The notes under the pieces: generated by a model
What the model saw: only the letters and a program-made list of their open reading frames with translations
The model's database searches: none
Told to the model about the DNA's origin: nothing
Shown: positions 1-64,000 of the stretch, piece after piece
How positions within the stretch are numbered: position 1 is the stretch's first letter
Layout: every line of letters starts with the position of its first letter
Translations under genes and position numbers: made by a program
Assembly: GCA_038211855.1 (NCBI GenBank)
Contig: JBBQVE010000003.1
Span: 33,907 to 97,906 of the forward strand
Source of the DNA: Candidatus Saccharimonadales bacterium
GTDB lineage: Bacteria; Patescibacteriota; Saccharimonadia; Saccharimonadales; SZUA-47
Length of the DNA stretch: 64,000 nt
Direction of reading: 5' to 3'

Positions 1-128
1 CGTTTGGCGTTTCGGCTGAAGCAGTTACAGCCGCCGGCCAACAGCTCGTCGACGCGCTGTAAATCTTTCACTAGTGATAGCTTCCCTCAAGCTGTTAGAA
101 TGTATCTAGCCAAGGGAGGCTTTTTACT

Positions 129-599
129 GTGAAACTTTTCAAGAAACCCAAACTCAATAAACGTACAACCGTATTCATCGTGCTTGTTGTGCTCTTCGTC
201 ATATCCGGCCTTTCGATCATGTACATGCGTCATAGCCAGCAAGTCAAAGATGAACAAGCCTCGCTCAATCCTTCGGCAAATATCGCACCGGCCAAAAAAT
301 CTGCCACAAGTCTCTTTTTTACGAATGAAAAAAGCCTACCAACCACATACACACCGGGTCAAGACATCTCGTTGTCTTTCGTGATTCAAAACCACGAAGG
401 GAAAACCGTCGACTACCCCTACACGATTGTCATAAGCGGCATACAAGTGGCTTCACATACGGTAACTGTCAAAAACAAAACCGAGCAGACGGTGAATGAA
501 AAACTAACCTTACCAAGCGATAAACAGGCGCTAACGATACAGATTACACTGAAGAACCAGCTCAAAACCATTCAGTTTTCGATGGTACGTGCCAAATAA
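129..599 (+). CDS. Membrane-anchored hypothetical protein (paralog of 1557..2012)
   Basis: GTG start 10 nt after GGGAGG, with TGTTAGAAT -10 upstream. Basic N-terminus plus one hydrophobic helix. SLFFTNEKSLPTTYTPGQDISLSFVIQNHEG aligns with ELYFADLPNLPLTYQADRSIPVSFTVHNLEE of the 1557..2012 product. Confidence 0.6.
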   Translation: MKLFKKPKLNKRTTVFIVLVVLFVISGLSIMYMRHSQQVKDEQASLNPSANIAPAKKSATSLFFTNEKSLPTTYTPGQDISLSFVIQNHEGKTVDYPYTIVISGIQVASHTVTVKNKTEQTVNEKLTLPSDKQALTIQITLKNQLKTIQFSMVRAK

Positions 600-609
600 A
601 CGAATTTAT

Positions 610-1356
610 TTAAGCGTCTCCAAAGTCGGTCGTGCGTAGTTTTGGTTGATTGTAGCGCCTATCGCCAAACAGCGTGACGATGCGGTTCGCGGCGATCCAG
701 GTGAGGTGAGAAAAGCCCGTCTTCCAGTGACTTTGATGTGATTGACCGTGACGCAGGTGCTGTTTGATATGGAATTCCTCGAACTTGATAGACTCATCCA
801 TAATAGCGTTCAGTTTTATTTCTGGGCTCAGGTTCCAGTCGCCCATCGTCAGGTTCAATCGCTCTCTGATGTCGGCATTCATGACCCACATACCCGACAG
901 AATATCCTTCACTTTGTGACCGTACAAGACGCGAGCCTCTGTATTCAGAATCCAGACACCGAGCCGCAGTTTGAAGGGCATTTCCGTTTCGTCATGTAGT
1001 GGATGTCGATTACAAGAAAGGAACTGGATGCCTTTGTCCATAAAGTGATCAATGATGCGCTCCAACTGGTCGATGGGATAGGTGCCGTCAGCGTCGGCGG
1101 TGACGATAATATCGCCAGTGGCCTGCTCGATGCCGGTCATGTGGGCATAGCCGTAGCCAATACCTTTATAGGTACGATTGTCTTCGATTGCCTGCGCGCC
1201 GAGTTCGCGAGCGCGCATCACGGTGTTATCAGAGGAGTTGTTGCTGACGACGATGATCTCGTCAACGAATTTCGGAATCATTCCAATCACTAAATCAAGA
1301 TGCTTTGCTTCATTGCGACAAGGCAGGTACAGCGATATTTTTTTGTTTCGATACAT
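610..1356 (-). CDS. Glycosyltransferase family 2 (GT-A, dolichyl-phosphate-sugar synthase-like)
   Basis: ORF 610..1386. MYRNKKISLYLPCRNE...VVSNNSSDNT...TADADGTYP is a typical GT2 N-terminal signature with DxD. ATG 1356 gives the usual short N-terminus; ATG 1386 is the alternative. Confidence 0.8.
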   Translation of the reverse strand: MYRNKKISLYLPCRNEAKHLDLVIGMIPKFVDEIIVVSNNSSDNTVMRARELGAQAIEDNRTYKGIGYGYAHMTGIEQATGDIIVTADADGTYPIDQLERIIDHFMDKGIQFLSCNRHPLHDETEMPFKLRLGVWILNTEARVLYGHKVKDILSGMWVMNADIRERLNLTMGDWNLSPEIKLNAIMDESIKFEEFHIKQHLRHGQSHQSHWKTGFSHLTWIAANRIVTLFGDRRYNQPKLRTTDFGDA

Positions 1357-1556
1357 GGAATGGGGAACAACCTCTCCCCACCGCATGTTTTAAGTCTCTA
1401 ATGCTTAGTAATGCTTTAGGAATAGTAACAACAATAATTTCTACCATCAAGAAAAATACGAAACTACAACAATTATTTTTCCATTCTCCTAATAAGTGTA
1501 ATTGTGATACAATTCTCTCGAGAAACCGGGTGGATAAAGGATACATATTTAGCGCC

Positions 1557-2012
1557 TTGGTAAGTGAGAAAAAGCAACCTTCATTGGCAAGCAAACTTGT
1601 CATTCTGGGAATGGCCATCGCTTTAGTGCTCACTTTGATACTGCTTACGGTGCCATCATTGCGGGCTGGTACGAAGAAGTTTCTGACACTGAGTACGACC
1701 CACCAGCCTGAACGTCTGACCGAGTTATATTTTGCTGATCTACCCAATCTTCCTTTAACGTATCAGGCTGACCGATCTATTCCTGTGAGCTTTACAGTTC
1801 ATAATCTTGAAGAACGAGACATGACTTACCGCTACATTGTGTATGCGACAACCACTAGCCCACCACAGATACAGACAGTCTCGATTCCAAAAGGTGTGAC
1901 CCAAACAATTATCGCCAACCTGCCAGCCACAGACTACGGCGAGCGGGTACCGGTTGCAGTTGAGCTGATTGACCAGCAGCAGTCAATTCATTTTTGGGTG
2001 AGTCGTTCATGA
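1557..2012 (+). CDS. Membrane-anchored hypothetical protein (paralog of 129..599)
   Basis: The long ORF from 1305 overlaps the divergent GT2 gene. The in-frame TTG at 1557 gives a basic N-terminus plus TM helix like the paralog; ATG 1611 is the alternative start. The stop overlaps the next start (ATGA at 2009-2012). Confidence 0.5.
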   Translation: MVSEKKQPSLASKLVILGMAIALVLTLILLTVPSLRAGTKKFLTLSTTHQPERLTELYFADLPNLPLTYQADRSIPVSFTVHNLEERDMTYRYIVYATTTSPPQIQTVSIPKGVTQTIIANLPATDYGERVPVAVELIDQQQSIHFWVSRS

Positions 2013-3124
2013 TGCATGTTTTAATGGTCTGCCACTACTATCCCCCACACAGTGGTGGCATTGAGTACGTGGCGCGTGGTCAAGCCGAGCGATTGGCGGC
2101 GGCGGGGCATACGGTCACGGTTGTGACGAGCAAGGTTTCTGCAGAAGAGCAGGATGTCACAAGCAAAAATTTAAAGGTCCGGCGTGTACCGGCGTGGAAT
2201 GGGCTACAAGCGCGCGGTGCCGCTTTTCCAATTTTCGGACCACGAATATTTAGAGAACTTTACAATGAAGTGCAGCGAGCTGATGTGGTACAGGTGCACG
2301 ACGCACTGTTTATCTCGTCATTCGTCGCAGTTGTGTGGGCGCGTGTGCTGAAGAAGCCGGTAGTTTTGATGCAACATGTTGGACTTGTGACGCATGATAG
2401 CCGACTCGCAAAAATTGTCCAACGGCTGATGTATGCAACCGGCGGCAGGTTTATTTTTGCTTCGAGTCGTCGGATTTTGACCCTCAATGATACGGTTGAG
2501 GCGTTCCTTTTGAGATATGGTGTGCCGCAAAAGAAGTTGCAACACATTCACAACGGGACTGATTTAAAATTGTATCGACCAGCACAGAAAAACGAAAAAA
2601 AGCTACTACGGAATAAATATGGACTGTCCCAAACCAAAAAAATTATTTTGTTTGTTGGCCGTCCCGTACCAAAAAAAGGCTTTGCAAAGCTCGCCGCCGC
2701 GGCACGAGATAGCTATGAAATCGTCTCCGTTGGTGGACCAGGAGCACTAGCAACAAGACAAATTAAAAGCCTCGGTATTCTGCCACAAAACGAAATTGCA
2801 GAAGTCTACCGAGCAGCTGATATGTTTGTGCTGCCTTCAATTGACGAAGGCTTCCCGATGTCGGTCCAAGAAGCGATGGCAAGCGGCTTGCCGGTGATTA
2901 CGACCAATGACCCTGGGTACGCACGCTACCACCTCGACCACAGTAAAATCAGACTGATTCAGCCAACCAAAGGAGCGGTAAAACGTGCAATACAGGATCT
3001 CGTAAGTGACAAAAAACTTATGACCGAGATGTCTCTATATTCGCGCGCCTATGCACTGAAAACCTTTGATTGGAAACAGGTTATCGACAGTCTTGTAACT
3101 ACCTATGAAGAGGTACGATTGTGA
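2009..3124 (+). CDS. Glycosyltransferase family 4 (GT-B)
   Basis: MMHVLMVCHYYPPHSGGIEYV N-terminus and C-terminal ...PSIDEGFPMSVQEAMASGLPVITT (EX7E-type GT4 motif). ATG 2009 overlaps the upstream stop. Confidence 0.8.
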   Translation: MMHVLMVCHYYPPHSGGIEYVARGQAERLAAAGHTVTVVTSKVSAEEQDVTSKNLKVRRVPAWNGLQARGAAFPIFGPRIFRELYNEVQRADVVQVHDALFISSFVAVVWARVLKKPVVLMQHVGLVTHDSRLAKIVQRLMYATGGRFIFASSRRILTLNDTVEAFLLRYGVPQKKLQHIHNGTDLKLYRPAQKNEKKLLRNKYGLSQTKKIILFVGRPVPKKGFAKLAAAARDSYEIVSVGGPGALATRQIKSLGILPQNEIAEVYRAADMFVLPSIDEGFPMSVQEAMASGLPVITTNDPGYARYHLDHSKIRLIQPTKGAVKRAIQDLVSDKKLMTEMSLYSRAYALKTFDWKQVIDSLVTTYEEVRL

Positions 3125-4977
3125 AATCAGTGCTCGTTACCACCAGCTGGGACGACGGCCATATCCTGGATATGCGCTTGGCGGCACTACTCAAAAAATA
3201 TGGCTTAAAAGGTACTTTTTATGTATCACCACACGACCATGAATTCGCGGCCGATAACTTGTTGAGTGATCAGCAAGTGACCACGCTCGCGAAGTCATTT
3301 GAAATTGGTGCTCATACCATGACACACCCGCGACTGACGCAGATATCTGACAAAAAAGTCGTTAAAGAATTAGCAGACTCCAAGCAGCATCTAGAACGGG
3401 TAACGGGCACGACAATTACCGCGTTCTGCTATCCGGGTGGTAACTATGCCGCAAAGCACATTCCGCTTATAAAAAAAGTGGGCTTTGCATACGCGCGAAC
3501 CACCAAACGACTCAGCCTGAAGAGCGGTCCAGCCTACGAGGCGAGGACAACGGTCAATACCTATAATCACTATCAAGATTTGTGGAAGATTTCTAAACTG
3601 GCTCGCTTTCAGCCTCGGAAAATTTATCAGCTTTTTCACTGGGAAGAACTAGCAAAGTTTATGTTTGATAAAGTCCAAAAAGAGGGTGGCATCTTTCATC
3701 TGTGGGGGCATTCTTGGGAAGTCGACGGGCATAATGATTGGGAAAAACTGGAAGCAGTCTTCGAATATATTTCCGGTAAGAAAGACACCTCCTATGTGAC
3801 AAATGGGGAACTGCCTGCGCTGGAGACGAAAAACTTATTGATGGTTGCGCCTTATTTTCCACCACACACCGGTGGTCAAGAATTCTATGCTTATAATAAT
3901 GCGCTCCAGTTACAAAAAAAGTTCGGCTGGAACGTGACGATCGCGACTTCCGGGGGCATGGGGTGGCGAGTCAAAAAGCGTGAGCAAAACGGTCTCACCG
4001 TCTACGAGCTACCGTACTGGCATAGACTGTCGAATACGCCCATCAATCCGCTCTGGTACTTCATGATCCGAAGACTAATCACATCACGCAACATTGATGT
4101 TTTAAATACGCATGCGCCGGTTGTGGGCATGGCTGAATGTGCCCAACTGGCGGCCGGACGAGTTCCAGTCGTTTTCACCTATCACATGTTGAGCATGAAA
4201 AAAGGCGAAAAACGATTCGACTGGATTATCTGGCTCTACGAAAAACTCGTGCTGCCCTTGAGTCTCAAAAAAGCTCACCACATCATTGTTTCGTCAGATC
4301 CAGTGCGTCAAACATTTCTTAAGAATGTGTTACATAAAAGTCAGACTATTAGCACCGGCGTTGATAGTGAGCGGTTCTATCCATGTTCTAAAAGACTCGC
4401 TCATACACCGACATTGCTCTTCAACGGAACACTGAATAAAACGGGCACACACAAAGGGCTTAGCGTGTTAATTGACGCCCTGCCGCTCATCATTAAAAAA
4501 GTACCAATGGTAGATGTTTTGATTATTGGAGCTGGCGATGGACATCAAGAATATCAACAGCAGGCTGACAAGCTTGGCGTTGGACGTCACTTGGTTTTTC
4601 TGGGTACGAGGTTCGACGAAGAGCTCGTGCAGGTGTACCAATCGGCGCATATATTTGTGCAGCCGAGCCTCAATGATAGCTACCCGATGGCGCTGGTTGA
4701 GGCGCTTGCGACTGGCATGGCCTGCGTTGCCACCAGTGTTGGTGCATTGCCGGCAATCGTTGAAGATGGCGTGAATGGGCTTATAGTGCCACCCGGTGAC
4801 ACAGTGGCTTTGGCAGAAAAACTTATCTATTTGTTTGAGCATCCTGCAGTTGCTCGTAAGTTCGGTGCGGCTGGTCGCCGGAAAGCTGAAGTATCAATGT
4901 CTTGGGACAACAAAGTGGCCGCCTTAGATGTGGCACTCCATGCGGCAATCGACGGTCGGAAGGGACGTGTGCGATGA
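3121..4977 (+). CDS. Fusion protein: NodB-type polysaccharide deacetylase (N) + GT4 glycosyltransferase (C)
   Basis: The N-terminal ~230 aa carry TSWDDG, HTMTHP and CYPGG (NodB homology motifs). The remainder has APYFPPHTGGQEFY ... PSLNDSYPMALVEALATGMACVAT (GT4). GTG 3121 overlaps the upstream TGA. Confidence 0.8.
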   Translation: MKSVLVTTSWDDGHILDMRLAALLKKYGLKGTFYVSPHDHEFAADNLLSDQQVTTLAKSFEIGAHTMTHPRLTQISDKKVVKELADSKQHLERVTGTTITAFCYPGGNYAAKHIPLIKKVGFAYARTTKRLSLKSGPAYEARTTVNTYNHYQDLWKISKLARFQPRKIYQLFHWEELAKFMFDKVQKEGGIFHLWGHSWEVDGHNDWEKLEAVFEYISGKKDTSYVTNGELPALETKNLLMVAPYFPPHTGGQEFYAYNNALQLQKKFGWNVTIATSGGMGWRVKKREQNGLTVYELPYWHRLSNTPINPLWYFMIRRLITSRNIDVLNTHAPVVGMAECAQLAAGRVPVVFTYHMLSMKKGEKRFDWIIWLYEKLVLPLSLKKAHHIIVSSDPVRQTFLKNVLHKSQTISTGVDSERFYPCSKRLAHTPTLLFNGTLNKTGTHKGLSVLIDALPLIIKKVPMVDVLIIGAGDGHQEYQQQADKLGVGRHLVFLGTRFDEELVQVYQSAHIFVQPSLNDSYPMALVEALATGMACVATSVGALPAIVEDGVNGLIVPPGDTVALAEKLIYLFEHPAVARKFGAAGRRKAEVSMSWDNKVAALDVALHAAIDGRKGRVR

Positions 4978-7900
4978 AGCAAAACAAGCCCAGTATTATT
5001 CAGATTACTCCCTATTATCCACCGCACACCGGTGGCATGGAAAACGTGGTACGCGAGCTGTCTGGGCAACTCACAAAGGATGGGTTTTCGGTGAGTGTGT
5101 ACACCTCGGCAATCGCCGATACGACCGAATCGACAGTGATTGATAATTTTTCGGTCCTGCGTTTGAAAGCCACAGAAGTTGCGCATACACCACTCATTTG
5201 GCGGCTACTACCCAAGTTATGGCGTGCTCCAAAAAACTCGGTATTTCACATTCATCTCGCCATTGCAGGCATCCCCGAGGTTGCTTTGCTAGTCGCCAAA
5301 CTACGACATATCCCTACCGTCTTACACTTTCACCTCGATGTTGATCCGTCGGGGCATTTTGGCTTCTTACTGAAACTCTATAAGAAAACACTCTTTACGT
5401 GGACGCTTAGAACAGGTGACTGCGTGTTGGTGTTTTCGGAAGATCAGGCCGAATTTCTAGCGAAGAAATATGGTGTATTACCAGAAAAAATCCGCATTCT
5501 GCCAAATGGTGTCGGCGATGCATTCTTTATGCCAAAGAAGCGGATAGCACCCGTTAAAAAGCTCGATCTTCTGTATGTTGGCCGCTTGCACAAACAAAAA
5601 CGTGTTGATCGCATCATTGAAGCCATGGCTATGGTCAAGGCAGATTGTCAATTAACAATCATTGGTGACGGTGATGACCGTGCTGCCTTAGAAGCGCTCT
5701 CGAGCAGCTTAAAACTTTGCAATGTGCACTTTATGGGCAAGAAGACAGGTATCGATTTACGTGCCTACTATCGTCGTGCAGACGTCTTGCTGCTGCCATC
5801 CGACAAGGAGGGTATGTCCCTGGTTATGCTGGAGGCTTTGGCGGCCGGCCTGCCGATTATCGCCTCTGATGTACCCGGCATCAAAGAACACTTAACAGGC
5901 ACAAGTATTCTGGTCAAGAAGCCTTCAGCCACAACCTTCGCCCTCGCAATCGACGATCTTTATAAAAATCGACGTCTCTATATTCCAAGACTTTCCCTTG
6001 CAAGCAGAGCCTTGGCGAGGCGTTTTTCCTGGCAATCAGTGACCACTCAACTCGAAGAGGTATATAATTCGTTGCCGCAACAAAAGTTGACAAAACCAAC
6101 AAGCAAAAGAGGAAAAATTAAATTGTTTGTACTTCTATCACTCTGGTGGTTGGCTATCATTACACTTCGCACGCTACCCAGTGCTCCTGAAGTGGTGATT
6201 AATACGCTCGGCTTTAGTTTTTTACTGATTGTACCAGGTTATCTGACCATCATGTGTCTACGTCTAAAACAAGTGAATCCGCTGGCAAAAGTAATCATGG
6301 CCGTTGGTGTATCGCTGTTTGAACTCATGCTCATTGGACTGCTCGGCAACACCATTCTGCAGTGGCTTGGTGTAAAACGTCCGCTTGATACACCGTTTCT
6401 TCTTGGGGAGGTAAGTCTCTTATTGGCTGGTCTTTATTGTGTCGTATGGTGGCGAGCTGGTTCAGTGAAGTTTGACATAAAAAATAAGCTTTTGGCGCTG
6501 TTGCCGAGTCGCCTGGACGTCTTCTTTGCGGCCGTGCCACTGTTGTTTGTTTTATTGAGTGTCATCGGTGCAGTCAGCCAGAATAATGGTGGGAGTAACC
6601 TCTCGACAGTTATCGCCTTGGTTGCTATCACGGTTTATAGCGCAGCCCTAATTTTGAAGAGTAGAAAATTAAGTGATAACACGTTCATGGTGGCGCTATT
6701 CCTAATAGCACTATCGCTGCTTTTCATGACGAGTTTGCGTGGTTGGTTCACGACTGGACACGATATTCAACGTGAGTTTGGTGTCTTTGAGTTGGCCAAG
6801 AATAGCGGTGTCTGGAAGATACAAAGTTTCCGCGATCCTTATAATGCCTGCCTCAGCATTACCCTGTTGCCAACAATGTTCTTTAACGTATTGAAATCGT
6901 TTGACCCGTACATCTACAAAGTATTTTTTCAGATTATTTTTGCGCTAACGCCGCCGCTCTTGTTTATTTTCACTCGTAAATGGGCTTCGCGACCATTGTC
7001 GTATACCTCTGTGCTTTATTTTGTGGCGTTCCCAACTTTCTTTACTGATATGCCGATGCTCAATAGGCAGGAAATTGCCTTGCTGTTTTTTGCGCTGATG
7101 CTGTTTACCGCCTTCCAAGACTCTGTCAGTATGCGTGTGCGGCGAAATCTCTTTTTGGTGTTTGCAGCCGGTTTAATTTTGTCGCATTACTCGACCACCT
7201 ATTCGGTTGTCATCATATTGTTTATAAGCGTCGTATGCCGCCCGATTCTTCTGCGGTTAGCAAGGCCTCTAAAGGATAAGCAGGCCTTTCTACAGAGTGC
7301 CTTAAAGTCATTTCAGTCGACATCAAACGAATTGAAGCGCATTACGTTTACTTCTGTAGTGTTGATTATTGTCGGTAGTTTTTTGTGGACGAGTGTGCTG
7401 ACAAACACAGGGAATAATACGGGGAGGGTGATTAAAGAAACTTTTATTGCGGCGCTGCATAGTCTCAAAGAAGACGTACCAAAGTCGAACGAGACGAAGT
7501 ACAACTTGCTATCATATGAGCCGGCTGACCTACAGAAGGAGCTTGGTATATATAACAATAAAATCGTTGAGCCCGCTCGCCAGCGAGACAGTGCATCCTA
7601 TTATCCGGCGTCAGACTATAAGCAAGAGTCACTGACTATTTCGACTTCAAATATATTGCCGCTGACTACGTTCGGAAGATTTTTAAAAGCGCACGGCATT
7701 CCGGTTGAAAGCGTTAATACGATCACCAGGCAAGGGTTTGCGAAGATCTTGCAGCTGCTCATTTTGATTGGCTTACTGTATGTACTCTTTAGACGCGCTT
7801 TGTTGCGGTCGCTCGACACTGAATATATGACGCTGGTGGTCGGCTGTGTATTGTTTGTGGTGTTGCAGGTTGTGTTGCCAGTGATATCAGTGGAATATGG

Positions 7901-8462
7901 ATTGCTCCGCGCTTTTCAGCAGTCGTTGATGCTGTTGTCGATCTTTATTGTGATGGGAAGTATCGTTGTGGCATCGCTTGCACCTACTAAAAGGCTTAAA
8001 GCTTATATTCCAGTCATCATCGCTTTGTTTTTCTTGGTGTCGTCAACTGGTTTGATTACTCAGACTTTGGGGGGCTATGCGGCGCAGCTCAATCTCAATA
8101 ACTCAGGCATGTACTATGATATTTACTATCTGCATCGATCAGAAGTCGTTGGCATACAGTGGCTTGATACACTCGCCAAAACACATCCAGCAGCCAAGAT
8201 ATCTTTGCCTGACGTGCAGTCCGATGATTACTCGTTTTACAAGCAACAGAACACGCTGTTTGATGTTGATCCGCTGTCCAATATTTATCCTGGTCTGATT
8301 CGGCGTGATTCGTACGTCTACCTTGGCTATTCCAACGTAGTCAAAGACCAGGCAACGGTGTCTTACCAGGGCAATACGCTCACCTACAACTATCCAGTCA
8401 AGTTCCTCGATGACAATAAAAGCCTGATTTATAACAACGGTGGCGCCAAGGTGTACCGATGA
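4974..8462 (+). CDS. Fusion protein: GT4 glycosyltransferase (N, ~380 aa) + very large polytopic membrane domain (C, ~780 aa)
   Basis: ATG 4974 overlaps the upstream stop (ATGA). ITPYYPPHTGGMENV ... PSDKEGMSLVMLEALAAGLPIIAS is GT4. It is followed by about 20 hydrophobic segments and a soluble tail. The domain resembles polymerase / GT-C / DUF2206-like membrane domains (inference). Confidence 0.75.
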   Translation: MKQNKPSIIQITPYYPPHTGGMENVVRELSGQLTKDGFSVSVYTSAIADTTESTVIDNFSVLRLKATEVAHTPLIWRLLPKLWRAPKNSVFHIHLAIAGIPEVALLVAKLRHIPTVLHFHLDVDPSGHFGFLLKLYKKTLFTWTLRTGDCVLVFSEDQAEFLAKKYGVLPEKIRILPNGVGDAFFMPKKRIAPVKKLDLLYVGRLHKQKRVDRIIEAMAMVKADCQLTIIGDGDDRAALEALSSSLKLCNVHFMGKKTGIDLRAYYRRADVLLLPSDKEGMSLVMLEALAAGLPIIASDVPGIKEHLTGTSILVKKPSATTFALAIDDLYKNRRLYIPRLSLASRALARRFSWQSVTTQLEEVYNSLPQQKLTKPTSKRGKIKLFVLLSLWWLAIITLRTLPSAPEVVINTLGFSFLLIVPGYLTIMCLRLKQVNPLAKVIMAVGVSLFELMLIGLLGNTILQWLGVKRPLDTPFLLGEVSLLLAGLYCVVWWRAGSVKFDIKNKLLALLPSRLDVFFAAVPLLFVLLSVIGAVSQNNGGSNLSTVIALVAITVYSAALILKSRKLSDNTFMVALFLIALSLLFMTSLRGWFTTGHDIQREFGVFELAKNSGVWKIQSFRDPYNACLSITLLPTMFFNVLKSFDPYIYKVFFQIIFALTPPLLFIFTRKWASRPLSYTSVLYFVAFPTFFTDMPMLNRQEIALLFFALMLFTAFQDSVSMRVRRNLFLVFAAGLILSHYSTTYSVVIILFISVVCRPILLRLARPLKDKQAFLQSALKSFQSTSNELKRITFTSVVLIIVGSFLWTSVLTNTGNNTGRVIKETFIAALHSLKEDVPKSNETKYNLLSYEPADLQKELGIYNNKIVEPARQRDSASYYPASDYKQESLTISTSNILPLTTFGRFLKAHGIPVESVNTITRQGFAKILQLLILIGLLYVLFRRALLRSLDTEYMTLVVGCVLFVVLQVVLPVISVEYGLLRAFQQSLMLLSIFIVMGSIVVASLAPTKRLKAYIPVIIALFFLVSSTGLITQTLGGYAAQLNLNNSGMYYDIYYLHRSEVVGIQWLDTLAKTHPAAKISLPDVQSDDYSFYKQQNTLFDVDPLSNIYPGLIRRDSYVYLGYSNVVKDQATVSYQGNTLTYNYPVKFLDDNKSLIYNNGGAKVYR

Positions 8463-9640
8463 GAATCTTACTAGTCATCAGCAATGGGTACATCTGTGGC
8501 GGAGCCGAAAAAAGCGTAGATATTCTGAAAAAGAATTTATTAAAGAACGGTCATGAAGTCAACGTCTTGGCCAGTGATCTAGCTGTGGATGATCCAACGA
8601 CGTTTAGCGACTTTACCTATCCGCACATCCGACCAGGTAGTCCGAGTGGATATTTTAAACGACTATGGAATACTGATTCCTACAAAGCGGTGAAGCGAGC
8701 GTGTAATGACTTCAAACCCGACATTATTCACTATCATACGATGGGTGAACTTTCGCCCTCAGCACTATTTGCGGCCGGGAAGGTACCAGCGCTATTGACG
8801 GTTCATGGACCCGAAGAGTACACCAAAAATTTGTTAAAATGGTTCCTCGAAACCAATGCCTACAAAAGTGAGGTGGTGCGGTTGGATAATCTCACTACCT
8901 TCGGAAAAATAGAGTACGTCTTCTATCGCTATATTCAGCGGCCACTCTATGTGCTGGCTTTTCGTCGCAGACTTTCGGCTTTCATTTCGCCCAGCAGCTA
9001 CATGGCTGGTGCGCTCGAAACTGAGGGCTATGGCATACCGATTAAACAGATCTATAACGGCGTCGAATTACCCGTGGCCAAAAAGCTTCCGAAACAAAAA
9101 GTAATCCTGTATGTTGGCCGACTCAATCTTGTAAAAGGTGTTTCTTATTTGATTGCTGCGTTTGCTGAACTGCGGCAGTATTTTCCAGATGTGCAATTAC
9201 ATCTTGTGGGTGAGGGACCATACAAAAAGCGCCTGCAAAAGCAGGTTGCAGATCACAAACTAAAAAACAGCGTTCACTTCTTGGGGTGGCAATCGACCGA
9301 ACAAGTTATGGCGCAGTTTAAGACTGCTCGCTTAGTAGTGATTCCTTCAGTCTGGCCAGAGAATCTGCCGACGGTTTGCATCGAAGCGATGGCGATTGGG
9401 CGACCGATTGTTGGTACGAATGTCGGCGGTATTCCAGAATTGATTCACGACGGTACCAATGGTTTGATTGTGCCTCCGGCCGATGCGTCAGCCTTGGCTG
9501 CAGCTATGCATACGATTTTGAATGATGAACACCTTGCAGAAGCTATGGCAAAGGCTTCAGCGCAGTCTTCAAAACGGTTCAGCGTTGAGACCTTTGTGCA
9601 TAATCTCGAAAAACTTTACCGGGAAACCATTGCATCATGA
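8459..9640 (+). CDS. Glycosyltransferase family 4
   Basis: MRILLVISNGYICGGAEKSV ... PSVWPENLPTVCIEAMAIGRPIVGTNVGGIPELI. ATGA overlap with the upstream gene. Confidence 0.8.
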   Translation: MRILLVISNGYICGGAEKSVDILKKNLLKNGHEVNVLASDLAVDDPTTFSDFTYPHIRPGSPSGYFKRLWNTDSYKAVKRACNDFKPDIIHYHTMGELSPSALFAAGKVPALLTVHGPEEYTKNLLKWFLETNAYKSEVVRLDNLTTFGKIEYVFYRYIQRPLYVLAFRRRLSAFISPSSYMAGALETEGYGIPIKQIYNGVELPVAKKLPKQKVILYVGRLNLVKGVSYLIAAFAELRQYFPDVQLHLVGEGPYKKRLQKQVADHKLKNSVHFLGWQSTEQVMAQFKTARLVVIPSVWPENLPTVCIEAMAIGRPIVGTNVGGIPELIHDGTNGLIVPPADASALAAAMHTILNDEHLAEAMAKASAQSSKRFSVETFVHNLEKLYRETIAS

Positions 9641-10896
9641 AGATACTCATTCTTAATTCATACGTTCGGGAAAACGGCGGCGATGCCGCAATTATGAGTG
9701 TGCATGTCAGGCAGCTGTTTGCGACGTATCCAGGAGCTGTGATTAAGATAAGTAGCCTCGAGGATCCACGCATTCGTGATAGCTATGAGGGCGCTCAAAA
9801 TATCGGCTCAATCCGCAGATATGTAGGACAAGAAGATGTGTCGTTCTTACCACGACTGGGACGCAAGGCACTCAGTCTGCTGGTAGCGCTCTTTTGTTTC
9901 AGAAGTACATTTGTGTCGAAACACTTTTTTATGAATCGCTTCGTTCCGAATGAAATGCGCACCGAACTTGAGGCGCTGCGCGAGGCCGATTTAGTAGTGC
10001 CAGTCGGTGGTGGCCAGCTCAACGCGGTCGGCGGCTTAGGCGGTGATCTCAACGTCTTTTATTTGACGCTGCCTATTCTCTTAGCCGAACGACTCGGTAA
10101 GCCGCTCGTCACTGGTCCGTCGTCTTTTGGTCCATTCGTCGGTATTTTGCAAAAGTGGTTGGTGAGAAAAGCCTTACATAACGCCACACTCGTGATGCTG
10201 CGTGAAGAGATAAGCTACGATTTGCTCGTTCGTTTAGGTGTGTCACCCGCAAAATTACTCCTAACTGTCGACGCAGGCTTTGCATTTACGGCTACTAAGC
10301 GGTTGGATGTTCGCAAAACCTATGGCTTTAAGAAATCTTCAAAAGTTGTGGCGATCACAATGCGCAGCTGGTTTTCTGGTCAGCGACGTGTTGCATTGGA
10401 ACGCTCATTCGCGAGCTTCATTGATGCTCTGCACAACAAAGGCTACGAGGTACTGCTCGTGCCGCAGGTAACAACGCCGTACCGCAAAGATGATGATCGA
10501 CTTTCTGAAGCGCGTATCGCCAGCTATTGTCAGACCAAAATGCCGGTGCTTGTGACTAACGACGCCAATGCAGATACGCTTAAGGCGCTCTATGATGACA
10601 TCGACTTTGTTGTTGGCACTCGCTTCCATTCAGTCATTTTTGCGATTACGAGTTACATACCTTGCATGGCAGTTGAGTATGATCACAAAACCAGCGGCAT
10701 TATGCAGAGTCTCGATTTAGGCGAGTGGGTGATTAACTTAAATGATGTGACATCAACCAATTTAATTAAAATGTTTTCGGCCCTCGAAAATGAGTCGCAC
10801 TCATATGTAAAAACTCTCCGCCGGAAAGTTCCGCAAAAGATCAAAGAGGCTGCGTCGATGGTCGCAACGATGAAAAAGACAGTAGAGCGGCAATAA
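9637..10896 (+). CDS. Polysaccharide pyruvyl transferase family protein (CsaB/WcaK-like)
   Basis: N-terminal ILNSYVRENGGDAAI, VPVGGGQL, and C-terminal VVGTRFHSVIFAITSYIPCMAVEYDHKT match the pyruvyl-transferase family pattern. ATGA overlap with the upstream gene. Confidence 0.7.
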   Translation: MKILILNSYVRENGGDAAIMSVHVRQLFATYPGAVIKISSLEDPRIRDSYEGAQNIGSIRRYVGQEDVSFLPRLGRKALSLLVALFCFRSTFVSKHFFMNRFVPNEMRTELEALREADLVVPVGGGQLNAVGGLGGDLNVFYLTLPILLAERLGKPLVTGPSSFGPFVGILQKWLVRKALHNATLVMLREEISYDLLVRLGVSPAKLLLTVDAGFAFTATKRLDVRKTYGFKKSSKVVAITMRSWFSGQRRVALERSFASFIDALHNKGYEVLLVPQVTTPYRKDDDRLSEARIASYCQTKMPVLVTNDANADTLKALYDDIDFVVGTRFHSVIFAITSYIPCMAVEYDHKTSGIMQSLDLGEWVINLNDVTSTNLIKMFSALENESHSYVKTLRRKVPQKIKEAASMVATMKKTVERQ

Positions 10897-12103
10897 GCAG
10901 GCCAGAAAATGCATTACCAAGTAGCCAAGCCAGGCCGATCCAGACGAGTCCTCGGCCAGCCCACGCATAGGCAAGTGAACAGATGATACCAGCATAAACA
11001 GTGTTAACAACGACGATCTGACGCACCCGTTTATAGATACGAAGCATTGAACAGCCAAAGATATACGCCGCCACAAACGGACCGCTTAAGGCAAAGACAA
11101 GAAGTAGCGCATGGCCATGCAGACTATAGGTATGACCAAACAGCTTCAGCAGAGTCGGGCCAAGCAAACCAAATAGCACTGACGCAGGAATCATGACAAG
11201 CGCCAGTGCGCTGGCCGCTTTCCGCGCCAGAGCTTTCGTACTCATCTGCGCATATGACCCCTCCGCAAAAGTTGACTGTGAAAGGGCATAGGAAATGCTG
11301 TAGAGCAAATTCGCCATCATAAAGGCCAAGTAGTAAAAACCGGCGGCTTCGTCGCCTAGTTTGTTGATAATAATCAGCGGCAACAAAAGGACCGGCAATA
11401 TGTTGAGTACGTTTGCAGCATAACTTAAAGAAGAATATGACACGACTTCGCGCAAAGTTTTTTTGTTGATCCTAAACTGAGGCACATATCCAAATCTTCG
11501 TATCAGCAGAAAAATACTCATGATCATGGCAACCGTTACAGCAATGCCGGCCGAAGCATAAATACCAAAGGCTCCAAAACCAACGAGCAGCACAGGGAGG
11601 GATACTTGTACCAAACTTGAAATCACTCCATCGACAAAAAAGTTATAGATTGAGGCGCGGTAGGCAATGAAAATACTATCTGTCACGAGATTTATGGCTG
11701 ATCCAGCAACAAGAATAATAAAAGCCACGGCATAGTACCAGTGCTCATGCAGCATATACAGTTTTGGAGTGATAAAGGGGACAAAAAAGGCGTACAATCC
11801 GGCGACAAATAGGCCCGCCAATAAGACTAGAATTAGGCCAGTATCGACTTCCTGACTACGCCGTTTGCTCTGTGGCAGGAAGTGAATGAAGGTCGTATTG
11901 AAACCGAGTAGTGACAAGTAGGAGATAAAGCTCATGGCTGAAATAAGGGTTGAGGCAATGCCCACCTGAGCCGGCGTGTAATAATGCGCAACCAGCAGCC
12001 AAAATACAAAACCAAAGGCTGCCATCGTAGCGGTTGAAAGGAGGAGATAAAATGAGTTGCGGAACAGGGGGTCTTCCAGCAGCTGTCGGAGTCTTTTTTT
12101 CAA
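10841..12103 (-). CDS. Wzx-like oligosaccharide flippase (MOP superfamily polysaccharide biosynthesis protein)
   Basis: 420 aa with 12-14 hydrophobic helices and the N-terminal pattern LFRNSFYLLLSTATMAAFGFVFWLLVA. Convergent 56-nt overlap with 9637..10896. Confidence 0.75.
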   Translation of the reverse strand: MKKRLRQLLEDPLFRNSFYLLLSTATMAAFGFVFWLLVAHYYTPAQVGIASTLISAMSFISYLSLLGFNTTFIHFLPQSKRRSQEVDTGLILVLLAGLFVAGLYAFFVPFITPKLYMLHEHWYYAVAFIILVAGSAINLVTDSIFIAYRASIYNFFVDGVISSLVQVSLPVLLVGFGAFGIYASAGIAVTVAMIMSIFLLIRRFGYVPQFRINKKTLREVVSYSSLSYAANVLNILPVLLLPLIIINKLGDEAAGFYYLAFMMANLLYSISYALSQSTFAEGSYAQMSTKALARKAASALALVMIPASVLFGLLGPTLLKLFGHTYSLHGHALLLVFALSGPFVAAYIFGCSMLRIYKRVRQIVVVNTVYAGIICSLAYAWAGRGLVWIGLAWLLGNAFSGLLIAALLSFSSLRPSTQPL

Positions 12104-12212
12104 GGGCCGCCTGCTAAATTATTGCTTTATATCACCAATAAGTATATAGCATCTCTTCGTACCTGTCACTTGCAAAAACATCGTTCGACATCTGTTAGAA
12201 TAGTAACCATAA

Positions 12213-13514
12213 GTGAAACTATCCAGAAGTAAAAATTTGTGGCATACATTAAAGCTTCAGTATGTAGTTTTGATAAACCTCGGCTTTGTTCTGTGCGGAA
12301 TGGTCGTTGCGGTCGGACACGGACCTGTCGCTTTTGCACCCGGTCATGCTGAGCTAGATAGTCAGAGGTCGGTATCGGATATGGCGGCCTGGGCCGACCG
12401 CGCTTCAACTGCAGCTACTCTACAGGCACTTGCCAGCAAAAATGCCACGGTCGGCAAAATAGTGCCACTAACAGTGGCTCCACTGAAAGCGATACAAGCG
12501 CTGAAGGGCTTTGGCGTGGCCACCAGCGATACGCTGCCGTGGCTCAGTAGTGCAGCACTTGATGCCGAACTAAAAGACCTCTCGAACCTAGGGTTTACGT
12601 GGATACGGATGGATTTTGACTGGCACAACATCCAACCAGATAATGCAGCAAGTTTTGATTTTGCACCCTATGACAAAGTTGCGCTCGCCGCATCAAAGTA
12701 CAACATAAAAATTATGGGCATGATCGCCTACACGCCGGTATGGGCGCGACCAGCCACCTGCACGGTGCAGACGACATGTGCACCAGCTCACCCATCAGAA
12801 TATGCGACGTTCGCAGCAGCGCTCGCCACGCGTTACAGTAAGCTTGGTGTCAACACATGGGAGATATGGAACGAGCCAAACCTACAAGGCGCTTGGCGGC
12901 CAGCGCCAAGTGCAACCGACTATACGGCGCTACTAAAGGCGGCCTATGCTGCCATCAAGCAGGCCGACGCTAGCGCAACCGTCGTCAGTGGCGGCATCAG
13001 CTCTGTTGATGAAGGTGCCGCCAGTATTAATCAGCTGACCTTCTTAAACGATATGTATCAAGCTGGAGCACGTGGATCGTTTGACTCGTTGGGCTATCAT
13101 TCATATTCTTATCCAGCGGTGCCTGACGAAGTGCAGTCGTGGAGTGGCTGGTCGATGATGAACGACCTGTCGGTGTCACTCCGTTCAATCATGGCGGTCA
13201 ATGGCGATGGCGCCAAACAAATCTGGTCTACTGAGTATGGTGCGCCAACCAACGGGCCGGGCAATCAGGCAACAGAAAGTGGCTACGACTCGGCAGCAGG
13301 TAACTATTACGTAAGCGAGGGACTGCAGGCCAAAATGGCTGCTCAAGCAATCACCGATACACGAGCCGCCTCATGGGCTGGACCACTGTTTTGGTACAGC
13401 TACAAAGACCTCAGCACCGATACAAGCAGTAGTGAGAATTTCTTTGGCATATTAAGAACAGATGGCTCCAAAAAACCGGCTTATACGACCTTTCAATCAA
13501 TGCTCAAAAACTAA
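12213..13514 (+). CDS. Secreted glycoside hydrolase, clan GH-A (GH5-like TIM barrel)
   Basis: Hydrophobic N-terminal signal/anchor. WEIWNEPN (acid/base Glu) and WSTEYGAPT (nucleophile Glu) motifs. GTG start 11 nt after a TGTTAGAAT -10. Confidence 0.65.
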   Translation: MKLSRSKNLWHTLKLQYVVLINLGFVLCGMVVAVGHGPVAFAPGHAELDSQRSVSDMAAWADRASTAATLQALASKNATVGKIVPLTVAPLKAIQALKGFGVATSDTLPWLSSAALDAELKDLSNLGFTWIRMDFDWHNIQPDNAASFDFAPYDKVALAASKYNIKIMGMIAYTPVWARPATCTVQTTCAPAHPSEYATFAAALATRYSKLGVNTWEIWNEPNLQGAWRPAPSATDYTALLKAAYAAIKQADASATVVSGGISSVDEGAASINQLTFLNDMYQAGARGSFDSLGYHSYSYPAVPDEVQSWSGWSMMNDLSVSLRSIMAVNGDGAKQIWSTEYGAPTNGPGNQATESGYDSAAGNYYVSEGLQAKMAAQAITDTRAASWAGPLFWYSYKDLSTDTSSSENFFGILRTDGSKKPAYTTFQSMLKN

Positions 13515-13630
13515 GAATGCGTCGGGTGCTTGTACACCATAGCGCGTAGGTCGGCCCAGTCTTTCTGAAAACTCTTAGGCATAGCTTTGTATTGCTGAAG
13601 GGCTATTTTGTTCCAGTTAACTTTTCCCAT
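13511..13630 (-). CDS. Small hypothetical protein (39 aa)
   Basis: Below the ORF-track cutoff. AAGGAG sits 6 nt upstream of the ATG. Product MGKVNWNKIALQQYKAMPKSFQKDWADLRAMVYKHPTHS. 4-nt convergent overlap with the 12213..13514 stop. Confidence 0.4.
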   Translation of the reverse strand: MGKVNWNKIALQQYKAMPKSFQKDWADLRAMVYKHPTHS

Positions 13631-13809
13631 TGTATACTCCTTCATTACTTACAATAGTATGAGCTGCTCAAGCTTAGAATGCAGTAAGAAATGACACTCA
13701 TCGTCCCGCAAAAAATCCTAGTTAACGTATGATGTAGAAAAAACAAATTCGTTGCGTAATAGGTATGAGGTATATAATGAAATTGACAGTTAACTCTTAA
13801 GGAGGGTAT

Positions 13810-14988
13810 ATGAAAATAAAGAACATCGCAGGGCTTCTCGCCAGTGTCTTGGTGGTCCCAACGCTCGTTCCGATTGCCGTACATGCGCTTCCGGCGCCTG
13901 TAACGACGGTCATTGTTCGACCATCGAACACGCAGGGCTGGGGTTTCAACTTGGATTCAACCACTAGTACGCCATACACGTTTACGAACGATCAGCACAG
14001 TATTGGCGCAGGGAGCTTATATGTTCCACCAATATCTACCACTGCAGCAGATAAATTTATAGCAATTAAGCCACTAAATATGCCAGCAGCGGATCTTACG
14101 AATATTGCGTATGACTTTATGGTGGCAGGCAACGGTACTGCAGCTAGCGCACATCAGTTCTATCTAAATATCTATGTGAATCAACCTACATCTACAAAGT
14201 ATTACGACTGTAGGTTTGATTACGTTCCAGCGACGGGTTCAACCGCAGGCTTTACGACGGCATCATTTGCCTCGACTGTCACTCCTACGGTCGTTGCACG
14301 CCATTCTGGTTCACCGGCTTGTCCTTCAACATTAGCAGGAATGCCCACAGGAAGTACTGTATCTGTCGTGGCGCTCAATTTAGGCGATTCAAGCGCAAAT
14401 GATGCAGGATTGGCTGGATATTTTGATAAGGTCGTTATAGCGACAACGACAAATACGACAACATACGATTTCGAAAAAGATCTTACATATCCAGCATCGA
14501 GGGATGACTGCAAAAATAATGGGTGGATGACATTTACTGGCGGAGATTTCGATAATCAGGGCAGTTGTGTAAAGTACGTCAACAAGCACAGTCATACAGT
14601 CAAAGGCCATGTAGCATACAACGCGTATAGTCCACTCATGCGCGAAGCAACGTTCAATATGGACACAGCAAGCAATAGTGGCTTCTTCCACTATGTAGAC
14701 ACAACCCCAAAGACATTAACTCAACCGACCTTGCACAACAAGTACACGGTAAAAGTTAGTTCTGTAAAAGTAGCGGGCGATGACGCATGGTTTGCGGGTG
14801 TTGTGACGAGCGCGACGAATCCCTCTTGGGTTGGTCAATGGCTATTCGCAAAAGTATCTGATGGTATGCCGGATAAATTGTCCGATAGCTTCACTACAGA
14901 AACAACAGCACTGAATGGTGTTGCTAACAAGACAAACCCAGCAGATGGACCATTTAACGTGCTCAGCGGAGATTTAAAAGTTAATTAG
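13810..14988 (+). CDS. Secreted hypothetical protein
   Basis: AAGGAGGG SD. Signal peptide MKIKNIAGLLASVLVVPTLVPIAVHA. No recognisable domain. Followed by a strong terminator. Confidence 0.65.
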   Translation: MKIKNIAGLLASVLVVPTLVPIAVHALPAPVTTVIVRPSNTQGWGFNLDSTTSTPYTFTNDQHSIGAGSLYVPPISTTAADKFIAIKPLNMPAADLTNIAYDFMVAGNGTAASAHQFYLNIYVNQPTSTKYYDCRFDYVPATGSTAGFTTASFASTVTPTVVARHSGSPACPSTLAGMPTGSTVSVVALNLGDSSANDAGLAGYFDKVVIATTTNTTTYDFEKDLTYPASRDDCKNNGWMTFTGGDFDNQGSCVKYVNKHSHTVKGHVAYNAYSPLMREATFNMDTASNSGFFHYVDTTPKTLTQPTLHNKYTVKVSSVKVAGDDAWFAGVVTSATNPSWVGQWLFAKVSDGMPDKLSDSFTTETTALNGVANKTNPADGPFNVLSGDLKVN

Positions 14989-15014
14989 TCATATGCAACA
15001 ATCAAACTAAAAAA

Positions 15015-15036
15015 GCGGCAGATATGCCGCTTTTTT
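15015..15036 (+). terminator. Rho-independent terminator
   Basis: GCGGCA-gata-TGCCGC followed by TTTTTT. Confidence 0.7.
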
Positions 15037-15037
15037 A

Positions 15038-15154
15038 GTGGTGAGCTTAGCTGGATTTGACCGGAACCAAGCTTTGACACGACTGTTCACTTCATATACC
15101 ACTTACAGCGACCACTATGCACACTTCTTAATAGCACTACCTCAGTGTCATTGA
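15038..15154 (+). repeat. Tail unit U-Ile-1 (att-like module; family of six in this window)
   Basis: Starts with GTGGTG (mimic of the tRNA-Ile2 CCA end, reverse strand). The open frame reads VVSLAGFDRNQALTRLFTSYTTYSDHYAHFLIALPQCH*. 15082-15158 is ~85% identical to 16084-16161. Confidence 0.6.
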
Positions 15155-15238
15155 ATCAGTGATTATGTGAGTAACTGGTATCGATTACTTTACTGCTATA
15201 TTAGTAGCTAGTAGTGGACGCACTTCGAACTTTTAAGG

Positions 15239-15499
15239 CTACTTCGACGTTGACTGATGAAGAATCGAGGCAGCTAGTGTTTGATATGGCAAACCTTCTT
15301 TTGCGGCACGAGCCTTGAGCTTGTAAACATCTCGTTCAGAGAGTCTAATGTTGATATTCATTGTTTTATTTAGAGAGTTTTTGGCTATTTTAACTGCTTC
15401 ACGCTTTACAGCTTCGACATGCTCAACAGATACAAACTCGCCAGTTTCAAAATCTTCGAGTATTTTCTGTTCTTCCTTATCTAGATCGTAATCTTTCAC
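15239..15499 (-). CDS. brnA: BrnA-like / CopG (RHH) antitoxin
   Basis: 86 aa. The C-terminal NINIRLSERDVYKLKARAAKEGLPYQTLAASILHQ is the typical RHH antitoxin signature. 4-nt overlap with the upstream toxin gene. Confidence 0.7.
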   Translation of the reverse strand: MKDYDLDKEEQKILEDFETGEFVSVEHVEAVKREAVKIAKNSLNKTMNINIRLSERDVYKLKARAAKEGLPYQTLAASILHQSTSK

Positions 15500-15777
15500 T
15501 GTGTTTCTCCTTTCAAATATTTTTTCGTGGCTCTTCGGCTTGGGATAATTGTCTTTAGAAATATTTTTTCGTCATCCTCAACAAACGGTACAAGGTATAC
15601 ATATTCGGCAATTTGTACAATGTACACTTTTTGCTTTGGATATTTAAGGTAATTGGGGTGGGTCTCAACACTAAGTAAACGACCATCATTAATCGCTACG
15701 AGTACATCCTCAAAACAGATTTCACGCTCAGTTAAAAGTTCAACGTTTTTTTGTTTATTCCAATCATAATACCTCAC
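15496..15777 (-). CDS. brnT: BrnT-like (DUF497) toxin
   Basis: 93 aa. YDWNKQKNVELLTEREICFEDV ... IFLKTIIPSRRATKKY fits the BrnT pattern (WD..K...N......FE...........SAR.A...E...Y). Toxin-first order as in brnTA. Confidence 0.65.
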   Translation of the reverse strand: MRYYDWNKQKNVELLTEREICFEDVLVAINDGRLLSVETHPNYLKYPKQKVYIVQIAEYVYLVPFVEDDEKIFLKTIIPSRRATKKYLKGETQ

Positions 15778-15783
15778 TATATA

Positions 15784-15812
15784 ATTTTATGACATAACAT
15801 ATGATTAGTCAA
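15784..15812 (-). promoter_or_regulatory. Promoter of the brnTA module with a palindromic operator in the spacer
   Basis: On the minus strand: TTGACT-N17-TAAAAT. The spacer and -35 form the imperfect palindrome TGACTAATCATATGTTATGTCA. Confidence 0.5.
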
Positions 15813-16039
15813 TTTGATACTGGATTAAGTAAATATAAATGGTTTCGGTTAAATCTGAAGCCATAGTCTTAGGAGTGTCAGTTCTGGAACCAAACATTTG
15901 ATACGGATGAAGACTATGGCATTAGTGAAATTCGTCTCAAGATAGATGGAGAGCTAAGGAGAGTAGAGTTGAACCATTTTACTTCTAAGGTCGAAGTAGC
16001 ATAGGTTATAGTGTATGACTTTAACAGATACAAAGATGT

Positions 16040-16168
16040 CTGGTGGGCTTTAATGGATTTCATTGGAATCAAGTATTGTCACAACTGTCCACTTTATATA
16101 CTACTTACAGCGATCTATTAAGTACACTTCTTAATGACACTACCTCAGTGTCATTGAATCAACGCTAG
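16040..16168 (+). repeat. Tail unit U-Ile-2 (att-like module)
   Basis: Starts with CTGGTGGGC (mimic of the tRNA-Ile2 3' end). The open frame reads LVGFNGFHWNQVLSQLSTLYTTYSDLLSTLLNDTTSVSLNQR*. Contains the 9-bp stem AATGACACT-acctc-AGTGTCATT. Confidence 0.6.
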
Positions 16169-16231
16169 CGCCATATTGAGCTACAATAGTGGCCATCGAT
16201 GCTTATGAAAACCCTAACTACTTAAATCTTA

Positions 16232-17158
16232 CTATTGGAAATAAGGAAAGCCCCACCACTCATTAGCATTACACGTAATCATATGTTTATCGAGTAGACC
16301 AATTTTCGACATCTCATCTTCGCTTAATTCAAAGTTTGTAATAGAAAAATTTTCCTTGATTCTCTCTGGGCTAGTAGCTTTAGGTATAGCTGGAGTTTCT
16401 CTTTGATATGCCCAACGCAGCGCAACTTGTGCGACAGTTTTCTTATGGGCATCAGCTATCTCGATCATAGTTTCATCTTTAAGAACCGGATTACCCGATG
16501 AACTTAGAGGAGAATAGGCTGTTACGACCACGCCTTGAGATTTGCAAAACTTTATCAGATCATTCTGAGCATGATAAGGGTGCACTTCTATTTGATTCAT
16601 AACTGGCTTCGTCTTGGCATAATTCAACAGATCAATTAGCATTGCCGCACTGTAATTCGCAACGCCTATAGACTTAGCAAGGTTCTTGCTAGCCAAGTTT
16701 TCCATTGCACGCCATGTTTCCTGTAGTGGTACGTGTGCAAAACGTACAAGACCGTTTTCACCAAGTGGCTCAAGATCGCCTCCATACTCAAATGCTACAG
16801 CCCAGTGCATTAGGTATAGATCAAGATATTCCACTTGCAAATCTTGTAGTGTCTTCGTGTGGGCTTCATAGACATGGTCTGGTGCATGATCTGTATTCCA
16901 AAGCTTACTGGTAATGAATAGCTCCTCGCGCGTTACCAGACCATCTGCAATCGCTTGATGTATACCTTCACCAACTTCCGTCTCGTTACCATATACAGAT
17001 GCACAATCTATGTGTCGGTAGCCAGTTTTTATCGCATCCACAATGGACTGTTTTGCAGTATTTTTTGATAAGTTCCAAGTTCCAAAACCGAGCATTGGCA
17101 CTATAGCGTTATTGCTGAGGGTAATTTTATCCATAGGATAATTATTCCATAAAACCAT
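16232..17158 (-). CDS. Aldo-keto reductase (AKR family, 2,5-diketo-D-gluconate reductase-like)
   Basis: LSNNAIVPMLGFGTWN...GYRHIDCASVYGNE...LFITSKLWN...LDLYLMHW...IPKATSPERIKENF are classic AKR motifs. The start may be ATG 17134 (MDKITLSNN...). Confidence 0.85.
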   Translation of the reverse strand: MVLWNNYPMDKITLSNNAIVPMLGFGTWNLSKNTAKQSIVDAIKTGYRHIDCASVYGNETEVGEGIHQAIADGLVTREELFITSKLWNTDHAPDHVYEAHTKTLQDLQVEYLDLYLMHWAVAFEYGGDLEPLGENGLVRFAHVPLQETWRAMENLASKNLAKSIGVANYSAAMLIDLLNYAKTKPVMNQIEVHPYHAQNDLIKFCKSQGVVVTAYSPLSSSGNPVLKDETMIEIADAHKKTVAQVALRWAYQRETPAIPKATSPERIKENFSITNFELSEDEMSKIGLLDKHMITCNANEWWGFPYFQ

Positions 17159-17327
17159 TAAGTTAAGTAGCCCCTAGTAGACGCTCTTAGTACTTTTAGA
17201 CGTTGTGCCGTTTTATGAAAATATATCAGCGCTAGCGAGCAGGGAAGAGTGTATTTGAACCACTTAACACCTTTTGCGAAAGGATCACGAAAATTTTTAC
17301 TTATGTGTAACAGATTCAAACCGCTTA

Positions 17328-17403
17328 TGGTGGGGGTGGATGGACTTGAACCATCGACCAAAGGATTATGAGTCCTCTGCTCTAACCACTGAGCTACACC
17401 CCC
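17328..17403 (-). tRNA. tRNA-Ile2 (anticodon CAU, lysidine-type), CCA encoded
   Basis: Reverse complement GGGGGTGTAGCTCAGTGGTTAGAGCAGAGGACTCATAATCCTTTGGTCGATGGTTCAAGTCCATCCACCCCCACCA folds as a 76-nt cloverleaf. It closely resembles my recollection of E. coli ileX. A Met identity cannot be excluded from sequence alone. Confidence 0.85.
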
Positions 17404-17486
17404 GTCATGAGGACAACCATCTGAATGGTTTTCTTCGTCGTTGAGAACAGATTAGATTATAGCAAAAAGAGTATAATGATGCTGGT

Positions 17487-17957
17487 ATGTTAAAAAAAAT
17501 AAAAAGTTTGCCGTCCAACGTGGCCGGCATTATCAAGAAATACCAGCTCACTGATGTACGCAACATTGGTCTGGTGATTTTTGGCGTAATAGCCGCGACG
17601 GTCACGTGGAGCGGTGCCAAAGCCATCGAACTGAACTTCCAGTTGCAGAAACAAGTTGTTGTTCTGCAGGAACAAAACAAGGTCCAGGATCTACAGAACC
17701 AAACGCAGGAACTTAAAAATGAGTACTACAAAACCGACGAATACAAAGAGCTCGCCGCACGCCGCTTATTTGGAAAAGCAGCGCCCGGCGAGCAAGTCTA
17801 TGTGGTGCCTAAAGATGTCGCGCTCAAATACGTTTCTCCCGTGAACGGCACAACCAGTGTGCCAGTGGTCGCGGCGAGTCCGGTAAAATTACCAGCCTAC
17901 CAGCAACACGTCCAGGATTGGCTCGACTTTTTCTTCCATCGAAGCCCGAGCGTCTAA
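17487..17957 (+). CDS. FtsB/DivIC-family septum formation initiator
   Basis: N-terminal TM helix, Q/E-rich coiled coil, then DEYKELAARRLFGKAAPGEQVYVVP (typical DivIC/FtsB C-terminal motif). Confidence 0.6.
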   Translation: MLKKIKSLPSNVAGIIKKYQLTDVRNIGLVIFGVIAATVTWSGAKAIELNFQLQKQVVVLQEQNKVQDLQNQTQELKNEYYKTDEYKELAARRLFGKAAPGEQVYVVPKDVALKYVSPVNGTTSVPVVAASPVKLPAYQQHVQDWLDFFFHRSPSV

Positions 17958-18103
17958 ACGTCGGAGCGTCGGCCGGAAATCAAGTGGACGATAAGAACGA
18001 TGATGCCTACAACAAGCACGAGGTGTATGAGTCCGCCTCCAATATGACCGAGTAAGCCGAGAAACCATAGTATTCCGAGAACGATTGCGACGTATAAAAG
18101 CAT
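17954..18103 (-). CDS. lmo0937-family small membrane protein (49 aa)
   Basis: Below the ORF cutoff. AAGGAG SD then ATG. MLLYVAIVLGILWFLGLLGHIGGGLIHLVLVVGIIVLIVHLISGRRSDV matches the GHIGGGLIHLLLV...GRR pattern of this family. Confidence 0.6.
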   Translation of the reverse strand: MLLYVAIVLGILWFLGLLGHIGGGLIHLVLVVGIIVLIVHLISGRRSDV

Positions 18104-18201
18104 AATTTATCTCCTTATTAATTTATGCCAGCAGTATGCACTATGCACTTTAGGCGTGCAGTAAAGAAAATTACTGCGATCATACAGGGTATACTTTAGG
18201 T

Positions 18202-18894
18202 ATGTCTCATGGTGCATTTAGTGATGAATTAGAAAAATGGCTCAAAAGCAAAGAGCCAAAAACCTTCGAGCAGCTAGAATTAGTCTTTGGTGATCGAAGT
18301 TTTGGCATAATATTTTTGCTGCTGATGGCTTTTCCCGCTTTACCAGTTCCAACTGGGGGTATTAGTCATGTCATGGAAATCCTAACTGTTTTAATTGCTT
18401 TGCAACCACTGTTTGGTCGTCAGAAACTATGGATTCCAAATTTCTTACAAAAACACGAACTGCCGGCTGGTCTCGTCAAAAAAGTCCTGCCTATTATGAT
18501 GAGACGGATCAGGTGGCTCGAAAAATTTAGTCGCGTACGTGGGCAGTCGATTATAAAAAATCCGTGGTTTGTAAGTTTTGCCGGACTTTCGGTGATTATT
18601 TGTACGCTGTCGGCTTTTTTTGCGGTACCGTTTTCGGGGCTCGACACACTACCAGCAATGGGTGTTGTGCTGATGGCGCTGGCACTTATATTAAGTGACA
18701 TATCGTTTTTTATTGTGGGGCTCGTGGTTGGCTTGACGGGGCTCGTGCTAGAACTGACGGTTGGCGCGGCGATAATTGTCGGTATCAAGCATTTTTTTTC
18801 CCATGCCACGCCTGATGAGAAGATCTGGTTTGCTCTATTCATTGTAGCCGTATTGGCAATCATCTTTTACCGGCATCGTCGTAAAAATAAGTAA
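18202..18894 (+). CDS. ExoD-family exopolysaccharide synthesis membrane protein
   Basis: FEQLELVFGDRSFGIIFLLLMAFPALPVPTGGISHVMEILTVLIALQ fits the ExoD family. TATACT -10 lies 6 nt upstream of the ATG (leaderless-looking). Confidence 0.7.
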   Translation: MSHGAFSDELEKWLKSKEPKTFEQLELVFGDRSFGIIFLLLMAFPALPVPTGGISHVMEILTVLIALQPLFGRQKLWIPNFLQKHELPAGLVKKVLPIMMRRIRWLEKFSRVRGQSIIKNPWFVSFAGLSVIICTLSAFFAVPFSGLDTLPAMGVVLMALALILSDISFFIVGLVVGLTGLVLELTVGAAIIVGIKHFFSHATPDEKIWFALFIVAVLAIIFYRHRRKNK

Positions 18895-18961
18895 TATTTC
18901 GTGCATGTCTTCAGGGTCGTAAGCGGCTATAATGAAAGCAAGCATAAACGGAGATAAAAAA

Positions 18962-19492
18962 ATGAGTGTAGACCTCGTTGCCGACAATAAAAAAATAACA
19001 GCCACTGCTCATGCCGCCCTAGAAGGTCCTGATATTTCTGGCACGGTAGATTTTACGGAATATGATGTTGATGGCTGGAAATATGTGCGTGTTGTCGCTG
19101 ATATTCAAGGCGATCCAGCGGTGTTGAAGCCAGGCAAACATGCCATGCATATTCATGAAAAAGGCGAGTGTGAATGTGAAGGCTTCAAATGCGCCGGCGG
19201 CCACTTCGATCCTGGTGCCTCTGGCAACAGCGACGCAGACGCCAATCACGGCTACCATGCCGGCGATCTCCCAAATGTCACAGTTGATGCATCGGGTCAT
19301 GGCACGATGGAAACGATTACTTCCCGTGTAACGCTTTCGGCTGGTCCTGTCTCGATTCTTGACACCGCCTCAGCGCCTGAGGGCACGTCAATCATGTTGC
19401 ACGCCAATGAAGACCCTTACACACCCGGAGAGTCTGGCTCTGGTCACAGCGGCGGCCCACGGCTTGCCTGCGGTAAAATAGAAGCTGTTTAG
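18962..19492 (+). CDS. sodC: Cu/Zn superoxide dismutase (SodC family), no signal peptide
   Basis: HAMHIHEKGEC, GGHFDP, HAGDLPN and SIMLHANED...GGPRLACGKI motifs. ATG 18932 overlaps the TATAAT -10, so ATG 18962 (GGAGA SD) is taken as the start. Confidence 0.8.
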   Translation: MSVDLVADNKKITATAHAALEGPDISGTVDFTEYDVDGWKYVRVVADIQGDPAVLKPGKHAMHIHEKGECECEGFKCAGGHFDPGASGNSDADANHGYHAGDLPNVTVDASGHGTMETITSRVTLSAGPVSILDTASAPEGTSIMLHANEDPYTPGESGSGHSGGPRLACGKIEAV

Positions 19493-19493
19493 A

Positions 19494-19955
19494 ATGGCTG
19501 ATCCGGATCCGTTACAGGCCGAAGAAAAGATTGTTGAAGCCTCGATTGTAACGCATGCTGACGAGATATCGCTCGATCAGCCGTTTCCTGATGAAATTAC
19601 GATGCCGACGCCACCAACCAACCCAGTGACCACACCTGAAGGGCAGACCGAAGAACCAGCCAAAGAACAGAAAGAACCCGCGACAGCCGCTGGATATAGC
19701 GCCGGTGACATTGCGACTGCGCTCGTGAAGCCTCCAGAGCCTGTTATTACCGAGACGAAAAAAGCTGTCAAAAATCCGCATGTTAAGTTTCTGGTTGGCA
19801 TCGGTGTAGCTTTTGCGCTCATTGGTATTCTGCTCATCGTGCTCGTTGACTCGATTCTCGGTGGTGTGGTGATGGTTTTTGGGGTGCTTTTTGTGATTGC
19901 GGCGGTCTTCTTGCCGGTCCACAAGCTCTTCAAACCAAAAAAGCCCGCCAAATGA
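19494..19955 (+). CDS. Hypothetical protein, acidic/Pro-rich N-terminus, C-terminal TM helices
   Basis: ORF only; no recognisable domain. C-terminal FLVGIGVAFALIGILLIVLVDSILGGVVMVFGVLFVIAAVFL. Confidence 0.5.
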   Translation: MADPDPLQAEEKIVEASIVTHADEISLDQPFPDEITMPTPPTNPVTTPEGQTEEPAKEQKEPATAAGYSAGDIATALVKPPEPVITETKKAVKNPHVKFLVGIGVAFALIGILLIVLVDSILGGVVMVFGVLFVIAAVFLPVHKLFKPKKPAK

Positions 19956-19982
19956 AAAAGCCCTGTCTACTACAACAGGGCT
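19955..19982 (-). terminator. Hairpin terminator (T-run on the minus strand)
   Basis: AGCCCTGT-8 nt-ACAGGGCT preceded by AAAAA on the plus strand. This equals hairpin + TTTTT for a minus-strand transcript from 20116. Confidence 0.45.
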
Positions 19983-20228
19983 GATTCAAGTAAGATTTAT
20001 GGCTTCTCGCAAATAACCACAAACCTTGCCTTCTAGTATACTATAAACTCTTGCCAAAATTCGCGTTTCTTGGAATTGATGTTTGGCAGAGTTTCTGCCG
20101 GTAGCTGCTTTGTCATAGCACGTCCTCTTTCGTTTATGAATAGTACTATATTCCCCTTAAGCTGAGAAAACCGTAAGAATTATTACTTTTTTACCTTTTG
20201 TCGGTCTACTCGTGGTATATTGTCGCTA

Positions 20229-21035
20229 GTGGCTTTCGCAAAATCCAAGTCTGATGTATCTGCCAAAGACTTTTTGGTTCAATTTGATGGTGATATCGAT
20301 GCCGCTATCACCGCCTTGCAATCTGTGAAAGCGGCAGCCTACAAAGCCAAAAAAGTAGCCGATACACCCATCCTCGTTCGTACTGAAGACCTCAAGAAAA
20401 AGTATAAGATTGGTCGTACATATGTTGAGGCGCTCAAGGGCGTTTCGATTGAAATTCACGAAGGCGAATTCATCGCGTTTACAGGGGCGAGTGGCAGTGG
20501 CAAAAGCACACTTTTGCAACTGATTGGTGGTCTCGACAAACCCAGTGATGGCAAAGTCATCGTTGATGGCAACGATATTACCAAACTCAGCGATCGTCGC
20601 CTGTCTATTTTTCGCAATAAAACCATCGGCTTTGTCTTCCAGTTCTTCTATTTGCAGCCATTTTTGCGCCTGCAGACCAATCTTGAAGTTCCGGCTATGT
20701 TTGCCCGTACCAAACGGAGTGTCCGTCAAAAACAAAGTGGGGAACTTGCTAAAGCGGTTGGTCTTGAAGACCGTCTGACGCACCTTCCAAAGGAACTGTC
20801 AGGTGGCCAGATGCAACGGGCCGCGATTGCTCGTGCCCTGCTCAATCGACCGAAGTTGATTCTAGCCGACGAACCAACCGGTAATCTCGATAGCGTCAAC
20901 GGTGAGGCAATCATCAATCTGTTTGAGCAGATTCGCAAAGACTACGGCACGACGATTGTGGTGGTGACGCATGATCCGAAGGTTGCAGCCCGCGCAGACC
21001 GTGAAATTAGACTGCAGGATGGACTGATTATATGA
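20229..21035 (+). CDS. ABC transporter ATP-binding protein (MacB/LolD/FtsE-like) with ~45-aa N-terminal extension
   Basis: Walker A GASGSGKST, Q-loop, signature LSGGQMQR, Walker B ILADEPT. TTG 20220 lies inside a TGGTATATT -10, so GTG 20229 is preferred. The start is uncertain. Confidence 0.85.
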   Translation: MAFAKSKSDVSAKDFLVQFDGDIDAAITALQSVKAAAYKAKKVADTPILVRTEDLKKKYKIGRTYVEALKGVSIEIHEGEFIAFTGASGSGKSTLLQLIGGLDKPSDGKVIVDGNDITKLSDRRLSIFRNKTIGFVFQFFYLQPFLRLQTNLEVPAMFARTKRSVRQKQSGELAKAVGLEDRLTHLPKELSGGQMQRAAIARALLNRPKLILADEPTGNLDSVNGEAIINLFEQIRKDYGTTIVVVTHDPKVAARADREIRLQDGLII

Positions 21036-22939
21036 TTCGATTACGTGACAGTCTCACGCTGGCACTCACGAAGCTGCGTACCCGTAAGGTTCGCTTGATG
21101 GTGACGATTATTGTTTCTGGCTTGTTATTTTGCGGCCTGACAGCAGCTTCTCTGGTAGTGCGCGGCGCCTTCCATAGTATTGATTCGTTTAATAAAGAGG
21201 GCTTTGGTAGCCGTTACATCGTCCAAGGCTTTTCGCAGGGCAACTTCGTAAACACACAGGACGCGAAGATAATTGACAGGGCAGTGGCCATTCAAAAAGA
21301 CCTGATTACCCGCAAAAAAGCTGCTGCCAAAACGCTTGGTGTTGAATATGACGCCAGCACCGAACAGTCGCCAGTTCAGGAGTATGATTACCCGGGTGGC
21401 AAACAGCGGAACCTTGATATGAACCAGCCGGCCGCCCAGCAAGCCGTGAAGGAACTTTCCCCGGTGAAGCCAACAGGTGTCGACGACATGAAAAAGGCTG
21501 CTGCTCCATTTCAGGGCCAAGCCACCTACCAAAGTCAGATATTTACTCCACCCACCAATGGGTCTTCATTGCAGGTCTTGAAGAATGGCAAAGAGACGTA
21601 TGGCGGTGCAACGGCGCAATTTCAAAATGGGCCACCAACCGGTACCGACTCATTCACGACATTATGGACGCTGGCCAGTGGCAAGTTGATGCAACCATTC
21701 CTTTTGAAGGGCAGTACCCTTGACGATAAAGGTGATGGGTCGATTCCCATCGTCGTACCAGTCAGTGCCGCTGAACAGCTACTCAATCTCAAAGAATTAC
21801 CGGGTAGCGCCAAACCAGATGCACGACTGGCTCGCATGAAACTATTGCGCCAGGAAGCAGCACGTCTTACATTTCAAGTTTGTTACCGCAATGGCACATC
21901 GGCTGGGCTCGTCAATACAGCAGTCAGTACCGCTCAACAAGTTGACGAGAATAAAAACAAGAAAGACTATCAAAAACCGGATCTGATCTATGGAATTCCA
22001 GCGCAACCTTGCGGTACGGTCGCAGTCACACGTGACGTGCGTGATGCCGACACCAAAGCACTCGCTGCCAAGCAGGACCAGTTTGATGCGATGTTTGGAA
22101 AAGTGCCAGCGTCAGAACAGACGCTCAATTTCCGCGTTGTTGGTTTATCACCAGATATCGGTGGTGGTGCGGCCTTAGGCGTTTCGCAGGTCGTTTCTTC
22201 TCTGGTGACATCTTCGCTCGGTTCAGGCTGGTTCACACCGCAGGAATACGCCGCCAAAGCCCCGTTGCTTGATACCTTATTTTCATCAGCCGGTGCAGCT
22301 TATGGTTCTCCGCCTTCACTTTATGAAGAATTTGCCACCGCCGATCAAGCCCGTCACTTTATAGATGCCGAAAACTGTCAGCCCGACTATGGCGCGAATG
22401 GTCCATCCGACAAATGTATTAAAGCCAACAAGCCCTTCTCTTTGAACCCCTATGGAAGTAACAGTTTGGCATTGGAAAGCGCCCAGAAAAGCTTTAATAA
22501 GATTTTTAGCATCGCCACGCTGGTTGCCGCAATTATTGCAGCGATTATCATGATGGGCACAGTCGGACGAATGATTGCCGATAGCCGCCGTGAAACCGCC
22601 GTCTTCCGTGCCATAGGTGCCAAAAAGCTCGATATCGCCCAAATTTACGTGCTGTACACCGTGTTACTGGCTGTCCTGATCTGTATTTTCGCCGTGGCCG
22701 TCGGTGTAATAGTGGCCGCCGTGGCCGATCACAAATATGGGCCGCAAGCGACCGTGCAGGCCTTGGTTGCCTATAACTCGCAAGACTTAACGCGTAAATT
22801 TACACTGTTTAACTTCTACATCGTCGACATGCTCCGTTTGGTCGGCTTAATCCTTGCCGCTAGTATAATCAGCTCTGTATTACCTCTGTTCCGTAATCTG
22901 CGCCGCAACCCGATCCGCGACATGCGCGACGATACGTAA
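21032..22939 (+). CDS. ABC transporter permease, FtsX/MacB-type, with a ~450-aa extracytoplasmic domain
   Basis: One N-terminal TM, a long soluble region, then a C-terminal FtsX-like 3-TM bundle (RETAVFRAIGAKKLDI...). ATGA overlap with the ATPase gene. Confidence 0.8.
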   Translation: MIRLRDSLTLALTKLRTRKVRLMVTIIVSGLLFCGLTAASLVVRGAFHSIDSFNKEGFGSRYIVQGFSQGNFVNTQDAKIIDRAVAIQKDLITRKKAAAKTLGVEYDASTEQSPVQEYDYPGGKQRNLDMNQPAAQQAVKELSPVKPTGVDDMKKAAAPFQGQATYQSQIFTPPTNGSSLQVLKNGKETYGGATAQFQNGPPTGTDSFTTLWTLASGKLMQPFLLKGSTLDDKGDGSIPIVVPVSAAEQLLNLKELPGSAKPDARLARMKLLRQEAARLTFQVCYRNGTSAGLVNTAVSTAQQVDENKNKKDYQKPDLIYGIPAQPCGTVAVTRDVRDADTKALAAKQDQFDAMFGKVPASEQTLNFRVVGLSPDIGGGAALGVSQVVSSLVTSSLGSGWFTPQEYAAKAPLLDTLFSSAGAAYGSPPSLYEEFATADQARHFIDAENCQPDYGANGPSDKCIKANKPFSLNPYGSNSLALESAQKSFNKIFSIATLVAAIIAAIIMMGTVGRMIADSRRETAVFRAIGAKKLDIAQIYVLYTVLLAVLICIFAVAVGVIVAAVADHKYGPQATVQALVAYNSQDLTRKFTLFNFYIVDMLRLVGLILAASIISSVLPLFRNLRRNPIRDMRDDT

Positions 22940-22940
22940 G

Positions 22941-22969
22941 TTGACTTTACGACCTCTGTTTGTTACACT
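22941..22969 (+). promoter_or_regulatory. Promoter of tRNA-fMet
   Basis: TTGACT-N17-TACACT with extended TG (TGTTACACT), 17 nt before the tRNA start. It contains ACCTCTGTT, a motif also found at 23124, 25433 and 50027. Confidence 0.5.
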
Positions 22970-22985
22970 AATTTAGCCTAAATAT

Positions 22986-23060
22986 CGCGGGATAGAGCAG
23001 TGGCAGCTCGTGTGGCTCATAACCACAAGGTCGCAGGTTCGAGTCCTGCTCCCGCTACCA
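22986..23060 (+). tRNA. tRNA-Met (anticodon CAU), initiator-like, CCA encoded
   Basis: CGCGGGATAGAGCAGTGGCAGCTCGTGTGGCTCATAACCACAAGGTCGCAGGTTCGAGTCCTGCTCCCGCTACCA forms a 75-nt cloverleaf. The unpaired 1:72 position (C:U) and overall similarity to bacterial tRNA-fMet (CGCGGG...GCTCATAACC...CCCGCAACCA) suggest initiator identity. Confidence 0.85.
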
Positions 23061-23076
23061 AGTTTGAATAACAGAT

Positions 23077-23106
23077 AGAGATTGGTTCCAAAACCAGTCT
23101 CTTTTT
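23077..23106 (+). terminator. Hairpin terminator after tRNA-fMet (part of the repeated L module)
   Basis: AGAGATTGG-ttccaaaa-CCAGTCTCT + TTTT. The 34-nt block 23077-23110 is identical to 24562-24595. Confidence 0.6.
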
Positions 23107-23229
23107 GATTTGATAGTTAATTCACCTCTGTTATTTAAGTTCGAGTCCTGTTTGGTCTTTTTGCTCATGCTTGCATTAGACTCTATGCACGTTGCAAGAT
23201 ATATATAAGACTAAATTCGAGGAGAAGTT

Positions 23230-24423
23230 ATGCCAGAGCTAATGAGCCCAGAGACTCAGGAAGATTTTAAACGGACAATAGGTCGCGTTGAAGGGGTAAC
23301 CGGCTATGAAAGACCAGCAGCATTTGCTCTGGGATTAGCCACTATTGAGGGTGAGGGCGAAGACAAAAAAGTCATCGAAGTACAATACACCCGCAGAAAC
23401 TACGCAGAAAACTTTGGGACAGCTGCAGTATTGGCTGTAGCTACACAACAATGGACAGGCTTAGAGACAGGAGAATTTTTGCTGAGACCTCATCAATTAG
23501 ATACTGTGACTCGTTTGTTTAGGCCATTTTTCGAAAATGGTCTAGTCTTACCAGGACATGCTAATATCGACACACTGATGGCGATGAGAGATGTGCAAGT
23601 TGGCGGATTATTTCCTAAATCAGGTGCGGATAATATCTCAAACCCACGTGTACCAATCTTAGGTGTAATACGCAGCTGGGATGACGAACCAGTCAGTGTT
23701 GCCGACATCTTTCTAAGACTCTATGCACTCTCTGACCGGCACCGCTTGCCAAACACAGCAAATATTGTGCCTGGACGCGATTTTCCAAAGCTACCAAACA
23801 CAGTGATGAGCGAGTCACTTGGTACGTTTAGCGTTGACAGATGGAATGCAATGTCGGAAAGAATCGCCTTTAGGGGCTTATCAACTGCCGTTCGTGGATT
23901 GGATAAATTCCCACGTATGACAGACCATGTGGTGCCAACGGGTGTTAGAATTGCCGACCCAAGCAGAGTACGTCTCGGAGCGCATCTTGGTTCTGGTACG
24001 ACCGTAATGCATGAAGGCTTTGCTAACTTTAACGCTGGTACAGTAGGCGCAAGTATGGTTGAAGGTAGAATCAGCGCTGGCGTACTTGTAGGTGAAGGTT
24101 CCGACGTGGGCGGCGGTGCATCAATTATGGGCACTATGTCAGGCGGTGGTAAAGAAGTCATTAGTATAGGAGAAAAATGTCTCTTAGAGGCTAATAGCGG
24201 AATAGGAATATCATTAGGAGATAACTGTAGAGTCGAAGCAGGCACATATGTAAAGTCGACCACTAAGGTCAAACTACCAAACGGCGACTGGGTAAAAGCT
24301 GATAGACTGTCAGGCCAAGATAATATGATGCTACGCAGAAGTTCTGTCACTGGCGAAGTAGAACTGCTACCAAACGTAGGTACAGAATGGGGCGGTCTTA
24401 ACTCAGTGCTTCATACTAACTAG
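23230..24423 (+). CDS. dapD: 2,3,4,5-tetrahydropyridine-2,6-dicarboxylate N-succinyltransferase, long (Pseudomonas-type) form
   Basis: DKFPRMTDHVVPTGVRIADPSRVRLGAHLGSGTTVMHEGFANFNAGTVGASMVEGRISAGVLVGEGSDVGGGASIMGTMSGGGKEVISIGEKCLLEANSGIGISLGD is a hexapeptide-repeat domain. It is near-colinear with my recollection of long-form DapD. GAGGAG SD. Confidence 0.8.
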   Translation: MPELMSPETQEDFKRTIGRVEGVTGYERPAAFALGLATIEGEGEDKKVIEVQYTRRNYAENFGTAAVLAVATQQWTGLETGEFLLRPHQLDTVTRLFRPFFENGLVLPGHANIDTLMAMRDVQVGGLFPKSGADNISNPRVPILGVIRSWDDEPVSVADIFLRLYALSDRHRLPNTANIVPGRDFPKLPNTVMSESLGTFSVDRWNAMSERIAFRGLSTAVRGLDKFPRMTDHVVPTGVRIADPSRVRLGAHLGSGTTVMHEGFANFNAGTVGASMVEGRISAGVLVGEGSDVGGGASIMGTMSGGGKEVISIGEKCLLEANSGIGISLGDNCRVEAGTYVKSTTKVKLPNGDWVKADRLSGQDNMMLRRSSVTGEVELLPNVGTEWGGLNSVLHTN

Positions 24424-24435
24424 TGTTTTAAAGTT

Positions 24436-24546
24436 CTAGTGTCGTGCGGTAGAGTAAACAACTCCTGCTTGAACCCTATAAAGTTGTAACCATCGAACTA
24501 ACTCGCTAAAGATAAGGTTCCAATTCGAATGTACAAGGGCTACCAA
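24436..24546 (-). repeat. Tail unit U-fMet-1 (att-like module)
   Basis: On the minus strand, TTGGTAGCC (mimic of the tRNA CCA end) opens the frame LVALVHSNWNLIFSELVRWLQLYRVQAGVVYSTARH*. 19/36 aa identical to the unit at 26230-26340, with no indels. Confidence 0.6.
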
Positions 24547-24561
24547 GTGAAAATAAAAGAG

Positions 24562-24591
24562 AGAGATTGGTTCCAAAACCAGTCTCTTTTT
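24562..24591 (+). terminator. Second copy of the L-module hairpin
   Basis: Identical to 23077-23106. Confidence 0.55.
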
Positions 24592-24806
24592 GATTACAAC
24601 GGACTTCCGGGTATATCCCCAGTTCTAAGATTTTAATGAGAAACCTGGGCATCGAGACATGAAACAGTGTTGTTAGTAGGGAAACACTTTATGCACACGG
24701 AAGCCTTAAGTATAGACTAATTGTCAATTTTTCGCAGTAAGCTATGTTATATGATGACCGAATTATTTAGCATATATTGAGAGTACTTAATAATAAGAAA
24801 GCTGAA

Positions 24807-25181
24807 ATGCGAAGCATAGTTTTGAACAAGTCAAGAGTATCCACCGTTATCTCAAAAAGTATCCTTACTATATCTATTATTTTATCAATGATAGGAATCT
24901 CGGTTGTGGCATCACCTATGGCGAGTGCTTATTACGGCTCATCGGTAATGGCCGTTAGTGCACCGGGATGTGGGACGACCTGCCCGAACGGACCGGAATA
25001 CATAATCCCTCAATTCAAAAAAGTATACATGATCTGTTACAAAGACATGACATGGCGATATACCAATGGTCGGTGGTCCAATAGATGGTATCGGGTTATC
25101 CCTGATGGATGGGGCTTTGCTGTTTACACGCCGGCGCCTGCTGTGGCCAATCCAATGTCAGTTGGCTGGTGTAACTACTAG
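24807..25181 (+). CDS. Small secreted Cys/Trp/Tyr-rich hypothetical protein (124 aa)
   Basis: ORF 24777..25181; ATG 24807 taken as the start. Signal/anchor ILTISIILSMIGISVVASPMASA. The mature part carries 5 Cys. A strong terminator follows. Confidence 0.55.
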   Translation: MRSIVLNKSRVSTVISKSILTISIILSMIGISVVASPMASAYYGSSVMAVSAPGCGTTCPNGPEYIIPQFKKVYMICYKDMTWRYTNGRWSNRWYRVIPDGWGFAVYTPAPAVANPMSVGWCNY

Positions 25182-25196
25182 TCAATTTGCAGATAA

Positions 25197-25230
25197 ATAG
25201 AGATTCACCTGCCGTGAATCTCTATTTTTA
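25197..25230 (+). terminator. Rho-independent terminator
   Basis: ATAGAGATTCAC-ctgcc-GTGAATCTCTAT + TTTTT. Confidence 0.7.
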
Positions 25231-25244
25231 TGACACCTATTTTT

Positions 25245-25369
25245 GCAGGTTCGAGTCTTGCTGCCTACTCATTAACAGGTGATTCCTTACGTACTTCATT
25301 AACTATCTTCCACATAGTTATCAGTTCTTGTTTCACTTGGTTCCATTTCGGCTCTGGCGTGGCTACCAA
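25245..25369 (-). repeat. Tail unit U-fMet-2 plus adjacent tRNA T-arm/acceptor copy
   Basis: 25245-25268 GCAGGTTCGAGTCTTGCTGCCTAC copies the tRNA-fMet 3' part. The minus-strand frame from TTGGTAGCC (25369) reads LVATPEPKWNQVKQELITMWKIVNEVRKESPVNE*, 17/34 identical to the unit at 42032-42136. Confidence 0.6.
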
Positions 25370-25484
25370 GTTTGAATATCAGCAAGAGATTGGCCTCAAA
25401 ACTAAACTCTATTATATTTGGTGCAAAAACTGACCTCTGTTTAGAAGATTTCAGTCTTACTCGGTGATCTGATAATATCGATGT

Positions 25485-26225
25485 ATGGAAATACTAGGAC
25501 TGCCCAGCTTTAGAATTGCAGCCAATATAAAAGGTAGTGAAGATAGTAATAAGGTCGCAATCTTAATGCCAGGTCGATTGGATACTAAAGACTATGCCAA
25601 CTTCCTTAGTCATTTAAATTTTCTTTCAATTCAGGGCTTCTATACTTTGGCGATTGACCCACCTGGTACGTGGGATAGTTCTGGTGACTTAAGTATCTTT
25701 ACAACCACCAATTACTTGAAAGTTATTCATGAAATTATCGACTACTTTGGCAATAGACCCACTCTTTTACTTGGCCATAGCCGTGGTGGAGCTACTGCTA
25801 TGCTTGCCTCGTGCAATCCAGCAGTATCTGGAGTTGTAGTAGTTAACTCAGCATTAGGGTCACCTACACCACCAGAGCTAAGTGATATTGAAGATGGAAC
25901 TCTACCTGAATACCGTGATTTACCACCTGGCAATATACGAACCGAGAAAAAGAAACGCTTCAACTTACCCATGGACTATTTTGAAGATGGTGTCAAACAC
26001 GACCCGGAAGGTACATTAGCCAGATTTAAGGGGCCTAAACTTATCGTACATGCAGATAAAGACGAGTTTGAAACCTTAGAGCGGGTTAGTGAAGTGTTCG
26101 ACAGGCTTTCTGAACCTAAAACATTTCTAAAGATTAATAGTACGCACGATTACCGACTTTACCCCGAGGCTATTAAAGCAGTTGAAGATGGACTAGGAAA
26201 ATTTCTAAAAGACTATTTTTACTAA
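25485..26225 (+). CDS. Alpha/beta-fold serine hydrolase
   Basis: 246 aa. Nucleophile elbow GHSRGG, late Asp (HADKDE) and His (STHDY). Confidence 0.75.
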   Translation: MEILGLPSFRIAANIKGSEDSNKVAILMPGRLDTKDYANFLSHLNFLSIQGFYTLAIDPPGTWDSSGDLSIFTTTNYLKVIHEIIDYFGNRPTLLLGHSRGGATAMLASCNPAVSGVVVVNSALGSPTPPELSDIEDGTLPEYRDLPPGNIRTEKKKRFNLPMDYFEDGVKHDPEGTLARFKGPKLIVHADKDEFETLERVSEVFDRLSEPKTFLKINSTHDYRLYPEAIKAVEDGLGKFLKDYFY

Positions 26226-26229
26226 GGTT

Positions 26230-26340
26230 CTAGTCCGCTGCGGTAGAGTAAGTAATAGGCATCACGCCACTAATAACCCCCAGCCAGCGGACTAACTCTC
26301 TACTGATATCGTTCCAATGTGAATGTACTTGGGCTACCAA
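26230..26340 (-). repeat. Tail unit U-fMet-3 (att-like module, last of the array)
   Basis: The minus-strand frame from TTGGTAGCC reads LVAQVHSHWNDISRELVRWLGVISGVMPITYSTAAD*. Its last codons (TACCGCAGCGGACTAGAACC) mimic the tRNA acceptor/T-arm. Confidence 0.6.
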
Positions 26341-26343
26341 TAA

Positions 26344-26372
26344 AAAAAGCCTTATCGAAAGATGGGCTTTTT
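26344..26372. terminator. Bidirectional terminator
   Basis: AAAAAGCC...ATC-gaaa-GAT...GGCTTTTT with an A-run on one side and a T-run on the other. It overlaps the stop of 26371..26823. Confidence 0.6.
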
Positions 26373-26823
26373 ACTTTGTGACTAAATCATTGAGCTGTTC
26401 TAGTGCTTGCTTGAGACCGGACTCCATGCCTCTAAGGTACTGATCTGCCTGTGGGCCGGCTGAGAGTACTTCTGAAGTTATGTTGAGTGTAGTATTGCCA
26501 TCAGTTTCTGTAAATAACACCGTGTGTTGTACTTCAAATAGTTTATTACCCTCTGGATCGAGCGGCGAATTGGTCATGACTAATTTTGCTGGTTCTTCGA
26601 CTACTATGAATTCACCTGTCATCGGCATGATGCGTCCATCCGGTGCTTTAGTATCCACACGCAATTGACCACCCGGCCGCACATCAAACTCACAGGAAGG
26701 AACGCTATACGGGGCTGGCATATACCATTGTTTGAACTGTTCAGGCTGTGTCCAGGCATCCCAGACTGCTTGGCGAGGTGCCTCGAATGTGTATTGTATG
26801 TTTAAGGGTTTATAGTCGTTCAT
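26371..26823 (-). CDS. SRPBCC/AHSA1-domain protein
   Basis: 150 aa. APRQAVWDAWTQPEQFKQWYMP... is typical of Aha1/START-like SRPBCC proteins. Translationally coupled to the ArsR gene (ATGA). Confidence 0.75.
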   Translation of the reverse strand: MNDYKPLNIQYTFEAPRQAVWDAWTQPEQFKQWYMPAPYSVPSCEFDVRPGGQLRVDTKAPDGRIMPMTGEFIVVEEPAKLVMTNSPLDPEGNKLFEVQHTVLFTETDGNTTLNITSEVLSAGPQADQYLRGMESGLKQALEQLNDLVTK

Positions 26824-27131
26824 ACTGAGCCTTTCTTTAAATATTCTTCTAAGCTATTGAACTGCTGGCTCCAATATATCTGGAACGAATTGACCCAGTC
26901 CTCTAACCGCAAAAACGGCTCGGCATTGAGCGCATAAATCCGTTGCTGGGCAATTGGCTGCACTCGTACCAGGCCGGCTTTGTTGAGCGTATGCAAATGC
27001 TTTGATGCCTGGGGCTGGCGTATTTTAAGTAGGGAAGCAACTTCATTCACTGAGCGGGGCTGCTCACGCAACAACTCAATAATCTTGAGTCGATTTGGCT
27101 CGGCTAACGCGTTGAATGTTTTGGTATCCAT
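26820..27131 (-). CDS. ArsR/SmtB-family transcriptional regulator
   Basis: FNALAEPNRLKIIELLREQPRSVNEVASLLKIRQPQASKHLHTLNKAGLV is a wHTH. ATG 27131 sits 6-7 nt after TTGACA-N17-TTATAT. The longer ORF start 27167 lies upstream of that promoter. Confidence 0.8.
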   Translation of the reverse strand: MDTKTFNALAEPNRLKIIELLREQPRSVNEVASLLKIRQPQASKHLHTLNKAGLVRVQPIAQQRIYALNAEPFLRLEDWVNSFQIYWSQQFNSLEEYLKKGSV

Positions 27132-27152
27132 ACAACAAATATAATTCAATGC

Positions 27153-27176
27153 ATATATTCTTGTCAAGGAATATAT
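27153..27176. promoter_or_regulatory. Inverted repeat, candidate ArsR operator
   Basis: ATATATTCTTG-t-CAAGGAATATAT overlaps the -35 of the arsR-like gene. Confidence 0.45.
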
Positions 27177-27228
27177 GTTTTTTTGAAGTGACTCCCCCTT
27201 GGACTCAACATCTAGGTATACTAGTTAT

Positions 27229-28074
27229 ATGCAGATAAATGCATATATAGTGAACGCTTTCACTGCCAATAGTGCTGGTGGCAATGGTGCCGGCGTCGTT
27301 TTGGACGCTGAAAATCTATCAGATCAACAGATGCTCGATATCACGAAAGAACTGGGATTCTCCGAGACAGCTTTTGTGAGTGTGAGTAAAGTTGCAACTT
27401 ACAAAGTTCGTTTTTTTACTTCGACAGAAGAAGTTAATTTGTGCGGTCATGCGACGATTGCAACATGGTCGCTCTTGCATCAAAGAGGTCTTGCGAAAGC
27501 GGGCAACCATATGCAGGAAACACTCGCTGGAATATTAGGAATTGATATTCAACACGACGGCTCAGTGTTTATGCAGCAAACTGAGCCGCTGTTTTTGGAA
27601 ACTGCTCAGGCAAGCGAAGCTGCTGTGGTACTTGGTATAGAAGAGGTATGTATAGATTCAAAGCTCCCAGTTCAGGTTGTTTCAACAGGCTTGAGAGATC
27701 TATTTGTACCGATACGCACAAAGAAAGACTTATTGCGCATCAAACCTGATCTTCCAGCAATGATTACGTTAAGCAAAAAGTATAATGTCACCGGCTTGCA
27801 TGTATTTGCATTGAATAAAGGCCAAATTACGGCTTTTGCACGGAATTTTTCACCGAGGGTTGGCATCGATGAAGAATCAGCTACGGGTACTTCCAATGGA
27901 GCACTACTTTGTTACTTAAAGAACTATGGTAAGTTGCTGCAGACTCAATCGTATTGTATAGAACAGGGTGAATCGATGGGGAACTTATCGTATATTCTTG
28001 GAAAATTTGTTGATGGAAGAGTGTGGGTCGGTGGACAGGCGACCATTCTGAGTCAAAGGTCTATAACCGCTTAG
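27229..28074 (+). CDS. PhzF-family isomerase
   Basis: MQINAYIVNAFTANSAGGNGAGVVL...ETAFV...FFTSTEEVNLCGHATIA fits the PhzF family. ATG 27229 lies 6 nt after a TATACT -10. Confidence 0.8.
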   Translation: MQINAYIVNAFTANSAGGNGAGVVLDAENLSDQQMLDITKELGFSETAFVSVSKVATYKVRFFTSTEEVNLCGHATIATWSLLHQRGLAKAGNHMQETLAGILGIDIQHDGSVFMQQTEPLFLETAQASEAAVVLGIEEVCIDSKLPVQVVSTGLRDLFVPIRTKKDLLRIKPDLPAMITLSKKYNVTGLHVFALNKGQITAFARNFSPRVGIDEESATGTSNGALLCYLKNYGKLLQTQSYCIEQGESMGNLSYILGKFVDGRVWVGGQATILSQRSITA

Positions 28075-28092
28075 ATTTGCTATGATTAAGTT

Positions 28093-29052
28093 ATGAATGA
28101 TGACAAACTGAAACCGATTGAAGATCCAAACATTATCCGCTCCGGAAGGTTGAAAGTAGGCGATGGCCACGAACTGTACTGGGTTGATTGGGGGAACAAG
28201 AACATCAAGAATCCCATCTTTTATATTCATGGCGGTCCGGGCGGCGGTTTCGATAAAAAGTATTTTTTGCGCTTTGACCCTAAGGTACAACGCGTTGTTT
28301 TTCATGATCAACGCGGTTCCGGGCGCAGTACGCCGTTTGCTTCTATCGATCACAATACTTCGCAGGATCTTGTTGAAGATATTACGAAGTTAAAGAATGA
28401 GCTTAGTTTCGATAAAATATCCTTGTACGGTTTTTCGTGGGGTTCAACACTGTCGCTGCTATATGCAATCGCCTACCCCGAAGTTGTTGAAAAGATGTTG
28501 ATTGGCGGCATATTTTTGGCCAGAAAAGTAGATCAAGATTATTATCTGAGAGGCGGGGTCGCTTCGCATTTTCCAGAGGCTTGGGAAGCTTTCACGGCAC
28601 TCGTCCCAAAAAATGAACAGGCAACTATCGCGGAGTACTACAAGAAAAAGATGTTTGGTGATGATAAAGTCGAGTGCGAAAAATTTGCGAAAGCTTGGAT
28701 GATGTACGAGTCTTCGATATTAAAACTAGATTATAGACCGGAAAAAGTCGAGGAAGACCTGGCCGATTTCGCACCCGTAACGCTGGCATATCAAGAAGCC
28801 CACTACATACTTAATGACTGCTTCATAGAAGAAGACTACATTATTAAAAACGCCCATACGTTGCAGGATACACAGATTGTCATCGTGCAAGGACGCTATG
28901 ACTTCATATGTATGCCATCTGCCGCCTACGATCTGAAGAACGCACTCGGTACCAAGGCAACACTACAATTTGTCATGTCGGGACATGATGGCAGCGATAC
29001 GGTGCAACGCTCTGTCAATCAAGCGTACGTGAATATCCTCTGGCCCGCCTAG
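28093..29052 (+). CDS. pip: Proline iminopeptidase (prolyl aminopeptidase, alpha/beta hydrolase)
   Basis: HELYWVDWGNKNIKNPIFYIHGGPGGG...HDQRGSGRS...GFSWGSTLSLLYA...GRYDFICMP are the classic Pip motifs. Confidence 0.8.
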   Translation: MNDDKLKPIEDPNIIRSGRLKVGDGHELYWVDWGNKNIKNPIFYIHGGPGGGFDKKYFLRFDPKVQRVVFHDQRGSGRSTPFASIDHNTSQDLVEDITKLKNELSFDKISLYGFSWGSTLSLLYAIAYPEVVEKMLIGGIFLARKVDQDYYLRGGVASHFPEAWEAFTALVPKNEQATIAEYYKKKMFGDDKVECEKFAKAWMMYESSILKLDYRPEKVEEDLADFAPVTLAYQEAHYILNDCFIEEDYIIKNAHTLQDTQIVIVQGRYDFICMPSAAYDLKNALGTKATLQFVMSGHDGSDTVQRSVNQAYVNILWPA

Positions 29053-29086
29053 TCGTAGCTTGTAGCATCCTCTATACTCTAAAGCA

Positions 29087-29620
29087 GTGAAGAAAAGCAT
29101 AAAAATTATCAACAAAAAGACTCGCTTTATTATTTCGCTCGCGTTAGTGTTTGTCATCGGTGGCATTAGTGGTGTGACGGCTGCTTTTTTAGTGCGTAAC
29201 CACAATCCACAGGTGTTAGTTTGGACAACCGACAAGAGTATTAAGGCTCCTGACGGTCTCGTGAGTTATATTGAAAATAGCCGCAAGGGCGACTGCGAGA
29301 GCTACAAAGGAACAAGCTCTGCGAAGGGGAAGGCGGTGTTTGCGATTTTTGAATCTGCCCAGAATCGGCTCGCCAAAATCAGCTACGGCTGTGGCGATAA
29401 TTTGAGTAGTGAATTCTATGGCTACATATTTGCGGTGCGGACAGATACCAAATGGAAACTTTTTATACCACAGGAGTACCTAGTAAACCTGAAGAGCCTC
29501 AGCGAAAAATGGAGAGGTCCGATCGCACTGCCATCATGCAAATATCTGAATGATAATGACGTTCCTGTTTCATTCGAAAGTCTCTGTGTTGGCACCAACC
29601 ATGAATACATCACACGCTAA
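29087..29620 (+). CDS. Membrane-anchored hypothetical protein
   Basis: ORF with N-terminal TM (FIISLALVFVIGGISGVTAAFLV). No recognisable domain. Confidence 0.5.
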   Translation: MKKSIKIINKKTRFIISLALVFVIGGISGVTAAFLVRNHNPQVLVWTTDKSIKAPDGLVSYIENSRKGDCESYKGTSSAKGKAVFAIFESAQNRLAKISYGCGDNLSSEFYGYIFAVRTDTKWKLFIPQEYLVNLKSLSEKWRGPIALPSCKYLNDNDVPVSFESLCVGTNHEYITR

Positions 29621-29680
29621 ATATTATAAAATCAAAATAGGTATTTACAAATAGCATAACCCTGTTATACTTTGGGGGTT

Positions 29681-29800
29681 ATGAAACGATATACACCGCT
29701 ACAAAATGTAATGACCACAAACCCAGTGTTTGGCGGCTCTCTTGCAATTTGTGTTTCTGCCAAAGGAAATACAGCTGGCATATCGGACTCATGTAGATAA
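29681..29800 (+). CDS. Candidate leader/small ORF (39 aa) upstream of the MFS gene
   Basis: TGTTATACT -10 at 29663-29671, GGGGG, then ATG 29681. Product MKRYTPLQNVMTTNPVFGGSLAICVSAKGNTAGISDSCR. A weak terminator follows. Confidence 0.3.
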   Translation: MKRYTPLQNVMTTNPVFGGSLAICVSAKGNTAGISDSCR

Positions 29801-29827
29801 AAATATCTTTTCTTACATCGCGATATG

Positions 29828-29848
29828 CCTCCACCTCGGAGGTTTTTT
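29828..29848 (+). terminator. Weak hairpin + T6 between the leader ORF and the MFS gene
   Basis: CCTCC-acctc-GGAGG + TTTTTT. ATGCCTCC (29825-29832) can alternatively pair with GGAGGCAT (29870-29877). Confidence 0.4.
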
Positions 29849-29943
29849 AATAGCAAAAATCAATCACATGGAGGCATCTCGGGGCTTAGGAATCTAAGTA
29901 ACCCATTCATCTCACTATTAACTAACGGAAAGGGGTCTACAGA

Positions 29944-31116
29944 ATGGACCACCGCTATAAGGAAAACGCCAAGTGGCTGATGTACATCGCACCATTTCGC
30001 GATCTGTCGGTTAGTGCCGCCTACCTCGTCCCCTTCTTTTTGCAGAGGGGGTTGAGCCTGTCGCAGATCTTCTTGCTGCAATCAGTCTTTTCGATCTGTT
30101 TGCTGCTGTGGGAACTGCCGAGTGGTTATTTGGCTGACACGTACGGGCGCGCTTTGTGCCTGAAGCTGAGTCTACCGCTCAACGGTGTTGCAATAGCACT
30201 ATATGGCCTCAGCAGCCACTTTTGGCAGTTCATGTTGTGTGAGCTGGCGCTGGCGGTTGCGAGTGGCTTTGCGAGTGGCACAGACACAGCGCTCCTGATG
30301 GATTCGCTCAAGGCTGACGGCCGAGACAACGATTTTGTCAGGTTGAGTCAGCGTATGAACGCGCTGAGATTTGCTGCAACGGCAGCTGGTTTACCGGTGG
30401 CAGTCTTGCTTGTGCATTTCGTGAGTCTCGGCTCCACATTGGTGGCCGATGGACTGCTCTCGGTTGCGGCGACGGTCTTCGCACTCAAATTAGTCGAGGC
30501 GCCTCGTTACGTCAGTCAAGAAGCAATCAGAGCTTCGGCTTGGCACGCTGCCAAACAGCTTGGACGCAATGTTGAAGCTCGCTGGTTATTGGTCTTGACG
30601 ACAGCACTTAGTACGGCAACGTATCTGGGGTTCTGGTTGACGGCGTCATACTACAAAAGTGTCGGCGTGCCGCTGGTGCTCTTTGGAGTTTTACTCGGTG
30701 TTCGTAGCCTATGGAAAGCCTGGCTTTCGCATCGTTTTACGCAAGAGAAACATCTCGAACGTAGCATGATGACGTACGCTGCGCTGGCTGGTCTGACGTT
30801 TGTTGCGATGGCAACGTACCAGATCTGGCTAATTTGGTTAGTGCTTGCTCACGACGTTGTGCAGGCCTTGCAAGGACAACCACTAGTCGCCAAACTGAAC
30901 GTTCATATGGCGCACGAATTCCGTGCCACTATGAACAGTTTGGTCAACCTCGTCCAAAGACTGGTGTTTGCTGTGGCTGGTCCCGTTGTGGGGCTGATTG
31001 CAGATAAAGCCGGCCTCGGTTGGGGCTTTCTGGTCACTGGTGTAATGTGCAGCGTGATGGCCTTCCTGGCTATCGCAAAACTACACACACTTCACACGCT
31101 CAGTGATGTGAGATGA
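29944..31116 (+). CDS. MFS transporter
   Basis: 390 aa, about 12 hydrophobic helices, with the motif ELPSGYLADTYGRA (MFS motif A-like, loop 2-3). Confidence 0.8.
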   Translation: MDHRYKENAKWLMYIAPFRDLSVSAAYLVPFFLQRGLSLSQIFLLQSVFSICLLLWELPSGYLADTYGRALCLKLSLPLNGVAIALYGLSSHFWQFMLCELALAVASGFASGTDTALLMDSLKADGRDNDFVRLSQRMNALRFAATAAGLPVAVLLVHFVSLGSTLVADGLLSVAATVFALKLVEAPRYVSQEAIRASAWHAAKQLGRNVEARWLLVLTTALSTATYLGFWLTASYYKSVGVPLVLFGVLLGVRSLWKAWLSHRFTQEKHLERSMMTYAALAGLTFVAMATYQIWLIWLVLAHDVVQALQGQPLVAKLNVHMAHEFRATMNSLVNLVQRLVFAVAGPVVGLIADKAGLGWGFLVTGVMCSVMAFLAIAKLHTLHTLSDVR

Positions 31117-31121
31117 AACTG

Positions 31122-31152
31122 CCCGAGGGGTCACATATCCCTCGGGTTTTTT
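31122..31152 (+). terminator. Rho-independent terminator
   Basis: CCCGAGGG-9 nt-CCCTCGGG + TTTTTT. Confidence 0.7.
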
Positions 31153-31156
31153 CTTT

Positions 31157-32998
31157 CTAGTTCGTATTGTCTTTTTTGTAGATAGTGCCATCGATTAGTA
31201 GAGCAGAGATAGAATAGCCATGGCAACCATTCGCACCGCAGCCGGTTGCCGCATAGGCATATTGCGTCGAGCTAGCTGTGGCACCAATCGTGAAGTTACT
31301 ATTGGATAACGTTAGATTCGGCATGTTAGTTTTGCGCCAGCTGCTGTTACTGAAATTTACAAGCGTCGGGTAATTGCCGTTATGATTAGAAGTGTACTCA
31401 TCGAGCTCGGCCTGTAGTCTTGAGACATCATCTTTTACCTTACTATCTGCTGAGGAGCCGGATGAAGAGCCGGCGCCACCAAGGAATTCGGCTGGGTCGA
31501 TGCCGAGTTGCTTCAGAACATCCTCAAGTTTGATCGTCCCGGCAGGCGTTTTGGTATTGATGCTGCCACTGAATGGTTTAGCGTTTAGGGTCACCTTTAC
31601 ATTGTATGGATTGTCGGTACTTTTGCCATCGACAGTGAGGTCGGCGCTTGTAATAGTGGTCTTGATGTTCGTCTTTAAGTTGAAAAGGACGTCTGTTTTT
31701 CCGGCCGCATCGTAGCCGTGAACAAAGAGCGTAATGTCATCGCCACCATTATATTTTTGGCCGACGTCAACATAGGAATTTTTATTGGTATCGTCAGTAA
31801 AGCGTAATTTATATACGAGCTTGTATTTGGTACCTATCCACATGTCGAATGTTTGTGTATCTTTAATATTTTTGCCGCTATCTTCGCAATTTTTTTCGGC
31901 AGATTTTTTGCCGTCTGCAGCAGTGGCTGAATCATAGAATGGCAGTTTTTTGTAAGCTGCAGTCCCCATCTCGGTATCAATTAAATCTTTGCAGTAACTC
32001 ACAAGGTTCGCATTGTTAATGCCGACGGTGTAGTGGTAGGCCGAAACGCCATCCACACTTTCTTTGCCAACAAAACTACGACGTTCAAAGACTGCTACTT
32101 TTGGATCGGCCGTAAAAACACGCTTGGCGGTGATGCTAGTAGCCGTATTGGTAAGCTCGGCGATATCTGCAGCAGTCAAGCTGTCTTTTTTGGTTGATGT
32201 CAGGTCACCAAGGCCGAGTTTCTGGTAGTAATCACTGCTGATCGTGATCCACTTGCCATCAAACTTCGAGATACCAGGAATTTGTGAATCAAGACCAAGC
32301 GATTTAAAGCCGTTAAGCTGTAGGTATGTCGTGGGAAAGGCTTGACCTTTGATAACCTGGCCAATAAAGTTCAGGCTGTAATTTTGCTCGGTTTGACCAG
32401 TAGCTTTGGCCTTTATGACAAGACTGCCATTCGCACCAGAATCATCAAATTTAGTGCCGAGTGTGCCGTTGAAGGTTTCGCCTTGAAAAGTGCCGGTAAC
32501 TGATGCAGAGATATCGGACTTCTTGAAGTTTTCAAGGGAGTCTTTTTGCGATGCATTGTTCACAAGTGCACTCAGGGCTTTGCCAGAACGGGTTAGGCCA
32601 TTGCTCCAGACGTTTTCAGGCTTGTTTGGCAACACATAGCCAAAGACAACGCCACCAGCGATCAGTGCAACGACGATGCCGCCAGCAAGTGAAAGCAGTA
32701 GTGGCTTCTTGTGTGATTTTTTTTGCGAATTGAATGACATAGCTTGAATCGGTGTAGTTGGCGGCACATAACCCGGCATACTGATAGGTGCAGCTTCCAT
32801 TGCAGGGTCAGGCAGTGGTGTTGGAATCGGATCCATTGATACGATAGGTTCCGGCACTGTCGGTGTTGCGGGCTCAGTAGGCAGTGGTGCGATTGTAGTA
32901 TGCTCATTCATTTGAGTTGATGCAGGAGGAGCTGGTTGGTTGGGCACTCCCGCCGTAGTATCAGGTTTTGGCTCAGGGGCATAGACAAAAGGGTCCAT
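31157..32998 (-). CDS. Large surface protein: Pro-rich cytoplasmic N-terminus, single TM, ~490-aa extracellular region
   Basis: 613-aa ORF. TM LLLSLAGGIVVALIAGGVVFGYVL. No recognisable catalytic motif. Confidence 0.6.
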   Translation of the reverse strand: MDPFVYAPEPKPDTTAGVPNQPAPPASTQMNEHTTIAPLPTEPATPTVPEPIVSMDPIPTPLPDPAMEAAPISMPGYVPPTTPIQAMSFNSQKKSHKKPLLLSLAGGIVVALIAGGVVFGYVLPNKPENVWSNGLTRSGKALSALVNNASQKDSLENFKKSDISASVTGTFQGETFNGTLGTKFDDSGANGSLVIKAKATGQTEQNYSLNFIGQVIKGQAFPTTYLQLNGFKSLGLDSQIPGISKFDGKWITISSDYYQKLGLGDLTSTKKDSLTAADIAELTNTATSITAKRVFTADPKVAVFERRSFVGKESVDGVSAYHYTVGINNANLVSYCKDLIDTEMGTAAYKKLPFYDSATAADGKKSAEKNCEDSGKNIKDTQTFDMWIGTKYKLVYKLRFTDDTNKNSYVDVGQKYNGGDDITLFVHGYDAAGKTDVLFNLKTNIKTTITSADLTVDGKSTDNPYNVKVTLNAKPFSGSINTKTPAGTIKLEDVLKQLGIDPAEFLGGAGSSSGSSADSKVKDDVSRLQAELDEYTSNHNGNYPTLVNFSNSSWRKTNMPNLTLSNSNFTIGATASSTQYAYAATGCGANGCHGYSISALLIDGTIYKKDNTN

Positions 32999-33079
32999 CT
33001 TTTTAAGTCCTTTTTAAGTTACTGCTTTTAAGCCCACTATAGCATAAGCTTTATCTGTACGATAGGGGCGTGATTACCT

Positions 33080-33973
33080 CTAAATAATTGTGCTTAAAAC
33101 ACGATGGGCTGATTCGACGCTCACCATGCTACCAGCGGCAAGTTCTACAAGCTCTCCATCCATTTGCATCAACGTGTCGTGCATCGTTTTGAATTCAAAT
33201 TTCTGCAGACTTCGCACCGTTTTTGGCTTGGGTTTTTTGGCAACGGCAGCGCGGAGCAGGCGTTGCGTCAACTGGAATTTGTGGTTACTGGGTGAGACGA
33301 TAATCTCGAACTGTCCATCATTTGGCAATGATTTTGGGGCAAAGGTCAGGATTTTTGCCATGAGGTATATATTCGTGAACAGTAGATTATCTAATTCAAG
33401 CACTTTGTCATCGTGATCTATCTTGAATGATTCAGTTTTTCGGTAAAGCCGTAGCACCTGCAAAAATTCTCTGACGACATGTAGCTTGTAATCGGCAAGT
33501 TCTTTAGCGAGCGCCGGGGTCAGGCCGAGACCAACGTAAGAGTGCGCATAGTATGTATTCGTTTCCTGATCGTCTTTGGTGGTCGTGATGCGAATGAGAT
33601 CGAAGTGTCTTATTCTTCCGGAAATAATTGCCTCCGCCAACGGGCGATGGTGAACGGCACGACTATGGTCATTGGCATTGCCGGCGGGTAAGACTGCACA
33701 GACGGCCTTGGGATTGCCAGCGCTCATGACACCATTGATAACCTCGTTATAACCACCATCGCCACTCGAAGAAATAATCAACGGTCGCTCACTCGAAGAC
33801 GCCATTTTTTGAGCCAGTTCACGAGCATGTCCAGCATACTCAGTGGGAACACACATAGTTTTTACATCAGGCAAGCACGCCTTGAGCTGTGTGCGTAGTT
33901 CCTCAGCCAGCTCCTTGCTATTGCCTGAGCTCTTCGGGTTAAATATAATGTTGATTTTTGTAAACTCAGCCAT
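33080..33973 (-). CDS. Diacylglycerol-kinase-family lipid kinase (YegS/DagK-like)
   Basis: INIIFNPKSSGNS...LIISSSGDGGYNEVINGV...AVLPAGNANDH fits the DAGK catalytic domain. ATG 33973 lies 10 nt after a TATACT -10. The ORF-track start is GTG 34003. Confidence 0.75.
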   Translation of the reverse strand: MAEFTKINIIFNPKSSGNSKELAEELRTQLKACLPDVKTMCVPTEYAGHARELAQKMASSSERPLIISSSGDGGYNEVINGVMSAGNPKAVCAVLPAGNANDHSRAVHHRPLAEAIISGRIRHFDLIRITTTKDDQETNTYYAHSYVGLGLTPALAKELADYKLHVVREFLQVLRLYRKTESFKIDHDDKVLELDNLLFTNIYLMAKILTFAPKSLPNDGQFEIIVSPSNHKFQLTQRLLRAAVAKKPKPKTVRSLQKFEFKTMHDTLMQMDGELVELAAGSMVSVESAHRVLSTII

Positions 33974-34009
33974 GTCAATAAGTAGTATACCCTTGATATT
34001 CACTTACGT

Positions 34010-34699
34010 ATGAACGAATATGAAGGCATGAGCAAGATGCGTGATGCTAAATCGGATATATTGAAGCACGACATTCATGTACTGGATGATCCACATGGCA
34101 GTTGGCGAAAAAGTCTGCTGCATTTTTCCATTGTTATCATTTTCATTGCTGCAGTCGGCTACTTATCACGAGGCTGGATAAGAAACACTGTCATACCAAA
34201 AGGTGCGGTAGCGGTGGAGGGCAGTAGCTTCGAAAAACAGATTGCCTCGGTGCAAAATGAGCTGCAGCATCCCTTTACAGCGCTTGGCTACAAGAAAACT
34301 GACGTGATCCCAACAAAATGCACTCTCACAGAAGCCAAGCTCTTAGCAACCAAGGTGGACTGTGAGTATAAGATCCACGCATACGGGGAAGTCTCACGAG
34401 ATCCAGCCACAATAAAAAGAGTGGACGCTGCATCGGCCAAGATCGAGGATTATCTCAAAAATAATGGTTGGAAAGGAGAGTATTCGGACAGCGGCCAGTA
34501 CGTCTCGCTCCACAAGATCGTCACTGCGATTAATCAAGGCAATGACTCTCTGCCAGATGCATCGTACTTTAAACAAGTAGGGGACATGTACTGCGCCTTT
34601 TCAACTGCCGAAGCATTTAACTCACCAAAACCTGCCGCCAAGTCTACAGTGCTTACCTGTGACAAAGACTATTATTTCTTGGGCGTGCCGACTTTTTAG
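34010..34699 (+). CDS. Membrane-anchored hypothetical protein
   Basis: ORF with TM LLHFSIVIIFIAAVGYL. No recognisable domain. Confidence 0.5.
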   Translation: MNEYEGMSKMRDAKSDILKHDIHVLDDPHGSWRKSLLHFSIVIIFIAAVGYLSRGWIRNTVIPKGAVAVEGSSFEKQIASVQNELQHPFTALGYKKTDVIPTKCTLTEAKLLATKVDCEYKIHAYGEVSRDPATIKRVDAASAKIEDYLKNNGWKGEYSDSGQYVSLHKIVTAINQGNDSLPDASYFKQVGDMYCAFSTAEAFNSPKPAAKSTVLTCDKDYYFLGVPTF

Positions 34700-34728
34700 G
34701 GCTACTCATTCATACTTAGCGCGTTAAG

Positions 34729-35040
34729 CTATTTCCCTTGCTGTGATGTCTCATAACAAATACTTCCCGCAAACCCGGTCGTCGCACCATGTATGTAATT
34801 TGCAGGTATAAAAAGGGCATCACCAGCTTGCAACGGAAATGTCTGTTTGTTGATGGTATAGGCGATTGAGCCTTCGGCACACCAGATCGTCGTGTCGTAG
34901 CTATGCGGATGGGTTTCGATTTCTTCAAACTCACTCGTCGTCCAGCGCTCGGCGTCAATTTTTTTGGCAGCCAGCAAATCAATCAACTCACCTTCGCCAG
35001 CTTCATACGTCTTAGACCACCGGTATTTTTTAGGACCCAT
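34729..35040 (-). CDS. Cupin-domain protein
   Basis: 103 aa. HPHSYDTTIWCAEGSIAYTINKQTFPLQAGDALFIPANYIHGA has cupin motifs 1 and 2 with His ligands. Confidence 0.65.
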   Translation of the reverse strand: MGPKKYRWSKTYEAGEGELIDLLAAKKIDAERWTTSEFEEIETHPHSYDTTIWCAEGSIAYTINKQTFPLQAGDALFIPANYIHGATTGFAGSICYETSQQGK

Positions 35041-35086
35041 ACATCTATTGTCTCACGCCGTAAGAAACAAAGTAAGCATAATCTTA

Positions 35087-35115
35087 TTGACAAAAGCGCT
35101 AATATGCGCTATTAT
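35087..35115 (+). promoter_or_regulatory. Near-consensus sigma70-type promoter of an orphan small transcription unit
   Basis: TTGACA-N17-TATTAT. The spacer contains AGCGC-taatat-GCGCT. Confidence 0.5.
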
Positions 35116-35187
35116 TAGTTACGTTGAGATCAAAACAAATATACAAAAATAAAACGCATGCGAACGACAGAAGAAAGGACACATACA

Positions 35188-35271
35188 ATGACAAAATCCG
35201 GGCTACACTTTGAATTCCTACCCACGAAGAATCCCACGATCCAGCACATTGATCAGATTCTAGGGCGCTAA
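35188..35271 (+). CDS. Candidate 27-aa ORF within the orphan transcription unit
   Basis: AAAGGA SD-like then ATG. Product MTKSGLHFEFLPTKNPTIQHIDQILGR. The stop lies 5 nt before the terminator. It could equally be an sRNA. Confidence 0.25.
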   Translation: MTKSGLHFEFLPTKNPTIQHIDQILGR

Positions 35272-35275
35272 GCCA

Positions 35276-35299
35276 AAGCCTCGCTGCAGCGAGGCTTTT
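35276..35299. terminator. Bidirectional terminator
   Basis: AAGCCTCGC-tgca-GCGAGGCTT + TT. It also lies directly after the nuclease gene stop on the minus strand. Confidence 0.65.
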
Positions 35300-35306
35300 C
35301 GCGTTA

Positions 35307-35969
35307 TTACCTTTTGCCAGAACAGGTTGCAGGTGACCACAGGCCTTTGCTGGTAGCTTCGGCTTGGGCTTGGTCGGCTTTGAATTTTGTTTGGTATTGA
35401 TAGGGGACGACATAGGTGTATTCGTAGGCGTAGCCTTCAGCAACGAGTTCTTCATTATAGTTTGTGCCATCCGTTAAGAAGATGTAGCGTAGCAGGCGAC
35501 CGTATTTATCTCTGTTGTTTTGAGTTGGGTCTGCTGCAAGTCGTACCGCTTGGTTGAGTAAGTGGGCCTTGGTGAAATCCGATGCAGCTTTGCCAAAGCA
35601 CTGGACTTTTTTGCGCGGGTCGACGGTTTCGGGCGTGTCTACACCAATCAAACGGATTGTCTCGTTTTTGCCGTTTATATTCGCTTTGATGGTGTCACCG
35701 TCGACTGTGTAGTTAATTTGGTAAATTGTACTTGGAATATCAGCGGTTGTTGCTGCTGCTGGCTGAGCTTCCGACGGTACAACATATCCACTATTTGTAG
35801 GTGTGACTTCCGATTCGGTACCCTGGACCTGTGGTGCACTAAGAGTGTTTTTGGCTGGCAGGCGAGCAGCATAAACGAGGGTTGCACTTAGTATTAATAC
35901 AACCGCAATAGGCAGCGCTATCCTCTTTGGGCTACCGGACTCCTTGTGATGATATTTCGGCGTGGACAT
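35307..35969 (-). CDS. Secreted thermonuclease (staphylococcal nuclease/SNase family)
   Basis: N-terminal anchor. VDGDTIKANINGKNETIRLIGVDTPE...CFGKAASDFTK...DKYGRLLRYIF...NEELVAEGYAYEY is the SNase signature. Confidence 0.8.
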   Translation of the reverse strand: MSTPKYHHKESGSPKRIALPIAVVLILSATLVYAARLPAKNTLSAPQVQGTESEVTPTNSGYVVPSEAQPAAATTADIPSTIYQINYTVDGDTIKANINGKNETIRLIGVDTPETVDPRKKVQCFGKAASDFTKAHLLNQAVRLAADPTQNNRDKYGRLLRYIFLTDGTNYNEELVAEGYAYEYTYVVPYQYQTKFKADQAQAEATSKGLWSPATCSGKR

Positions 35970-36054
35970 TGCTGTAGTATAACGGCCTTAGTCTGGCTTA
36001 AGCAAAAGCCACTTGCTACAGGGGTCGTCGTAGTGTAAAATACATCTCTAATAC

Positions 36055-37026
36055 ATGGAACTATTCAATATTGTGCTTGAGACGGTCCTGTTGGTGGGGG
36101 CCTCGGCCATTTGTTCGGGGCTCAACCTCTCTTTGATGGCGCTCGAAGTGTCTGACTTGCAGCGTAAGTCCCGCGGCGGCAGCAAACAAGCCAAGAGAAT
36201 TCTGCCACTGCGCAAAAACAGTCATTTGAGCCTGGCGAGTATCCTGCTAACAAACGTCGCGGTCATATCGGCTACATCATTATCACTCGAGCATCACTTT
36301 AATGGGTTGATCGCAGGCATTATTGGAACGCTTTTAATCGTCGTATTTGGAGAGATTTTTCCACAAGCTATTTTTGTTCGTCAGGCGTTGCGCATCACTG
36401 CTTTTTTTGTGCCTGTTTTGAAATTTATGATCATTATTACTTATCCGATTTCAAAGCCGTTGCAGCTGCTACTCGATGCTCTGTTCGGGCCAGAACAGGC
36501 TCATTTGCATAGCCGCCGTGATATAGGTTTGATTTTGTCCGAGCAGGCCACCGACGAAGGCAGTGAACTTGACGAAGACGAGGTGGAAATTATGCGCGGG
36601 GCACTCTCGCTCAGTCAAAAGCGGGTTCGCGACATCACGACCGACATACGTCATGTGTTCTGGGTGACACCGAATACGGTGGTAGATGCTGCAAAAATTG
36701 ATGAGATTAAAGACGAAAATTGGAGCCGTATTCCTATCTTCAACGAAGAACGCACCGAGACATACGGCGTGTTACTCATGAAAGATTTAGTCGATATCGA
36801 CTTTGATGAGCGTAGCTATATGGTCAAAGAACTGCCGAATAAGCCTACTAAAGTCATTGGCAGCATGACGGCGCTGGACACTTTGTTCCGTAAGTTTATT
36901 GGAGCTCACTCGCACCTCATGCCAGTTGAGCGCGATGATAAGATTATCGGCATCGTGACGATTGAAGATTTGATTGAAGAAATCCTTGGCCATGAAATCG
37001 AAGACGAATCCGACCACGAGTCGTAG
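36055..37026 (+). CDS. CNNM/CorB-like transporter (DUF21 membrane domain + CBS pair)
   Basis: Four N-terminal TM helices (DUF21), then EDEVEIMRGALSLSQKRVRDIMT-like and two CBS motifs. No CorC_HlyC C-terminal domain. Confidence 0.8.
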   Translation: MELFNIVLETVLLVGASAICSGLNLSLMALEVSDLQRKSRGGSKQAKRILPLRKNSHLSLASILLTNVAVISATSLSLEHHFNGLIAGIIGTLLIVVFGEIFPQAIFVRQALRITAFFVPVLKFMIIITYPISKPLQLLLDALFGPEQAHLHSRRDIGLILSEQATDEGSELDEDEVEIMRGALSLSQKRVRDITTDIRHVFWVTPNTVVDAAKIDEIKDENWSRIPIFNEERTETYGVLLMKDLVDIDFDERSYMVKELPNKPTKVIGSMTALDTLFRKFIGAHSHLMPVERDDKIIGIVTIEDLIEEILGHEIEDESDHES

Positions 37027-37040
37027 TATATAATCGGGGT

Positions 37041-37478
37041 ATGAAGACAATCGTGATTTGCGCGAGCGTGAGTTTCTATAGGCAAGCCATAGAAATCGAA
37101 GAGCAAGTCAAAGGGCAGGGCTACAAAGTCATCGTGCCAAAAATTGCATACGCCATGCGTGACGCAAACGATTTCGAAGTCAGTCACTACAAAACTTGGT
37201 TTGCCGATGCCAACGAATATCACAAAAAGGGCGAACTCATGCGGGCACATTTTGATAGGATCGCAGAAGGTGACGCGGTACTCGTGCTTAACTTTGAGAA
37301 GCACGGTGTGCAGAATTACATTGGCGGAAACGTGCTGATGGAAATGGGGATTGCGTTTTACTTGGAGAAACCGGTTATTATCCTGAATGAAGTTCCCAAA
37401 GATTCAGCTTTTTTGGAAGAACTACTCGGCTTTGAGCCTACAGTGCTACACGGCAAACTCGCTGACCTAAAAATTTAG
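37041..37478 (+). CDS. Nucleoside 2-deoxyribosyltransferase-like Rossmann protein (tentative)
   Basis: 145 aa. MKTIVICASVSF...DAVLVLNFEKHGVQNYIGGNVLMEMGIAFYLEKPVIIL resembles the NDT-like fold pattern. The assignment is weak. Confidence 0.4.
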   Translation: MKTIVICASVSFYRQAIEIEEQVKGQGYKVIVPKIAYAMRDANDFEVSHYKTWFADANEYHKKGELMRAHFDRIAEGDAVLVLNFEKHGVQNYIGGNVLMEMGIAFYLEKPVIILNEVPKDSAFLEELLGFEPTVLHGKLADLKI

Positions 37479-37526
37479 CACGAGACCTAGTAAAAAACAG
37501 GGGTGCATGGTATAATTTTTCGACGA

Positions 37527-37603
37527 GGCGATGTAGCTCAGTTGGTTAGAGCACAGGACTCATAAGCCTGGGGTCACAAGTTCAAATCTTGTCATCGCTA
37601 CCA
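37527..37603 (+). tRNA. tRNA-Met (anticodon CAU), elongator-like, CCA encoded
   Basis: GGCGATGTAGCTCAGTTGGTTAGAGCACAGGACTCATAAGCCTGGGGTCACAAGTTCAAATCTTGTCATCGCTACCA forms a 77-nt cloverleaf. It closely resembles my recollection of E. coli elongator tRNA-Met. TGGTATAAT -10 at 37508-37516. Confidence 0.9.
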
Positions 37604-39101
37604 AATCAGAATTTATAGCCGATTCGTCGGCTATTTTCTTTAATAACAGATAAGAGTCTGTCAATTCAACGGTTCCAAAACCGGTTTCAAGGTCATACGG
37701 TACTCCAGACGGAAAAAGTAACTTCTGAATAGCTTGTCTACTTCTTGTGCTAGCTCGGTTCCAAAAAATATCTGGTGTTTTAATAAAACTCATAGCATCG
37801 TCGACTATTTGTTCTTTCTCTTTTACGTAGCTGTCCATTTCTGTTTTTTCTTGTTCTAGTAGTGCTATCTTATCGTCAATGCGTCTTAGTTGTTCGTCTC
37901 TATCATCTTCCGTAATCTTGTCTGCAATAAACTTATTATTAGTCGAGAATCTCAGCTCTTTATGCACTTCAATATCTCGATTCACTTGTGCCGCTGTTTC
38001 GAGCGCTTTACCGTATTCATCATTCCACTCCCTTAAAACCACTATCTTAAATAGTTTGGCAATCCCTTGATTTATCGGGCGTTTACTTTCCAGTAGTTCT
38101 CTAAAATGTTTGTGGACCATATCCGCATCTTGGCTAGATTTCTTGTGAGTTACAGATTTACGACAGGTTTTTCTTGGACAGTGATACATGGAGTAGTGGC
38201 CACCGTTACCATGAGGCGTGCTGGCAGAAAGGGGTAGGCTGCAGTTCGTACATAGCAGAGTGCCTCTTAATGGATAAAAGTCATCACCTTTAATAACAAA
38301 TACTCGTTTGTCTTTATTGATTATTTCTATATTCTTATATATCGTTTCCTCGCCTACTAAAGGTGTATGTCTACCTCTAATTATCTTGGTACTTAGTTTA
38401 TTTTTGGTATAACCAGCATAGAATAAGTTCACTAAAATTATCTTCATAGCATCATGGGCTTTTGGTTTTCCAGATTTTGTCTTTATACCATTATCAAATG
38501 CCATTCGAGAAATATCGGCTACACTGTAGGTTCCTTTTGAAAACTCAGTAAGTAATACTCGAATCTTGTCTGCATAATCAGGGTCGGGTACAACCGACCT
38601 GTTGACCTTTTTGTAGCCGATTGTAGCGCTGTGCGGCCATTCTCCTTGCTCTACACGCATTCTCATGCCTGTAAGGCTTCTAATAGCTCGTATTTCGTTA
38701 TCAAACTGTGCTGCAGCAGCTAGAATAGCCTCCAAGAACCTACCGACAGGGTCATCATCTATTGGCTCAGTGACTGAAATGATTTTAATGTCATATTTTG
38801 CTAAGGCAACCTTGATTCCGTAGTAGTCACCAAGATTTCTTGCTAGTCTGTCAATTTTCCAGATATAAAGTACATCAATTTTGCCTTTGTTATCTCTAAC
38901 AAATTGAAGCATACGCTGTAGCTCTGTGCGGTCAATAAACTTGGCCGATTCGCCTTCTTCCCTGAAAATGTGCGAATCAGGAACGGGTACTTCCTGCTTA
39001 CGGGCGAAGAGCTTACACTCTTTTTCTTGATTATCAAGACTAAGGCGTTTTTCGGCCTGTTCTTTTGTGGATACTCTTGTATAGATAATTCCTAGACCCA
39101 T
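37560..39101 (-). CDS. Large serine recombinase (integrase); last 14 codons are encoded by the antisense of tRNA-Met
   Basis: GIIYTRVSTKEQ (catalytic Ser), DRLARN, recombinase domain, Cys-rich zinc ribbon (CTNCSLPL...YHCPRKTC) and a coiled-coil region. The ORF ends ...SDLVAMTRFELVTPGL*, with the stop (TGA) in the tRNA anticodon loop. TATAAT lies 6 nt upstream of ATG 39101. Confidence 0.9.
   Translation of the reverse strand: MGLGIIYTRVSTKEQAEKRLSLDNQEKECKLFARKQEVPVPDSHIFREEGESAKFIDRTELQRMLQFVRDNKGKIDVLYIWKIDRLARNLGDYYGIKVALAKYDIKIISVTEPIDDDPVGRFLEAILAAAAQFDNEIRAIRSLTGMRMRVEQGEWPHSATIGYKKVNRSVVPDPDYADKIRVLLTEFSKGTYSVADISRMAFDNGIKTKSGKPKAHDAMKIILVNLFYAGYTKNKLSTKIIRGRHTPLVGEETIYKNIEIINKDKRVFVIKGDDFYPLRGTLLCTNCSLPLSASTPHGNGGHYSMYHCPRKTCRKSVTHKKSSQDADMVHKHFRELLESKRPINQGIAKLFKIVVLREWNDEYGKALETAAQVNRDIEVHKELRFSTNNKFIADKITEDDRDEQLRRIDDKIALLEQEKTEMDSYVKEKEQIVDDAMSFIKTPDIFWNRASTRSRQAIQKLLFPSGVPYDLETGFGTVELTDSYLLLKKIADESAINSDLVAMTRFELVTPGL
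37615..37641 (+). terminator. tRNA-Met terminator hairpin located inside the recombinase coding region
   Basis: ATAGCCGA-ttcg-TCGGCTAT + TTTCTTT, 12 nt after the CCA end. On the minus strand it encodes ...KKIADESAIN.... Confidence 0.5.
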
Positions 39102-39147
39102 GGAACCATTATACGACTAATATTTACAGGTTATAAGTGTTGATATT

Positions 39148-39300
39148 TTATTTTGGAACTGTTTGTTGTACGAAGTCTTTTGCAATTACTTCTAGGAGAG
39201 AAATAATATCCGCGATTTGCGCATCGGAAAACTCCTTATACGGTTTGCCGAGAAGCTTTCGTGCCTCTTTAATTGTAATTATTGGCGAATCTTGAGACAC
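39148..39300 (-). CDS. Candidate 50-aa protein between recombinase and DUF5681-like gene
   Basis: GTG start. Product VSQDSPIITIKEARKLLGKPYKEFSDAQIADIISLLEVIAKDFVQQTVPK looks protein-like. However, there is no SD and it starts right after a terminator hairpin (39303-39330). Confidence 0.3.
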   Translation of the reverse strand: MSQDSPIITIKEARKLLGKPYKEFSDAQIADIISLLEVIAKDFVQQTVPK

Positions 39301-39386
39301 AAAAGCCCTTCACAAAGTTAGAAGGGCTCTAGATACAAAACGGCCTATTAAGCCTATTGTATACTATCTAGACATAATACTAAAGC

Positions 39387-39710
39387 TTATTTTGTAGTAG
39401 TGTATCTTCTATGTACAATGATAAGTTTCTTATCCTCTTCCTCTCTAACCTGACCACTGTTGCCATAGCCGTGTCTTATGAGTAGTTCAGTAGCTCTTAA
39501 ATCTCCACGAATCGCCCTAACTATCATTCCCTTAATAATTGCTTCTATTGGCGTACCCAATGTTTCTTTTCCAAGAAGTGTATAACCAATTTCTACATCT
39601 TCGAGGAATTCTTTGATGTAACTGGAAACATGCTTAGAGCCTTTAGGTTTGCTGCCGCGTCGTATATCATATCCTTTTTTGAAAGGTTTAAGGTTTTGTT
39701 GATTTGCCAT
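39387..39710 (-). CDS. DUF5681-like phage/plasmid-associated protein
   Basis: The N-terminal NLKPFKKGYDIRRGSKPKGSK resembles the N..L.PFKKG....GRPKG motif of DUF5681. The rest is unassigned. Confidence 0.5.
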   Translation of the reverse strand: MANQQNLKPFKKGYDIRRGSKPKGSKHVSSYIKEFLEDVEIGYTLLGKETLGTPIEAIIKGMIVRAIRGDLRATELLIRHGYGNSGQVREEEDKKLIIVHRRYTTTK

Positions 39711-39828
39711 AATCTCACTGTATTCTCGCAGTAATTATTAATAAAAAAGCAACAAAGTGCTTGGCTAAGTTACCTAGGTAAACTATAGCACTCCTTGTCC
39801 AAGTCATCCGAAGGAGGTATGCTTAATT

Positions 39829-39934
39829 TGTCTTAAGCTAGCAGTAGTTTTCTAATTGCACATCAGTGCGGTTTTGCCATTAAATGGCATCCGTACAAAA
39901 GCAGTTAGGCAAAACCTACTGTTGGCTTAAGACA
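39829..39934. repeat. Nested inverted repeats in the divergent intergenic region of the element
   Basis: Outer arms TGTCTTAAGCTAGCAGTAG (39829-39847) / CTACTGTTGGCTTAAGACA (39916-39934), 17/19 complementary. Inner arms GGTTTTGCC (39870-78) / GGCAAAACC (39908-16). Preceded by AAGGAGG and a 5-codon mini-ORF (39819-39836). Confidence 0.5.
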
Positions 39935-39970
39935 CCTAGTACGGGTGCCTTTTTAGTTTAGGAGCATTTT

Positions 39971-40627
39971 ATGGAAAAACTGTTCGACGTAGAAGAACTT
40001 CATAAGACTTATCGTAAGAGAAAAATTAAAAAAGTTCTTCTTACTTTAGCTGCAGTTTCGCTTTTAATCGTAGTATCAAATAAGTATGTTCCAAGATTTA
40101 GTAATACAAGGTCTTCTTTAATTACTCCTACACAGACATCTGCCGAACCTGTATCTGTATTAGGTGAGAATAATACTAGAGTTAGTGGTTCTACATACAA
40201 TCCAGGACTTTCAAAAGACGAAGCCTTGGCAAAGCAGCAAGCCGCTCAGGCGCAACAACAACTTGATGCTGCAAACCAAAATCTAAAAAATGTATATCAG
40301 AATATTGGAAATACGGATTCGTATACTCCAACTACCGACTACTCATCAACTACTAGCAATAACACCTACAGTCCTCCAGGGGTAACAAATACACCGAAAC
40401 CAGTTTGCACGCCAAACCCACAGTTAGCTGGTTTAAGCGCTTCAATAGTTCAGGCTCAAGGTCAAATATCGGCTTTTAATGATAAGCTCAACACTCCTGG
40501 CGATATGTATGGCTACAATGCCTCTGGCTATGCTAATTATCGTGCGCAAGAAGGGCAGAGGTTACAGTCACAACTCAGCCAGCTACAAAGTCAATACAAC
40601 CAGCTAAAGGCACAGAGTAACTGTTAA
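39971..40627 (+). CDS. Membrane-anchored Q/N/S/T-rich hypothetical protein
   Basis: GGAG SD. TM LLTLAAVSLLIVV. Low-complexity coiled-coil-like Q-rich segments. Confidence 0.5.
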   Translation: MEKLFDVEELHKTYRKRKIKKVLLTLAAVSLLIVVSNKYVPRFSNTRSSLITPTQTSAEPVSVLGENNTRVSGSTYNPGLSKDEALAKQQAAQAQQQLDAANQNLKNVYQNIGNTDSYTPTTDYSSTTSNNTYSPPGVTNTPKPVCTPNPQLAGLSASIVQAQGQISAFNDKLNTPGDMYGYNASGYANYRAQEGQRLQSQLSQLQSQYNQLKAQSNC

Positions 40628-40710
40628 CCGTAAGTATCAAAATTACAATTTATTATATGGGCTAATAGCAAAAGTATGACGTATTAAATCTCCTAATGTA
40701 CTGAAGAAAT

Positions 40711-41019
40711 CTACTTAGCAGGAATTAGTGCAAAAGAGTCTGATGCTACCTTAAGCCCACTCTCTTTAATATAGTCTAGTTTCTCTTTAGCAGGCTTTTC
40801 TCTCAAGTTAATAGGCAGTCGAGAATTCAAATAGTAGAAAAGTTCATCACTTTCTGCGGTTTTAGAGTTGTTCGCTAGTGGAATAAAGCCGACCTGCTTC
40901 CAATAATTTGTAGGAATATTATCCGCTAATTCAAAAACAAACTTACCATTAAACACGACCGTTCCAATGGTCATATTTAATAATTCATCTTTTAAAATAA
41001 ATGTTACTGGCTTGCTCAC
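40711..41019 (-). CDS. HipS-like protein (resembles HipA N-terminal subdomain), encoded downstream of the kinase
   Basis: 102 aa. GTG start 3 nt after the kinase stop with GAGGGG SD. The segments ...IGTVVFNGKFVFE..., ...LFYYLNSRLP... and ...ASDSFALIPAK parallel my recollection of the HipA N-domain (vGeL...F.Y / fF.NLLP / DsvGAvtLIP). Inference. Confidence 0.5.
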   Translation of the reverse strand: MSKPVTFILKDELLNMTIGTVVFNGKFVFELADNIPTNYWKQVGFIPLANNSKTAESDELFYYLNSRLPINLREKPAKEKLDYIKESGLKVASDSFALIPAK

Positions 41020-41022
41020 GGT

Positions 41023-41985
41023 CTACCCCTCATAGATGCTTCTTAGTCTAGTGTAACGCATTATTAGGGACTTATATAGGAGTTTTCTTCGCCTTGTATC
41101 ATATTCTAAAATCTCCAAGCTAGGCATTTTAATCACTAAACCTGCGAGTTCCAGCATATCCATGTCTTTAACTCTTTTAAGGCTCTTCTTGAATCTTCTG
41201 CCCCAAGATGAGTTAGATTTTAAATGCTGTTCAATTAGTTCAAACATATTTGTTTTCTCTCTCTTTGAATTAAGGATAAATCCGTACTTACTGTTTTCAA
41301 CGTATCTCTTAAGTCTCTCTTCATCGTTCGTCATATTATCTATATCAGCATCACTTAACTCAAACATCAGACTGCTTCCATGGTCAAACAAAGGGGTAAA
41401 ATAACGTAAAGAAACTAACCTCTGTCGGTCAACTAAAATCTGCTGTCTATATTTTTGATAGGAGCAAATACCCCAGTTTTCGTGGTGTCTATCCATATTA
41501 CCTATCAGTGCATCAAATACGACCATATCTGCATAACTTTGCAGCAGGTCATCTGCAGCGTAGTACTTACCCTTTATTTTTTCTTCTATAGCTTCAAGTC
41601 TTAGTGGTTCAGATGGTGTTTCAACGATAGCTGCACCATAGGTTGTTTCTACCTTTTTAGGGAATATATTTCTAGCAAAGCTGCCCACAGGCTTCCAATT
41701 TCTTGGCAATATTCCTGGGTAACGGCTTCGCAAGACACTCTCTAGCCTTTTGGGCGTGGTTTTGATTGTTACTAACTGTGCATTCAATCCCATCAATTCT
41801 GCGATGTGTGACGCCAAGCACTCAGCCCAAACCTCGCGAGGTGTATGTGTGTACGTTTTGAAGAAAAAGATTTGTTTCTTATCTTTATGATAAAACGTAA
41901 GCCGAGGCCTACTACCGCCAACAACTTCAGCATGAACCGTACTATATCGATTCATATCGAGTTCGTTGACTGTAAAGTGTTTCAT
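41023..41985 (-). CDS. HipA-family serine/threonine kinase lacking the N-terminal subdomain (HipT-like)
   Basis: VVFDALIGNMDRHHENWG (catalytic loop, compare IGATDGHAKNFS), TPLFDHGSS (DxG-like) and GGSRPRL (Gly-rich loop). Confidence 0.75.
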   Translation of the reverse strand: MKHFTVNELDMNRYSTVHAEVVGGSRPRLTFYHKDKKQIFFFKTYTHTPREVWAECLASHIAELMGLNAQLVTIKTTPKRLESVLRSRYPGILPRNWKPVGSFARNIFPKKVETTYGAAIVETPSEPLRLEAIEEKIKGKYYAADDLLQSYADMVVFDALIGNMDRHHENWGICSYQKYRQQILVDRQRLVSLRYFTPLFDHGSSLMFELSDADIDNMTNDEERLKRYVENSKYGFILNSKREKTNMFELIEQHLKSNSSWGRRFKKSLKRVKDMDMLELAGLVIKMPSLEILEYDTRRRKLLYKSLIMRYTRLRSIYEG

Positions 41986-42031
41986 ATCCTACTAACAGTA
42001 TAGTCTAAGGCTATAGTTCAAAGCCTTCCGC

Positions 42032-42136
42032 TCACACTTTAACAGTAGTTTCTTCCCTTACTGTATTAACTATCTGCCACATGGCTATCAGCTCTCGCTT
42101 TATTTGGTTCCAATTCGTTCCTATCACGCCTACCAT
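42032..42136 (-). repeat. Tail unit U-Met-1 (right end of the integrative element; predicted alternative recombinase C-terminus)
   Basis: The minus-strand frame from ATGGTAGGC reads MVGVIGTNWNQIKRELIAMWQIVNTVREETTVKV*. It is in the same frame relative to TGGTA as the recombinase ...SDLVA. Confidence 0.6.
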
Positions 42137-42138
42137 AT

Positions 42139-42170
42139 AAAAAGCACCTGCTTAGACACAGGTGCTTTTT
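42139..42170. terminator. Bidirectional terminator
   Basis: AAAAAGCACCTG-8 nt-CAGGTGCTTTTT. It lies directly after the CCTACCA core and directly after the stop of 42175..42726. Confidence 0.7.
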
Positions 42171-42174
42171 ATTT

Positions 42175-42726
42175 TTACATGAGTTTGAATATTTCAGCAT
42201 TGGGGTAAGGATCAACATGACTATCAAGTGGAAGGTTTTTGATACTGCGGCGTAACGTGCGGACAAAGGCGCCGTGACCTACGACGAGAATTGTGTCTTC
42301 GGGTCTTGACATGATAAATTTTAAAACACCATCGGTGCGTACTCGAAGATCGGTCAGTTTCTCGACATTTTTATAGTGGTCAACCTTTGACTCGTGCAAA
42401 AGATACATTGCCTTCGCATCCTTATTTGACGTACCTTCAAGTTCACCGAATGTTCGTTCGATGAGATCATTTCGAACAATAATATCTTCAATCGGATAGC
42501 CGGTTGCTTGGGCGATATATGTGGCGGTCTCCCGAGCGCGAGAAAGTGGCGAACAAAAAATGACATCAAACTTGAGCCCATCAGCGGCAGCTTTTTCACC
42601 AGCTTTTTTTGCTTGTGAGCGGCCTTCCTCGCTGAGAGGAGTTTCTTGGCTACCCGTCCAAATTTCAGCTGCGTTGGCGACACTTTGGCCATGACGAATG
42701 TAGTAAAGGTGTTTCAAGAGCGGCAC
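42175..42726 (-). CDS. Histidine phosphatase family protein (phosphoglycerate mutase-like)
   Basis: LYYIRHGQSVAN (RHG motif), ...SPLSRARETA..., ...VVGHGAF.... Confidence 0.8.
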   Translation of the reverse strand: MPLLKHLYYIRHGQSVANAAEIWTGSQETPLSEEGRSQAKKAGEKAAADGLKFDVIFCSPLSRARETATYIAQATGYPIEDIIVRNDLIERTFGELEGTSNKDAKAMYLLHESKVDHYKNVEKLTDLRVRTDGVLKFIMSRPEDTILVVGHGAFVRTLRRSIKNLPLDSHVDPYPNAEIFKLM

Positions 42727-43160
42727 CGTTGCACGTATGCTTTTACTTTTTTCATAGCGACTTCGTCATTTAGGATACTTGCCGTAGGTAAGAAAAGCGG
42801 TTGCGGCATGTCAGCAATCGTATGCCATTCTATGGCGAGACACTTCTCTGGTTCGGTTATTTTAGGTGTTCCATCGCTAACACGGGTGGCATACCAGAGC
42901 GTTATGTAGTGCAGGCCATCATTCTCAAAGATATCATTCGTAAACCCTATGAACTTAACATCCGTTATTACTAAATCAGTTTCTTCTTTCACTTCTCGCT
43001 TGATGGCTTCGACTGGCGTCTCGCCAAAATCAATCTTCCCGCCAGGTGGACACCAAGTTTTGGCACCGTGCGAGCCGGTTCTAAGCTGGACAATATTTTT
43101 GCCCTCGTCGTTAAATACGAAAGCAGCAACGGCACCACCGACTTGGTAGGGTGTATTCAT
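42714..43160 (-). CDS. NUDIX hydrolase
   Basis: Nudix box GGKIDFGETPVEAIKREVKEETDL. Confidence 0.85.
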   Translation of the reverse strand: MNTPYQVGGAVAAFVFNDEGKNIVQLRTGSHGAKTWCPPGGKIDFGETPVEAIKREVKEETDLVITDVKFIGFTNDIFENDGLHYITLWYATRVSDGTPKITEPEKCLAIEWHTIADMPQPLFLPTASILNDEVAMKKVKAYVQRCRS

Positions 43161-43783
43161 GAATTTGTCCGCTGGCGATGCTGCTGGATCATTTTGTTGG
43201 CGAGTTTTTCGCGCATTTCCATAGCGATGAGTTGGTCGTGCGCATAGCTGGAGCGCAGAGCTTCTGATCTGATCTTCTCATTCTTTTCAAGGTCATCGGC
43301 GTGGTCAAACATTTCCTCGGCCTGCTTATTATCGGTATTAAGTATAGTCAGAGTGGGCATCGACTTATCAAGAGTTTTCACGAAACGTGCTTCAGGGTCT
43401 TTCAGTGATTCAAACGCTTTGATAGTTTCGTAGAGCCAAGGAAACGTATCGCCAAAGTCATTTTTTATCTTTTCAAGGGCTTCGGCCTCAGCAGCTTCTT
43501 TGGCGGCAAAGTTTACTTTGGCATAACGGAAAGTCGAGACGTCGCCAGTGTAGGCTTCAACCAAATCGTGTACGAGCGCGTATTGGGCGACTTTGCCGAG
43601 ATCCAGTTCGGGGCAAAGCTTTGCGGCGACGGCACAGGCGATGACTGACAGCATGACAGTATGATCAGTATCAGACTCTGGTGTGCGGTTCACATCAAGG
43701 TACGTGGCGCGATTGACCCGCGCAAAACGCATCAAAAGTTTGGCGAGTTTTATGGTCTCTTCGACGTATGCATCTTCAATCAT
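43157..43783 (-). CDS. HD-domain phosphohydrolase (YfbR-like 5'-deoxynucleotidase)
   Basis: ESDTDHTVMLSVIA...ALVHDLVEAYTGD (H...HD...D). Start taken at MIEDAYVEE (ATG 43783). The ORF-track start 43807 would overlap the tilS promoter region. Confidence 0.75.
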   Translation of the reverse strand: MIEDAYVEETIKLAKLLMRFARVNRATYLDVNRTPESDTDHTVMLSVIACAVAAKLCPELDLGKVAQYALVHDLVEAYTGDVSTFRYAKVNFAAKEAAEAEALEKIKNDFGDTFPWLYETIKAFESLKDPEARFVKTLDKSMPTLTILNTDNKQAEEMFDHADDLEKNEKIRSEALRSSYAHDQLIAMEMREKLANKMIQQHRQRTNS

Positions 43784-43812
43784 TGGTGGTAACCCCGTAC
43801 AATACATCTATT

Positions 43813-44721
43813 GTGGCAGATATACCCTTAGATTTACCAGTCGGAAGTTATGTTGTTGCCGTCTCTGGCGGTGTCGATTCGGTGGTGCTTTTGGACTTGC
43901 TCACAAAAATGGATCATTTGAAGTTGGTGGTGGCACATTTTGATCATGGCATTCGACAGGATTCTGCCGATGATGAACTGTTCGTATCAAAGCTGGCGAC
44001 AATCTACGGATTGCCCTATGTCAGTGTTCGAATGGAACTTGGTAAGCAGGCCAGTGAAGCGACGGCTCGTGATGCCAGATATGCGTTTTTGCGCGACATT
44101 GCTCAAAAACACGGGGCCGAAAAAATTATTACCGCCCATCATCAGGATGACCTGCTCGAGACAATGATTCTTAATTTGCTGCGCGGCACTGGTCGGCGCG
44201 GGCTCGATCCGTTATTGTCGAGCCAGGATATTCTGCGTCCACTTTTACCATTTTCCAAAGAAGAACTCATGGACTACGCGATCAGTTGGGAACTAAAATG
44301 GCGCGAAGACCCTACGAACACTGATGTGAAATTTCGCCGCAATAAAGTGCGTCATGAGATGATGCCAAAATTGTGGCCAGTTCGTCCAACCCTTCTCGGC
44401 CTGAATGCCGATGCAAGGCGTCGCAACAAAGAGATAGATGACTTACTCGAAGGGTTAGATACTTATCTCCTGAACGAAAAAGGTGATCTTGTGCGACAGC
44501 GATTCGTGACCTTGCCACACAAGGTCGCTAGCGAGTATCTTCACCGTTGGCTGATCAAAAATAGTGTAAAAAATATCGATTCGAACGTTGTAAACAGAGC
44601 TACTATTGCTGCCAAAACACTCGCTCCCTGTAAGAAAATTGACCTCAAAAACGGCTATTTACTCCAAAGTGAAGCAACTTCTCTCAATATTTTCCGGAAT
44701 GACCAGGGTCGGCCTGTATAA
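43813..44721 (+). CDS. tilS: tRNA(Ile)-lysidine synthase
   Basis: PP-loop VAVSGGVDSVVLL, HFDHGIR, ...TAHHQDDLLET.... GTG 43813 lies 9 nt after a TACAAT -10. The ORF-track start is 43768. Confidence 0.8.
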   Translation: MADIPLDLPVGSYVVAVSGGVDSVVLLDLLTKMDHLKLVVAHFDHGIRQDSADDELFVSKLATIYGLPYVSVRMELGKQASEATARDARYAFLRDIAQKHGAEKIITAHHQDDLLETMILNLLRGTGRRGLDPLLSSQDILRPLLPFSKEELMDYAISWELKWREDPTNTDVKFRRNKVRHEMMPKLWPVRPTLLGLNADARRRNKEIDDLLEGLDTYLLNEKGDLVRQRFVTLPHKVASEYLHRWLIKNSVKNIDSNVVNRATIAAKTLAPCKKIDLKNGYLLQSEATSLNIFRNDQGRPV

Positions 44722-44731
44722 TCACTAACAT

Positions 44732-46594
44732 ATGGATAAAAAATCACTGAAACCGAACTCGCCACAAGGCAAGCGCACGTATCGTACGGCCATTTTTTTT
44801 GTATTGCTCGCCCTGTTTGGCATGGTCATTTATAGCGCCGTCAATAAGCCGTCAACCTTACGGGACGTGCCCTTTTCAGAAGTCATATCCGATGCCAATG
44901 GTGGCAAGATAAGCTCTATTAATGTTAAAGGCAATGACCTTACGGTCACCAAAAAAGGCGACACCAAGGCGACTGAATCGTCACGCAAGGAAGACGGCTC
45001 AAGTATTTATGAACAAGGTCTGCAACAGGGTAAGGTGACGCTGACGAATGCTAAGGCCTCTGATTCAGGCAGCATCTGGGCATTCTTATTACAGTCGCTC
45101 CTGCCTCTGTTATTGCTCGGGTTGTTCCTCGTGTGGATGTTGCGCAGCGCCCAAGGTCAAGGCAACCAGGCAATGAGTTTTGGCAAGAGCAAGGCCCGTT
45201 TGTATGGTAATGAAAAAGACAAAGTCGTCTTCAAAGATATTGCCGGTAGTGATGAAGCGAAGCAAGATTTGGAAGAAGTGGTTGAGTTCCTCAAGTTCCC
45301 GAAAAAGTTTGAATCAGTCGGTGCCAAAATTCCAAAAGGAGTATTGCTAGTTGGTCCTCCAGGAACAGGTAAAACTATGTTGGCGCGCGCTGTGGCTGGT
45401 GAGGCTGATACGCCCTTCTTCAGCATCAGTGGCTCCGAATTCGTTGAAATGTTCGTTGGTGTTGGCGCCAGTCGCGTCCGTGATTTATTTGCTAAGGCCA
45501 AAAAGAATTCTCCCTGTATCATCTTTGTTGATGAAATTGATGCGGTTGGTCGTCGCCGTGGTTCTGGTATGGGCGGTGGGCACGATGAGCGCGAACAGAC
45601 CCTCAACCAGATTCTCGTTGAGATGGATGGTTTTGAGCAGGGAACCAATGTGATTGTATTGGCGGCTACCAACCGTGCTGATGTGCTCGATCCTGCGCTG
45701 CTCCGTCCAGGACGCTTTGACCGTCGCGTGAATATTGGCCTGCCTGATCGCAAAGACCGCGAAGCGATTTTGAAGATTCATTTTGCCAAGAAGCCACTCG
45801 CTAAGAACGTTGACCTTGATGCACTTGCTGCCAAGACGGCTGGCAGTAGTGGTGCCGATCTTAGTAACGTCGCCAACGAAGCTGCCATATTGGCTGCACG
45901 CGATAATCGCCATGAGATTTCGCAGACGGACGTGACGTCGGCCTTCGAAAAAGTCGCTATTGGGCCTGAGCGCAAAGGCAAGATTATGAGTGATGCCGAC
46001 AAAGAAATGACTGCCTACCACGAAGCCGGTCATGCGATTGTTGGCCACGTTTTGCCAGATAGCGATCCGATTCATAAAGTTACCATCATTCCACGCGGTG
46101 GCACGGGCGGCGTAACGTGGGCGATTCCACCAGAAGATAAAAGCTACCATAGCATTATTGAATACAAGGATGTGCTGGCACGTATGCTTGGTGGCCGTAT
46201 CGCTGAAGAAGTCATGTACGGCAAAGACCGCGTCACCACGGGTGCTGGATCAGACTTGCCGAAGGCTGCCGAACTAGCTCGCGATATGATCGTCAACCAG
46301 GGTATGGGCAGCGGCCGCTTGCGTAACCAAGTCTTCCACACCGATGAAGGTATGATGCTCGACCGCATGATGCACGAACGTGAATATTCTGAAGACACAG
46401 CCAAAATGATTGACGATGAAGTTGAAAAGCTGATTGGCGAAGCCGCCACCCGCGCCCGTGAAGTGATCAAAGCCAACCTATCCTTCCTTAAGAAGTTGAA
46501 GGATGAACTGCTCGAAAAAGAGACTCTCGAAGCCGATGATGTGATTCGTCTGCTCACTGGTGCTGAAATGCCAAAAGTTGCCGCGCTATACTAG
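44732..46594 (+). CDS. ftsH: ATP-dependent zinc metalloprotease FtsH
   Basis: Two TM helices, AAA+ Walker A GPPGTGKT, Walker [12 protein letters not shown], and zinc motif HEAGHA. Confidence 0.95.
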
Positions 46595-46643
46595 ACTGCC
46601 CTAGATAGCACAATAAGTTATTGCTATACTGTTTGTAACGCTT

Positions 46644-48386
46644 ATGGTGATGAACACACTTCGCACAAGAGCTCGAAACTGGGTAAAACCTGCCGGTGGT
46701 ATCTTTCTGTTTGCGGTCGTTGGGCTTGCACTTGTGCTCGCCTCGCACGCCGCTACTCCTGTAAATAATGCGATTGATCCAGAATTGGGGGCGACTTCGG
46801 GCGGAGCAAGTGTAGGTTTCGATAGTACGGCTTCAAATGGCTCGTATGTATCTTTTGCAGCACCCGTGAACGCAGCAACGAGTCTGACAGTAGATGCCTC
46901 ACAATCGGTCGCATCATTTGATCGAAGAATCAAGGGCATCGGTCTGGCAAACTGGACCTTCCAAAAATCATGGGGCAAGCCGTATGTTGGCGATGTCCAA
47001 GGCTTGCCTCAACTCGTCAAAGCAATTGATCCGGGGCTTATTCGGTATGCCGGTGGCCTCTGGGCAAACTATGTTGGTTTTGACAATACGAGTGCAGCTC
47101 AGCATGCTCCACAGACGGGCTGGGTGAAGAACGGACAAACCTACTACTACAGCTACGGCATGGACGAGCTAAAGAGCGTCGATGCATTTGCCAAGAGTGT
47201 GAATGCCGATGTCATGATACAAGTGAACATCTCAAATAATGATCCGCAGATGTGGGCTGATTTGGCAACGTTTGTGAAAAACACCGGCCTTACCAGTATC
47301 AAATACTATGAATTTGGTAATGAACTCGACCTTGAGACGGCAAATAACGGTGCTGATGCGTTGACACCTGCGGTGTACGGCACGCGTCTAGCGGCCTATC
47401 AAAAAGCGCTGCTGGCGGTTGATCCGAGTCTGAATATAGTTGGCGGCGTGTCGGCAGCGGCTACTGACATCGTCAGGGCGAACTACTCCTCGGGCGGTAA
47501 CTCGCCTTCTCAATACATGACCCAAGCGCTGTCGGCTGCACGCGGAGCCGGTAAAGACTTGAATACGGCGAGCTTCCACTGGTACGAAGGTGGCGGCACG
47601 ACGACGATTACAGACATTCTCAACTGGACCTTTAGTGAATCAACCAATAGTACCGAGTGGTGGCGCGAAGCGTATGCTCGTGATTGGTCGGGAAGCGTCG
47701 GTCCATGGCTGAAAGCCACAGCGCTCAGTTCTTATCCAACGACTCAGTTGGGGGTGAGCGAACTCGGCGTTAATTCGTCCGACGGCATTACCTATAACGG
47801 TAACTTTACTGCCGCGCTTTGGTACTCAGATGTGCTTGGCAGGCTCGCCTACACAAGCGTGAACTGGATTACGCAGTGGGATAGCTACGCCTCAACGCCC
47901 GAATATTTCTCGCTGATGTATCCTGATAACGACCAGACGACTACGCCGACACTTAACATCCGACCTTCATACTATGCTTACGTGATGTACAGTAAATACT
48001 TCGGTGATAAAATGGTGAACGCTAAAACCTATGATCCAACCAAGCTTTCCATCTGGGCCTCGACCGATAGCAGGGACCCTGGCAAACTTAAACTGCGTAT
48101 TACTAATCTGACTGATACGGCAATTACGACGCCGGTTGTACTTAGTAATTTTGGCGTCAAAACAGCCGTTTCATATGTGTTGAGCAGCACCAATCCAACC
48201 GATTCTTCAGCGGCCAGTACTACGACGAGCGCCAACGTGACGATTAACGGTACTAAGTTGGACGCAAGTGCGATTGAGGCAAGTATTGCTTCCATAAAAT
48301 CCCAAACGGTTACTGTAAGCGGCAACGCGATTCAAACGACCTTTCCGGCCTATTCATCGATGGCAATAATTGCCAGTACAAACTAG
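46644..48386 (+). CDS. Secreted glycoside-hydrolase-like protein (clan GH-A TIM barrel + C-terminal beta domain)
   Basis: Signal/anchor IFLFAVVGLALVLASHA. YYEFGNELD (acid/base) and GVSELGVNS (candidate nucleophile). The family is not assignable by eye. Confidence 0.6.
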   Translation: MVMNTLRTRARNWVKPAGGIFLFAVVGLALVLASHAATPVNNAIDPELGATSGGASVGFDSTASNGSYVSFAAPVNAATSLTVDASQSVASFDRRIKGIGLANWTFQKSWGKPYVGDVQGLPQLVKAIDPGLIRYAGGLWANYVGFDNTSAAQHAPQTGWVKNGQTYYYSYGMDELKSVDAFAKSVNADVMIQVNISNNDPQMWADLATFVKNTGLTSIKYYEFGNELDLETANNGADALTPAVYGTRLAAYQKALLAVDPSLNIVGGVSAAATDIVRANYSSGGNSPSQYMTQALSAARGAGKDLNTASFHWYEGGGTTTITDILNWTFSESTNSTEWWREAYARDWSGSVGPWLKATALSSYPTTQLGVSELGVNSSDGITYNGNFTAALWYSDVLGRLAYTSVNWITQWDSYASTPEYFSLMYPDNDQTTTPTLNIRPSYYAYVMYSKYFGDKMVNAKTYDPTKLSIWASTDSRDPGKLKLRITNLTDTAITTPVVLSNFGVKTAVSYVLSSTNPTDSSAASTTTSANVTINGTKLDASAIEASIASIKSQTVTVSGNAIQTTFPAYSSMAIIASTN

Positions 48387-48411
48387 CTGGCTGTTATAAT
48401 CAGTCCATAGT

Positions 48412-50001
48412 ATGAAGCAATTTTTTGATAAGGCGAATAAACGCGTTTCGTTTGGCGGAGCTGCCACGCTGCTTATTGTGGTGGCTCTCGTTGGGCAGAT
48501 CCTGGGGTTCTATCGAAATCGTCTCATTAGTGCTAACTTTACGCGTCTTGATCCGGGCTCTACCGACGCCTTTTTTGCTGCCTTTCAGATTCCTGACTTC
48601 TTCTTTTATACAATCTCTGCGGGCGCGCTCGGCGTGGCGTTCATGCCCTTCCTGGCCGATCATCTGCACAAAGGTGACAAAAAAGGTATGTGGCAGCTTG
48701 TCAACAGTCTTATGAACTTGCTGTTGATTGTGATGGCGCTCGTCGCGGCGGTTATTTTTGTCTTTGCCGGTCCTCTCATCCATCACATTGTGGCTCCTGC
48801 GCTCAGCGGTAAGCACCTGCATGACGCCATTCTCATTATGCGTCTGATTGCAATTAACCCATTGTTATTCACTATGTCGGGTATTCTTACGAGTGTGCAG
48901 CAGACTCATGGACGTTTCTTCTTCTATGCTGTTGCGCCATTGTTTTATAACTTGTCGATTATCGTCGGCGTCTACGTTTTTAAACATAATGTCGGCGTCG
49001 TTGGCCTTGGTATTGGCGCGGTGATCGGGGCGCTTATTCAATTGGTTGTCGCTTGTATGGGGATGCTTGGGTTGGGCTTTCGGTGGCGGCCCACAATCAT
49101 GTGGCGCAACAAGGATTTTCACCTCGTTTTGCGTCAGCTGCCGCCGCGCTCGATCGACCAGGGAATTGACTCCATCAACAGTATCGTTGAAACCAACCGT
49201 GCACAACGTCTGCCAGAAGGCTCCGTCAGTTACTATAACTATGCCCTTACGCTTGCCAACGTTCCGATTGCTTTGATTGGCACCTCGATTGCCACGGCCG
49301 CCTTTCCGCGCTTGGCTGATCGATTGTCGCAGGGCCGACCGGATCTGTTCCGTAAAGAATTTCTTTCCATTGTACGCTCGATGATCTGGATTTCTATGCC
49401 GGTGATTGTGGTCAGTTTCTTCTGTCGTGGCTACTTGGCGCGCATGCTATATGGCGATGTCGCGCCGACGGTTGCGCTGCTCTTTGGCTACCTCACCGTG
49501 GCGATTTTCTTTCGTATTATGTATAGCATCATCTCGCGCTATTTTTACGCCCAAAAGAATACCAAGACACCGCTCTTAGTATCGATTTTTGCGATTCTCC
49601 TCAACATCGTTCTGGCGTTTACGCTGGCACGTCCCTCGGCTTATGGGATTGCAGGTCTCGCGATGGCCCAGTCATTTGTAGCGATGGCCGAGGTCGCTAT
49701 CTTGCTGTGCATCATGCTCTACAAGGATCGTCGTCTCCTCAACATCGCTTTTTGGGGCGGGGTCGGGCGGATTTTCTCCGTGACTGGCTTTAGCATGATT
49801 GCTGCCTTTATAATGATTACGATCTTCCCGTTGCGCTTGACTGACGCTGGCTTTGTGACGCTGGCACCTAAAGTCGGCATGATTGCGCTGGTAACGTTCG
49901 TGGTGCACCTGAGCGTGTCATCATTGTTTGAGCTTGAAGAGGCCGTACCGGTCGTCGCCAAAATCAAACAGATTGTTCTAAAACCCGTAAAAATCCAGTA
50001 G
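48412..50001 (+). CDS. murJ: Lipid II flippase MurJ (MviN)
   Basis: 529 aa, 14 TM helices. LGFYRNRLISANFG-like N-terminus, AFFAAFQIPDFFF, and the SYYNYALTLANVP pattern typical of MurJ. Confidence 0.85.
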   Translation: MKQFFDKANKRVSFGGAATLLIVVALVGQILGFYRNRLISANFTRLDPGSTDAFFAAFQIPDFFFYTISAGALGVAFMPFLADHLHKGDKKGMWQLVNSLMNLLLIVMALVAAVIFVFAGPLIHHIVAPALSGKHLHDAILIMRLIAINPLLFTMSGILTSVQQTHGRFFFYAVAPLFYNLSIIVGVYVFKHNVGVVGLGIGAVIGALIQLVVACMGMLGLGFRWRPTIMWRNKDFHLVLRQLPPRSIDQGIDSINSIVETNRAQRLPEGSVSYYNYALTLANVPIALIGTSIATAAFPRLADRLSQGRPDLFRKEFLSIVRSMIWISMPVIVVSFFCRGYLARMLYGDVAPTVALLFGYLTVAIFFRIMYSIISRYFYAQKNTKTPLLVSIFAILLNIVLAFTLARPSAYGIAGLAMAQSFVAMAEVAILLCIMLYKDRRLLNIAFWGGVGRIFSVTGFSMIAAFIMITIFPLRLTDAGFVTLAPKVGMIALVTFVVHLSVSSLFELEEAVPVVAKIKQIVLKPVKIQ

Positions 50002-50048
50002 CAACGCCGCATAGGATATAAGTGCTACCTCTGTTATAATGAGTTTAA

Positions 50049-51824
50049 ATGGATCATATTCGAAACTTTTGTATTATTGCGCATATCGACCACGGCAAGA
50101 GCACGTTGGCTGATCGCTTGCTCGAAATCACGGGGACAGTTGAAAAACGCAATATGAAGGCGCAGCTGCTCGACCGCATGGATTTGGAGCGCGAAAAGGG
50201 CATTACGATTAAACTCGCCCCCGTCCGCATGAAGTACAAAGAGTATCAGTTGAATTTGATTGATACCCCCGGACACGTTGATTTTAGCTATGAAGTCTCG
50301 CGTAGTCTTGAGGCTTGCGAAGGAGCAATTTTGGTCGTCGACGCCAGTCAGGGCATTCAGGCGCAGACGCTCGCCAATGTTTATTTGGCAATGGCCGCCG
50401 AACTTACCATCATCCCTGTCTTGAATAAGATAGACTTACCGGCAGCCGATGTCGAACGAGTGAGTGCCGAAGTTATCAGCCTGTTGGGCTGCAAAAAAGA
50501 AGATATATTGTTGATCAGTGCCAAGACGGGCATGGGTGTTGAGACGGTGCTTGAAGCCGTCGTCGACCTGGTGCCTCCTCCTGGCGGCAGCACAGACGCG
50601 CCGACTCGCGCCCTGATTTTTGATAGTTACTATGATGATTACCGCGGTGTTATTTTGTATGTGCGTATTATAGATGGCCACGTTGCCAAAGGTGCCCAGA
50701 TACGCATGATTAGTGCCGCCAGCCAGGGAATTGCTTTAGAAGTCGGCGCGCTGCGTCCCGACATGACGGCCAACTTAGACCTCGCCACAGGGGAAATCGG
50801 TTATATAGTGACGAACCTCAAAACCACGCGCGAAGCCCGTGTCGGTGATACGGTGACGCTGGTGGCGAATCCTTCGGTTAATGCACTGCCTGGGTATAAG
50901 GTCGTCAAGCCTTTTGTGTACGCAGGATTTTTCCCTGACTCTAATGAGAATTATGTCGCGCTTAAAGAGGCAGTAGATCGATTGTCGCTCAGCGACTCAG
51001 CTTTGCAATACGAACCGGAAAACTCGCCCGTCTTGGGCTTTGGCGTGCGCATCGGCTTCCTCGGTCTCCTCCATATGGACATCATCAAAGAACGCATCGA
51101 GCGTGAATATAACCTTGATTTGGTCGTCACAAACCCATCGACGGATTACGAAATCGTCATGAGTGATGGTACGGAAGTTGATATCAAATCGGCGGCAGAT
51201 TTGCCAGATGTGAGCAAGGTTGCCGAAATCCGTGAGCCATGGATCAAGGGCGAGGTCGTCTGCCCGAAGGGTTATGTCGGTGCGGTTATCCAGTTGATCG
51301 TCAGCAAGCGCGGTTTGCAAAAAAATCTTAGTTTTGTAGATGCCCAGCTCGCGCTGATCAGTTTTGAGGCACCGCTCGCCAATTTGTTAACTGACTTCTA
51401 CGACCAGCTCAAAAGCATCACCAGCGGCTACGGCAGCTTTAACTACGAACTCGATGATTACCGTCCGGAAGACCTTGTAAAGCTTGATTTCTATGTTGCA
51501 GGCGATAGAGTTGACGCGTTAAGTATCATGGTACATCGCAGTGAAGCCGATGGCATCGGTCGTGATACGGTCAAAAAACTCAAAGAAGTCATTCCACGCC
51601 AAAACTTCCAGGTTGCCCTACAGGCTGGCATCGGCGGCAAGTTTATTGCTCGAGAGGATGTCAGTGCTTACCGTAAAGATGTGACAACAGGCCTGTACGG
51701 CGGTGATGTGTCGCGCAAAAAGAAGGTTCTCGCCAAGCAGAAAAAGGGTAAAGAGCGCATGAAGCGCTTTGGTAAGGTCGACATTCCGGCCGAAGCTTTC
51801 ACGGTGTTGCTTAAACGTGATTAA
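50049..51824 (+). CDS. lepA: Elongation factor 4 (LepA)
   Basis: IRNFCIIAHIDHGKSTLADRLL..., DTPGHVDF, NKIDL, and C-terminal ...VSRKKKVLAKQKKGKERMKRFGKVDIP. Confidence 0.95.
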   Translation: MDHIRNFCIIAHIDHGKSTLADRLLEITGTVEKRNMKAQLLDRMDLEREKGITIKLAPVRMKYKEYQLNLIDTPGHVDFSYEVSRSLEACEGAILVVDASQGIQAQTLANVYLAMAAELTIIPVLNKIDLPAADVERVSAEVISLLGCKKEDILLISAKTGMGVETVLEAVVDLVPPPGGSTDAPTRALIFDSYYDDYRGVILYVRIIDGHVAKGAQIRMISAASQGIALEVGALRPDMTANLDLATGEIGYIVTNLKTTREARVGDTVTLVANPSVNALPGYKVVKPFVYAGFFPDSNENYVALKEAVDRLSLSDSALQYEPENSPVLGFGVRIGFLGLLHMDIIKERIEREYNLDLVVTNPSTDYEIVMSDGTEVDIKSAADLPDVSKVAEIREPWIKGEVVCPKGYVGAVIQLIVSKRGLQKNLSFVDAQLALISFEAPLANLLTDFYDQLKSITSGYGSFNYELDDYRPEDLVKLDFYVAGDRVDALSIMVHRSEADGIGRDTVKKLKEVIPRQNFQVALQAGIGGKFIAREDVSAYRKDVTTGLYGGDVSRKKKVLAKQKKGKERMKRFGKVDIPAEAFTVLLKRD

Positions 51825-51833
51825 ATACGCGTA

Positions 51834-52532
51834 GTGGAAAAGAAAGACTTTATTGAGTGGACACGCAAATTGGCGGTTAATTATCGTGCCAACACCCAAG
51901 TGCTAAAGCAACTTTCGCAGATTGATTTGATTGCGCTGGTTGGTCCGACCGGTGTCGGTAAAACGACGATTATTGAAAAACTCGATCTGCCATATGTCTT
52001 AAGCGATGTAACGCGCATGCCCCGAGAGGGTGAAAAAGATGGGCATGAGTACTATTTCCGTAATGACTACCTCGGGATGCTTGATGAAATAAAAGCTGGC
52101 AATTTTGCCCAATTTCTCGTCTCGCGTGGCGATGAATTTTACGGTACGCGGGGCATAAGCTATCCGTTCTCCGGTGCGGCGACGATGGCGATTGTGGCCA
52201 GTGCTATTCCTGTTTTTCGTAAACTCGGCTTTCGAAAAGTCGTACCAATCTATATTCTGCCCCCAAGCTATATCGAGTGGCTGCACCGCATTGGCGCTGG
52301 CCGGTCACAAGATTTGAGTTCTCGGATGATGGAAGCGCGCGAATCGTTGCCGATGGCGATGGCCGACCCGGCCTACCACTTTGTGTTGAACGACGACCTC
52401 GAAATGGCGATTAATGAAGTCAAGACAATCATTGCAGGTGGCGAAGTTCATCAGCATCGCAAAGAGCTAGCGCGCTCCAGCGCGGATCTTTTATTTGGCC
52501 GCCTCGGTATCGAAGACGACTTGCTCGTTTGA
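51834..52532 (+). CDS. Guanylate-kinase-like P-loop protein (paralog 1)
   Basis: LVGPTGVGKTT P-loop. SDVTRMPREGEKDGHEYYFRNDY...GNFAQFLVSRGDEFYGT parallels the Gmk pattern S.TTR.PR.GE.DG.DY.F...G.FLE....GN.YGT. Confidence 0.55.
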   Translation: MEKKDFIEWTRKLAVNYRANTQVLKQLSQIDLIALVGPTGVGKTTIIEKLDLPYVLSDVTRMPREGEKDGHEYYFRNDYLGMLDEIKAGNFAQFLVSRGDEFYGTRGISYPFSGAATMAIVASAIPVFRKLGFRKVVPIYILPPSYIEWLHRIGAGRSQDLSSRMMEARESLPMAMADPAYHFVLNDDLEMAINEVKTIIAGGEVHQHRKELARSSADLLFGRLGIEDDLLV

Positions 52533-52537
52533 GGTAA

Positions 52538-52743
52538 ACTACCGCTCGGCGGCCATGTTGAGGGCCTTGTGGAAAGGCACTCGCTTGTTTTCGCCAGTCA
52601 CCTGATTGCCGACGAGTGCATCCATGACGAGATCAACCATATATATCTGGAAGAGTTCGGCTTCCAGCCTATATAAAGCCAGGCTAAAAAAAACGAATCG
52701 TGCCGTTCTGGTCGAGCAGTGGAAAATCGGGGGCCTGTGTCAT
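52538..52743 (-). pseudogene. Frameshifted small ORF at an A8/T8 tract (N-terminus resembles peroxiredoxin/Bcp)
   Basis: GAGGTGA SD then ATG 52743. MTQAPDFPLLDQNGTIRFF* stops inside T8 (plus-strand A8 at 52686-52693). With 7 T the frame stays open for another 48 codons, to 52538. Confidence 0.3.
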
Positions 52744-52791
52744 AATCTACTCACCTCTTGAAAATAAAAAATCTTCTCTTATAATTGTACT

Positions 52792-53538
52792 ATGACAGAC
52801 CAAAAACCGACGTTGACAAAATTAAAAGAATTCAAAGAAGTTTTAGAAAATTATCAAGCTTCGGACCACGCGCGGTCCGTGCTGACTCGTGCACCTTTTG
52901 TGGTCATGAGCGGGGTGGCTGGCGGCGGTCGAAACACACTGATTAACTATCTCGTTGATAACGGACCGTACTATTTTATTATCTCCGACACGACCAGACC
53001 GCCAAAAGTGCGCGACGGTAAGCTGGAACAGCATGGCGTGAATTACTTTTTCCGTACCGAAGAAGATTTACTTGGTGATCTTGAAAAAGGTGAATTTTTG
53101 GAGGCCGAAATAATTCACAACCAGCAGGTTTCGGGTACGAGTATCCGTGAAATCGAAAAAGCCCAGGAGCAAAAACGCATTCCAATTCATGACTTTGAAC
53201 TGGGCGGGGCAGAAGTGGTGTATAAACTGAGCCCTGAGGCAGTGATCATTGGGCTCTTACCACCGAGTTTTGAGGATTGGCAGTACCGCTTGAATGCCCG
53301 TGAAGAGATGCATGGCCACGAATTTAAGAACCGTATGGAAACAGCCGTGAAAGTTTTGGAATCGATGTTGGAACGTCCGTATTTAAAGTTTGTGATCAGC
53401 GGCGATTTGAATGATTCCTCGGCCCATCTACGCCACATCGTTGAACACGGTCATTATACTGAAGAGCAGCATGAGAAGGGGCTTGAGACCGCCCGAACAA
53501 TTCTTCACAAGACTCGCAAACTCGTTGAAACTCTCTAG
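52792..53538 (+). CDS. Guanylate-kinase-like P-loop protein (paralog 2)
   Basis: MSGVAGGGRNT P-loop variant. SDTTRPPKVRDGKLEQHGVNYFFRTEEDLLGDLEKGEFLEAEIIHNQQVSGT. TATAAT lies 6 nt upstream of the ATG. Confidence 0.6.
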   Translation: MTDQKPTLTKLKEFKEVLENYQASDHARSVLTRAPFVVMSGVAGGGRNTLINYLVDNGPYYFIISDTTRPPKVRDGKLEQHGVNYFFRTEEDLLGDLEKGEFLEAEIIHNQQVSGTSIREIEKAQEQKRIPIHDFELGGAEVVYKLSPEAVIIGLLPPSFEDWQYRLNAREEMHGHEFKNRMETAVKVLESMLERPYLKFVISGDLNDSSAHLRHIVEHGHYTEEQHEKGLETARTILHKTRKLVETL

Positions 53539-53561
53539 CACTCTTGTACTGTGACTGCCAA
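53535..53561 (+). promoter_or_regulatory. CIRCE-like operator upstream of hrcA
   Basis: CTAGCACTC-N9-GACTGCCAA, against the consensus TTAGCACTC-N9-GAGTGCTAA (3 mismatches). Confidence 0.5.
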
Positions 53562-53582
53562 AATGGTATGCTTGTACTTAGT

Positions 53583-54290
53583 ATGACAGCGCGACAAGAG
53601 GCGATTCTCAGGAGTATCGTCGAGCAATATGCCGAGGTAGCCAGTCCAGTAGGATCAAGCTTACTGGCGAAGGTGTTCGGTGTGAGTTCAGCGACGATTC
53701 GCGCCGAAATGGCCGAATTGGAGCGCCTTGATTTTATTGAGCAGCCTCACACGAGCGCTGGTCGTGTGCCGACCGACAAAGGCTATCGTTATTATGTGAA
53801 TCATGTGGCCGAAACAAATGAACCCGATGCACCAAGTAGCCGTGCCGAGCGAGCACTCTCTGCCCGGGCGAATGGCGGCGGTGTGCCGGAACGCGTCATT
53901 CGTAACACCGTAGACACACTTGTTGAACTGACTCATAACCTCGGTATCGCCACCATCGGCAACCAGCTGTACATGAGTGGGTTGTCTAATCTTTTTGGCC
54001 AACCAGAATTTATGCATCCAGGGCAGGTCCAAGAGGTGGCTCGTCTGCTCGATAACCTCGAACCATGGTTGCGCGAAGCCGCTCCCAATGAGGCCCTGAG
54101 TGTGTATATTGGTGCCGAAAACCCCATCGGCCGTAACAGCGGTTGTTCGCTTATTATTAGTAAATTCCGTAGTCCGTTTAGCGATCGCAGCTTTATCGGC
54201 GTACTCGGGCCAACTCGTCAGAGTTACCGCGACGTTATGAACCTTGTTGAACACGCCGGAAAATCATTAGAGGAAACAATGTATGTCTAA
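53583..54290 (+). CDS. hrcA: Heat-inducible transcription repressor HrcA (compact, 235 aa)
   Basis: MTARQEAILRSIVEQYAEVASPVGSSLLAKVFGVSSATIRAEMAELERLDFIEQPHTSAGRVPTDKGYRYYV is the N-terminal wHTH. C-terminal IGVLGPTRQSY. Shorter than the typical ~340 aa. Confidence 0.8.
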   Translation: MTARQEAILRSIVEQYAEVASPVGSSLLAKVFGVSSATIRAEMAELERLDFIEQPHTSAGRVPTDKGYRYYVNHVAETNEPDAPSSRAERALSARANGGGVPERVIRNTVDTLVELTHNLGIATIGNQLYMSGLSNLFGQPEFMHPGQVQEVARLLDNLEPWLREAAPNEALSVYIGAENPIGRNSGCSLIISKFRSPFSDRSFIGVLGPTRQSYRDVMNLVEHAGKSLEETMYV

Positions 54291-54759
54291 GAAACAGCCT
54301 GAAGAACAGATTCCAAATGCCGAAGACCTGATGCAGCAGGTTGCTCAACTTACAGAAGCCTTACAACGTGAGCGTGCCGATGCGATGAACGTCCGCCGAC
54401 GTGCTGACGAAGAAAAAGCTAAACTCGGTACTTTTTATAAATCATTGGTTGTCCGCGAACTCCTGCCAGTTATTGATAACTTCGAGCGGGCGCTCAAAAA
54501 TATGCCGGTAGATCTTGCCAAGAACGACTATATGAAGGGCGTTGCTGGCGTCGTGAAGCAGTTCGAAACGATTCTCTCCAAACTCGGCGTTGAGCGTATC
54601 AAAACTGTCGGCGAACACTTTAACCCGGACCTTCACGAAGCTGTCTCCATGGAAGAAGGCGATGGCGAACACGAAATCGTCTCCGAAGAACTCCAGGCCG
54701 GTTACAAATTACAGGACGAAGTCTTGCGTCACGCCATGGTAAGGGTGAAGACTCAATAA
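54283..54759 (+). CDS. grpE: Nucleotide exchange factor GrpE
   Basis: ...ERADAMNVRRRADEE..., LLPVIDNFERAL, FNPDLHEAV, GYKLQDEVLRHAMVRV. 8-nt overlap with hrcA. Confidence 0.9.
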   Translation: MSKKQPEEQIPNAEDLMQQVAQLTEALQRERADAMNVRRRADEEKAKLGTFYKSLVVRELLPVIDNFERALKNMPVDLAKNDYMKGVAGVVKQFETILSKLGVERIKTVGEHFNPDLHEAVSMEEGDGEHEIVSEELQAGYKLQDEVLRHAMVRVKTQ

Positions 54760-54763
54760 TTTT

Positions 54764-55102
54764 ATGAATGGCCCCTGCGCGTTCCATCCGGATGCATACA
54801 TTGAGCTTGCCGCTCGTACTGTGGAAGCCCATGTTGAGGGTGTCAGTGTGCCGCTTCGTACCACCCGAAAGCGGGCTTTCCAGCGCTATTGTAATGATAT
54901 TGCCATCAGCGGTTCCCCAGACGTTGTCTATAAGGATACCCAAGATATTTTAGCGCAGGCTACTGAGTGTGCCGCGACGATTTTAGCCGATGAATGCCCA
55001 ATGTACGCGGTTGCCGAGTACTCAGGAGTCGGTGGTCCTCGAATTATCAGCAGAGAAGTCCTCGAGCAGTACCCAAAACGCTATACCCAAATCATAAATT
55101 AG
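54764..55102 (+). CDS. Hypothetical protein inserted between grpE and dnaK
   Basis: 112-aa ORF starting 5 nt after the grpE stop. No recognisable domain. Its stop overlaps the CIRCE element. Confidence 0.5.
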   Translation: MNGPCAFHPDAYIELAARTVEAHVEGVSVPLRTTRKRAFQRYCNDIAISGSPDVVYKDTQDILAQATECAATILADECPMYAVAEYSGVGGPRIISREVLEQYPKRYTQIIN

Positions 55103-55125
55103 CACTCTCATACATAGAGTGCTAA
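55099..55125 (+). promoter_or_regulatory. CIRCE operator (perfect consensus)
   Basis: TTAGCACTC-tcatacata-GAGTGCTAA. Confidence 0.85.
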
Positions 55126-55145
55126 TTTTCCTATTGCCAAGGTCG

Positions 55146-55173
55146 TTGGCACTCGTATATAATAAGTGCCAGA
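55146..55173 (+). promoter_or_regulatory. Second CIRCE-like inverted repeat overlapping the dnaK -10
   Basis: TTGGCACTC-gtatataat-AAGTGCCAG. The spacer contains TATAAT (55158-55163). Confidence 0.45.
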
Positions 55174-55224
55174 AATCAGTTCCATTTTGTGCCAAAAGAA
55201 TATGTTAAAAAGGAGACCAATTAT

Positions 55225-57120
55225 ATGTCTAAAATTATAGGAATCGACCTCGGTACGACCAACAGCGCTATGGCGGTGATGCAGTCCGGTAAACCAGAAA
55301 TTATCGCTAACTCAGAAGGCGCGCGCACAACACCAAGCGTCGTTGCCGTCAACAAGAAGGGTGAACGCCTCGTGGGCCAAGTCGCCCGACGCCAGCAAGT
55401 CACTAACCCAAAGAACACAATTTACGAAGTAAAGCGCCTGATTGGTCGCAACTTTGACGACAAAGAAGTCCAAAAAGACCTCAAATTGATGGGCTATGAA
55501 ATCGTCAAAAGCGGTGCCTCAACCAAAGTAAAAATGGATGGCAAGGAATACAGCCCTGAAGAAGTCAGCGCGATGATTTTGAGCAAGCTCAAAGCCGACG
55601 CTGAAGCCTTTCTCGGTGATACTGTCACTGAAGCCGTGATTACCGTGCCAGCCTACTTCGACGACTCACAGCGCCAAGCCACCAAAGACGCTGGTAAAAT
55701 CGCTGGTCTTGAGGTGAAACGCATCATTAACGAACCAACAGCTGCTGCCTTGGCGTACGGCCTCGATAAAGAGTCAAAAACAGATGAGAAAATTGCTGTC
55801 TTCGACCTTGGTGGTGGTACCTTTGACGTCTCAGTCCTGGAACTCGGTGACGGTGTCTTTGAAGTTAAGTCGACTAATGGCGATACCCACCTTGGTGGAG
55901 CCGACTTCGACCGCGTCCTTGTGAATTACTTTGTTGCAGAATTTAAAAAAGAGCACGGTATCGACATCTCTGATGATAACGCCGCGATGCAGCGCCTCCG
56001 TGACGAAGCTGAAAAGGCTAAAATCGAGCTTTCGAGTAGCCAATCAGTCGATATTAATCTGCCCTTCTTAACTGCTGACGCTGACGGTCCAAAACACTTC
56101 GAGCACAAACTAACCCGCGCCAAGCTTGAGTCATTAGTTGCTGATTTGATCGACAAAACTGCTGAGCCATGCAAAAAGGCCCTCAAAGACGCTGGTTTGA
56201 CCGCTAAAGACATCGACGCTGTTGTGTTGGTCGGTGGTATGACACGTATGCCAGCTGTTGTTGCCAAGGTCAAAGAAATCTTCGGAAAAGACCCAATGAA
56301 GGGTGTGAACCCTGATGAAGTCGTAGCCGTTGGTGCTGCCATTCAAGGTGGTGTGCTGCAAGGTGAGGTCAAAGACGTGCTGCTTTTGGACGTCACGCCG
56401 CTTTCCCTAGGTATCGAAACCATGGGCAGTGTTTCTACTAAACTTATTGAGCGCAACACGACAATTCCATCCAGCAAATCCGAGACATTCTCTACTGCTG
56501 CCGATAATCAGAATCAAGTAGAAATCCACGTACTGCAAGGTGAGCGTGAGTTTGCCAAAGACAACAAGTCGCTCGGCCGCTTTATACTCGATGGTATTGC
56601 GCCAGCACCACGTGGCATTCCACAAATCGAAGTCACCTTTAACCTTGATGCCAACGGCATCCTGAATGTGACCGCAAAAGACAAGGGAACCGGCAAAGAA
56701 CAGAACATTACCATCCAGGGTTCAGGTGGTCTTGATAAGGCTGAAATCGAGAAGATGCGCAAAGATGCCGAAGCCCATGCCGAAGAAGACAAGGCCAAGC
56801 GCGAAGGTGTTGAAGCCAAGAACGTGCTAGATAGCGCCATTTACCAAGGTGAGAAGCTGAAGATCGATAACAAAGATAAGATTTCTGAAGATGACGTCAA
56901 AGCCCTAGATGCCGCGATTGAAGAAGCCAAGAAGACTGCCGAAAAAGAAGACGCGAGCAAAGACGAGTATGAAGCTGCTGCCAAAGAGCTCACCGACAAG
57001 ATGATGCCAATCGGCGCCAAATTGTATGAAGCCGCTGCCGCCGAAAAGAAAGACGGCGAAGAAGGCGAAGCCAAAAGCGGTGACGAACCAATCGAAGGCG
57101 AAGTCGTCGACAAAAAGTAA
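55225..57120 (+). CDS. dnaK: Chaperone DnaK (Hsp70)
   Basis: [26 protein letters not shown]..., [20 protein letters not shown], and an acidic C-terminal tail. The ORF-track start 55189 is rejected. Confidence 0.95.
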
Positions 57121-57216
57121 ATATGTACAAAAACTTCACTCGCCAATCACTTATCGATAATTCGTAATGTAACCTTTCTCGTCTAAATTTTTACTAAGAC
57201 AAGAAAGGGAAGAGTT

Positions 57217-57672
57217 ATGTTTGAATTAAGATCACCTCGTAAAGAAGAGATGGCTTCGGTGTACGGTTTGCGCTGGGAAGTTTTACGTGATGCTACGAAA
57301 GATTCTGACGGGACCGAGCGAGACCGTTATGACACTGATCCTGCGACGATCCACAGTGCTTTATTTAGGAGCGGTGAGCTTGTTGCCACGGCGAGATTAC
57401 ACCGGCCCGAAGATAGACCAAACGAAGCCCAGGTCCGCTTCATGGCAACGCGGCAAGACCAGCGTCGTTTAGGACTCGGCTCAGCGGTGCTCTGGCATCT
57501 GGAGATTGAAGCCGCAACCCTGCCAGTGCCACCCGACGCACTCTTTGCCCAGGCTAGAATGAGCGCACTCGGCTTTTGGGAAGGGGCTGGCTATATGGCG
57601 ATGAGCGATGTATTTGAACTACCGCATTTGCCAGGCATCCCGCATATAGAAGTTGTGAGGCCGCTGCTTTAA
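57217..57672 (+). CDS. GNAT-family N-acetyltransferase
   Basis: 151 aa. ...RFMATRQDQRRLGLGSAVLWHLE... (acetyl-CoA binding Q/RxxGxG/A). Confidence 0.75.
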   Translation: MFELRSPRKEEMASVYGLRWEVLRDATKDSDGTERDRYDTDPATIHSALFRSGELVATARLHRPEDRPNEAQVRFMATRQDQRRLGLGSAVLWHLEIEAATLPVPPDALFAQARMSALGFWEGAGYMAMSDVFELPHLPGIPHIEVVRPLL

Positions 57673-57694
57673 GAACTAAACTTACGAAAGGGAA

Positions 57695-57721
57695 GCACCG
57701 GCTCAAAAGGCCGGTGCTTTT
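57695..57721 (+). terminator. Rho-independent terminator
   Basis: GCACCGGC-7 nt-GCCGGTGC + TTTT. Confidence 0.7.
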
Positions 57722-57749
57722 AAATGCCTATGCTTGCATGAGCGGATAG

Positions 57750-58502
57750 ATGTGCGTAGCCTTGTCTTATATGACAGATGTATTATTGCATGGCGAATTT
57801 GACGCCGCTGGTGTTGAAAAGATGCTGTCACCAGCGCGTCGATTACCACGCGATTGGACGACAGTATATGATAGTGAATTTTACCGACCCGTAGTCGCCG
57901 AACCGACCGATGAGCTGAGTGATCTGATGGTAGGGCTCGCCGTGGCTGACAGACGGATGGACCCAGAGCGCCTCGGTCATTATTCGTACAATACATATCC
58001 TGGCAGGATTTTTGTTGCGCGCAGCGAGTTCATGCCTTCGAGTCTGAGAGTAGCGGATAGTATGATTCAAAGAACTGAAGCCGTGGCTTTGTCGGCAATC
58101 GGTGTCCTCGCCAAAATCGGCTTAGTAGCTCTAGGCCCAGAATGGCGTACAAGTAAGTACGGGCTTGATATATCGCCGAAACGCAGCGCTGATTATGTCC
58201 CTGATTGGCACAATGATAATAGGCGTAACAGGGATTTTGTCCATATGCTTTTCAGCCCTTTAGGTACTCGATTGCTTGATCTTTCCAAGCCGCCTACCCC
58301 GCAGACCAGAAAATTAACGAGTGATGAAGTCGAAGAAGCGAAGATAGATCCCTCTCATTTTGACGGCAAGATAGTCATGATAAACGGACAGACATACCAC
58401 GGGCGCCCTACTATTGAAGAGTTTGCAGCGTTCTTTGAAGAGACTGGTACCGACCGCAGGCCATTCGTCGGCGTTATCTTTCGTAAAATGAAAATAAGCT
58501 GA
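57750..58502 (+). CDS. Hypothetical protein (250 aa)
   Basis: ORF only; the start may be ATG 57771. Contains DWHND ... TYHGRP (an HxD...H arrangement, possibly oxygenase-like; weak). Confidence 0.5.
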   Translation: MCVALSYMTDVLLHGEFDAAGVEKMLSPARRLPRDWTTVYDSEFYRPVVAEPTDELSDLMVGLAVADRRMDPERLGHYSYNTYPGRIFVARSEFMPSSLRVADSMIQRTEAVALSAIGVLAKIGLVALGPEWRTSKYGLDISPKRSADYVPDWHNDNRRNRDFVHMLFSPLGTRLLDLSKPPTPQTRKLTSDEVEEAKIDPSHFDGKIVMINGQTYHGRPTIEEFAAFFEETGTDRRPFVGVIFRKMKIS

Positions 58503-58559
58503 AACCAAGGCGCGTGCCAGAAATACTTATGCTATAGTGATATCATATAGGGGGCGCGT

Positions 58560-61439
58560 GTGTTATTTCTGCTTGTTATCACGGGACTAGTGCTTTTTCT
58601 CATCTTTCGTAAAAAAGATGACGCTCCCACGAAGTCCTCTCAAAACAGCTCTACCCCCAGTATTGACGTCAAGGCCTACGATGAACAGTGGGTGGGCTTT
58701 ATCCGTAGTTATTACTCGGTTGCCAAGACAAAATCTGAACGGGCGATGCTTGATCGAATGGTGGGTGATTTAGTGGCGCAAGGCTATCAACCGCCAGACA
58801 TGGTCGTACAGAATCAACCTTACATCCCCGGCGCCGAACTGTCTGCTATGGAAGTCGCTGCTGTCATGCCGCCGCCTCCCATCTATGCGCCGGAAAAAAC
58901 AAGAGAACAAATCCAGCTCGACAACGCCTCATTACTCCTTTATTTTGGCGCGTTTTTATTGGTGGCTTCAGCCGGGCTCTTTGTAGCCTTTGGTGGTCTA
59001 AATGGGGCTTTTCGTACTTTCATTGTGTTGCTGGTTACTTTGGCACTCTACGGTGGTGGCACGACGATTTTTCAGAATCGGCCGCGCTTCAAGCAAGCCG
59101 GACTGGCTTTTGTTGGTATCGGCATGGCGATTGCGCCACTGATTGGTCTGGCGGCATACACGTATATCTTTCATCAACAGAATGCGGCGGGCGTGTGGCT
59201 CATCACCTCAGTGTTCTGTTTGGCGCTCTACGGGCATGCTCTCTATAAATTGCGCAATCCATTACTTAATTATGTGCTGATCTTCACCTTCCTGTCGATG
59301 TTTGAGTCATCAGTTGCCATCATCCATCTGCCGATTTATTACTTTGGTTGGGAGCTGGCCATCGTCGGCCTCGCGTTATCGCTGCTGGCACGCCGCAAAG
59401 GGGTCTGGGCGGATATGAAAGAGTCGAGTGCCAACAGTGCAATGATATTTATGCCAATTGCTTTGTTTATGTCACTGGTGTTGGTTGTGCAGCAAGGCTC
59501 GATGCAGTTCGGCATTTCTCTGCTCCTTGCGGCAGCTTTTTACGGCTTACAAATCTTTGATACCACTGATGACACCCAGCGGCTCAATGCTATTGCCACG
59601 CAGGTAGTAGCACTCGGTGGTATCGCGGCGCTCAGCTATTCCATAAACAATGAGTGGCGACTGACGGCGGAGGTACTTTCGGCCCTGAACATCCTACAGC
59701 TGTTATATGTACTAGTAAAACCAGTGAATAGTCTGATAATGCGGAACTTTGCCAGCGTCGCGCTCTTTTCGGCGGTTTTAGCGATATCGATGGGTGCTGG
59801 TTCAAAATCATTCATATTGGCAATGGTAGGCTTGGCAACGGCGATTGCGGCCTGCATCTCGGTAAAACAACGACGTAGCGATGTCTATGCGCTAGCGGTA
59901 ATTGGCCTGGTAGTGATTCCGGTCACCTATGCGCAATATGTGAGCAGTCCGGCGTTGTCGGCACAAAAAACGGTGTTGTACCTGGGACTTGCAGCTTTGA
60001 TCCAACTGGGCGTTCTCAGTTTTGGGAAAAAAGCGCTCAATTTTGTGATGAACGGCACCGCGCAGTATCTCTACCTTGCCACAGCTGTTGGGGTGCTTGG
60101 CGGTAGCTATCTCGCAACACCGTGGTTGACGTTCTGGCTGTCGATCGCCGTCGGAGTCTCGTTTATTGTGCTTGGCATGCTGCATACGTCAGGAGAAGAT
60201 TGGAACAGCACTGCGGGCCTCGCGGTATGTGCGCCGCTGCTCTGGTGGTTCCATAGTCCAGGGGTCTTTCTCGCCACTGCATTTACGGCGCTGATTATTA
60301 ATATCCTCATCGCTTTGCGCCATCGCCGTGAGCTGAATCGGTGGTTGAGTGCTGTCCTGTGGCTGCTACTACCAGTCGCTTGCGGACAGATGGGCAACTG
60401 GAGTCAACCAGCCTATGCCTACGCCTATCTAGTGGTAATGGCGGGACTTGTCTTTTCGCGTGCTATTGCCCGCGGTGTCGTCTTTATTTCGTCGAAGATA
60501 CCGCTGGCCTCTTACGCTAAGAATACAAGCATGTCGTATGTATACGGCTATACCGTAGCGGGTGCGATAGCGGTTGGTATATCACTTGTTAGCGATGCCA
60601 GTAAACTCCATACTAGCCTTATCTTGGCTGCAATGATTGGTGTGATTCTGTTGCTGACATATGTGGTCGAGAAGCAGGCAGAGCTCATGATGATGGTGCC
60701 ACTCCTCGCGCAAGGAATCTTGTTGAGCGGCCTACGTCCCATCGGCGACAACGCAGTCCAGCTGTATCTTTTTGCAACCACGGCACTCGCAGTCGTCAGC
60801 TATTTTGCAGTTACGGGTAGTGAAAAAGAGCGGCCAGAACAACGACCGATACGAGCCGCCGCTTTGTTTAGCTTAGCTATCGCACCGTTTTCTTATATAT
60901 TTGTTGGACATACGCTCTTGGCAATGCCACTCGGTCTTCTCGCGTTAACTTTCGTCCTCGCCTATCAGTATCGAAATGGTGCACAAGCCACCAAAGAGCT
61001 TGTTTGGAGCGGGCTGGCACTCACAATCGTCTGGTTATTCGGATATGGGGGCGTGATGCAGGTGCAGGCCTATGTACATGTCTTCATCGCTCTGTTCGCA
61101 AGCTTTGCCTACTGGCGTCATATAAGAGGCGAAATCGAGATCAGCGACCACTATTTATACGCGATGCTGATGACGGCAACGATACCACTGGCAGTACAGG
61201 CAATCAGTGCAACGGCAGGCGGTGTCTATGGCTGGTGGCTACTACTTGAGCAAGTCGGTTTTATCGTTATCGGTATGAGTATCAATAAGAAGTTTGTCAC
61301 CAAGTGGGGGCTGTATACGGCGGTTGCGGCTGTTATTTACCAGCTCCGTAGCCTGGGCTGGGCCGCACTTACCGTACTCGCCATATTCCTTATCGGTCTC
61401 GCAATCTACAAGATTCAAAAGAACGTTGACAAAAATTAA
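58560..61439 (+). CDS. Very large polytopic membrane protein (959 aa, >25 hydrophobic segments)
   Basis: GTG start after GGGGGG. N-terminal TM, an ~80-aa soluble segment, then hydrophobic helices almost continuously to the C-terminus. No recognisable motif. Confidence 0.65.
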   Translation: MLFLLVITGLVLFLIFRKKDDAPTKSSQNSSTPSIDVKAYDEQWVGFIRSYYSVAKTKSERAMLDRMVGDLVAQGYQPPDMVVQNQPYIPGAELSAMEVAAVMPPPPIYAPEKTREQIQLDNASLLLYFGAFLLVASAGLFVAFGGLNGAFRTFIVLLVTLALYGGGTTIFQNRPRFKQAGLAFVGIGMAIAPLIGLAAYTYIFHQQNAAGVWLITSVFCLALYGHALYKLRNPLLNYVLIFTFLSMFESSVAIIHLPIYYFGWELAIVGLALSLLARRKGVWADMKESSANSAMIFMPIALFMSLVLVVQQGSMQFGISLLLAAAFYGLQIFDTTDDTQRLNAIATQVVALGGIAALSYSINNEWRLTAEVLSALNILQLLYVLVKPVNSLIMRNFASVALFSAVLAISMGAGSKSFILAMVGLATAIAACISVKQRRSDVYALAVIGLVVIPVTYAQYVSSPALSAQKTVLYLGLAALIQLGVLSFGKKALNFVMNGTAQYLYLATAVGVLGGSYLATPWLTFWLSIAVGVSFIVLGMLHTSGEDWNSTAGLAVCAPLLWWFHSPGVFLATAFTALIINILIALRHRRELNRWLSAVLWLLLPVACGQMGNWSQPAYAYAYLVVMAGLVFSRAIARGVVFISSKIPLASYAKNTSMSYVYGYTVAGAIAVGISLVSDASKLHTSLILAAMIGVILLLTYVVEKQAELMMMVPLLAQGILLSGLRPIGDNAVQLYLFATTALAVVSYFAVTGSEKERPEQRPIRAAALFSLAIAPFSYIFVGHTLLAMPLGLLALTFVLAYQYRNGAQATKELVWSGLALTIVWLFGYGGVMQVQAYVHVFIALFASFAYWRHIRGEIEISDHYLYAMLMTATIPLAVQAISATAGGVYGWWLLLEQVGFIVIGMSINKKFVTKWGLYTAVAAVIYQLRSLGWAALTVLAIFLIGLAIYKIQKNVDKN

Positions 61440-61440
61440 A

Positions 61441-61468
61441 CTGGCACTCTACCCCCTCCGAGTGCTAA
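61441..61468 (+). promoter_or_regulatory. CIRCE-like operator overlapping the dnaJ promoter
   Basis: CTGGCACTC-N10-GAGTGCTAA. The right half is perfect, the spacer is 10 rather than 9, and TGCTAAAAT -10 overlaps. Confidence 0.5.
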
Positions 61469-61480
61469 AATAGTAAGAAT

Positions 61481-62359
61481 ATGGCAAAACGCGATTACTA
61501 TGAAGTTTTAGGCGTTCCGAAGACCGCTTCACCAGATGAGTTGAAGAAGGCTTTTCGGCGTGCTGCGATTGAACATCACCCTGATAAAGGTGGTGATGAG
61601 GCCAAGTTTAAAGAGGTGAACGAAGCGTACGAAGTCCTCGGCAACAACGAAAAACGTCAGCGCTACGACCAGTTTGGGCATGCGGGAGTCGGTGGTGCGG
61701 CTGGTGGCGGCAATCCCTATGGCGGTCAAGGCCAGAGCGTTAACTTTGATTTTGGCGATTTGGGTGGCTTCGGTGACCTGTTTAATAGCTTCTTCGGCGG
61801 CGGTTTTCAACAGCAACGACAGCGCCGTGGCCGTGATCTGCAAACGATGATCGAGCTCTCCTTTGAAGAAGCCGTGTTCGGCACTGAAAAAGCAGTTCGC
61901 TTAACACACAAAACGAACGCCAAAGACAATACATTGAAGCTCAAAATTCCTGCGGGTGTCGATGATGGCAACACGATTCGTGTGCGTGAGCACGGCGAGC
62001 AAATAGCCGAAGGACCGTCTGGTGATCTTTTTGTGCAGATTCGCGTCCGATCACATAAAGAATTTACTCGCGAAGGTTCACTGATACTCAGTGCTATTCA
62101 TATCAATATGATTGATGCCGCGCTCGGCGCCGAAATCGACGTCAATACGGTTGATGGCCAAGTTCGTATGAAGATCCCAGCCGGCACCCAAAGCGGCACC
62201 GACTTTAAGCTCTCCGGCCATGGTGTGCCGATTGCCGAAAACCGTCGCGGTGCTCAAATTGTGACGGTCATTGTTGATACCCCAACCAAACTCAACAAGA
62301 AAGAACAGGAACTACTCGAAGAATTCCGTAGTAGTCACAAAAAAGGTTTCTGGGCCTAA
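61481..62359 (+). CDS. dnaJ: J-domain co-chaperone, DnaJ/CbpA type II (no Cys-rich zinc-finger domain)
   Basis: DYYEVLGVPKTASPDELKKAFRRAAIEHHPDKGG (HPD), a G/F-rich linker, and two C-terminal beta domains. The whole protein contains no cysteine. Confidence 0.85.
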   Translation: MAKRDYYEVLGVPKTASPDELKKAFRRAAIEHHPDKGGDEAKFKEVNEAYEVLGNNEKRQRYDQFGHAGVGGAAGGGNPYGGQGQSVNFDFGDLGGFGDLFNSFFGGGFQQQRQRRGRDLQTMIELSFEEAVFGTEKAVRLTHKTNAKDNTLKLKIPAGVDDGNTIRVREHGEQIAEGPSGDLFVQIRVRSHKEFTREGSLILSAIHINMIDAALGAEIDVNTVDGQVRMKIPAGTQSGTDFKLSGHGVPIAENRRGAQIVTVIVDTPTKLNKKEQELLEEFRSSHKKGFWA

Positions 62360-62407
62360 GCGTAAAATAGCTATTCATTTGACCGAAGGTAGACTACTAT
62401 TAAGCTA

Positions 62408-62524
62408 ATGGTTAAGCACTCGACCGCGCAAAAAGGCTTCGTCACGATGCTAATCATGATGCTCCTGATCCTAGCAGTCGTCATCGGCTTTGCGTACCTC
62501 CGCATAAAACACGCGGCAAAATAG
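62408..62524 (+). CDS. Candidate 38-aa hydrophobic peptide
   Basis: MVKHSTAQKGFVTMLIMMLLILAVVIGFAYLRIKHAAK has a single TM. SD is weak. Below the ORF cutoff. Confidence 0.25.
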   Translation: MVKHSTAQKGFVTMLIMMLLILAVVIGFAYLRIKHAAK

Positions 62525-62572
62525 CATAATAAAAAGTTTAGAAAACCCAAGGGAAAGTGGTATAAAGCTTGT

Positions 62573-63052
62573 ATGGCAAAGTATCAAGTTATCATCGGCC
62601 GAGCTGAAGAAGTCGACATCGTCGGCACTGTTTTGGACGTACCGGCCAAAATCGATACCGGCGCCTTCCGTTCGTCGATTCATGCTACTAACATCCGCGA
62701 GGCGACCGTCGATGGCAAAAAAGTTTTGAAGTTTGCGATTCTCGGCCACCGCTGTGCGCCAGTAAAGTACGATATTACCACTGAACGCTACGAAAATATT
62801 GTCGTGCGCAGTTCAAATGGCGAAGAGAGCGACCGGTACGAAGTAAGTCTAAAAATCAAAATCGGACCCAAGATATTTATGGCCAGCTTCAGCCTGTATG
62901 ACCGAAGTAATAATGTATTTCCGATCCTTATTGGTCGTGAAGCTCTCAAGTACCGCTTCTTGGTAGATGCGGCAAAGACGTCTGTGGCGCGAATGAAACT
63001 TTCTAAGGAATTCGGGCTGGAACTTGATTCACCCGAGGATTTTGAGGACTAA
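62573..63052 (+). CDS. Retropepsin-like 'ATP-dependent zinc protease' domain protein (DUF785), RimK-associated
   Basis: IIGRAEEVDIVGTVLDVPAKIDTGAFRSSIHA matches the kAKiDTGA.tS.lHa signature. It lies directly upstream of rimK, as is commonly seen. Confidence 0.65.
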   Translation: MAKYQVIIGRAEEVDIVGTVLDVPAKIDTGAFRSSIHATNIREATVDGKKVLKFAILGHRCAPVKYDITTERYENIVVRSSNGEESDRYEVSLKIKIGPKIFMASFSLYDRSNNVFPILIGREALKYRFLVDAAKTSVARMKLSKEFGLELDSPEDFED

Positions 63053-63056
63053 TCAC

Positions 63057-63968
63057 ATGAAAATCGCTATTTTAAGCAATGGGCCGGGTAATTATTCGAC
63101 CAAACGACTCAAGGAAGAGTGTAAATTGCGTGGCCACGAAGTTCAGGTAATCAAGTATAAAGAATGCTACGCCAGTATCGAACAAAGCAAGCCGGAAGTC
63201 AGTTATCGCGGTGAGGTTTTGACTGGTTTTGACGCCGTGATTCCGCGTATTGCCAGCAGCATGACGCGCTATGGTACTGCCATTGTGCGTCAGTTTGAGA
63301 TGCAAGGCGTGTACACGCCAAGTAGTTCAATTGCGATTAACCGCTCGCGTGACAAGTTGCGTACCTTGCAGCTGCTGGCTCGAGCTGGTGTCGGCATTCC
63401 AAAAACGGTCTTTACGCGCAATACCGGTGATTTTGACGATCTTATTGACGAAGTTGGCGAAGTACCGGTGATCATCAAGCTGGCTCGCGGAACGCACGGT
63501 AATGGTGTCGTACTCGCAGAGACCAAGAAAGCTGCCAAAAGTGTACTGCAGGCTTTTTACGTCATGGATGACGATGGCACCAACATCTTGTTGCAAGAAT
63601 TCGTCAAGGAATCGGCCGGTACGGATATTCGCGTCTTTGTGGTTGGCGGCAAGGTCATTGCCAGCATGAAGCGCCAGAGCCTTGATGATGACTTTCGCAG
63701 CAATCTGCATCAAGGTGGGGAAGGTGTACCACAGAAATTGACTGATGAAGAGCGTAAAACTGCCCTCAAAGCCGCAAAGGCGATGGGCCTGTCAGTGTGC
63801 GGTGTGGATTTGATGCAAAGTGCTCGCGGTCCGCTGGTGCTCGAAGTCAACAGCAGTCCAGGCTTCGGAATTGAGCGTGTGACCGGCCGCAATGTGGCTG
63901 GCCCAATCATTGATTATGTTGAACTAAATGCCAAACGATCTCGCCGCCGCGACCGAGTCGGTGCCTAG
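63057..63968 (+). CDS. rimK: RimK-family ATP-grasp ligase (ribosomal protein S6 / alpha-L-glutamate ligase)
   Basis: MKIAILSNGPGNYSTKRL..., VIIKLARGTHGNGVVL, DIRVFVVGGKVIASMKR, and GVDLMQSARGPLVLEVNSSPG are ATP-grasp motifs. Confidence 0.85.
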   Translation: MKIAILSNGPGNYSTKRLKEECKLRGHEVQVIKYKECYASIEQSKPEVSYRGEVLTGFDAVIPRIASSMTRYGTAIVRQFEMQGVYTPSSSIAINRSRDKLRTLQLLARAGVGIPKTVFTRNTGDFDDLIDEVGEVPVIIKLARGTHGNGVVLAETKKAAKSVLQAFYVMDDDGTNILLQEFVKESAGTDIRVFVVGGKVIASMKRQSLDDDFRSNLHQGGEGVPQKLTDEERKTALKAAKAMGLSVCGVDLMQSARGPLVLEVNSSPGFGIERVTGRNVAGPIIDYVELNAKRSRRRDRVGA

Positions 63969-64000
63969 ATTTTTACAATATGGGGTGGCTAGACGGACCT

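Follow-up and report, generated by a model that had tools for sequence, protein, structure and literature searches.

Six tail units at three CAU-anticodon tRNA genes

The window, the whole 64,000-nucleotide stretch of DNA that was analysed, contains three tRNA genes with a CAU anticodon (ARAGORN, Rfam), at 17328-17403 (-), 22986-23060 (+) and 37527-37603 (+). A first-pass annotation had described six 'tail units' at these genes, and direct reading of the sequence bore out their positions: each begins with NTGGT(A/G) and keeps the frame N-TG-GTR open, for 38 codons in A1, 42 in A2, 36 each in B1 and B3, and 34 each in B2 and C1. The box (T/A/C)(T/C)GGAA (HYGGAA) occupies nucleotides 24-29 in all six, exactly at the offset first described. 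The narrower description of this box as W9-N10 (TGGAAC) does not extend to A1, whose codon 9 is CGG (Arg) and not TGG (Trp). When we searched the window for TGGTR-N17-HYGGAA, we obtained 8 matches against 0.28 expected, a number reached in 0/100 shuffles; six of the eight are the units themselves, and the remaining two, at 42869(-) and 55815(+), look like chance occurrences. The units share only 5-8 nt with the tRNAs, at the core. That each unit resembles a tRNA 3' end split by an insert of ~85 nt is true as a description; a T-arm mimic, or its equivalent, lies beyond the stop codon of every unit, and the same is seen in the free circles discussed below.

Array A consists of two islets (names of att arms here and below follow the model set out later):

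17328-17403 (-): tRNA (CAU), read as Ile2-like, at the head of the array (ARAGORN, Rfam for the tRNA)
16232-17158 (-): aldo/keto reductase, cargo of the proximal islet (Pfam, 5.9e-50)
16040-16168 (+): unit A2, P arm and tail LVGFNGFHWNQVLSQLSTLYTTYSDLLSTLLNDTTSVSLNQR, then stop
15239-15777 (-): probable toxin-antitoxin pair, cargo of the distal islet (Pfam; BrnT-like and CopG-like matches, both just under threshold)
15038-15162 (+): unit A1, of the same type as A2 but decayed (R9 for W9, 1-nt deletion)
15006-15039 (-): displaced original terminator (B' arm) of tRNA 17328-17403 (terminator scan, 15-bp stem)

In A2, nucleotides 14-21 align in register with matching bases of the tRNA; its box is displaced outward from the T-loop by 5 bp. 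Relative to A2, A1 has lost one nucleotide after ...TTYSD, which shifts the register of its final 13 codons; another frame preserves the homologous C-terminus, LxTLLNxTTSVSLNQ.

Array B comprises three islets:

22986-23060 (+): tRNA (CAU), initiator-like, at the head of the array (ARAGORN, Rfam)
23061-23110 (+): islet 1 P' remnant, homologous to the 3' coding end of the large serine recombinase (LSR) gene (ETGFGT..YLL), with an internal deletion, a frameshift and a terminator hairpin (23077-23102)
23230-24423 (+): islet 1 cargo, DapD-like hexapeptide transferase (Pfam THDPS_N, Hexapep)
24436-24546 (-): unit B1, P arm and fossil tail LVALVHSNWNLIFSELVRWL...YSTARH, then stop
24547-24600 (+): islet 2 P' remnant, near-identical to 23061-23110
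24777-25181 (+): islet 2 cargo, 134-aa protein with no assigned function and no Pfam match
25240-25369 (-): unit B2 (25265-25369; LVATPEPKWNQVKQELITMWKIVNEVRKESPVNE, then stop) with its T-arm mimic (25240-25264)
25370-25420 (+): islet 3 P' remnant, a diverged copy
25485-26225 (+): islet 3 cargo, alpha/beta hydrolase (Pfam)
26230-26340 (-): unit B3, P arm and fossil tail
26341-26375: displaced tRNA terminator-like hairpin, directly after B3

A large serine recombinase gene ends on the antisense strand of a tRNA

The third tRNA borders a complete element, element C (37604-42136); the other five units close islets that lack an LSR:

37527-37603 (+): elongator-like tRNA-Met (CAU; ARAGORN, Rfam), its 3' half overlapped by the LSR ORF on the opposite strand
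37560-39101 (-): LSR gene, 513 aa (Pfam Resolvase 3.8e-29, Recombinase 1.2e-4)
37615-37644 (+): terminator-like hairpin AGCCGA-TTCG-TCGGCT, then a T run (terminator scan)
39148-39300 (-): conserved 50-aa ORF (..ITIKEARKLLGK..), directly upstream of the LSR
39387-41985: element C cargo, 218-aa and 102-aa unknowns (weak DUF5681 and distant HipA-like kinase matches, both below the Pfam curated cut-off)
42010-42031 (+): T-arm mimic (AGTTCAAAGCC...), just past the C1 stop codon
42032-42136 (-): unit C1, made up of the attR P arm (nt 1-33) and the native LSR tail MVGVIGTNWNQIKRELIAMWQIVNTVREETTVKV, then stop
42137-42172 (+): displaced original tRNA-Met terminator (B' arm; terminator scan), a 14-bp stem and T run that begin right after the CCA-like core

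The ORF at 37560-39101 is a large serine recombinase. A search with it returned 1195 homologues, and the AF2 model of one of these, P0002 (pLDDT 84), displays a long coiled coil besides catalytic, recombinase and zinc-ribbon domains; the full-length SPbeta, Bxb1, PhiC31 and LI integrases are the best Foldseek matches of this model, with E-values down to 2.6e-18. The final 14 codons of the window's LSR (LVAMTRFELVTPGL, then stop) are the antisense strand of tRNA-Met, and the TGA stop codon is the complement of U33-C34-A35 in the anticodon loop (TCA). In element C, this tRNA supplies the B arm of attL, derived from attB. Twelve nucleotides past it, the hairpin at 37615-37644 is encoded antisense within LSR codons KKIADESA, and its stem shows covariation in two of the free circles, L001 and L005 (AGCCTC...GAGGCT). 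The 50-aa ORF, a candidate directionality factor or regulator, has no Pfam match; it recurs upstream of the LSR in L001, L005, L087 and L088, and P0079 contains it as a fusion. Neither an empty attB site nor an excised form of the window's own element was recovered, so its boundaries rest on att logic.

Free circular relatives carry the native tail

The first-pass annotation had proposed that the units are fossil recombinase tails. For C1 and B2 this proved right: LSR homologues of 532-534 aa on free circular contigs of 4.5-6.3 kb end in ...LVGMVESNWNQIKRELITMWQIVNEIRKESPVTV, the C1/B2 unit peptide, and not in a tRNA-antisense tail. L001-L004 are permutations of one circle of ~4.5 kb and carry such native-tail proteins; their terminal overlaps of 141, 141, 55 and 30 nt are typical of an assembler k or k-1, and L005 (~6.3 kb) overlaps by 30 nt. 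As protein, C1 is 59-65% identical to the LSR C-termini of L001 and L005, and B2 and the P0002 tail (L001) share 72% identity across 32 residues. Tandem arrays recur in relatives. In the related genome L087, four further C-type units lie upstream of its LSR; C1 is 74-81% identical to these at the protein level, and over its first 33 nt it does not differ from unit d. For B1 and B3 the proposal is strongly supported by a Saccharibacteria MAG in which the LSR ORF reads straight into LVTLIEANWNLICEEILRW... An internal LSR of L037 continues into a tail of the B1/B3 type, which the B1 tail resembles; this L037 tail is part of the next element, located in tRNA-Glu. A protein search, a viral scan and two metagenome scans yielded no LSR ending in a tail of the A1/A2 type, and the type was seen only in the window; by analogy, A1 and A2 may belong to the same LSR system.

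Among the best 120 of the 1195 homologues, tRNA-antisense tails (..xL and stop) account for 81, ..LPG-type tails for 12, and native W-N tails for six (P0002, P0003, P0010, P0017, P0022 and P0109), five of which match C1/B2; scripted scoring gave 5/120 for the latter type, missing P0002, which lacks the GFGT anchor. Free circular relatives carry the native tail and integrated relatives carry tRNA-encoded tails. Because the free-circle homologues have the C1/B2 peptide as their native end, attP must lie inside the integrase gene.

C-type units are constrained as DNA first and as protein after

Taken alone, two pairs of units lack codon periodicity: differences at codon positions 1/2/3 number 14/11/13 for B1 versus B3 and 6/5/6 for A1 versus A2. 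The amino-acid identities first given (17/34 for C1/B2, 19/36 for B1/B3) are right. A coding-like pattern is statistically clear for the C1/B2 type once LSR-attached homologues are added, and not for the other types. In a set of seven C-type tails (NG86; few sequences, some from one genome), pS at codons 12-34 is mostly 0.4-0.76 and pN mostly 0.15-0.30 (dN/dS about 0.1-0.4), whereas codons 1-11 show 0-2 synonymous differences with pN up to 0.38. Across 8 units, one of them from a genome with an LSR of 43% identity, the block CGAAWTGGAACCA shows no change. The constraint on codons 1-11 acts at the DNA level, and that on codons 12-34 at the protein level. An earlier suggestion of a recombinase-binding half-site, which is compatible with fossil tails, is also supported for the first ~33 nt, where synonymous sites are near-frozen and CGAAWTGGAACCA does not vary.

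The box itself, once taken for part of a TGGTA...TGGAA direct repeat, is more aptly viewed as a mimic of the T-loop in a displaced position. The T-loop-like motif lies 5 bp outward of the real T-loop in each of four independent tRNA/unit pairs. This shift matches the geometry of LSR sites, where the zinc-ribbon motif of attP is 5 bp more distant from the crossover than that of attB (Rutherford et al. 2013, PMC3783163), and suggests TGGAAC as a putative contact of the zinc-ribbon domain. The P' arm of LSR-bearing elements has no clear mirror of the box.

The units could instead be DNA recombination sites only, with the tail translated to no function and its frame open by descent. We consider this unlikely, although the tail sits on a disordered linker with a helix of moderate pLDDT (about 67 in the AF2 model), tail types vary greatly across lineages, and the 81 tRNA-antisense homologues have intact ORFs without a native tail. 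The low dN/dS falls at codons outside a normal half-site of ~25 bp; within each type, tail length and stop position are conserved; and the motif W-N-Q..(E)L is retained in relatives whose LSRs are just ~30% identical.

A structured RNA (a tRNA-like or 3'-UTR element), or a single-stranded-DNA fold like integron attC, might account for one unit per cassette-like islet, for the T-arm mimics and for a 10-bp long-range inverted repeat in B3 (TAGTCCGCTG...CAGCGGACTA). It is very improbable, however: across 8 C-type units RNAalifold detected no conserved fold (4 pairs, 0 compensatory, -1.2 kcal/mol), and across 4 B-type units only a weak one (-3.6 kcal/mol), Rfam matches nothing beyond the tRNAs, the C type shows codon periodicity and a length kept without indels, and an IntI-type integrase is absent. 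Least credible of all is an origin of the units as tRNA 3' fragments displaced in classical tRNA-gene islands of tyrosine integrases, with accidental open frames, a reading that their place downstream of tRNAs, CCA-like start and T-loop-like motifs would allow and that is largely refuted by the short core identity (against repeats of 15-50 nt in such islands), the out-of-register box and the LSR as sole recombinase in the window, with 0 tyrosine integrases among the array ORFs scanned with Pfam and the unit peptide standing as the in-frame C-terminus of free-circle LSRs.

A model for integration and tail exchange

The units are very probably tRNA-distal junction scars of LSR-inserted elements, each a half att site joined to a cut-off integrase tail. 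Each unit would be the P half of an attR (P arm / B'), left by LSR insertion at the very 3' terminus (...YACCA) of a tRNA gene with anticodon CAU. Within the recombinase gene, attP would comprise a P' arm (the ~10 codons preceding the core), a core of TGGTAG or TGGTGG, and a P arm (the first ~11 codons past the core), followed by ~23 more codons predicted to encode an amphipathic helix; the exact crossover dinucleotide is one that we infer. In the P arm, the TGGAAC (W9-N10) box would mimic the tRNA T-loop (TCGAAC/TTGAAC), 5 bp further from the crossover. Integration would fuse the LSR gene body to the antisense tRNA strand, giving a 14-residue tRNA-encoded tail that ends at a TGA arising from the U33-CAU anticodon loop, and would strand the native 34-42-codon tail at the element's far end, beside the tRNA terminator that insertion has displaced. 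Terminator hairpins come directly after C1 and A1, which is where a displaced B' arm would place them.

The five units other than C1 close LSR-less islets of one or two genes, stacked in tandem at the two further CAU tRNAs. These islets are probably deletion derivatives, possibly moved in trans. LSRs are not known to take attL as a target, and the tandem stacking is therefore a point against the model.

Relation to known integration systems

The window's LSR shares domain architecture and fold with large serine integrases (A118/LI, Bxb1, PhiC31, SPbeta SprA, TP901-1), which likewise use short att sites with few bp of core identity and place the zinc-ribbon motif 5 bp further out in attP (PMC3783163). 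Recombinase-less, att-bounded segments in tandem at a tRNA, the newest nearest to it, are also found in ICE CIMEs and accretion arrays and in tycheposon arrays, the last overwhelmingly based on tyrosine recombinases (910/937; 10.1101/2020.12.28.424599). CIME and tycheposon repeats are partial tRNAs, whereas those in the window are P arms with fossil integrase tails, and the window's islets, unlike those arrays, are mostly single genes.

The SSV-type archaeal tyrosine integrases likewise have attP inside int and a site in a tRNA gene, and integration partitions the gene. There it splits int into two large non-functional parts; the window's enzyme, a serine recombinase, exchanges only its last ~34 codons, and the integrated ORF is intact. 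In the mycobacteriophages BPs and Brujita, attP lies in the repressor gene and integration replaces the C-terminus, so that free and integrated proteins differ, as here. Their integrase is a tyrosine recombinase, and what integration removes is a degradation tag; in the window the recombinase itself, and not a repressor, is altered.

Three traits set the window's LSR apart from known large serine integrases. Its target is the very 3' terminus of tRNA genes; a survey from 2020 noted that use of t(m)RNA genes by S-Int had not previously been reported, and predicted only 14 cases among 297 (PMC7192596). Its P' arm also encodes, antisense, a tRNA terminator. And its attP lies inside the integrase ORF, so that the C-terminus of the enzyme would change with its state of integration.

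Six units close gene blocks beside CAU tRNAs

Three tRNA genes in the window have a CAU anticodon, and each of the six units forms the closing end of a small gene block on the 3′ side of one of them. The three arrangements are as follows, each read from its tRNA.

Arrays in the window
17328-17403, minus strand: CAU tRNA of array A (tA), then an aldo/keto reductase, unit A2 (16040), a BrnT-like plus CopG-like toxin-antitoxin pair, unit A1 (15038)
22986-23060, plus strand: CAU tRNA of array B (tB), then a DapD-like transferase, unit B1 (24436), a 134-aa protein, unit B2 (25265), an alpha/beta hydrolase, unit B3 (26230)
37527-37603, plus strand: CAU tRNA of element C (tC), then a 513-aa ORF, four further genes, unit C1 (42032)

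Read directly on the strand opposite the tRNA, all six units are as the first-pass annotation described them: they start at NTGGT(A/G), stay open for 34-42 codons in the frame N-TG-GTR, and carry HYGGAA at nt 24-29. The same annotation had placed a W9-N10 box in all six; frame and offset hold throughout, but A1 has an arginine at codon 9. A1 also keeps an open frame, but it has lost one nucleotide relative to A2 after TTYSD, which puts its end out of register. The pattern is enriched within the window: TGGTR-N17-HYGGAA occurs eight times against 0.28 expected, and none of 100 shuffles reached eight. Six of these matches are the units, and the remaining two look like chance.

The 513-aa ORF has the domains of a large serine recombinase

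Pfam assigns Resolvase and Recombinase domains to the 513-aa ORF (37560-39101, minus strand). Residues 5-155 match PF00239 (E 3.8e-29), PF07508 scores 22.7 bits (cut-off 21.1), and PF13408 is found in several homologues. The protein contains YTRVST, S11 at the position of the nucleophilic serine is invariant across 76 sequences, and phmmer gives matches to resolvase-family and TP901-1 catalytic domains. In the AF2 model of the homologue P0002, a Cys-rich beta region (282-325) is accompanied by helices at 345-441, and Foldseek aligned about 520 columns of this model to the SPbeta, Bxb1, PhiC31 and LI integrases; a sequence search of P0002 against the PDB recovered the catalytic domain alone, and the remaining domains came from the fold search. 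Judged by sequence and model, the ORF thus has the catalytic domain, the recombinase domain and the zinc ribbon with embedded coiled coil of a serine integrase, and is predicted to be active in recombination. It is the sole large serine recombinase (LSR) in the window.

The last 14 codons of the LSR, LVAMTRFELVTPGL before the stop, are the antisense of the 3′ half of the tRNA, and their TGA stop complements U33-C34-A35 in the anticodon loop. Likewise, the TTA TGA that ends the integrated LSR (37560-37565) is the complement of U33-CAU-A37. A 14-residue tail this neat comes from CAU tRNAs only; at a tRNA-Glu, in the Saccharibacteria MAG L037, the LSR ORF reads through the whole tRNA instead.

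Immediately upstream of every LSR of this kind we noticed a conserved ORF of 50-63 aa with the pattern ..I[TS][IV]KEARKLLGK..D.QI.. (39148-39300, minus strand, in the window; L001 1677-1829; L087 9784-9954; L088 9764-9955; L005 ~2190-2350), which in P0079 is fused to the LSR N-terminus. It matched no Pfam family and may serve as a recombination directionality factor or as a regulator.

The units and the tRNAs have the geometry of serine-integrase sites

In four independent tRNA/unit pairs, the opening 8-21 nt of the unit align in register with the acceptor and T-stem of the tRNA, with a core identity of 5-8 nt. The T-loop motif is placed differently. Its (T/C)TCGAACC-type form occupies nt 19-26 of the tRNA arm, and its counterpart (T/C)TGGAA(C/T)C occupies nt 24-31 of the unit. 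This outward shift of 5 bp recurs in all four pairs (tA/A2, tB/B1, tC/C1 and the tRNA-Glu of L037 with its unit L37b). It is an established feature of serine-integrase sites that the motif bound by the zinc-ribbon domain lies 5 bp further out in attP, the site of the free element, than in attB, the target site (PMC3783163). The short shared core with a 5-bp displaced outer motif would accordingly place the tRNA 3′ end as attB and the unit as one arm (P) of attP, and the box would be the zinc-ribbon-domain contact. In the LSR-less B islets, the other arm (P′) contains a mirror of the TGGAAC box at +22..+29 (TTGGTTCC), but in the P′ arm of LSR-bearing elements we looked for it and could recognise none, so we do not claim a symmetric site.

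Free circles carry the native tail

We searched for homologues with the LSR ORF body joined to the C1 peptide and obtained 1195 at E<=1e-5; tails were counted in the best 120 of these. Six listed homologues have a native W-N tail instead of a tRNA-encoded one, and in five of the six it is of the C1/B2 type. In four of the five, P0002, P0003, P0010 and P0017 (532-534 aa), the C-terminus is LVGMVESNWNQIKRELITMWQIVNEIRKESPVTV or very similar to it; the tail of the fifth, P0109 (555 aa), belongs to this type too but has diverged further. The tail of P0022 is of another type (LVSPTGLGWNTLHESIVEL...). Nearly all remaining full-length homologues among the best 120 have antisense-tRNA C-termini (for example LVAATGIEPVTLGL and LVGVAGLEPATNRL, each at the stop): 81 of the 120 end in xL before the stop, as the CAU anticodon loop produces and as in the TTA TGA end of the window LSR, and 12 have LPG-type endings. 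A further 11 are truncated or lack the anchor motif.

The native-tail proteins are encoded on circular contigs. L001-L004 are permutations of a single circle of ~4.5 kb (terminal overlaps 141, 141, 55 and 30 nt), L005 is a circle of ~6.3 kb, and all five carry an intact attP within the ORF. The C1/B2 peptide is thus an in-frame LSR C-terminus on circles, whereas integrated relatives have tRNA-encoded tails; the free gene spans the site uninterrupted and the integrated gene has a swapped tail. Among relatives, both the free (attP) and the integrated (attL/attR) forms therefore exist. The earlier interpretation of the units as fossil recombinase tails was essentially correct, since native C1/B2-type tails occur on free-form LSRs and the B1/B3 type is tied to LSRs through L037. 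There, an internal frameshifted LSR continues straight into LVTLIEANWNLICEEILRWVDILKGQ..., a tail of the B1/B3 type. This tail forms the P arm of the adjoining element, and the LSR of that element reads through the tRNA-Glu.

In some annotated cases (P0097, 584 aa; P0011; P0113) the LSR ORF extends across one or two tRNAs, complete or partial. P0097 carries LVAPTGLEPV twice, which points to tandem partial tRNA copies at such loci.

The tail carries two layers of constraint

Comparing seven C-type tails by the Nei-Gojobori method, a small and partly non-independent sample, we found two regimes. Over codons 12-34, most pS values fall at 0.4-0.76 and most pN values at 0.15-0.30 (dN/dS ~0.1-0.4), which in these sequences reads as a protein-coding pattern. 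Codons 1-11 have 0-2 synonymous differences with pN up to 0.38, the reverse of a coding pattern, and would fit a DNA site. Across eight aligned units, neither the core nor the block CGAAWTGGAACCA varies, and one of the eight belongs to a genome with an LSR of only 43% identity. The AF2 model, with a low-confidence linker at residues 498-507 (LVGMVESN) and a helix at residues 505-528, agrees with DNA constraint followed by protein constraint. The coding-like substitutions noted in the first-pass annotation therefore stand for codons 12-34 of the C type; the B1/B3 and A1/A2 pairs alone have no codon periodicity.

A structured non-coding RNA or tRNA-like element would instead show conserved pairing. 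RNAalifold gave a weak signal on the B-type units and no compensatory pairs in the C type, and Rfam finds only the three tRNAs; these alignments revealed no conserved secondary structure.

LSR-less islets resemble deletion derivatives

The five islets closed by the other units have P-arm units and P′ remnants without an LSR, and the pattern recurs in L087. The islets are att-bounded, with sites related to those of the autonomous element and no recombinase of their own, and would thus be CIME-like, with putative mobilisation by a helper recombinase. At their left ends, the three B islets share homology with one another and with the 3′ coding end of the LSR (ETGFGT...YLL), the latter with an internal deletion and a frameshift, which suggests, from sequence comparison, one deletion derivative that diversified afterwards. 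In LSR-less single-gene islets, conserved left ends measure ~50-90 nt and right ends ~110 nt.

Integron attC arrays have IntI and paired R″/L″-L′/R′ inverted repeats that fold as hairpins. The window units have neither: Pfam scans of the array ORFs gave no IntI, and the unit alignments contain no conserved hairpin. A classical tRNA-gene island of the Islander type, made by a tyrosine integrase, is rejected on the scanned array ORFs, which had no Phage_integrase match, and on a tRNA repeat of only 5-8 nt, where such an island would have a long direct repeat of the tRNA 3′ part at its far end.

Element cargo looks defence- or toxin-related, for example a HipA-like kinase, a BrnT-like/CopG-like pair, HEPN_AbiU2, and a reverse transcriptase adjoining an ADP-ribosylglycohydrolase.

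Defence- or toxin-like cargo
Window: 41023-41985 and 15239-15777
L005: 696-1400
L088: 3578-6209

Relatives and the search for other tail types

The LSR of L087 is 74% identical to that of the window and has four extra C-type units upstream, one decayed by an in-frame stop and one with a degenerate core. L088 has a single distal unit, 8 kb from an LSR seated in a CAU tRNA. A profile search of genome contigs with the LSR alignment gave, among the matches listed, distant relatives only (<=43% identity), including L008 and L037. An LSR with an A1/A2-type tail was not found: a chimeric protein query gave seven candidates, none with that tail; a 20-nt DNA pattern had no match in viral or metagenome contigs; and of 133 peptide-pattern matches in metagenomes none was confirmed. 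The P-arm pattern matched viral contigs five times, each by chance within an unrelated ORF.

A TilS-FtsH pair lies within a few kb of the LSR-occupied CAU tRNA in the window (43768-46594), L087 (12463-15266) and L008 (13455-16147). It is on the tRNA's 3′ side, past the element, in the window and on the 5′ side in L087. The window FtsH is 64% identical to that of L008, labelled Candidatus Saccharibacteria, and 69% to that of L087. The genomes hosting this LSR system appear Saccharibacteria-like.

Terminators and T-arm mimics

Terminator hairpins lie directly beyond the outermost units (42137-42172 after C1; 15039-15006 after A1), as expected if insertions pushed the original tRNA terminator outward. 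Right behind the tRNA, the strand opposite the LSR codons KKIA(D/S)E(S/E)A (37615-37644, plus strand; equivalents in L001 and L005) encodes a GC hairpin whose loop is TTCG, together with a T run, so the element appears to supply a new tRNA terminator. Between elements the stem shows covariation (AGCCGA/TCGGCT versus AGCCTC/GAGGCT).

Every unit ends in a second T-loop/T-arm mimic ~100-120 nt from the core, also present in the free circles.

Second T-arm mimics
Window: 25240-25264, 42010-42031, 24430-24440, 26224-26235, 15137-15147 and 16149-16159
L001: 3465-3485
L005: 3997-4017

The near-constant distance suggests function or common origin. The C-type mimic resembles the 3′ arm of tRNA-fMet (GGTTCAAGTCCTGCTGCCTA), and in B1 and B3 the stop codon TAG falls within the mimic. 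The tRNA-fMet T-loop segment (GTTCGAGTCCTG) occurs once more, as an exact copy, at 23135-23150, ~80 nt downstream of the tRNA within the left end of islet 1, with a diverged counterpart in the left end of islet 3. Given the fMet-like mimic after the stop, we considered whether the tail arose long ago from a duplicated pre-core LSR segment and a tRNA-fMet junction; the similarity is too weak to support this.

Discussion

The system in the window is built on a serine integrase whose target is unusual and whose attP is embedded in its own gene. The usual view is that serine integrases avoid tRNA genes. According to a 2020 survey, no serine integrase had been reported to use a t(m)RNA gene, and the survey predicted only 14 of 297 cases (PMC7192596); tycheposons are mostly tyrosine-recombinase elements (10.1101/2020.12.28.424599). 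The closest precedent for attP inside an integrase gene is the SSV-type archaeal integrases, which are tyrosine enzymes. Our literature search found no paper on this LSR family or its tail swap.

Serine integrases are the main tools for inserting large DNA. The natural family described here is large (1195 homologues at E<=1e-5; 81 of the best 120 with a CAU-tRNA-encoded tail), its target is the universally conserved tRNA 3′ end, and its attP/attB pairs can be read straight from genomes. Some 80 nt hold three overlapping codes: the C-terminus of the integrase, attP itself and a tRNA terminator in antisense. For annotation, fossil tails and P arms are precise markers of islet boundaries.

The exchange of tails upon integration leads one to ask whether directionality or stability is influenced by the C-terminus. 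The free-form LSR bears a tethered amphipathic helix and the integrated form a tRNA-encoded tail, and the two could differ in activity, stability or directionality. We regard it as a rather unlikely prospect that the swap is a built-in state sensor and that the LSR-less islets are cassettes moved in trans, in an integron-like capture of genes at tRNA genes. Mobile elements in Saccharibacteria-like genomes are, as far as we know, poorly described. If the sensor were real, an element would know its integration state without relying solely on a separate factor, and if the islets do move in trans, small-genome bacteria of the Saccharibacteria type would have an integron-like gene-capture system at their tRNA genes.

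Follow-up and report, generated by a model that had tools for sequence, protein, structure and literature searches.

Candidate gene cassettes stacked at a Saccharibacteria tRNA-Ile2 gene and their probable relation to a family of large serine recombinases

Results

Two cassettes of the same build follow tRNA-Ile2

We analysed a stretch of 64,000 nucleotides from a Candidatus Saccharimonadales bacterium, which is referred to as the window in the following. ARAGORN places a tRNA with the anticodon CAU at 17328-17403 on the minus strand, with its 3' end facing lower coordinates, as the first-pass annotation of this DNA had described. In distant Saccharibacteria, a tRNA-Ile(UAU) adjoining divIC is the syntenic counterpart of this gene, from which we conclude that it represents tRNA-Ile2. 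The same window encodes a PP-loop protein with a Pfam ATP_bind_3 domain (43768-44721), which is presumably of the TilS type.

Reading away from the tRNA, a flank, a cargo co-oriented with the tRNA and a tail unit follow each other twice, and we could confirm that this layout has the same grammar as an array at tRNA-fMet, the tail units of which are also equally long. Cassette A (16041-17327; 1,287 nt) opens with head 1 (17159-17327, minus strand), the non-coding flank between the tRNA and its neighbouring gene. Head 1 begins immediately past ...CCCCCACCA (17328), thus exactly at the encoded CCA end of tRNA-Ile2, which we propose to be the integration junction (attB half-site B). It carries the boxes GTTTGAAT and GGTTCAAAT. 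The former had already been noted at both tRNA-Ile2 and tRNA-fMet and is indeed present at both, but its positions had to be shifted by one nucleotide, to 17314-17321 (reverse complement) and 23062-23069; it lies 5 nt farther from the end of tRNA-Ile2 than from that of tRNA-fMet. The cargo is a DkgA/DkgB-like aldo-keto reductase (AKR) gene (16232-17158, minus strand), the annotation of which is upheld by Pfam (Aldo_ket_red, E 5.9e-50); a DkgA-like match in NCBIfam remains below cutoff. Tail unit U2 (16041-16168, minus strand), recognized by its homology to the second tail unit and by the register of a GATTCC motif, closes the cassette. Its plus strand reads LVGFNGFHWNQVLSQL and runs on to a stop codon, and positions 16041-16076 are proposed to form an attP P half-site.

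Cassette B (15039-16040; 1,002 nt) starts with head 2 (15778-16040, minus strand), the flank between U2 and the next gene, which can be aligned with head 1 and has sequence blocks in common with it. A fragment resembling a tRNA 3' half, which had been reported here, does exist near 15947-15982, but merely as a weak junction-like site with a position weight matrix (PWM) score of 4.1 bits. The two cargo genes had been named brnT and brnA. Their order, with the toxin gene first, and their 4-nt overlap are consistent with brnTA, but both matches fall below the Pfam cutoffs (BrnT_toxin, E 2.1e-6, 28.4 bits vs 34.5, for 15496-15777; CopG_antitoxin, E 4.6e-6, 27.7 bits vs 28, for 15239-15499; both on the minus strand) and neither protein has a match in NCBIfam, and we refer to them tentatively as BrnT-like toxin and CopG/BrnA-like antitoxin. 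Tail unit U1 (15039-15158, minus strand), with its homology to U2 and a GGTTCC motif in the same register, closes the cassette. The end of U1 is adjoined by a bidirectional host terminator found in a terminator scan (15006-15039), which forms the outer boundary of the array, as previously suggested; the flank at this terminator is presumed to be the original flank of the tRNA (attB half B').

The homology of the two tail units, another claim that stood, amounts to 79% identity over 73 nt plus 91% over 43 nt, or 81.8% over 121 nt (E 7e-28). U1 is more decayed than U2, since its Trp codon is gone and its frame is shifted relative to U2. The G+C content within the array is 0.37-0.41 vs 0.45-0.52 in its surroundings. 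An independently assembled contig from Logan matches 15277-17368 at 100% identity, from which we conclude that the arrangement is not a mis-assembly. Neither an LSR (large serine recombinase) gene nor a fragment of one is located in 15039-17327, and the cassettes can therefore only be recombinase-less derivatives.

A recombinase element at tRNA-Met reveals the origin of tails in the sister arrays

The only recombinase among the 40 window ORFs that were scanned is encoded at 37560-39101 on the minus strand (Pfam Resolvase, E 3.8e-29, plus Recombinase); this LSR gene had not been named in the first-pass annotation. Its best NCBIfam match is CcrB, with 89 bits vs a cutoff of 900. The gene belongs to an element of 4,532 nt (37604-42135) that follows tRNA-Met (37527-37603, plus strand; whole locus 37527-42135, plus strand). 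The LSR gene ends with 14 codons that are antisense to the 3' end of tRNA-Met and give the C-terminus ...AINSDLVAMTRFELVTPGL before the stop, which means that the frame crosses the junction. Joined to the tail at the far end of the island (42033-42135), the frame continues as LVGVIGTNWNQIKRELIAMWQIVNTVREETTVKV up to a stop codon, i.e. the tail would extend the LSR gene if the element were circularised. With the reconstructed protein of 533 aa as query, homologues of 532-534 aa were retrieved at 100% coverage, while most homologues have about 513 aa and cover 94-95% of it. In total, 1,155 homologues were found at E<1e-20. Among the 113 full-length homologues, 99 end in peptides encoded antisense to a tRNA and at least six carry the WNQ extension; judged from these C-termini, the family probably uses many further tRNAs.

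A free circular form is known for an LSR-carrying relative. The extended LSR P0076 is encoded on five contigs from five samples, which are circular permutations of a unit of 4,499 bp. Their terminal overlaps of 141, 141, 55, 30 and 30 nt correspond to the word length of the assembler (the last two being one short of k=31). The attP region of this circle aligns with tails of the window at 78-81% identity over 103-116 nt (E 2e-22). From the continuity of LSR frame and tail, the extended homologues and the circle we conclude that, at the level of the family with its tRNA-fMet and tRNA-Met tails, attP lies within the 3' end of the LSR gene and the tails are its cut-off last ~34 codons.

The sister array at tRNA-fMet (22986-26339, plus strand; tRNA at 22986-23060, plus strand) consists of three recombinase-less cassettes, which encode a DapD-like protein (23061-24545, tail 24433-24545), a protein of 134 aa (24546-25368, tail 25249-25368) and an alpha/beta hydrolase (25369-26339, tail 26227-26339). 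With a tail-peptide profile built without window sequences, the four fMet/Met tails reach E values of 1e-12 to 1e-16, and the tails of the fMet array score 30-48 bits with a half-site PWM. In 18 of 20 family tails, the circular attP being among them, a GGTTCC motif stands at a distance of 30 nt from the junction, vs 25 nt in the tRNAs. LSR fragments were not found in the arrays.

In many Saccharibacteria, tRNA-fMet is followed by such LSR-less arrays, which comprise up to 8 cassettes, most of them co-oriented single genes. On 21 metagenome contigs we counted 56 tails, all of the same orientation; the arrays have up to 8 tails and lie downstream of tRNA-fMet or tRNA-Met, and these contigs carry no LSR. 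The median distance from tail to tail is 848 nt (n=20 cassettes). Of 29 ORFs, 23 have the orientation of the tRNA. In two genomes whose flanks are 96% identical, the segments differ in order and content, the breakpoint being located exactly after CCA. Other Saccharibacteria carry AKR homologues (75-78% identity) as cargo of their tRNA-fMet-type arrays. The literature searched yielded no description of a widespread tRNA-anchored cassette system in Saccharibacteria.

An LSR gene antisense to a tRNA, with a frame that crosses the junction, is present not only in the tRNA-Met element but also at the syntenic tRNA-Ile2 of two other genomes (L066 and L067). This agrees with the earlier suggestion that the family targets at least three tRNA(CAU) genes, namely tRNA-Ile2, tRNA-fMet and tRNA-Met.

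The tail units at tRNA-Ile2 resemble recombinase gene ends

The first-pass annotation had interpreted the start of both units as a degenerate copy of the tRNA 3' end. The last 25 nt of the tRNA are matched at 17 positions in U1 and at 16 in U2, and since about 5.4 such matches are expected per shuffled window, this similarity taken alone is at chance level. In the well-sampled fMet/Met units, moreover, the strand opposite to the tRNA encodes the last ~34 LSR codons. U1 and U2 are thus probably not decayed tRNA ends. The same numbers bear on the classical accretion of islands by a tyrosine integrase, in which each unit would open with a displaced, decayed tRNA-Ile2 3' end as a direct repeat and the rest would be an attP arm. 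For tyrosine integrases, tRNA 3' ends are standard targets and tandem arrays are known, and exact tRNA repeats of 19-42 nt flank small inserts at tRNA-Ile2 in two related loci (L019 and L046). However, an in-register direct repeat of the tRNA 3' segment at the distal boundary was not substantiated, given the chance-level match and a T-loop-like motif that is displaced by 5 nt, lying 30 nt and not 25 nt from CCA in both units. In addition, no tyrosine recombinase is encoded by the 40 window ORFs, and the fMet/Met tails, which look homologous, have been shown to be LSR gene ends, which makes a tyrosine integrase an improbable agent.

Several features of U1 and U2 point to LSR gene ends instead. 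The motif G[GA]TTCC is located exactly 30 nt from the junction in both units (GGTTCC...CTCACCA in U1, GATTCC...GCCCACCA in U2) vs 25 nt in the real tRNA, and the opposite strand reads LVGxxxxxWNQV. On the opposite strand of U2, LVGFNGFHWNQV resembles LVGALEPKWNQI in the tail of the LSR element at the syntenic tRNA-Ile2 of L066. In a single BLASTP comparison with the LSR C-terminus of the circular element, the U2 peptide was matched with 22.7 bits and an E value of 2e-5, while another tail peptide gave no BLASTP match. We also compared LVGFNGFHWNQVLSQLSTLY from the opposite strand of U2 with the LSR C-terminal pattern LVxxxxxxWNxI..EL..W... and found that U2 is the best non-family match in the window to the tail-peptide profile HMM, with an E value of 0.16 that is not significant window-wide. 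Likewise, no other non-family site of the window scores higher than U2 with the half-site PWM; U2 lies in the exact register, and its score of 6.4 bits is below the maxima of shuffled windows (mean 9.0).

Searches for closer relatives of the units were negative: with the U2 peptide as query, phmmer returned 0 matches among 1.84 billion proteins and no LSR with a matching C-terminus, the unit 20-mer had no match in JGI metagenome contigs or IMG/VR, and about 70 related loci contain no sequence resembling the units. In their distal two thirds, U1 and U2 are unlike every sampled tail, and at the protein level no similarity of the heads to the LSR 3' region could be detected. It is conceivable, therefore, that the same stacking took place at tRNA-Ile2 by a recombinase of an unsampled lineage, that U1 and U2 are its att arms or gene ends, and that their likeness to the LVG...WNQV pattern and the 30-nt register is convergent or coincidental. 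Units that match nothing sampled and heads that are not recognisably LSR-derived would fit this explanation, as would the small inserts with exact tRNA direct repeats in L019, L021 and L046 and the use of tRNA-Ile2 by at least two unrelated-looking LSR lineages, the second of which (~23% identity) is antisense at the tRNA-Ile2 3' end of L010, L012, L026 and L049. We nevertheless regard it as unlikely, because the 30-nt register as well as the frame and spacing of LVGx5WNQ[IV] are those of the LSR tails and because of the BLASTP hit to the circular element in that single comparison, while the L010 tail of the second lineage differs strongly (a 15-nt exact repeat, then a hairpin).

It also had to be considered whether the cassettes are mobile at all. 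For the AKR and brnTA cassettes, we found no empty site, no single-cassette variant and no circular form, so that their mobility is putative. The ~120-nt unit could be a local duplication of an intergenic or 3'-UTR segment or a REP/MITE-like repeat, with the low-G+C genes being ordinary accessory genes in a variable region. Only two copies of the unit are known, 1 kb apart, polymorphism or junction evidence is lacking for both cassettes, and the fold of U2 includes a perfect 10-bp hairpin. Yet a 20-mer from U1 and U2 occurs in the window solely at these two places (0 expected), and allowing up to 3 mismatches does not add a further copy in the 64 kb, which speaks, within the window, against the common REP-like element that had been named as a possible objection. 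The units are located exactly at the cassette ends, with their TGGTG end directly beside either the next head or the host terminator, arrays in which the tails are proven to derive from an LSR have the same layout, the AKR is cassette cargo elsewhere, and the folding energies are ordinary (z-scores of -0.3 to -0.7 for U1 and U2). We thus consider immobile cassettes very unlikely.

Finally, the units might be structured tRNA-like RNA elements, e.g. signals for the processing or stability of cargo mRNAs at their 3' ends, as the units are co-directional with cargo transcription, begin ~65 nt past the stop codon and end in ...CACCA. We find this hardly credible, since six units gave no significant structure (folding z-scores of +0.7 to -1.1, calculated with RNA energy parameters), ARAGORN calls no tRNA there, and conservation in the sister family follows the codons of the opposite strand.

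From these results we consider it rather probable that 15039-17327 comprises small elements integrated in tandem at the CCA end of tRNA-Ile2, which belong or are close to the LSR family found throughout Saccharibacteria. U1 and U2 are most likely severed LSR gene ends. Their link to the LSR family of the window is moderately supported, and our confidence in this assignment does not go further because the sequence similarity to the family is weak.

Discussion

A model for tRNA-anchored cassettes

At the level of the family, recombination at or beside the ...ACCA of the tRNA severs the final ~34 codons from the LSR gene. The severed part comes to lie at the far end of the element as the tail of ~110-120 nt antisense to the tRNA, and the truncated LSR gene then reads into the tRNA. 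The ~30 junction-proximal bases of the tail form a P half-site that imitates the T-arm and acceptor of the tRNA (B half-site), but has its GGTTC motif 5 bp farther outward. A 5-bp shift between attP and attB (ZD motif) has been described for serine integrases (PMC3783163), and the distance of GGTTC in the tails (30 nt vs 25 nt in the tRNA) is this shift. The tRNA-like look of the tails is therefore best read as an attP half-site that mimics the attB half-site.

Applied to tRNA-Ile2, the AKR and brnTA cassettes would be recombinase-less members, in which two att arms (head and tail) surround one cargo operon co-oriented with the tRNA. They may have been inserted one after another beside the tRNA, the tRNA-proximal AKR cassette being the younger one, as U1 is the more decayed unit. 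An LSR acting in trans, e.g. that at 37560-39101 or one encoded by a free circle of ~4.5 kb, is most likely to have inserted them. Classical serine integrases are not known to use attL as a target, and tandem accretion would therefore require a relaxed site choice, which weighs against the model.

Comparison with known mobile elements

The tRNA-anchored LSR cassettes resemble staphylococcal cassette chromosome (SCC) composite islands and integrons. SCC and SCCmec elements integrate by means of the LSRs CcrAB or CcrC at the 3' end of a conserved housekeeping gene, which is spared; they form tandem stacks, and recombinase-less pseudo-SCC elements keep the junction sites. Shared features are thus the integration by an LSR at one conserved gene end without destruction of the gene, the tandem stacking and the many recombinase-less units, and CcrB is the best NCBIfam match of the window LSR, yet with a score far below the cutoff. 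In contrast, the target is rlmH (orfX) there and the CCA end of a tRNA here; SCC elements span tens of kb, whereas the cassettes described here are tiny (median 0.85 kb) and mostly contain one gene; and here the host is a CPR bacterium and attP lies inside the recombinase gene, so that integration swaps the C-terminus of the LSR.

With integrons, the arrays share mostly single-gene, co-oriented cassettes of ~0.5-1.3 kb beside a fixed anchor, an end unit of ~60-130 nt per cassette, toxin-antitoxin cassettes as common cargo, and an order and content that vary between close relatives. They differ in the enzyme, which is a serine recombinase usually not encoded beside the array instead of the tyrosine recombinase of integrons, in the tRNA 3' end as anchor, in units that are derived from coding sequence and do not fold into attC-like hairpins, and in heads with a terminator-like hairpin and probably their own promoters. 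No IntI-type Phage_integrase was matched among the 40 window ORFs, a set that does not include every small ORF. The tail units were also considered as attC sites, which are imperfect inverted repeats that form hairpins, and rejected, as the folding of the six units gave no whole-unit hairpin.

Genomic islands at tRNA and tmRNA genes reportedly occur in tandem arrays and employ tyrosine integrases. The target at the tRNA 3' end, the integrase gene at the tRNA-side end of the island, tandem accretion and a tRNA-like boundary sequence are common to both. Here, however, there is no duplicated identity block and only about 5-6 bases (CTACCA) are shared, the boundary is an attP half-site with shifted geometry and not a displaced tRNA end, and the enzyme is an LSR. 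In archaeal integrases of the SSV1 type, attP lies within the int gene, which is partitioned on integration; there as here, the attachment site is located inside the recombinase frame, and the two parts of the split gene mark the ends of the integrated element. Here, though, only the last ~34 codons are involved and are replaced by 14 tRNA-encoded codons, so that the integrated LSR gene is probably functional, the recombinase is a serine and not a tyrosine recombinase, and the host is a bacterium. Similar to cis-mobilisable elements (CIMEs) and further integrase-less elements that are mobilised in trans, integrase-less, att-bounded DNA accretes beside an integrase-carrying relative, but those elements are much larger units that depend on tyrosine integrases, and mobilisation in trans is only proposed here.

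Implications for Saccharibacteria

As a tentative proposal, to which we give somewhat less than even weight, Saccharibacteria may maintain a serine-recombinase-run, tRNA-anchored platform of recombinase-less cassettes, a functional analogue of integrons and SCC islands. Each cassette, mostly with a single gene, would bear an attP of ~170 bp from former recombinase gene ends. The CCA ends of tRNA-fMet, tRNA-Met and tRNA-Ile2 would be the places where cassettes are captured, stacked and shuffled by an LSR, which would be provided in trans from autonomous elements of 4.5-5.6 kb that also occur in free circular form. The cassettes with AKR and brnTA would both be units of this kind. If true, a third way of building gene-cassette arrays would thereby stand beside integrons (tyrosine recombinase, attC hairpins) and SCC islands, and serine integrases would be seen to exploit tRNA 3' ends systematically, a niche commonly attributed to tyrosine integrases. 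Genome engineers could take an interest in the natural attP/attB pairs and the many tRNA specificities in the recombinase C-termini. For annotation, the ~120-nt units together with the tRNA-like boxes would explain why metagenome contigs frequently break at these tRNAs. Little is understood of how CPR bacteria such as the Saccharibacteria, with their very small genomes, acquire and trade accessory genes. Our data point to compact arrays of cassettes located behind certain tRNA genes and brought about by an LSR with attP inside its own gene, which would, if true, be a main site of gene flux.

Anatomy of the array at tRNA-Ile2

The DNA originates from a member of the Saccharibacteria (TM7, CPR), and the homologues of its divIC-like gene are named Candidatus Saccharibacteria or Saccharimonadales. 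It contains three tRNA(CAU) genes, located at 17328-17403 (minus strand), 22986-23060 (plus strand) and 37527-37603 (plus strand), and the G+C content 3' of all three is low (0.37-0.42 compared with 0.45-0.52 elsewhere). In most of 52 related loci, the first of them is the immediate upstream neighbour of divIC, and since a tRNA-Ile(UAU) takes its place in the most distant loci, we conclude that this gene is tRNA-Ile2; a PP-loop gene of the TilS type is present at 43768-44721.

The order of elements described in the first-pass annotation is correct. Next to the tRNA lies a flank of 169 nt (head 1), which is followed by the aldo-keto reductase (AKR) gene (Pfam E 5.9e-50), the tail unit U2 (16041-16168), a second flank of 263 nt (head 2), a BrnT-like and a CopG/BrnA-like gene (brnTA; both slightly below the Pfam cutoffs), the tail unit U1 (15039-15158) and a bidirectional host terminator. 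A separate Logan assembly contig matches 15277-17368 at 100%, the identical contigs belonging to sample SRR19962015. U1 and U2 align over 121 nt at 82% identity (E 7e-28) and are thus homologous; with regard to a possible REP-like element, the 64-kb window contains no third copy. The GTTTGAAT box reported in the flank is also present, although its coordinates had been off by one. Both units had further been proposed to start with a copy of the tRNA 3' end; the respective matches (17/25 and 16/25) do exist, but taken alone they are at chance level (5.4 expected per shuffled window), and we therefore dropped them as stand-alone evidence. A function of the units as structured RNA was rejected, since the folds of six units were no better than those of shuffled sequences.

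The predicted junctions are ...CATCCACCCCCACCA joined to CTAAAAAAGCGGCATATCTGCC for the empty site at tRNA-Ile2, ...CCCCCACCA joined to GACATCTTTGTATCTG after loss of the AKR cassette alone, ...AAAGCCCACCA joined to CTAAAAAAGCGG after loss of the brnTA cassette alone, and ...CATTAAAGCCCACCA joined to TAAGCGGTTTGAATCTG or ...CAGCTAAGCTCACCA joined to GACATCTTTGTATC for the circular AKR and brnTA cassettes, respectively.

A recombinase gene that is severed by its own integration

The island at 37604-42135 encodes a large serine recombinase (LSR) with Resolvase and Recombinase domains. Its gene (37560-39101, minus strand) is antisense to tRNA-Met and reads into the tRNA, the last 14 codons being the antisense of the tRNA 3' end and the protein terminating in ...AINSD-LVAMTRFELVTPGL. 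The far end of the island (42033-42135) and the tail that closes the second tRNA-fMet cassette share 70-77% identity, and upon circularisation of the island in silico the LSR frame runs on through the tail as LVGVIGTNWNQIKRELIAMWQIVNTVREETTVKV to a stop codon. With the reconstructed LSR of 533 aa as query we obtained 1,155 homologues (E<1e-20), most of which are about 513 aa long and cover 94-95% of the query, while a few of 532-534 aa cover 100% and share the same terminal WNQIKRELITMWQIVNE motif. Antisense-tRNA peptides (e.g. LVAATGIEPVTLGL and LVGVAGLEPATNRL) form the C-terminus in 99 of 113 full-length homologues, and the C-terminal extension is found in at least six of the 113. One extended LSR, P0076, is encoded on five contigs from five samples, which are circular permutations of each other and whose terminal overlaps (141, 141, 55, 30 and 30 nt) correspond to the assembler word length, the last two being one short of k=31. 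The circular unit comprises 4,499 bp, the integrated island of the window 4,532 bp, and the attP region of the circle matches the window tails at 78-81% over 103-116 nt (E 2e-22). A peptide profile, which was trained exclusively on tails from outside the window and on LSR C-termini, retrieved the three tails of the tRNA-fMet array and the tail of the LSR island with E values of 1e-12 to 1e-16 among 3,160 six-frame segments.

From the homologue lengths, the circle, the attP match and the profile matches we conclude that attP is located inside the last ~35 codons of the LSR gene in this family. Crossover takes place at or adjoining the shared CTACCA. The severed end of the LSR gene forms the tail unit (P arm), and the part of the gene ahead of it forms the head (P' arm), which is also a terminator-like hairpin behind the tRNA.

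Besides the full-length LSR gene, the circle contains four small ORFs lacking a Pfam or PHROG match and the gene of a 304-aa protein that matches phrog_25239; a replication or capsid gene was not recognisable on it, and it may be a plasmid, a satellite or an excised island. The LSR island itself carries a HipA-like kinase (41023-41985, below the Pfam cutoff) and a DUF5681-like protein (39387-39710), which are possible addiction or defence cargo.

Cassette arrays without a recombinase

Tail units occur commonly downstream of tRNA-fMet in the Saccharibacteria. A DNA profile located them in a dozen divIC loci, always downstream of and co-oriented with the tRNA, including eight in succession in one locus (L026), and 56 tails were found on 21 metagenome contigs in arrays of up to 8. 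Where these contigs include the upstream tRNA, it is tRNA-fMet on six and tRNA-Met on one. Neither the recombinase-less arrays of the divIC loci nor those of the 21 contigs contain an LSR gene or fragment. The cassettes, measured from tail to tail (n=20), are 552-3,714 nt long (median 848 nt) and mostly single-gene, with 23 of 29 ORFs co-oriented with the tRNA. Internal junctions join a tail to a head and are attP-like, and the final tail abuts the host flank. Two of the loci, L037 and L042, have flanks that are 96% identical and array segments that differ in order and content, one breakpoint being located exactly after CCA.

Conservation of the units is strongest in the junction-proximal 30 nt. 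This, together with the short and uniform heads and the absence of decaying LSR genes, argues that the cassettes are not merely rotting full elements; they would instead be moved, now or recently, by an LSR supplied in trans. AttL is not known to serve as a target for classical serine integrases, so that stacking beside the tRNA would need a relaxed choice of the B' side, which is plausible, if unproven, because the flanks of the many target tRNAs are unrelated.

Closely upstream of several cassette gene start codons we observed a conserved box, GGTTCGAGTC...GTTTG(A/G)TATGAT (L026:11614-11674 and 12419-12479; L037:11345-11376; L042:2500-2532), which may be a cassette-borne promoter; one rearrangement breakpoint between L037 and L042 is located at this box. 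The TTCGAGTC...GTTTGRTATGAT box is a candidate cassette promoter. Past the last recognisable tRNA-fMet tail, the window region 26371-31116 harbors consecutive accessory-type genes (AHSA1/SRPBCC, ArsR, PhzF, alpha/beta hydrolase and MFS), with a G+C content of 0.42-0.45 over most of its length; these genes may be older cassettes with decayed tails.

Resemblance of the tails to tRNA

Of 20 measurable tails, 18 (among them the circular attP) have a GGTTCC that starts exactly 30 nt ahead of the junction; in every tRNA the distance from the start of the T-loop GGTTC to the CCA end is 25 nt. In serine integrases, the zinc-ribbon-domain motif recurs in attB 5 bp nearer the centre than in attP (Rutherford et al., PMC3783163). 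In view of this matching shift, the resemblance of the tails to tRNA is best read as a P half-site imitating a B half-site; a displaced piece of tRNA would not be involved. The tRNA-like bases of the tail encode a conserved Asn-Trp-Asn on the opposite strand.

Relation of U1 and U2 to the LSR family

The LSR family uses tRNA-Ile2 as a target, which follows from two genomes: in L066, an LSR homologue (69% identity) is integrated at the syntenic tRNA-Ile2 beside divIC with its tail, which reads LVGALEPKWNQIKRELITMWQIVNQVREESPVTV to the stop, 5.6 kb off, and L067 is a second genome with a family LSR at this tRNA. The GGTTCC of U1 and the GATTCC of U2 are located exactly 30 nt from ...CACCA, the same geometry as in the family tails. 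The opposite strand of U2 contains an open frame (LVGFNGFHWNQVLSQLSTLYTTYSD...), and the C-terminus expected of an LSR matching U2 is ...LVGFNGFHWNQVLSQL.... Compared with the C-terminus of the circular LSR by BLASTP, the U2 peptide scored 22.7 bits (16/26 positives, ungapped, E 2e-5 for this single comparison), and it had no match to a second tail peptide. U2 is also the best non-family match of the window to the peptide profile (E 0.16 window-wide, not significant) and to a 36-nt half-site matrix (6.4 bits in exact register, below the maxima of shuffled windows). U1 is more decayed, with a Trp to Arg change and a frameshift, which is consistent with a greater age of the outer cassette.

The distal two thirds of U1 and U2 and both Ile heads resemble nothing sampled. 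A phmmer search of 1.84 billion proteins with the U2 peptide returned no match; BLAST found no Ile-type unit in about 70 related loci, a unit 20-mer had no exact match in JGI metagenome contigs and IMG/VR, and a degenerate box was not found in the fetched loci. LSR remnants were absent from all window heads in a search of six-frame translations with the full-length LSR profile, the Ile array had no DNA BLAST match to four LSR 3' ends, and the peptide of the Ile head did not resemble the LSR region that precedes the junction. A second LSR lineage was rejected as source of U1 and U2, its tail in L010 being unlike them.

Taken together, the Ile pair probably represents stacked remnants of site-specific integrations at the CCA end of tRNA-Ile2, and we somewhat favor this LSR family as the one that integrated. 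The pair is the weakest instance of the LSR/tRNA cassette system, although it led to it.

Related genomes and further insertions at the same tRNAs

In the fetched loci, neither an empty site nor a junction variant for the AKR and brnTA cassettes was found. The AKR homologues (75-78% identity) are cargo of fMet-type arrays in other genomes, immediately following a tail in L072 and lying within a three-gene cassette flanked by two tails in L075, and RelB/YafQ in L066 is an example of a toxin-antitoxin pair as cargo. No orthologue of the left-flank genes or of brnTA occurs in any of the fetched loci, and exact look-up of the 392-aa flank protein returned no record. Look-ups of the window's own divIC and AKR genes gave short Logan contigs from one sample only, and the closest divIC relatives (62-81% identity) are on short contigs ending at or near tRNA-Ile2. 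In many metagenome contigs (L002, L008, L020, L036, L042, L051, L060 and L001/L074), the end lies inside this tRNA or no more than ~100 nt away, which is consistent with strain-variable content behind the tRNA, but a tRNA sequence common to the species would also explain it.

Other insertions occupy the same tRNAs. A group I intron (Rfam RF00028, 58-69 bits) with an HNH-type ORF splits the anticodon loop of tRNA-Ile2(CAU) in three related genomes (L010:8908-9600, L026:9208-9900, L049:9257-9600; reverse strand), and the tRNA is therefore missed by ARAGORN. The second LSR lineage (~23% identity to the LSR of the window) is likewise positioned antisense to the 3' end of tRNA-Ile2, and its frame terminates within the tRNA (L012:1589-3151, L010:7365-8927, L049:7707-9275, L026:7662-9226); an exact 15-nt repeat, TGGTGGGGGTGGAAA, at 2688 and 8909 of L010 suggests a 6.2-kb element. 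Gene-less inserts of 160-255 nt directly follow tRNA-Ile2 or tRNA-fMet (L019:2480-2664, L021:4455-4636, L046:9560-9810, L042:1388-1645, L037:10682-10851). Each insert is delimited by exact copies (16-42 nt) of the tRNA 3' part; for several of them, the outer copy corresponds to a T-arm whose T-loop contains 55-68 nt of inserted sequence. A 31-nt direct repeat in or near the glycosyltransferase region of the window (3845-3875 and 5005-5035, 84% identity, ending in CACACCGGTGG) is unrelated to the tRNA-Ile2 array.

Comparison with known systems

Functionally, SCC composite islands and integrons are closest to the tRNA-anchored arrays. SCC islands employ an LSR of the Ccr type that acts at a housekeeping gene's 3' end, and they stack in tandem, with pseudo-SCC units lacking a recombinase among them; in integrons, co-oriented cassettes of ~1 kb, each with a terminal site, are arranged in arrays. 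The system is nevertheless a member of neither, since the best NCBIfam match of the window's LSR, CcrB, is far below cutoff, no tyrosine recombinase was found among the scanned ORFs of the window, and the units do not fold like attC. A split recombinase gene is also known from SSV1-type archaeal integrases, which, unlike the family described here, are tyrosine recombinases. In the open-access full-text literature searched, LSR/tRNA cassette arrays were not described for Saccharibacteria or CPR.

Follow-up and report, generated by a model that had tools for sequence, protein, structure and literature searches.

The tandem array that follows the initiator tRNA gene in the 64-kb stretch of DNA analysed here (the window) is very probably a product of site-specific accretion, consisting of three recombinase-less, single-gene derivatives of small (~4.5 kb) Saccharimonadales integrative elements. 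Both ends of each unit resemble parts of one large serine recombinase (LSR) gene, and the only LSR gene in the window (37560..39101, - strand) lies behind a different tRNA.

Organization of the array

The array starts at a tRNA-Met(CAT) gene (22986..23060, + strand) that is supported by ARAGORN, Rfam and the sequence itself. This gene is initiator-like (tRNA-fMet), as its sequence begins 5'-CGCGGG and gives a C1:U72 mismatch, and its 3' end provides the attB-side core, GCTACCA(A). The core GCTACCAA occurs four times downstream of the tRNA-fMet start, at 23054, 24539, 25362 and 26333, and the first copy (23054..23061, + strand) is within the 3' end of the tRNA gene. The four cores delimit three units of 0.8-1.5 kb, each comprising an L module, one plus-strand gene and a tail of ~120 nucleotides. 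An earlier, sequence-only reading had proposed such a module order, repeated three times behind tRNA-fMet, and it is borne out by the core copies, the L-module family and the tails located by nhmmer.

Cargo 1 (23230..24423, + strand) encodes a 397-amino acid DapD-like hexapeptide acyltransferase with THDPS_N and hexapeptide-repeat domains, and its match to DapD_actino is below cutoff. The product of cargo 2 (24807..25181, + strand) is a predicted secreted protein of 124 amino acids with a signal-peptide-like N-terminus, for which a family search returned no match; this gene has its own terminator hairpin (25190-25232). Cargo 3 (25485..26225, + strand) encodes an alpha/beta hydrolase of 246 amino acids. 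These dapD-like, secreted-like and hydrolase assignments agree with the sequence-only reading, which had also called the 124-amino acid protein Cys-rich; with four cysteines, it is not especially so. The cargo was correctly judged to be AT-richer, as GC content is 0.40-0.47 in the array versus 0.49-0.52 directly upstream (20500-23000). The array was also correctly described as having no recombinase: tblastn finds stump and tail fragments only, and each unit has one cargo ORF.

A recombinase gene that spans attP

An elongator-type tRNA-Met(CAT) gene (37527..37603, + strand), 14.5 kb from tRNA-fMet, is the attB of a resident integrated element of 4.5 kb (37604..42135). This element contains the recombinase gene, four other ORFs and a tail of subtype B (42014..42135, + strand) that terminates GCCTACCA, and its flanking cores are GCTACCA at 37597 and CCTACCA at 42129. 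In the integrated form the recombinase has 513 amino acids, and its 13 terminal codons are tRNA antisense. Resolvase catalytic (PF00239, 3.8e-29) and Recombinase (PF07508, 1.2e-4) domains are present, and the best-scoring models are CcrB and XisF, both below cutoff. Pfam searches of the resident element and of the circle described below revealed no recombination directionality factor or replication genes (primase, helicase etc.). Transfer genes were not seen in the elements, and neither another serine recombinase nor homologues of ParB, RecF or Mom were identified.

Fusion of the resident tail (42014-42135) to position 37604 creates a complete recombinase ORF of 533 amino acids. L003 and the L113 circle also have a tail of this type, and the L003 junction likewise yields 533 amino acids. 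Since these junction ORFs match the C-termini of homologues of 532-534 amino acids (P0007, P0008, P0016 and P0025), attP resides inside the recombinase ORF, and the L module and tail correspond to its two arms. Integration would then exchange a conserved 33-residue C-terminus for one encoded by the tRNA, because the gene spans attP. The same split-ORF arrangement accounts for the "repeats" at both cassette ends.

L modules are decayed recombinase 3' ends

The L modules constitute a 57-nt family (23054-23110; 24539-24595, 91%; 25362-25418, 79%), and positions 23077 and 24562 have exact copies of a 26-nt hairpin core, AGAGATTGGTTCCAAAACCAGTCTCT, for which 0 matches are expected by chance. L1 (23062..23160, + strand) is a decayed stump of a recombinase 3' end whose minus strand translates to KETGFGTNLYLLFK. 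Positions 23077-23110 form a terminator-like hairpin and T-run, followed by a promoter-like stretch that is also found in L3. L2 (24547..24632, + strand) carries a 34-nt block (24562-24595) identical to that of L1, as had been reported, and L3 (25370..25450, + strand) is the most degenerate of the three and has lost the hairpin.

The proposed homology of these modules to the recombinase 3' end is backed by formal alignment. L1 scores 37, compared with 15.1 +/- 2.4 for shuffled sequences, none of 2000 of which reach 37; the L2 score is reached by 4 of 2000 shuffles, and L3 is tied to the recombinase solely through L1. The claim that the stump is still open in the recombinase frame (IKKRLVLEPIS..LVA) did not hold, as this is not the homologous frame: a 32-nt deletion has shifted the conserved GFGT and YLL codons by one frame. 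An alignment that includes five complete recombinase 3' ends shows this deletion and one of 12 nt in each of L1-L3, the deletions adjoin the core, and the YLL block is read in one and the same shifted frame in all three. The common deletions and frameshift suggest descent from one already non-coding end, and not three independent recombinase losses. The three stumps are therefore probably copies of one dead end.

These features bear on two other accounts of the array. In the first, three full elements integrated successively, their recombinases were deleted, gene conversion homogenised the junctions, and the array is now immobile. The frameshifted stumps fit this history, although independent deletions should not stop at the same nucleotides three times; we regard it as possible, but do not favour it. 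In the second account, capture is active and integron-like: the resident recombinase (37560-39101) acts in trans to excise minicircles, each with attP and one gene, and re-inserts them at tRNA-Met genes. The derived deletions and frameshift common to the stumps would imply the spread of a recombinase-less backbone, as this account requires, and tRNA-fMet and the elongator tRNA-Met have the core and a T-loop motif in common. However, the identical 34-nt block and the common indels could just as well result from gene conversion between units of the array, and the L3 hairpin and the coding frame of the stumps have decayed. We consider active capture rather unlikely.

Tail modules

The tails, described earlier as one conserved unit, do recur at all three units (nhmmer: 24423-24546, 25246-25369 and 26223-26340), but they belong to two subtypes. 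Tail 1 (24423..24546, + strand) and tail 3 (26223..26340, + strand) are of subtype A and close with core copies 2 and 4, respectively, and tail 2 (25246..25369, + strand), of subtype B, closes with core copy 3. In antisense, tail 1 translates to LVALVHSNWNLIFSELVRWL...STARH* and tail 2 to LVATPEPKWNQVKQELITMWKIVNEVRKESPVNE*, the latter with 70.6% identity to residues 498-531 of P0007, the recombinase of a circular form. A tblastn search of the window with P0007 detects tail 2 (E = 1.4e-10), 42139-42035 (E = 5.6e-10) and tail 1 (E = 0.027). The tails, like the stumps, are thus recombinase coding sequence, in this case the roughly 33 codons past attP.

Tails 1 and 3 differ about equally at the three codon positions (14, 11 and 13), which fits neutral decay and is in keeping with an immobile array. 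All four cores are perfect (GCTACCAA, 4/4) although the flanking tails are ~20% apart, and an R-end motif, GTTCCAWTTCG-N11-GSCTACCA, is maintained across cassettes and genomes. That the cores and R-end are more conserved than their surroundings argues against an array of fossils and for active capture. That tail 2 and the resident tail are of one subtype (B) also favours active capture. The recombinase origin of the tails had been overlooked in the sequence-only reading, as had the presence of such a tail at the far end of the resident element (42014-42135).

The tails and L modules might instead be host regulatory or structural repeats, such as terminators, small RNA or tRNA-like genes, or REP-like sequences, that are unrelated to recombination. 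The hairpin and T-run of L1 and L2 do score as an intrinsic terminator, and T-arm-like pieces are found at the tail starts. However, within the 64-kb window both modules are confined to the array and the resident LSR element at the second tRNA-Met, which also speaks against a generic intergenic repeat. Rfam has no match for the tails, RNAalifold predicts zero consensus base pairs among eight tails and no attC-like fold, and the tails translate as a recombinase C-terminus. Confinement to two loci, the lack of an RNA fold and the recombinase translation largely refute this explanation, which we consider extremely improbable.

Insertion site, circular form and relatives

Immediately past the last core lies the displaced native terminator of tRNA-fMet (26341..26378, + strand; B' side), which is homologous to the sequence directly 3' of tRNA-fMet in L103, a relative (score 39; shuffles 14.0 +/- 2.2, 0/2000 reaching 39). 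The array is accordingly a precise insertion between tRNA-fMet and its native terminator. Together, the homologies support the earlier proposal that the cassettes originate from an element whose serine recombinase has a tRNA 3' end as its attB.

A member of the element family exists as a circle in a relative. P0007, which is 74% identical to the recombinase in the window, is located on four contigs (L113-L116) that contain the identical 4,499-bp sequence in circularly permuted form, although it is not certain that all four come from independent samples. The terminal overlaps of these contigs (141, 141, 55 and 30 nt) have the sizes predicted by assembler k-mers. The recombinase genes of L001 and L003 likewise adjoin an elongator tRNA-Met with their 3' ends.

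The fMet locus varies across relatives, which carry different genes or none at the same tRNA, and this variation favours site-specific accretion. It is empty in L014, holds other genes in L106, and in L103 is occupied by a single cassette whose tail is A-type. In L108, a dapD homologue and an extra gene are ended by the same tail and core, and identity is 84% for the tail and 74% for the CDS. L108 and L020 contain recombinase-less units with the same ends at tRNA-Met, which favours active capture. The decayed terminal core of the L103 tail and the L107 locus, where similar genes are tightly packed in an array and the modules are reduced to eroded scraps, point instead to fossils. L117 has an A-type tail with a different core. 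A full-length recombinase that has an A-type tail and is located at tRNA-fMet was not recovered, and the sole same-strain contig (L102) breaks off at the 34-nt repeat.

Proposed origin and significance

Site-specific accretion probably proceeded as follows. The parent element carries an LSR ORF that crosses its own attP and has 532-534 codons in the circle. Recombination with a tRNA-Met 3' end at the common core, GCTACCA, would cut away the final ~33 codons. In the integrated state, the gene body (...GFGT..SYLL.K..) adjoins the tRNA as the L side, the detached final codons (...NWNQIKRELI..*) form the tail at the opposite end of the element, and the integrated gene instead finishes in 13 tRNA-antisense codons (513 amino acids). 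Each cassette retains just the two attP arms, as L stump and tail, together with one outward-reading gene and its own promoter-like region, and the L1 hairpin now occupies the terminator position of tRNA-fMet. The homologies, the split ORF, the circular form in a relative and the displacement of the terminator are observed, and from them we infer that the recombinase made the array junctions and that the array grew by such steps. The internal junctions are attP-like (P arm plus P' arm), and canonical LSRs do not recombine attP-like sites with each other (PMC3783163). On the textbook model, single cassettes should thus not be excised, which is a further point against active capture.

A broader proposal is that these elements constitute a gene-capture system of Saccharimonadales, in which the attP-spanning recombinase gene is an integration-dependent switch and minimal circles with attP and one gene are stacked at tRNA-Met genes and reshuffled there in trans. 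We regard this proposal as doubtful. If it were true, the C-terminal swap would switch recombinase activity or directionality upon integration, and bacteria whose genomes are very small would have a system that parallels integrons in function but relies on an unrelated enzyme.

Saccharibacteria and other CPR bacteria have very small genomes, and in the literature that we searched, mobile elements of this kind were not found described for them. This locus and its relatives define small recombinase-bearing circles aimed at tRNA-Met genes, and suggest a route by which such circles leave behind single accessory genes. For annotation, the C-terminus of an integrated recombinase reveals its target tRNA, and homologues of 532-534 amino acids indicate circular or tandem copies. 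Should the C-terminal swap affect activity, it would be a compact control of serine-recombinase directionality. The att sites could also serve as a genetics tool in Patescibacteria.

Comparison with known systems

The sequence-only reading did not recognise this architecture as described, which was too strong a statement, given the Dehalococcoides ssrA islands (PMC3146451) and CIME accretion (PMC5704250). In our comparison, the architecture matches site-specific accretion with integrase-less derivatives, as in these two systems and in tycheposon islands. The Dehalococcoides ssrA islands are tandem, based on serine recombinases and include integrase-less members (McMurdie et al. 2011, PMC3146451); many lack the integration module, and these were interpreted as cis-mobilisable elements (PMC3146451). 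Like the array, they follow a small RNA gene and have direct repeats of the RNA 3' end as their boundaries, and, as in the resident element, a CcrB-like LSR is beside attL on the reverse strand. However, they target ssrA and not tRNA-Met or tRNA-fMet, their repeats are 20 bp rather than 8-9 nt, and they are multi-gene. They also have a six-gene integration module (DsiA, DsiB) and a second, small serine recombinase, neither of which is present here, whereas no attP-spanning recombinase ORF is described in these islands.

CIMEs of the ICESt1/ICESt3 type have lost integration genes but kept attL and attR, occur in tandem at one site, and arise through decay followed by further integration (PMC5704250). 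The cassettes similarly lack integration and transfer genes, and are in tandem at a single site. Compared with CIME attL and attR, the cassette ends seem to combine perfect cores and a preserved R-end motif with L stumps that bear deletions near the core. Classical CIMEs adjoin an ICE or IME that encodes a tyrosine integrase, and conjugation mobilises them in cis. In contrast, the array has no autonomous element, and the candidate helper is 11 kb downstream at the other tRNA.

Tycheposons have a lineage-specific tyrosine recombinase in 910 of 937 integrase-carrying elements, and are also defined by hallmark replication genes (bioRxiv 10.1101/2020.12.28.424599). Those of Prochlorococcus share with the present locus tRNA-adjacent islands, tandem elements, partial-tRNA separators, degenerate remnants, an integrase that faces inward at one end, and small cargo modules in a streamlined genome. 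Here, however, the enzyme is an LSR, and replication genes were not recognised.

Gene products that change upon integration, because attP lies in coding sequence, occur with the partitioned integrases of SSV-type viruses and in the integration-dependent immunity of mycobacteriophages. These systems use tyrosine integrases, and the split mycobacteriophage gene is a repressor, whereas the split gene here is a serine recombinase, of which just the last ~33 codons are exchanged.

The array resembles integrons in that its single-gene cassettes are stacked in one direction and each has, at its 3' end, a conserved unit that bears a recombination site. Integrons have IntI, attI and Pc, none of which are found among ORFs in and around the array (20000-40000), and attC is a folded imperfect palindrome, in contrast to the tails. 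Unlike integron cassettes, those of the array bear their own promoter-like regions.

Array Behind tRNA-fMet

The array follows a tRNA-Met(CAT) gene (22986-23060, + strand; ARAGORN and Rfam) whose initiator-like traits, a 5'-CGCGGG start and a C1:U72 mismatch, were read from the sequence. The 8-mer GCTACCAA that ends this tRNA-fMet gene has further copies at 24539, 25362 and 26333. Behind the first three of the four cores lie copies of one 57-nt repeat (23054-23110; 24539-24595, 91%; 25362-25418, 79%), and a 26-nt hairpin core is exact at both 23077 and 24562, where no such match is expected by chance. The space between repeats holds three ORFs, all on the + strand, which encode a DapD-like hexapeptide acyltransferase, a 124-amino-acid protein that matches no family, contains four cysteines and has an N-terminus resembling a signal peptide, and an alpha/beta hydrolase. 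Every cargo ORF is followed by a tail of ~120 nucleotides that terminates in the next core; tails 1 and 3 (~80% alike) represent subtype A, and tail 2 represents subtype B. The GC content of the array is 0.40 to 0.47, versus 0.49 to 0.52 directly upstream (20500-23000). The sequence-only reading had described three units with recurrent cores, repeats, + strand cargo, tails and low GC, and this description is correct.

Lower GC content (0.41 to 0.47) persists past the array, at 26341-30000, where AHSA1-like, ArsR, PhzF-like and further genes are found. Recognisable cores or tails are absent from this stretch, which may represent a portion of the island that is older and has eroded completely. 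A motif, TTTTGCT(C/T)ATG(C/G)TTGCA, recurs 5' of cargo genes in the window (23160-23185) and in two loci of relatives (L107 at 1165, 1692 and 2995; L108 at 325), and looks like a promoter element common to several arrays.

Related Modules in a Resident Element

When the array was compared with the whole window by blastn, a single match was found outside it, between tail 2 (25298-25350) and 42065-42117 (83%). Profiles built from alignments of the tails and of the L modules (the cassette starts) were then used to search the 64 kb with nhmmer. The complete list of tail sites is 24423-24546, 25246-25369, 26223-26340 and 42014-42135, and L-module sites begin at 23054, 24539, 25362 and 37597. The modules are thus confined to the array and, outside it, to both ends of a 4.5-kb low-GC element (37604-42135) behind a second tRNA-Met gene (37527-37603), and the concern that they are a generic repeat is not borne out within the window. 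A copy of GCTACCAA at 45665 was rejected as an element end, as it lies inside ftsH. The resident element carries the sole large serine recombinase (LSR) of the window (37560-39101, - strand; Resolvase and Recombinase domains), and tblastn detected no second copy there.

An attP Site Within the Recombinase ORF

Recombinase homologues of ~513 amino acids terminate in ...NSDLVAxTGxEPVTxGL, which corresponds to the 3' half of elongator tRNA-Met read in antisense, and two loci of relatives (L001 and L003) have this same layout. Four homologues of 532 to 534 amino acids (P0007, P0008, P0016 and P0025) terminate in ...LVGMVESNWNQIKRELITMWQIVNEIRKESPVTV instead. Fusing the resident tail (to 42135) to the L end (from 37604) yields a 533-amino-acid ORF whose last residues before the stop codon are ...LVGVIGTNWNQIKRELIAMWQIVNTVREETTVKV, and the tail and L end of L003 give an ORF of equal length, 533 amino acids. 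Antisense translations of the array tails, each running to a stop codon, are LVATPEPKWNQVKQELITMWKIVNEVRKESPVNE for tail 2, LVALVHSNWNLIFSELVRWL...STARH for tail 1 and LVAQVHSHWNDISRELVRWL...STAAD for tail 3. Independent confirmation of the tails as recombinase coding sequence comes from tblastn of P0007 against the window, which matched tail 2 (E = 1.4e-10), 42139-42035 (E = 5.6e-10), tail 1 (E = 0.027) and tail 3 (E = 0.11). Because tails and L ends join into a 533-amino-acid ORF that matches the longer homologues, attP lies inside the recombinase ORF, ~33 codons before its end, with the L module as its P' arm and the tail as its P arm. Both arms of such an attP, one located within a recombinase gene, are present in the cassettes.

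When full elements are compared, the tail varies least at second codon positions (e.g., 10, 6 and 16 differences by position), and differences between tails 1 and 3 are flat over codon positions (14, 11 and 13); these numbers are small, and the pattern fits coding constraint just where a recombinase is present. We also considered the tail as a structured RNA, and rejected this candidate on finding no Rfam match and no consensus base pairs. In the tails, GGTTC can be viewed as shifted 5 bp outward from its place in the tRNA T-loop, following the zinc-ribbon-motif model of attP and attB (PMC3783163). We do not rely on this reading, because an alignment of TTCGAAT to the T-loop with a 1-nt offset fits equally well.

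The C-terminal 13 to 20 residues of the integrated recombinases among the homologues (P0001-P0120) sort into classes (..LVAATGIEPVTLGL, ..LVGVAGLEPATNRL, ..LVIPRGIEPLLPG and others) that look like antisense translations of various tRNA 3' ends. If so, the recombinase C-terminus would tell the target tRNA of each integrated copy. L003 (3982-6029, - strand) has two copies of the B-type tail, one truncated just short of the core (6029-5910) and one complete (4106-3982). Since these copies flank 1.9 kb with two genes, the tail probably suffered an insertion, or recombination within it. On another contig (L117, 1700-1950, - strand), a 519-amino-acid recombinase of a sister subfamily (P0029) is fused to an A-type tail. 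The fusion runs through the core ATACTTGACCAGCG, not GGGCTACCAAG, and its frame differs from the conserved NWN frame. This is either another target site or a frameshifted copy. T-arm-like pieces (GGTTCGAGTC.. or AGTTCAAAGCC..) open B-type tails just beyond the recombinase stop, and also occur between cargo genes of related arrays (window 25245-25265, 23139-23152 and 42017-42035; L107 at 2970 and 4545; L108 at 1600).

L Modules as Recombinase Remnants

Alignments of the L modules to the recombinase 3' end were scored against 2000 dinucleotide shuffles. L1 scores 37 (shuffles 15.1 +/- 2.4; 0/2000 reach the score) and L2 scores 26 (15.3 +/- 2.5; 4/2000), and L3 scores 14 (14.9 +/- 2.4; 1422/2000). 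The homology proposed earlier for all three modules is therefore upheld by formal alignment for L1 and L2; L3 fails the direct comparison, and its tie to the recombinase runs through L1 alone. AATAACAGATA and GGTTCCAAAACC, the two blocks that L modules and recombinase have in common, correspond in antisense to the YLL.K and GFGT codons; few C-terminal residues are better conserved across 34 aligned homologues.

Compared with five full recombinase 3' ends (those of the window, L001, L003, the L113 circle and L117), all three L modules lack 32 nt adjacent to the core and another 12 nt that would separate the two blocks. In each, the YLL block is also one frame off from the L-V-A frame that crosses the core. 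L1 and L2 had been thought still open in the recombinase frame; the open frame is not the homologous one. Given these common deletions and the frame offset, L1 to L3 are dead as coding sequence, all in the same manner.

A Circular Relative

The P0007 recombinase is 74% identical to that of the window. The contigs encoding it come from the ENA assemblies ERZ27309394, ERZ27309396 and ERZ28656156 and from a Logan assembly of SRR6747781, whose samples are possibly not independent. All four are circularly permuted versions of a single 4,499-bp sequence, identical in each, with terminal overlaps of 141, 141, 55 and 30 nucleotides, the sizes expected from assembler k-mers. Reads must cross the tail-core-L junction. 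The molecule is best read as a circle, a tandem repeat being less likely, and an element related to the cassette family thus evidently circularises. Pfam detected no replication or transfer genes in this circle or in the resident element, and the latter has only a weak HipA-like match. At 40711-41985 (- strand) the resident element encodes a 320-amino-acid protein with HipA-like kinase matches below Pfam cutoffs, adjoined by a 102-amino-acid ORF; the two possibly form a toxin-antitoxin pair with a stabilising role for the element.

Insertion Site and Related Loci

On a 979-kb scaffold of a relative (L103), a terminator lies directly 3' of tRNA-fMet. Its homologue in the window begins at 26341, immediately past the last core (alignment score 39; shuffles 14.0 +/- 2.2; 0/2000 reach the score). 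The array is an insertion between tRNA-fMet and its terminator. The L1 hairpin and T-run occupy the position of the native terminator and score as an intrinsic terminator.

Other relatives differ at this locus. L014 has a terminator directly after tRNA-fMet and is an empty site, and L106 (FtsX 66% identical) has unrelated genes. L103 carries a single 248-amino-acid gene that closes in an A-type tail with a decayed terminal core. In L108, GGGCTACCTAG precedes a dapD homologue (CDS 74% identical to that of the window), which is followed by an extra 112-amino-acid gene, a tail-A end (84% identical to tail 1) and a core. The array of L107 is tightly packed and co-oriented; it includes dapD and a related hydrolase, and of the modules only scraps are left. 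At the elongator tRNA-Met of L020 (713-3573) is a 2.9-kb, three-gene co-oriented unit without a recombinase, which closes in the R-end motif, GTTCCATTTCG...CGCTACCA, and then a terminator. A Logan contig (L102) from sample SRR19962015, identical to 23083-24591, was rejected as a circle, since both of its ends lie in a 34-nt repeat, as at an assembly break.

Exact-protein look-ups with the FtsX-like neighbour and the window recombinase gave no match, and a genome scan with the FtsX protein gave no relatives. A metagenome scan with the recombinase alignment, using generic catalytic-domain patterns, recovered only distant LSRs (<=34% identity), and annotated plasmids and phages lack recombinase relatives above 32% identity. 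Scans of viral contigs gave 0 matches to the tail-A start and 2 chance matches to the R-end pattern, inside a coding ORF.

A third tRNA-Met(CAT) gene (17328-17403, - strand) is followed by GGTTTGAATCTGTTAC, which is similar to the L-module start, and, ~50 nucleotides beyond, by GTGGTTCAAATACAC...GCTAGCG, whose appearance is that of a T-arm and acceptor scar. This region (17240-17403, - strand) may be an old integration scar. In three other Patescibacteria the tRNA-fMet and elongator tRNA-Met genes are adjacent and divergent (L014 1662-2310; L018 3-537; L020 121-712); in the window both point the same way, with 14.5 kb between them (22986 and 37527). The difference suggests a rearrangement, possibly via att-like sites.

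A Model for Growth of the Array

We propose that the recombinase joins attP to the GCTACCA end of tRNA-Met genes, and that the array would have grown by repeated events at the tRNA-fMet end. Three elements could each have lost their recombinase after integrating, and yet the same deletions and frameshift in all three stumps argue against independent losses. They point instead to a single backbone that spread without a recombinase gene, or to gene conversion between junctions. L3, the most decayed stump, is also the most distant from the tRNA; this is weak evidence, and fits insertion of newer units beside the tRNA.

Internal junctions of the tandem array are attP-like (P + P'). In the canonical LSR model, attP-like sites are not substrates for one another (PMC3783163), and therefore only the outer attL/attR pair is expected to excise. 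With a directionality factor, such excision would release the three genes as one 3.3-kb circle; movement of single cassettes would require relaxed site choice.

Comparison With Known Systems

Our literature search did not find these elements described. As a kind, accretion in tandem at the 3' ends of RNA genes, integrase-less derivatives included, is already known from CIMEs (PMC5704250). The closest likeness is to the ssrA islands of Dehalococcoides, which use a CcrB-like serine recombinase and many of which are without integration modules (PMC3146451). Tycheposon islands share the tRNA-anchored tandem layout but, unlike the array, have a tyrosine recombinase lineage and replication genes as their defining traits. 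Against this background, three features are unusual: a recombinase ORF that spans attP, so that integration exchanges its C-terminus; single-gene units that retain both recombinase gene fragments; and a CPR bacterium as host.
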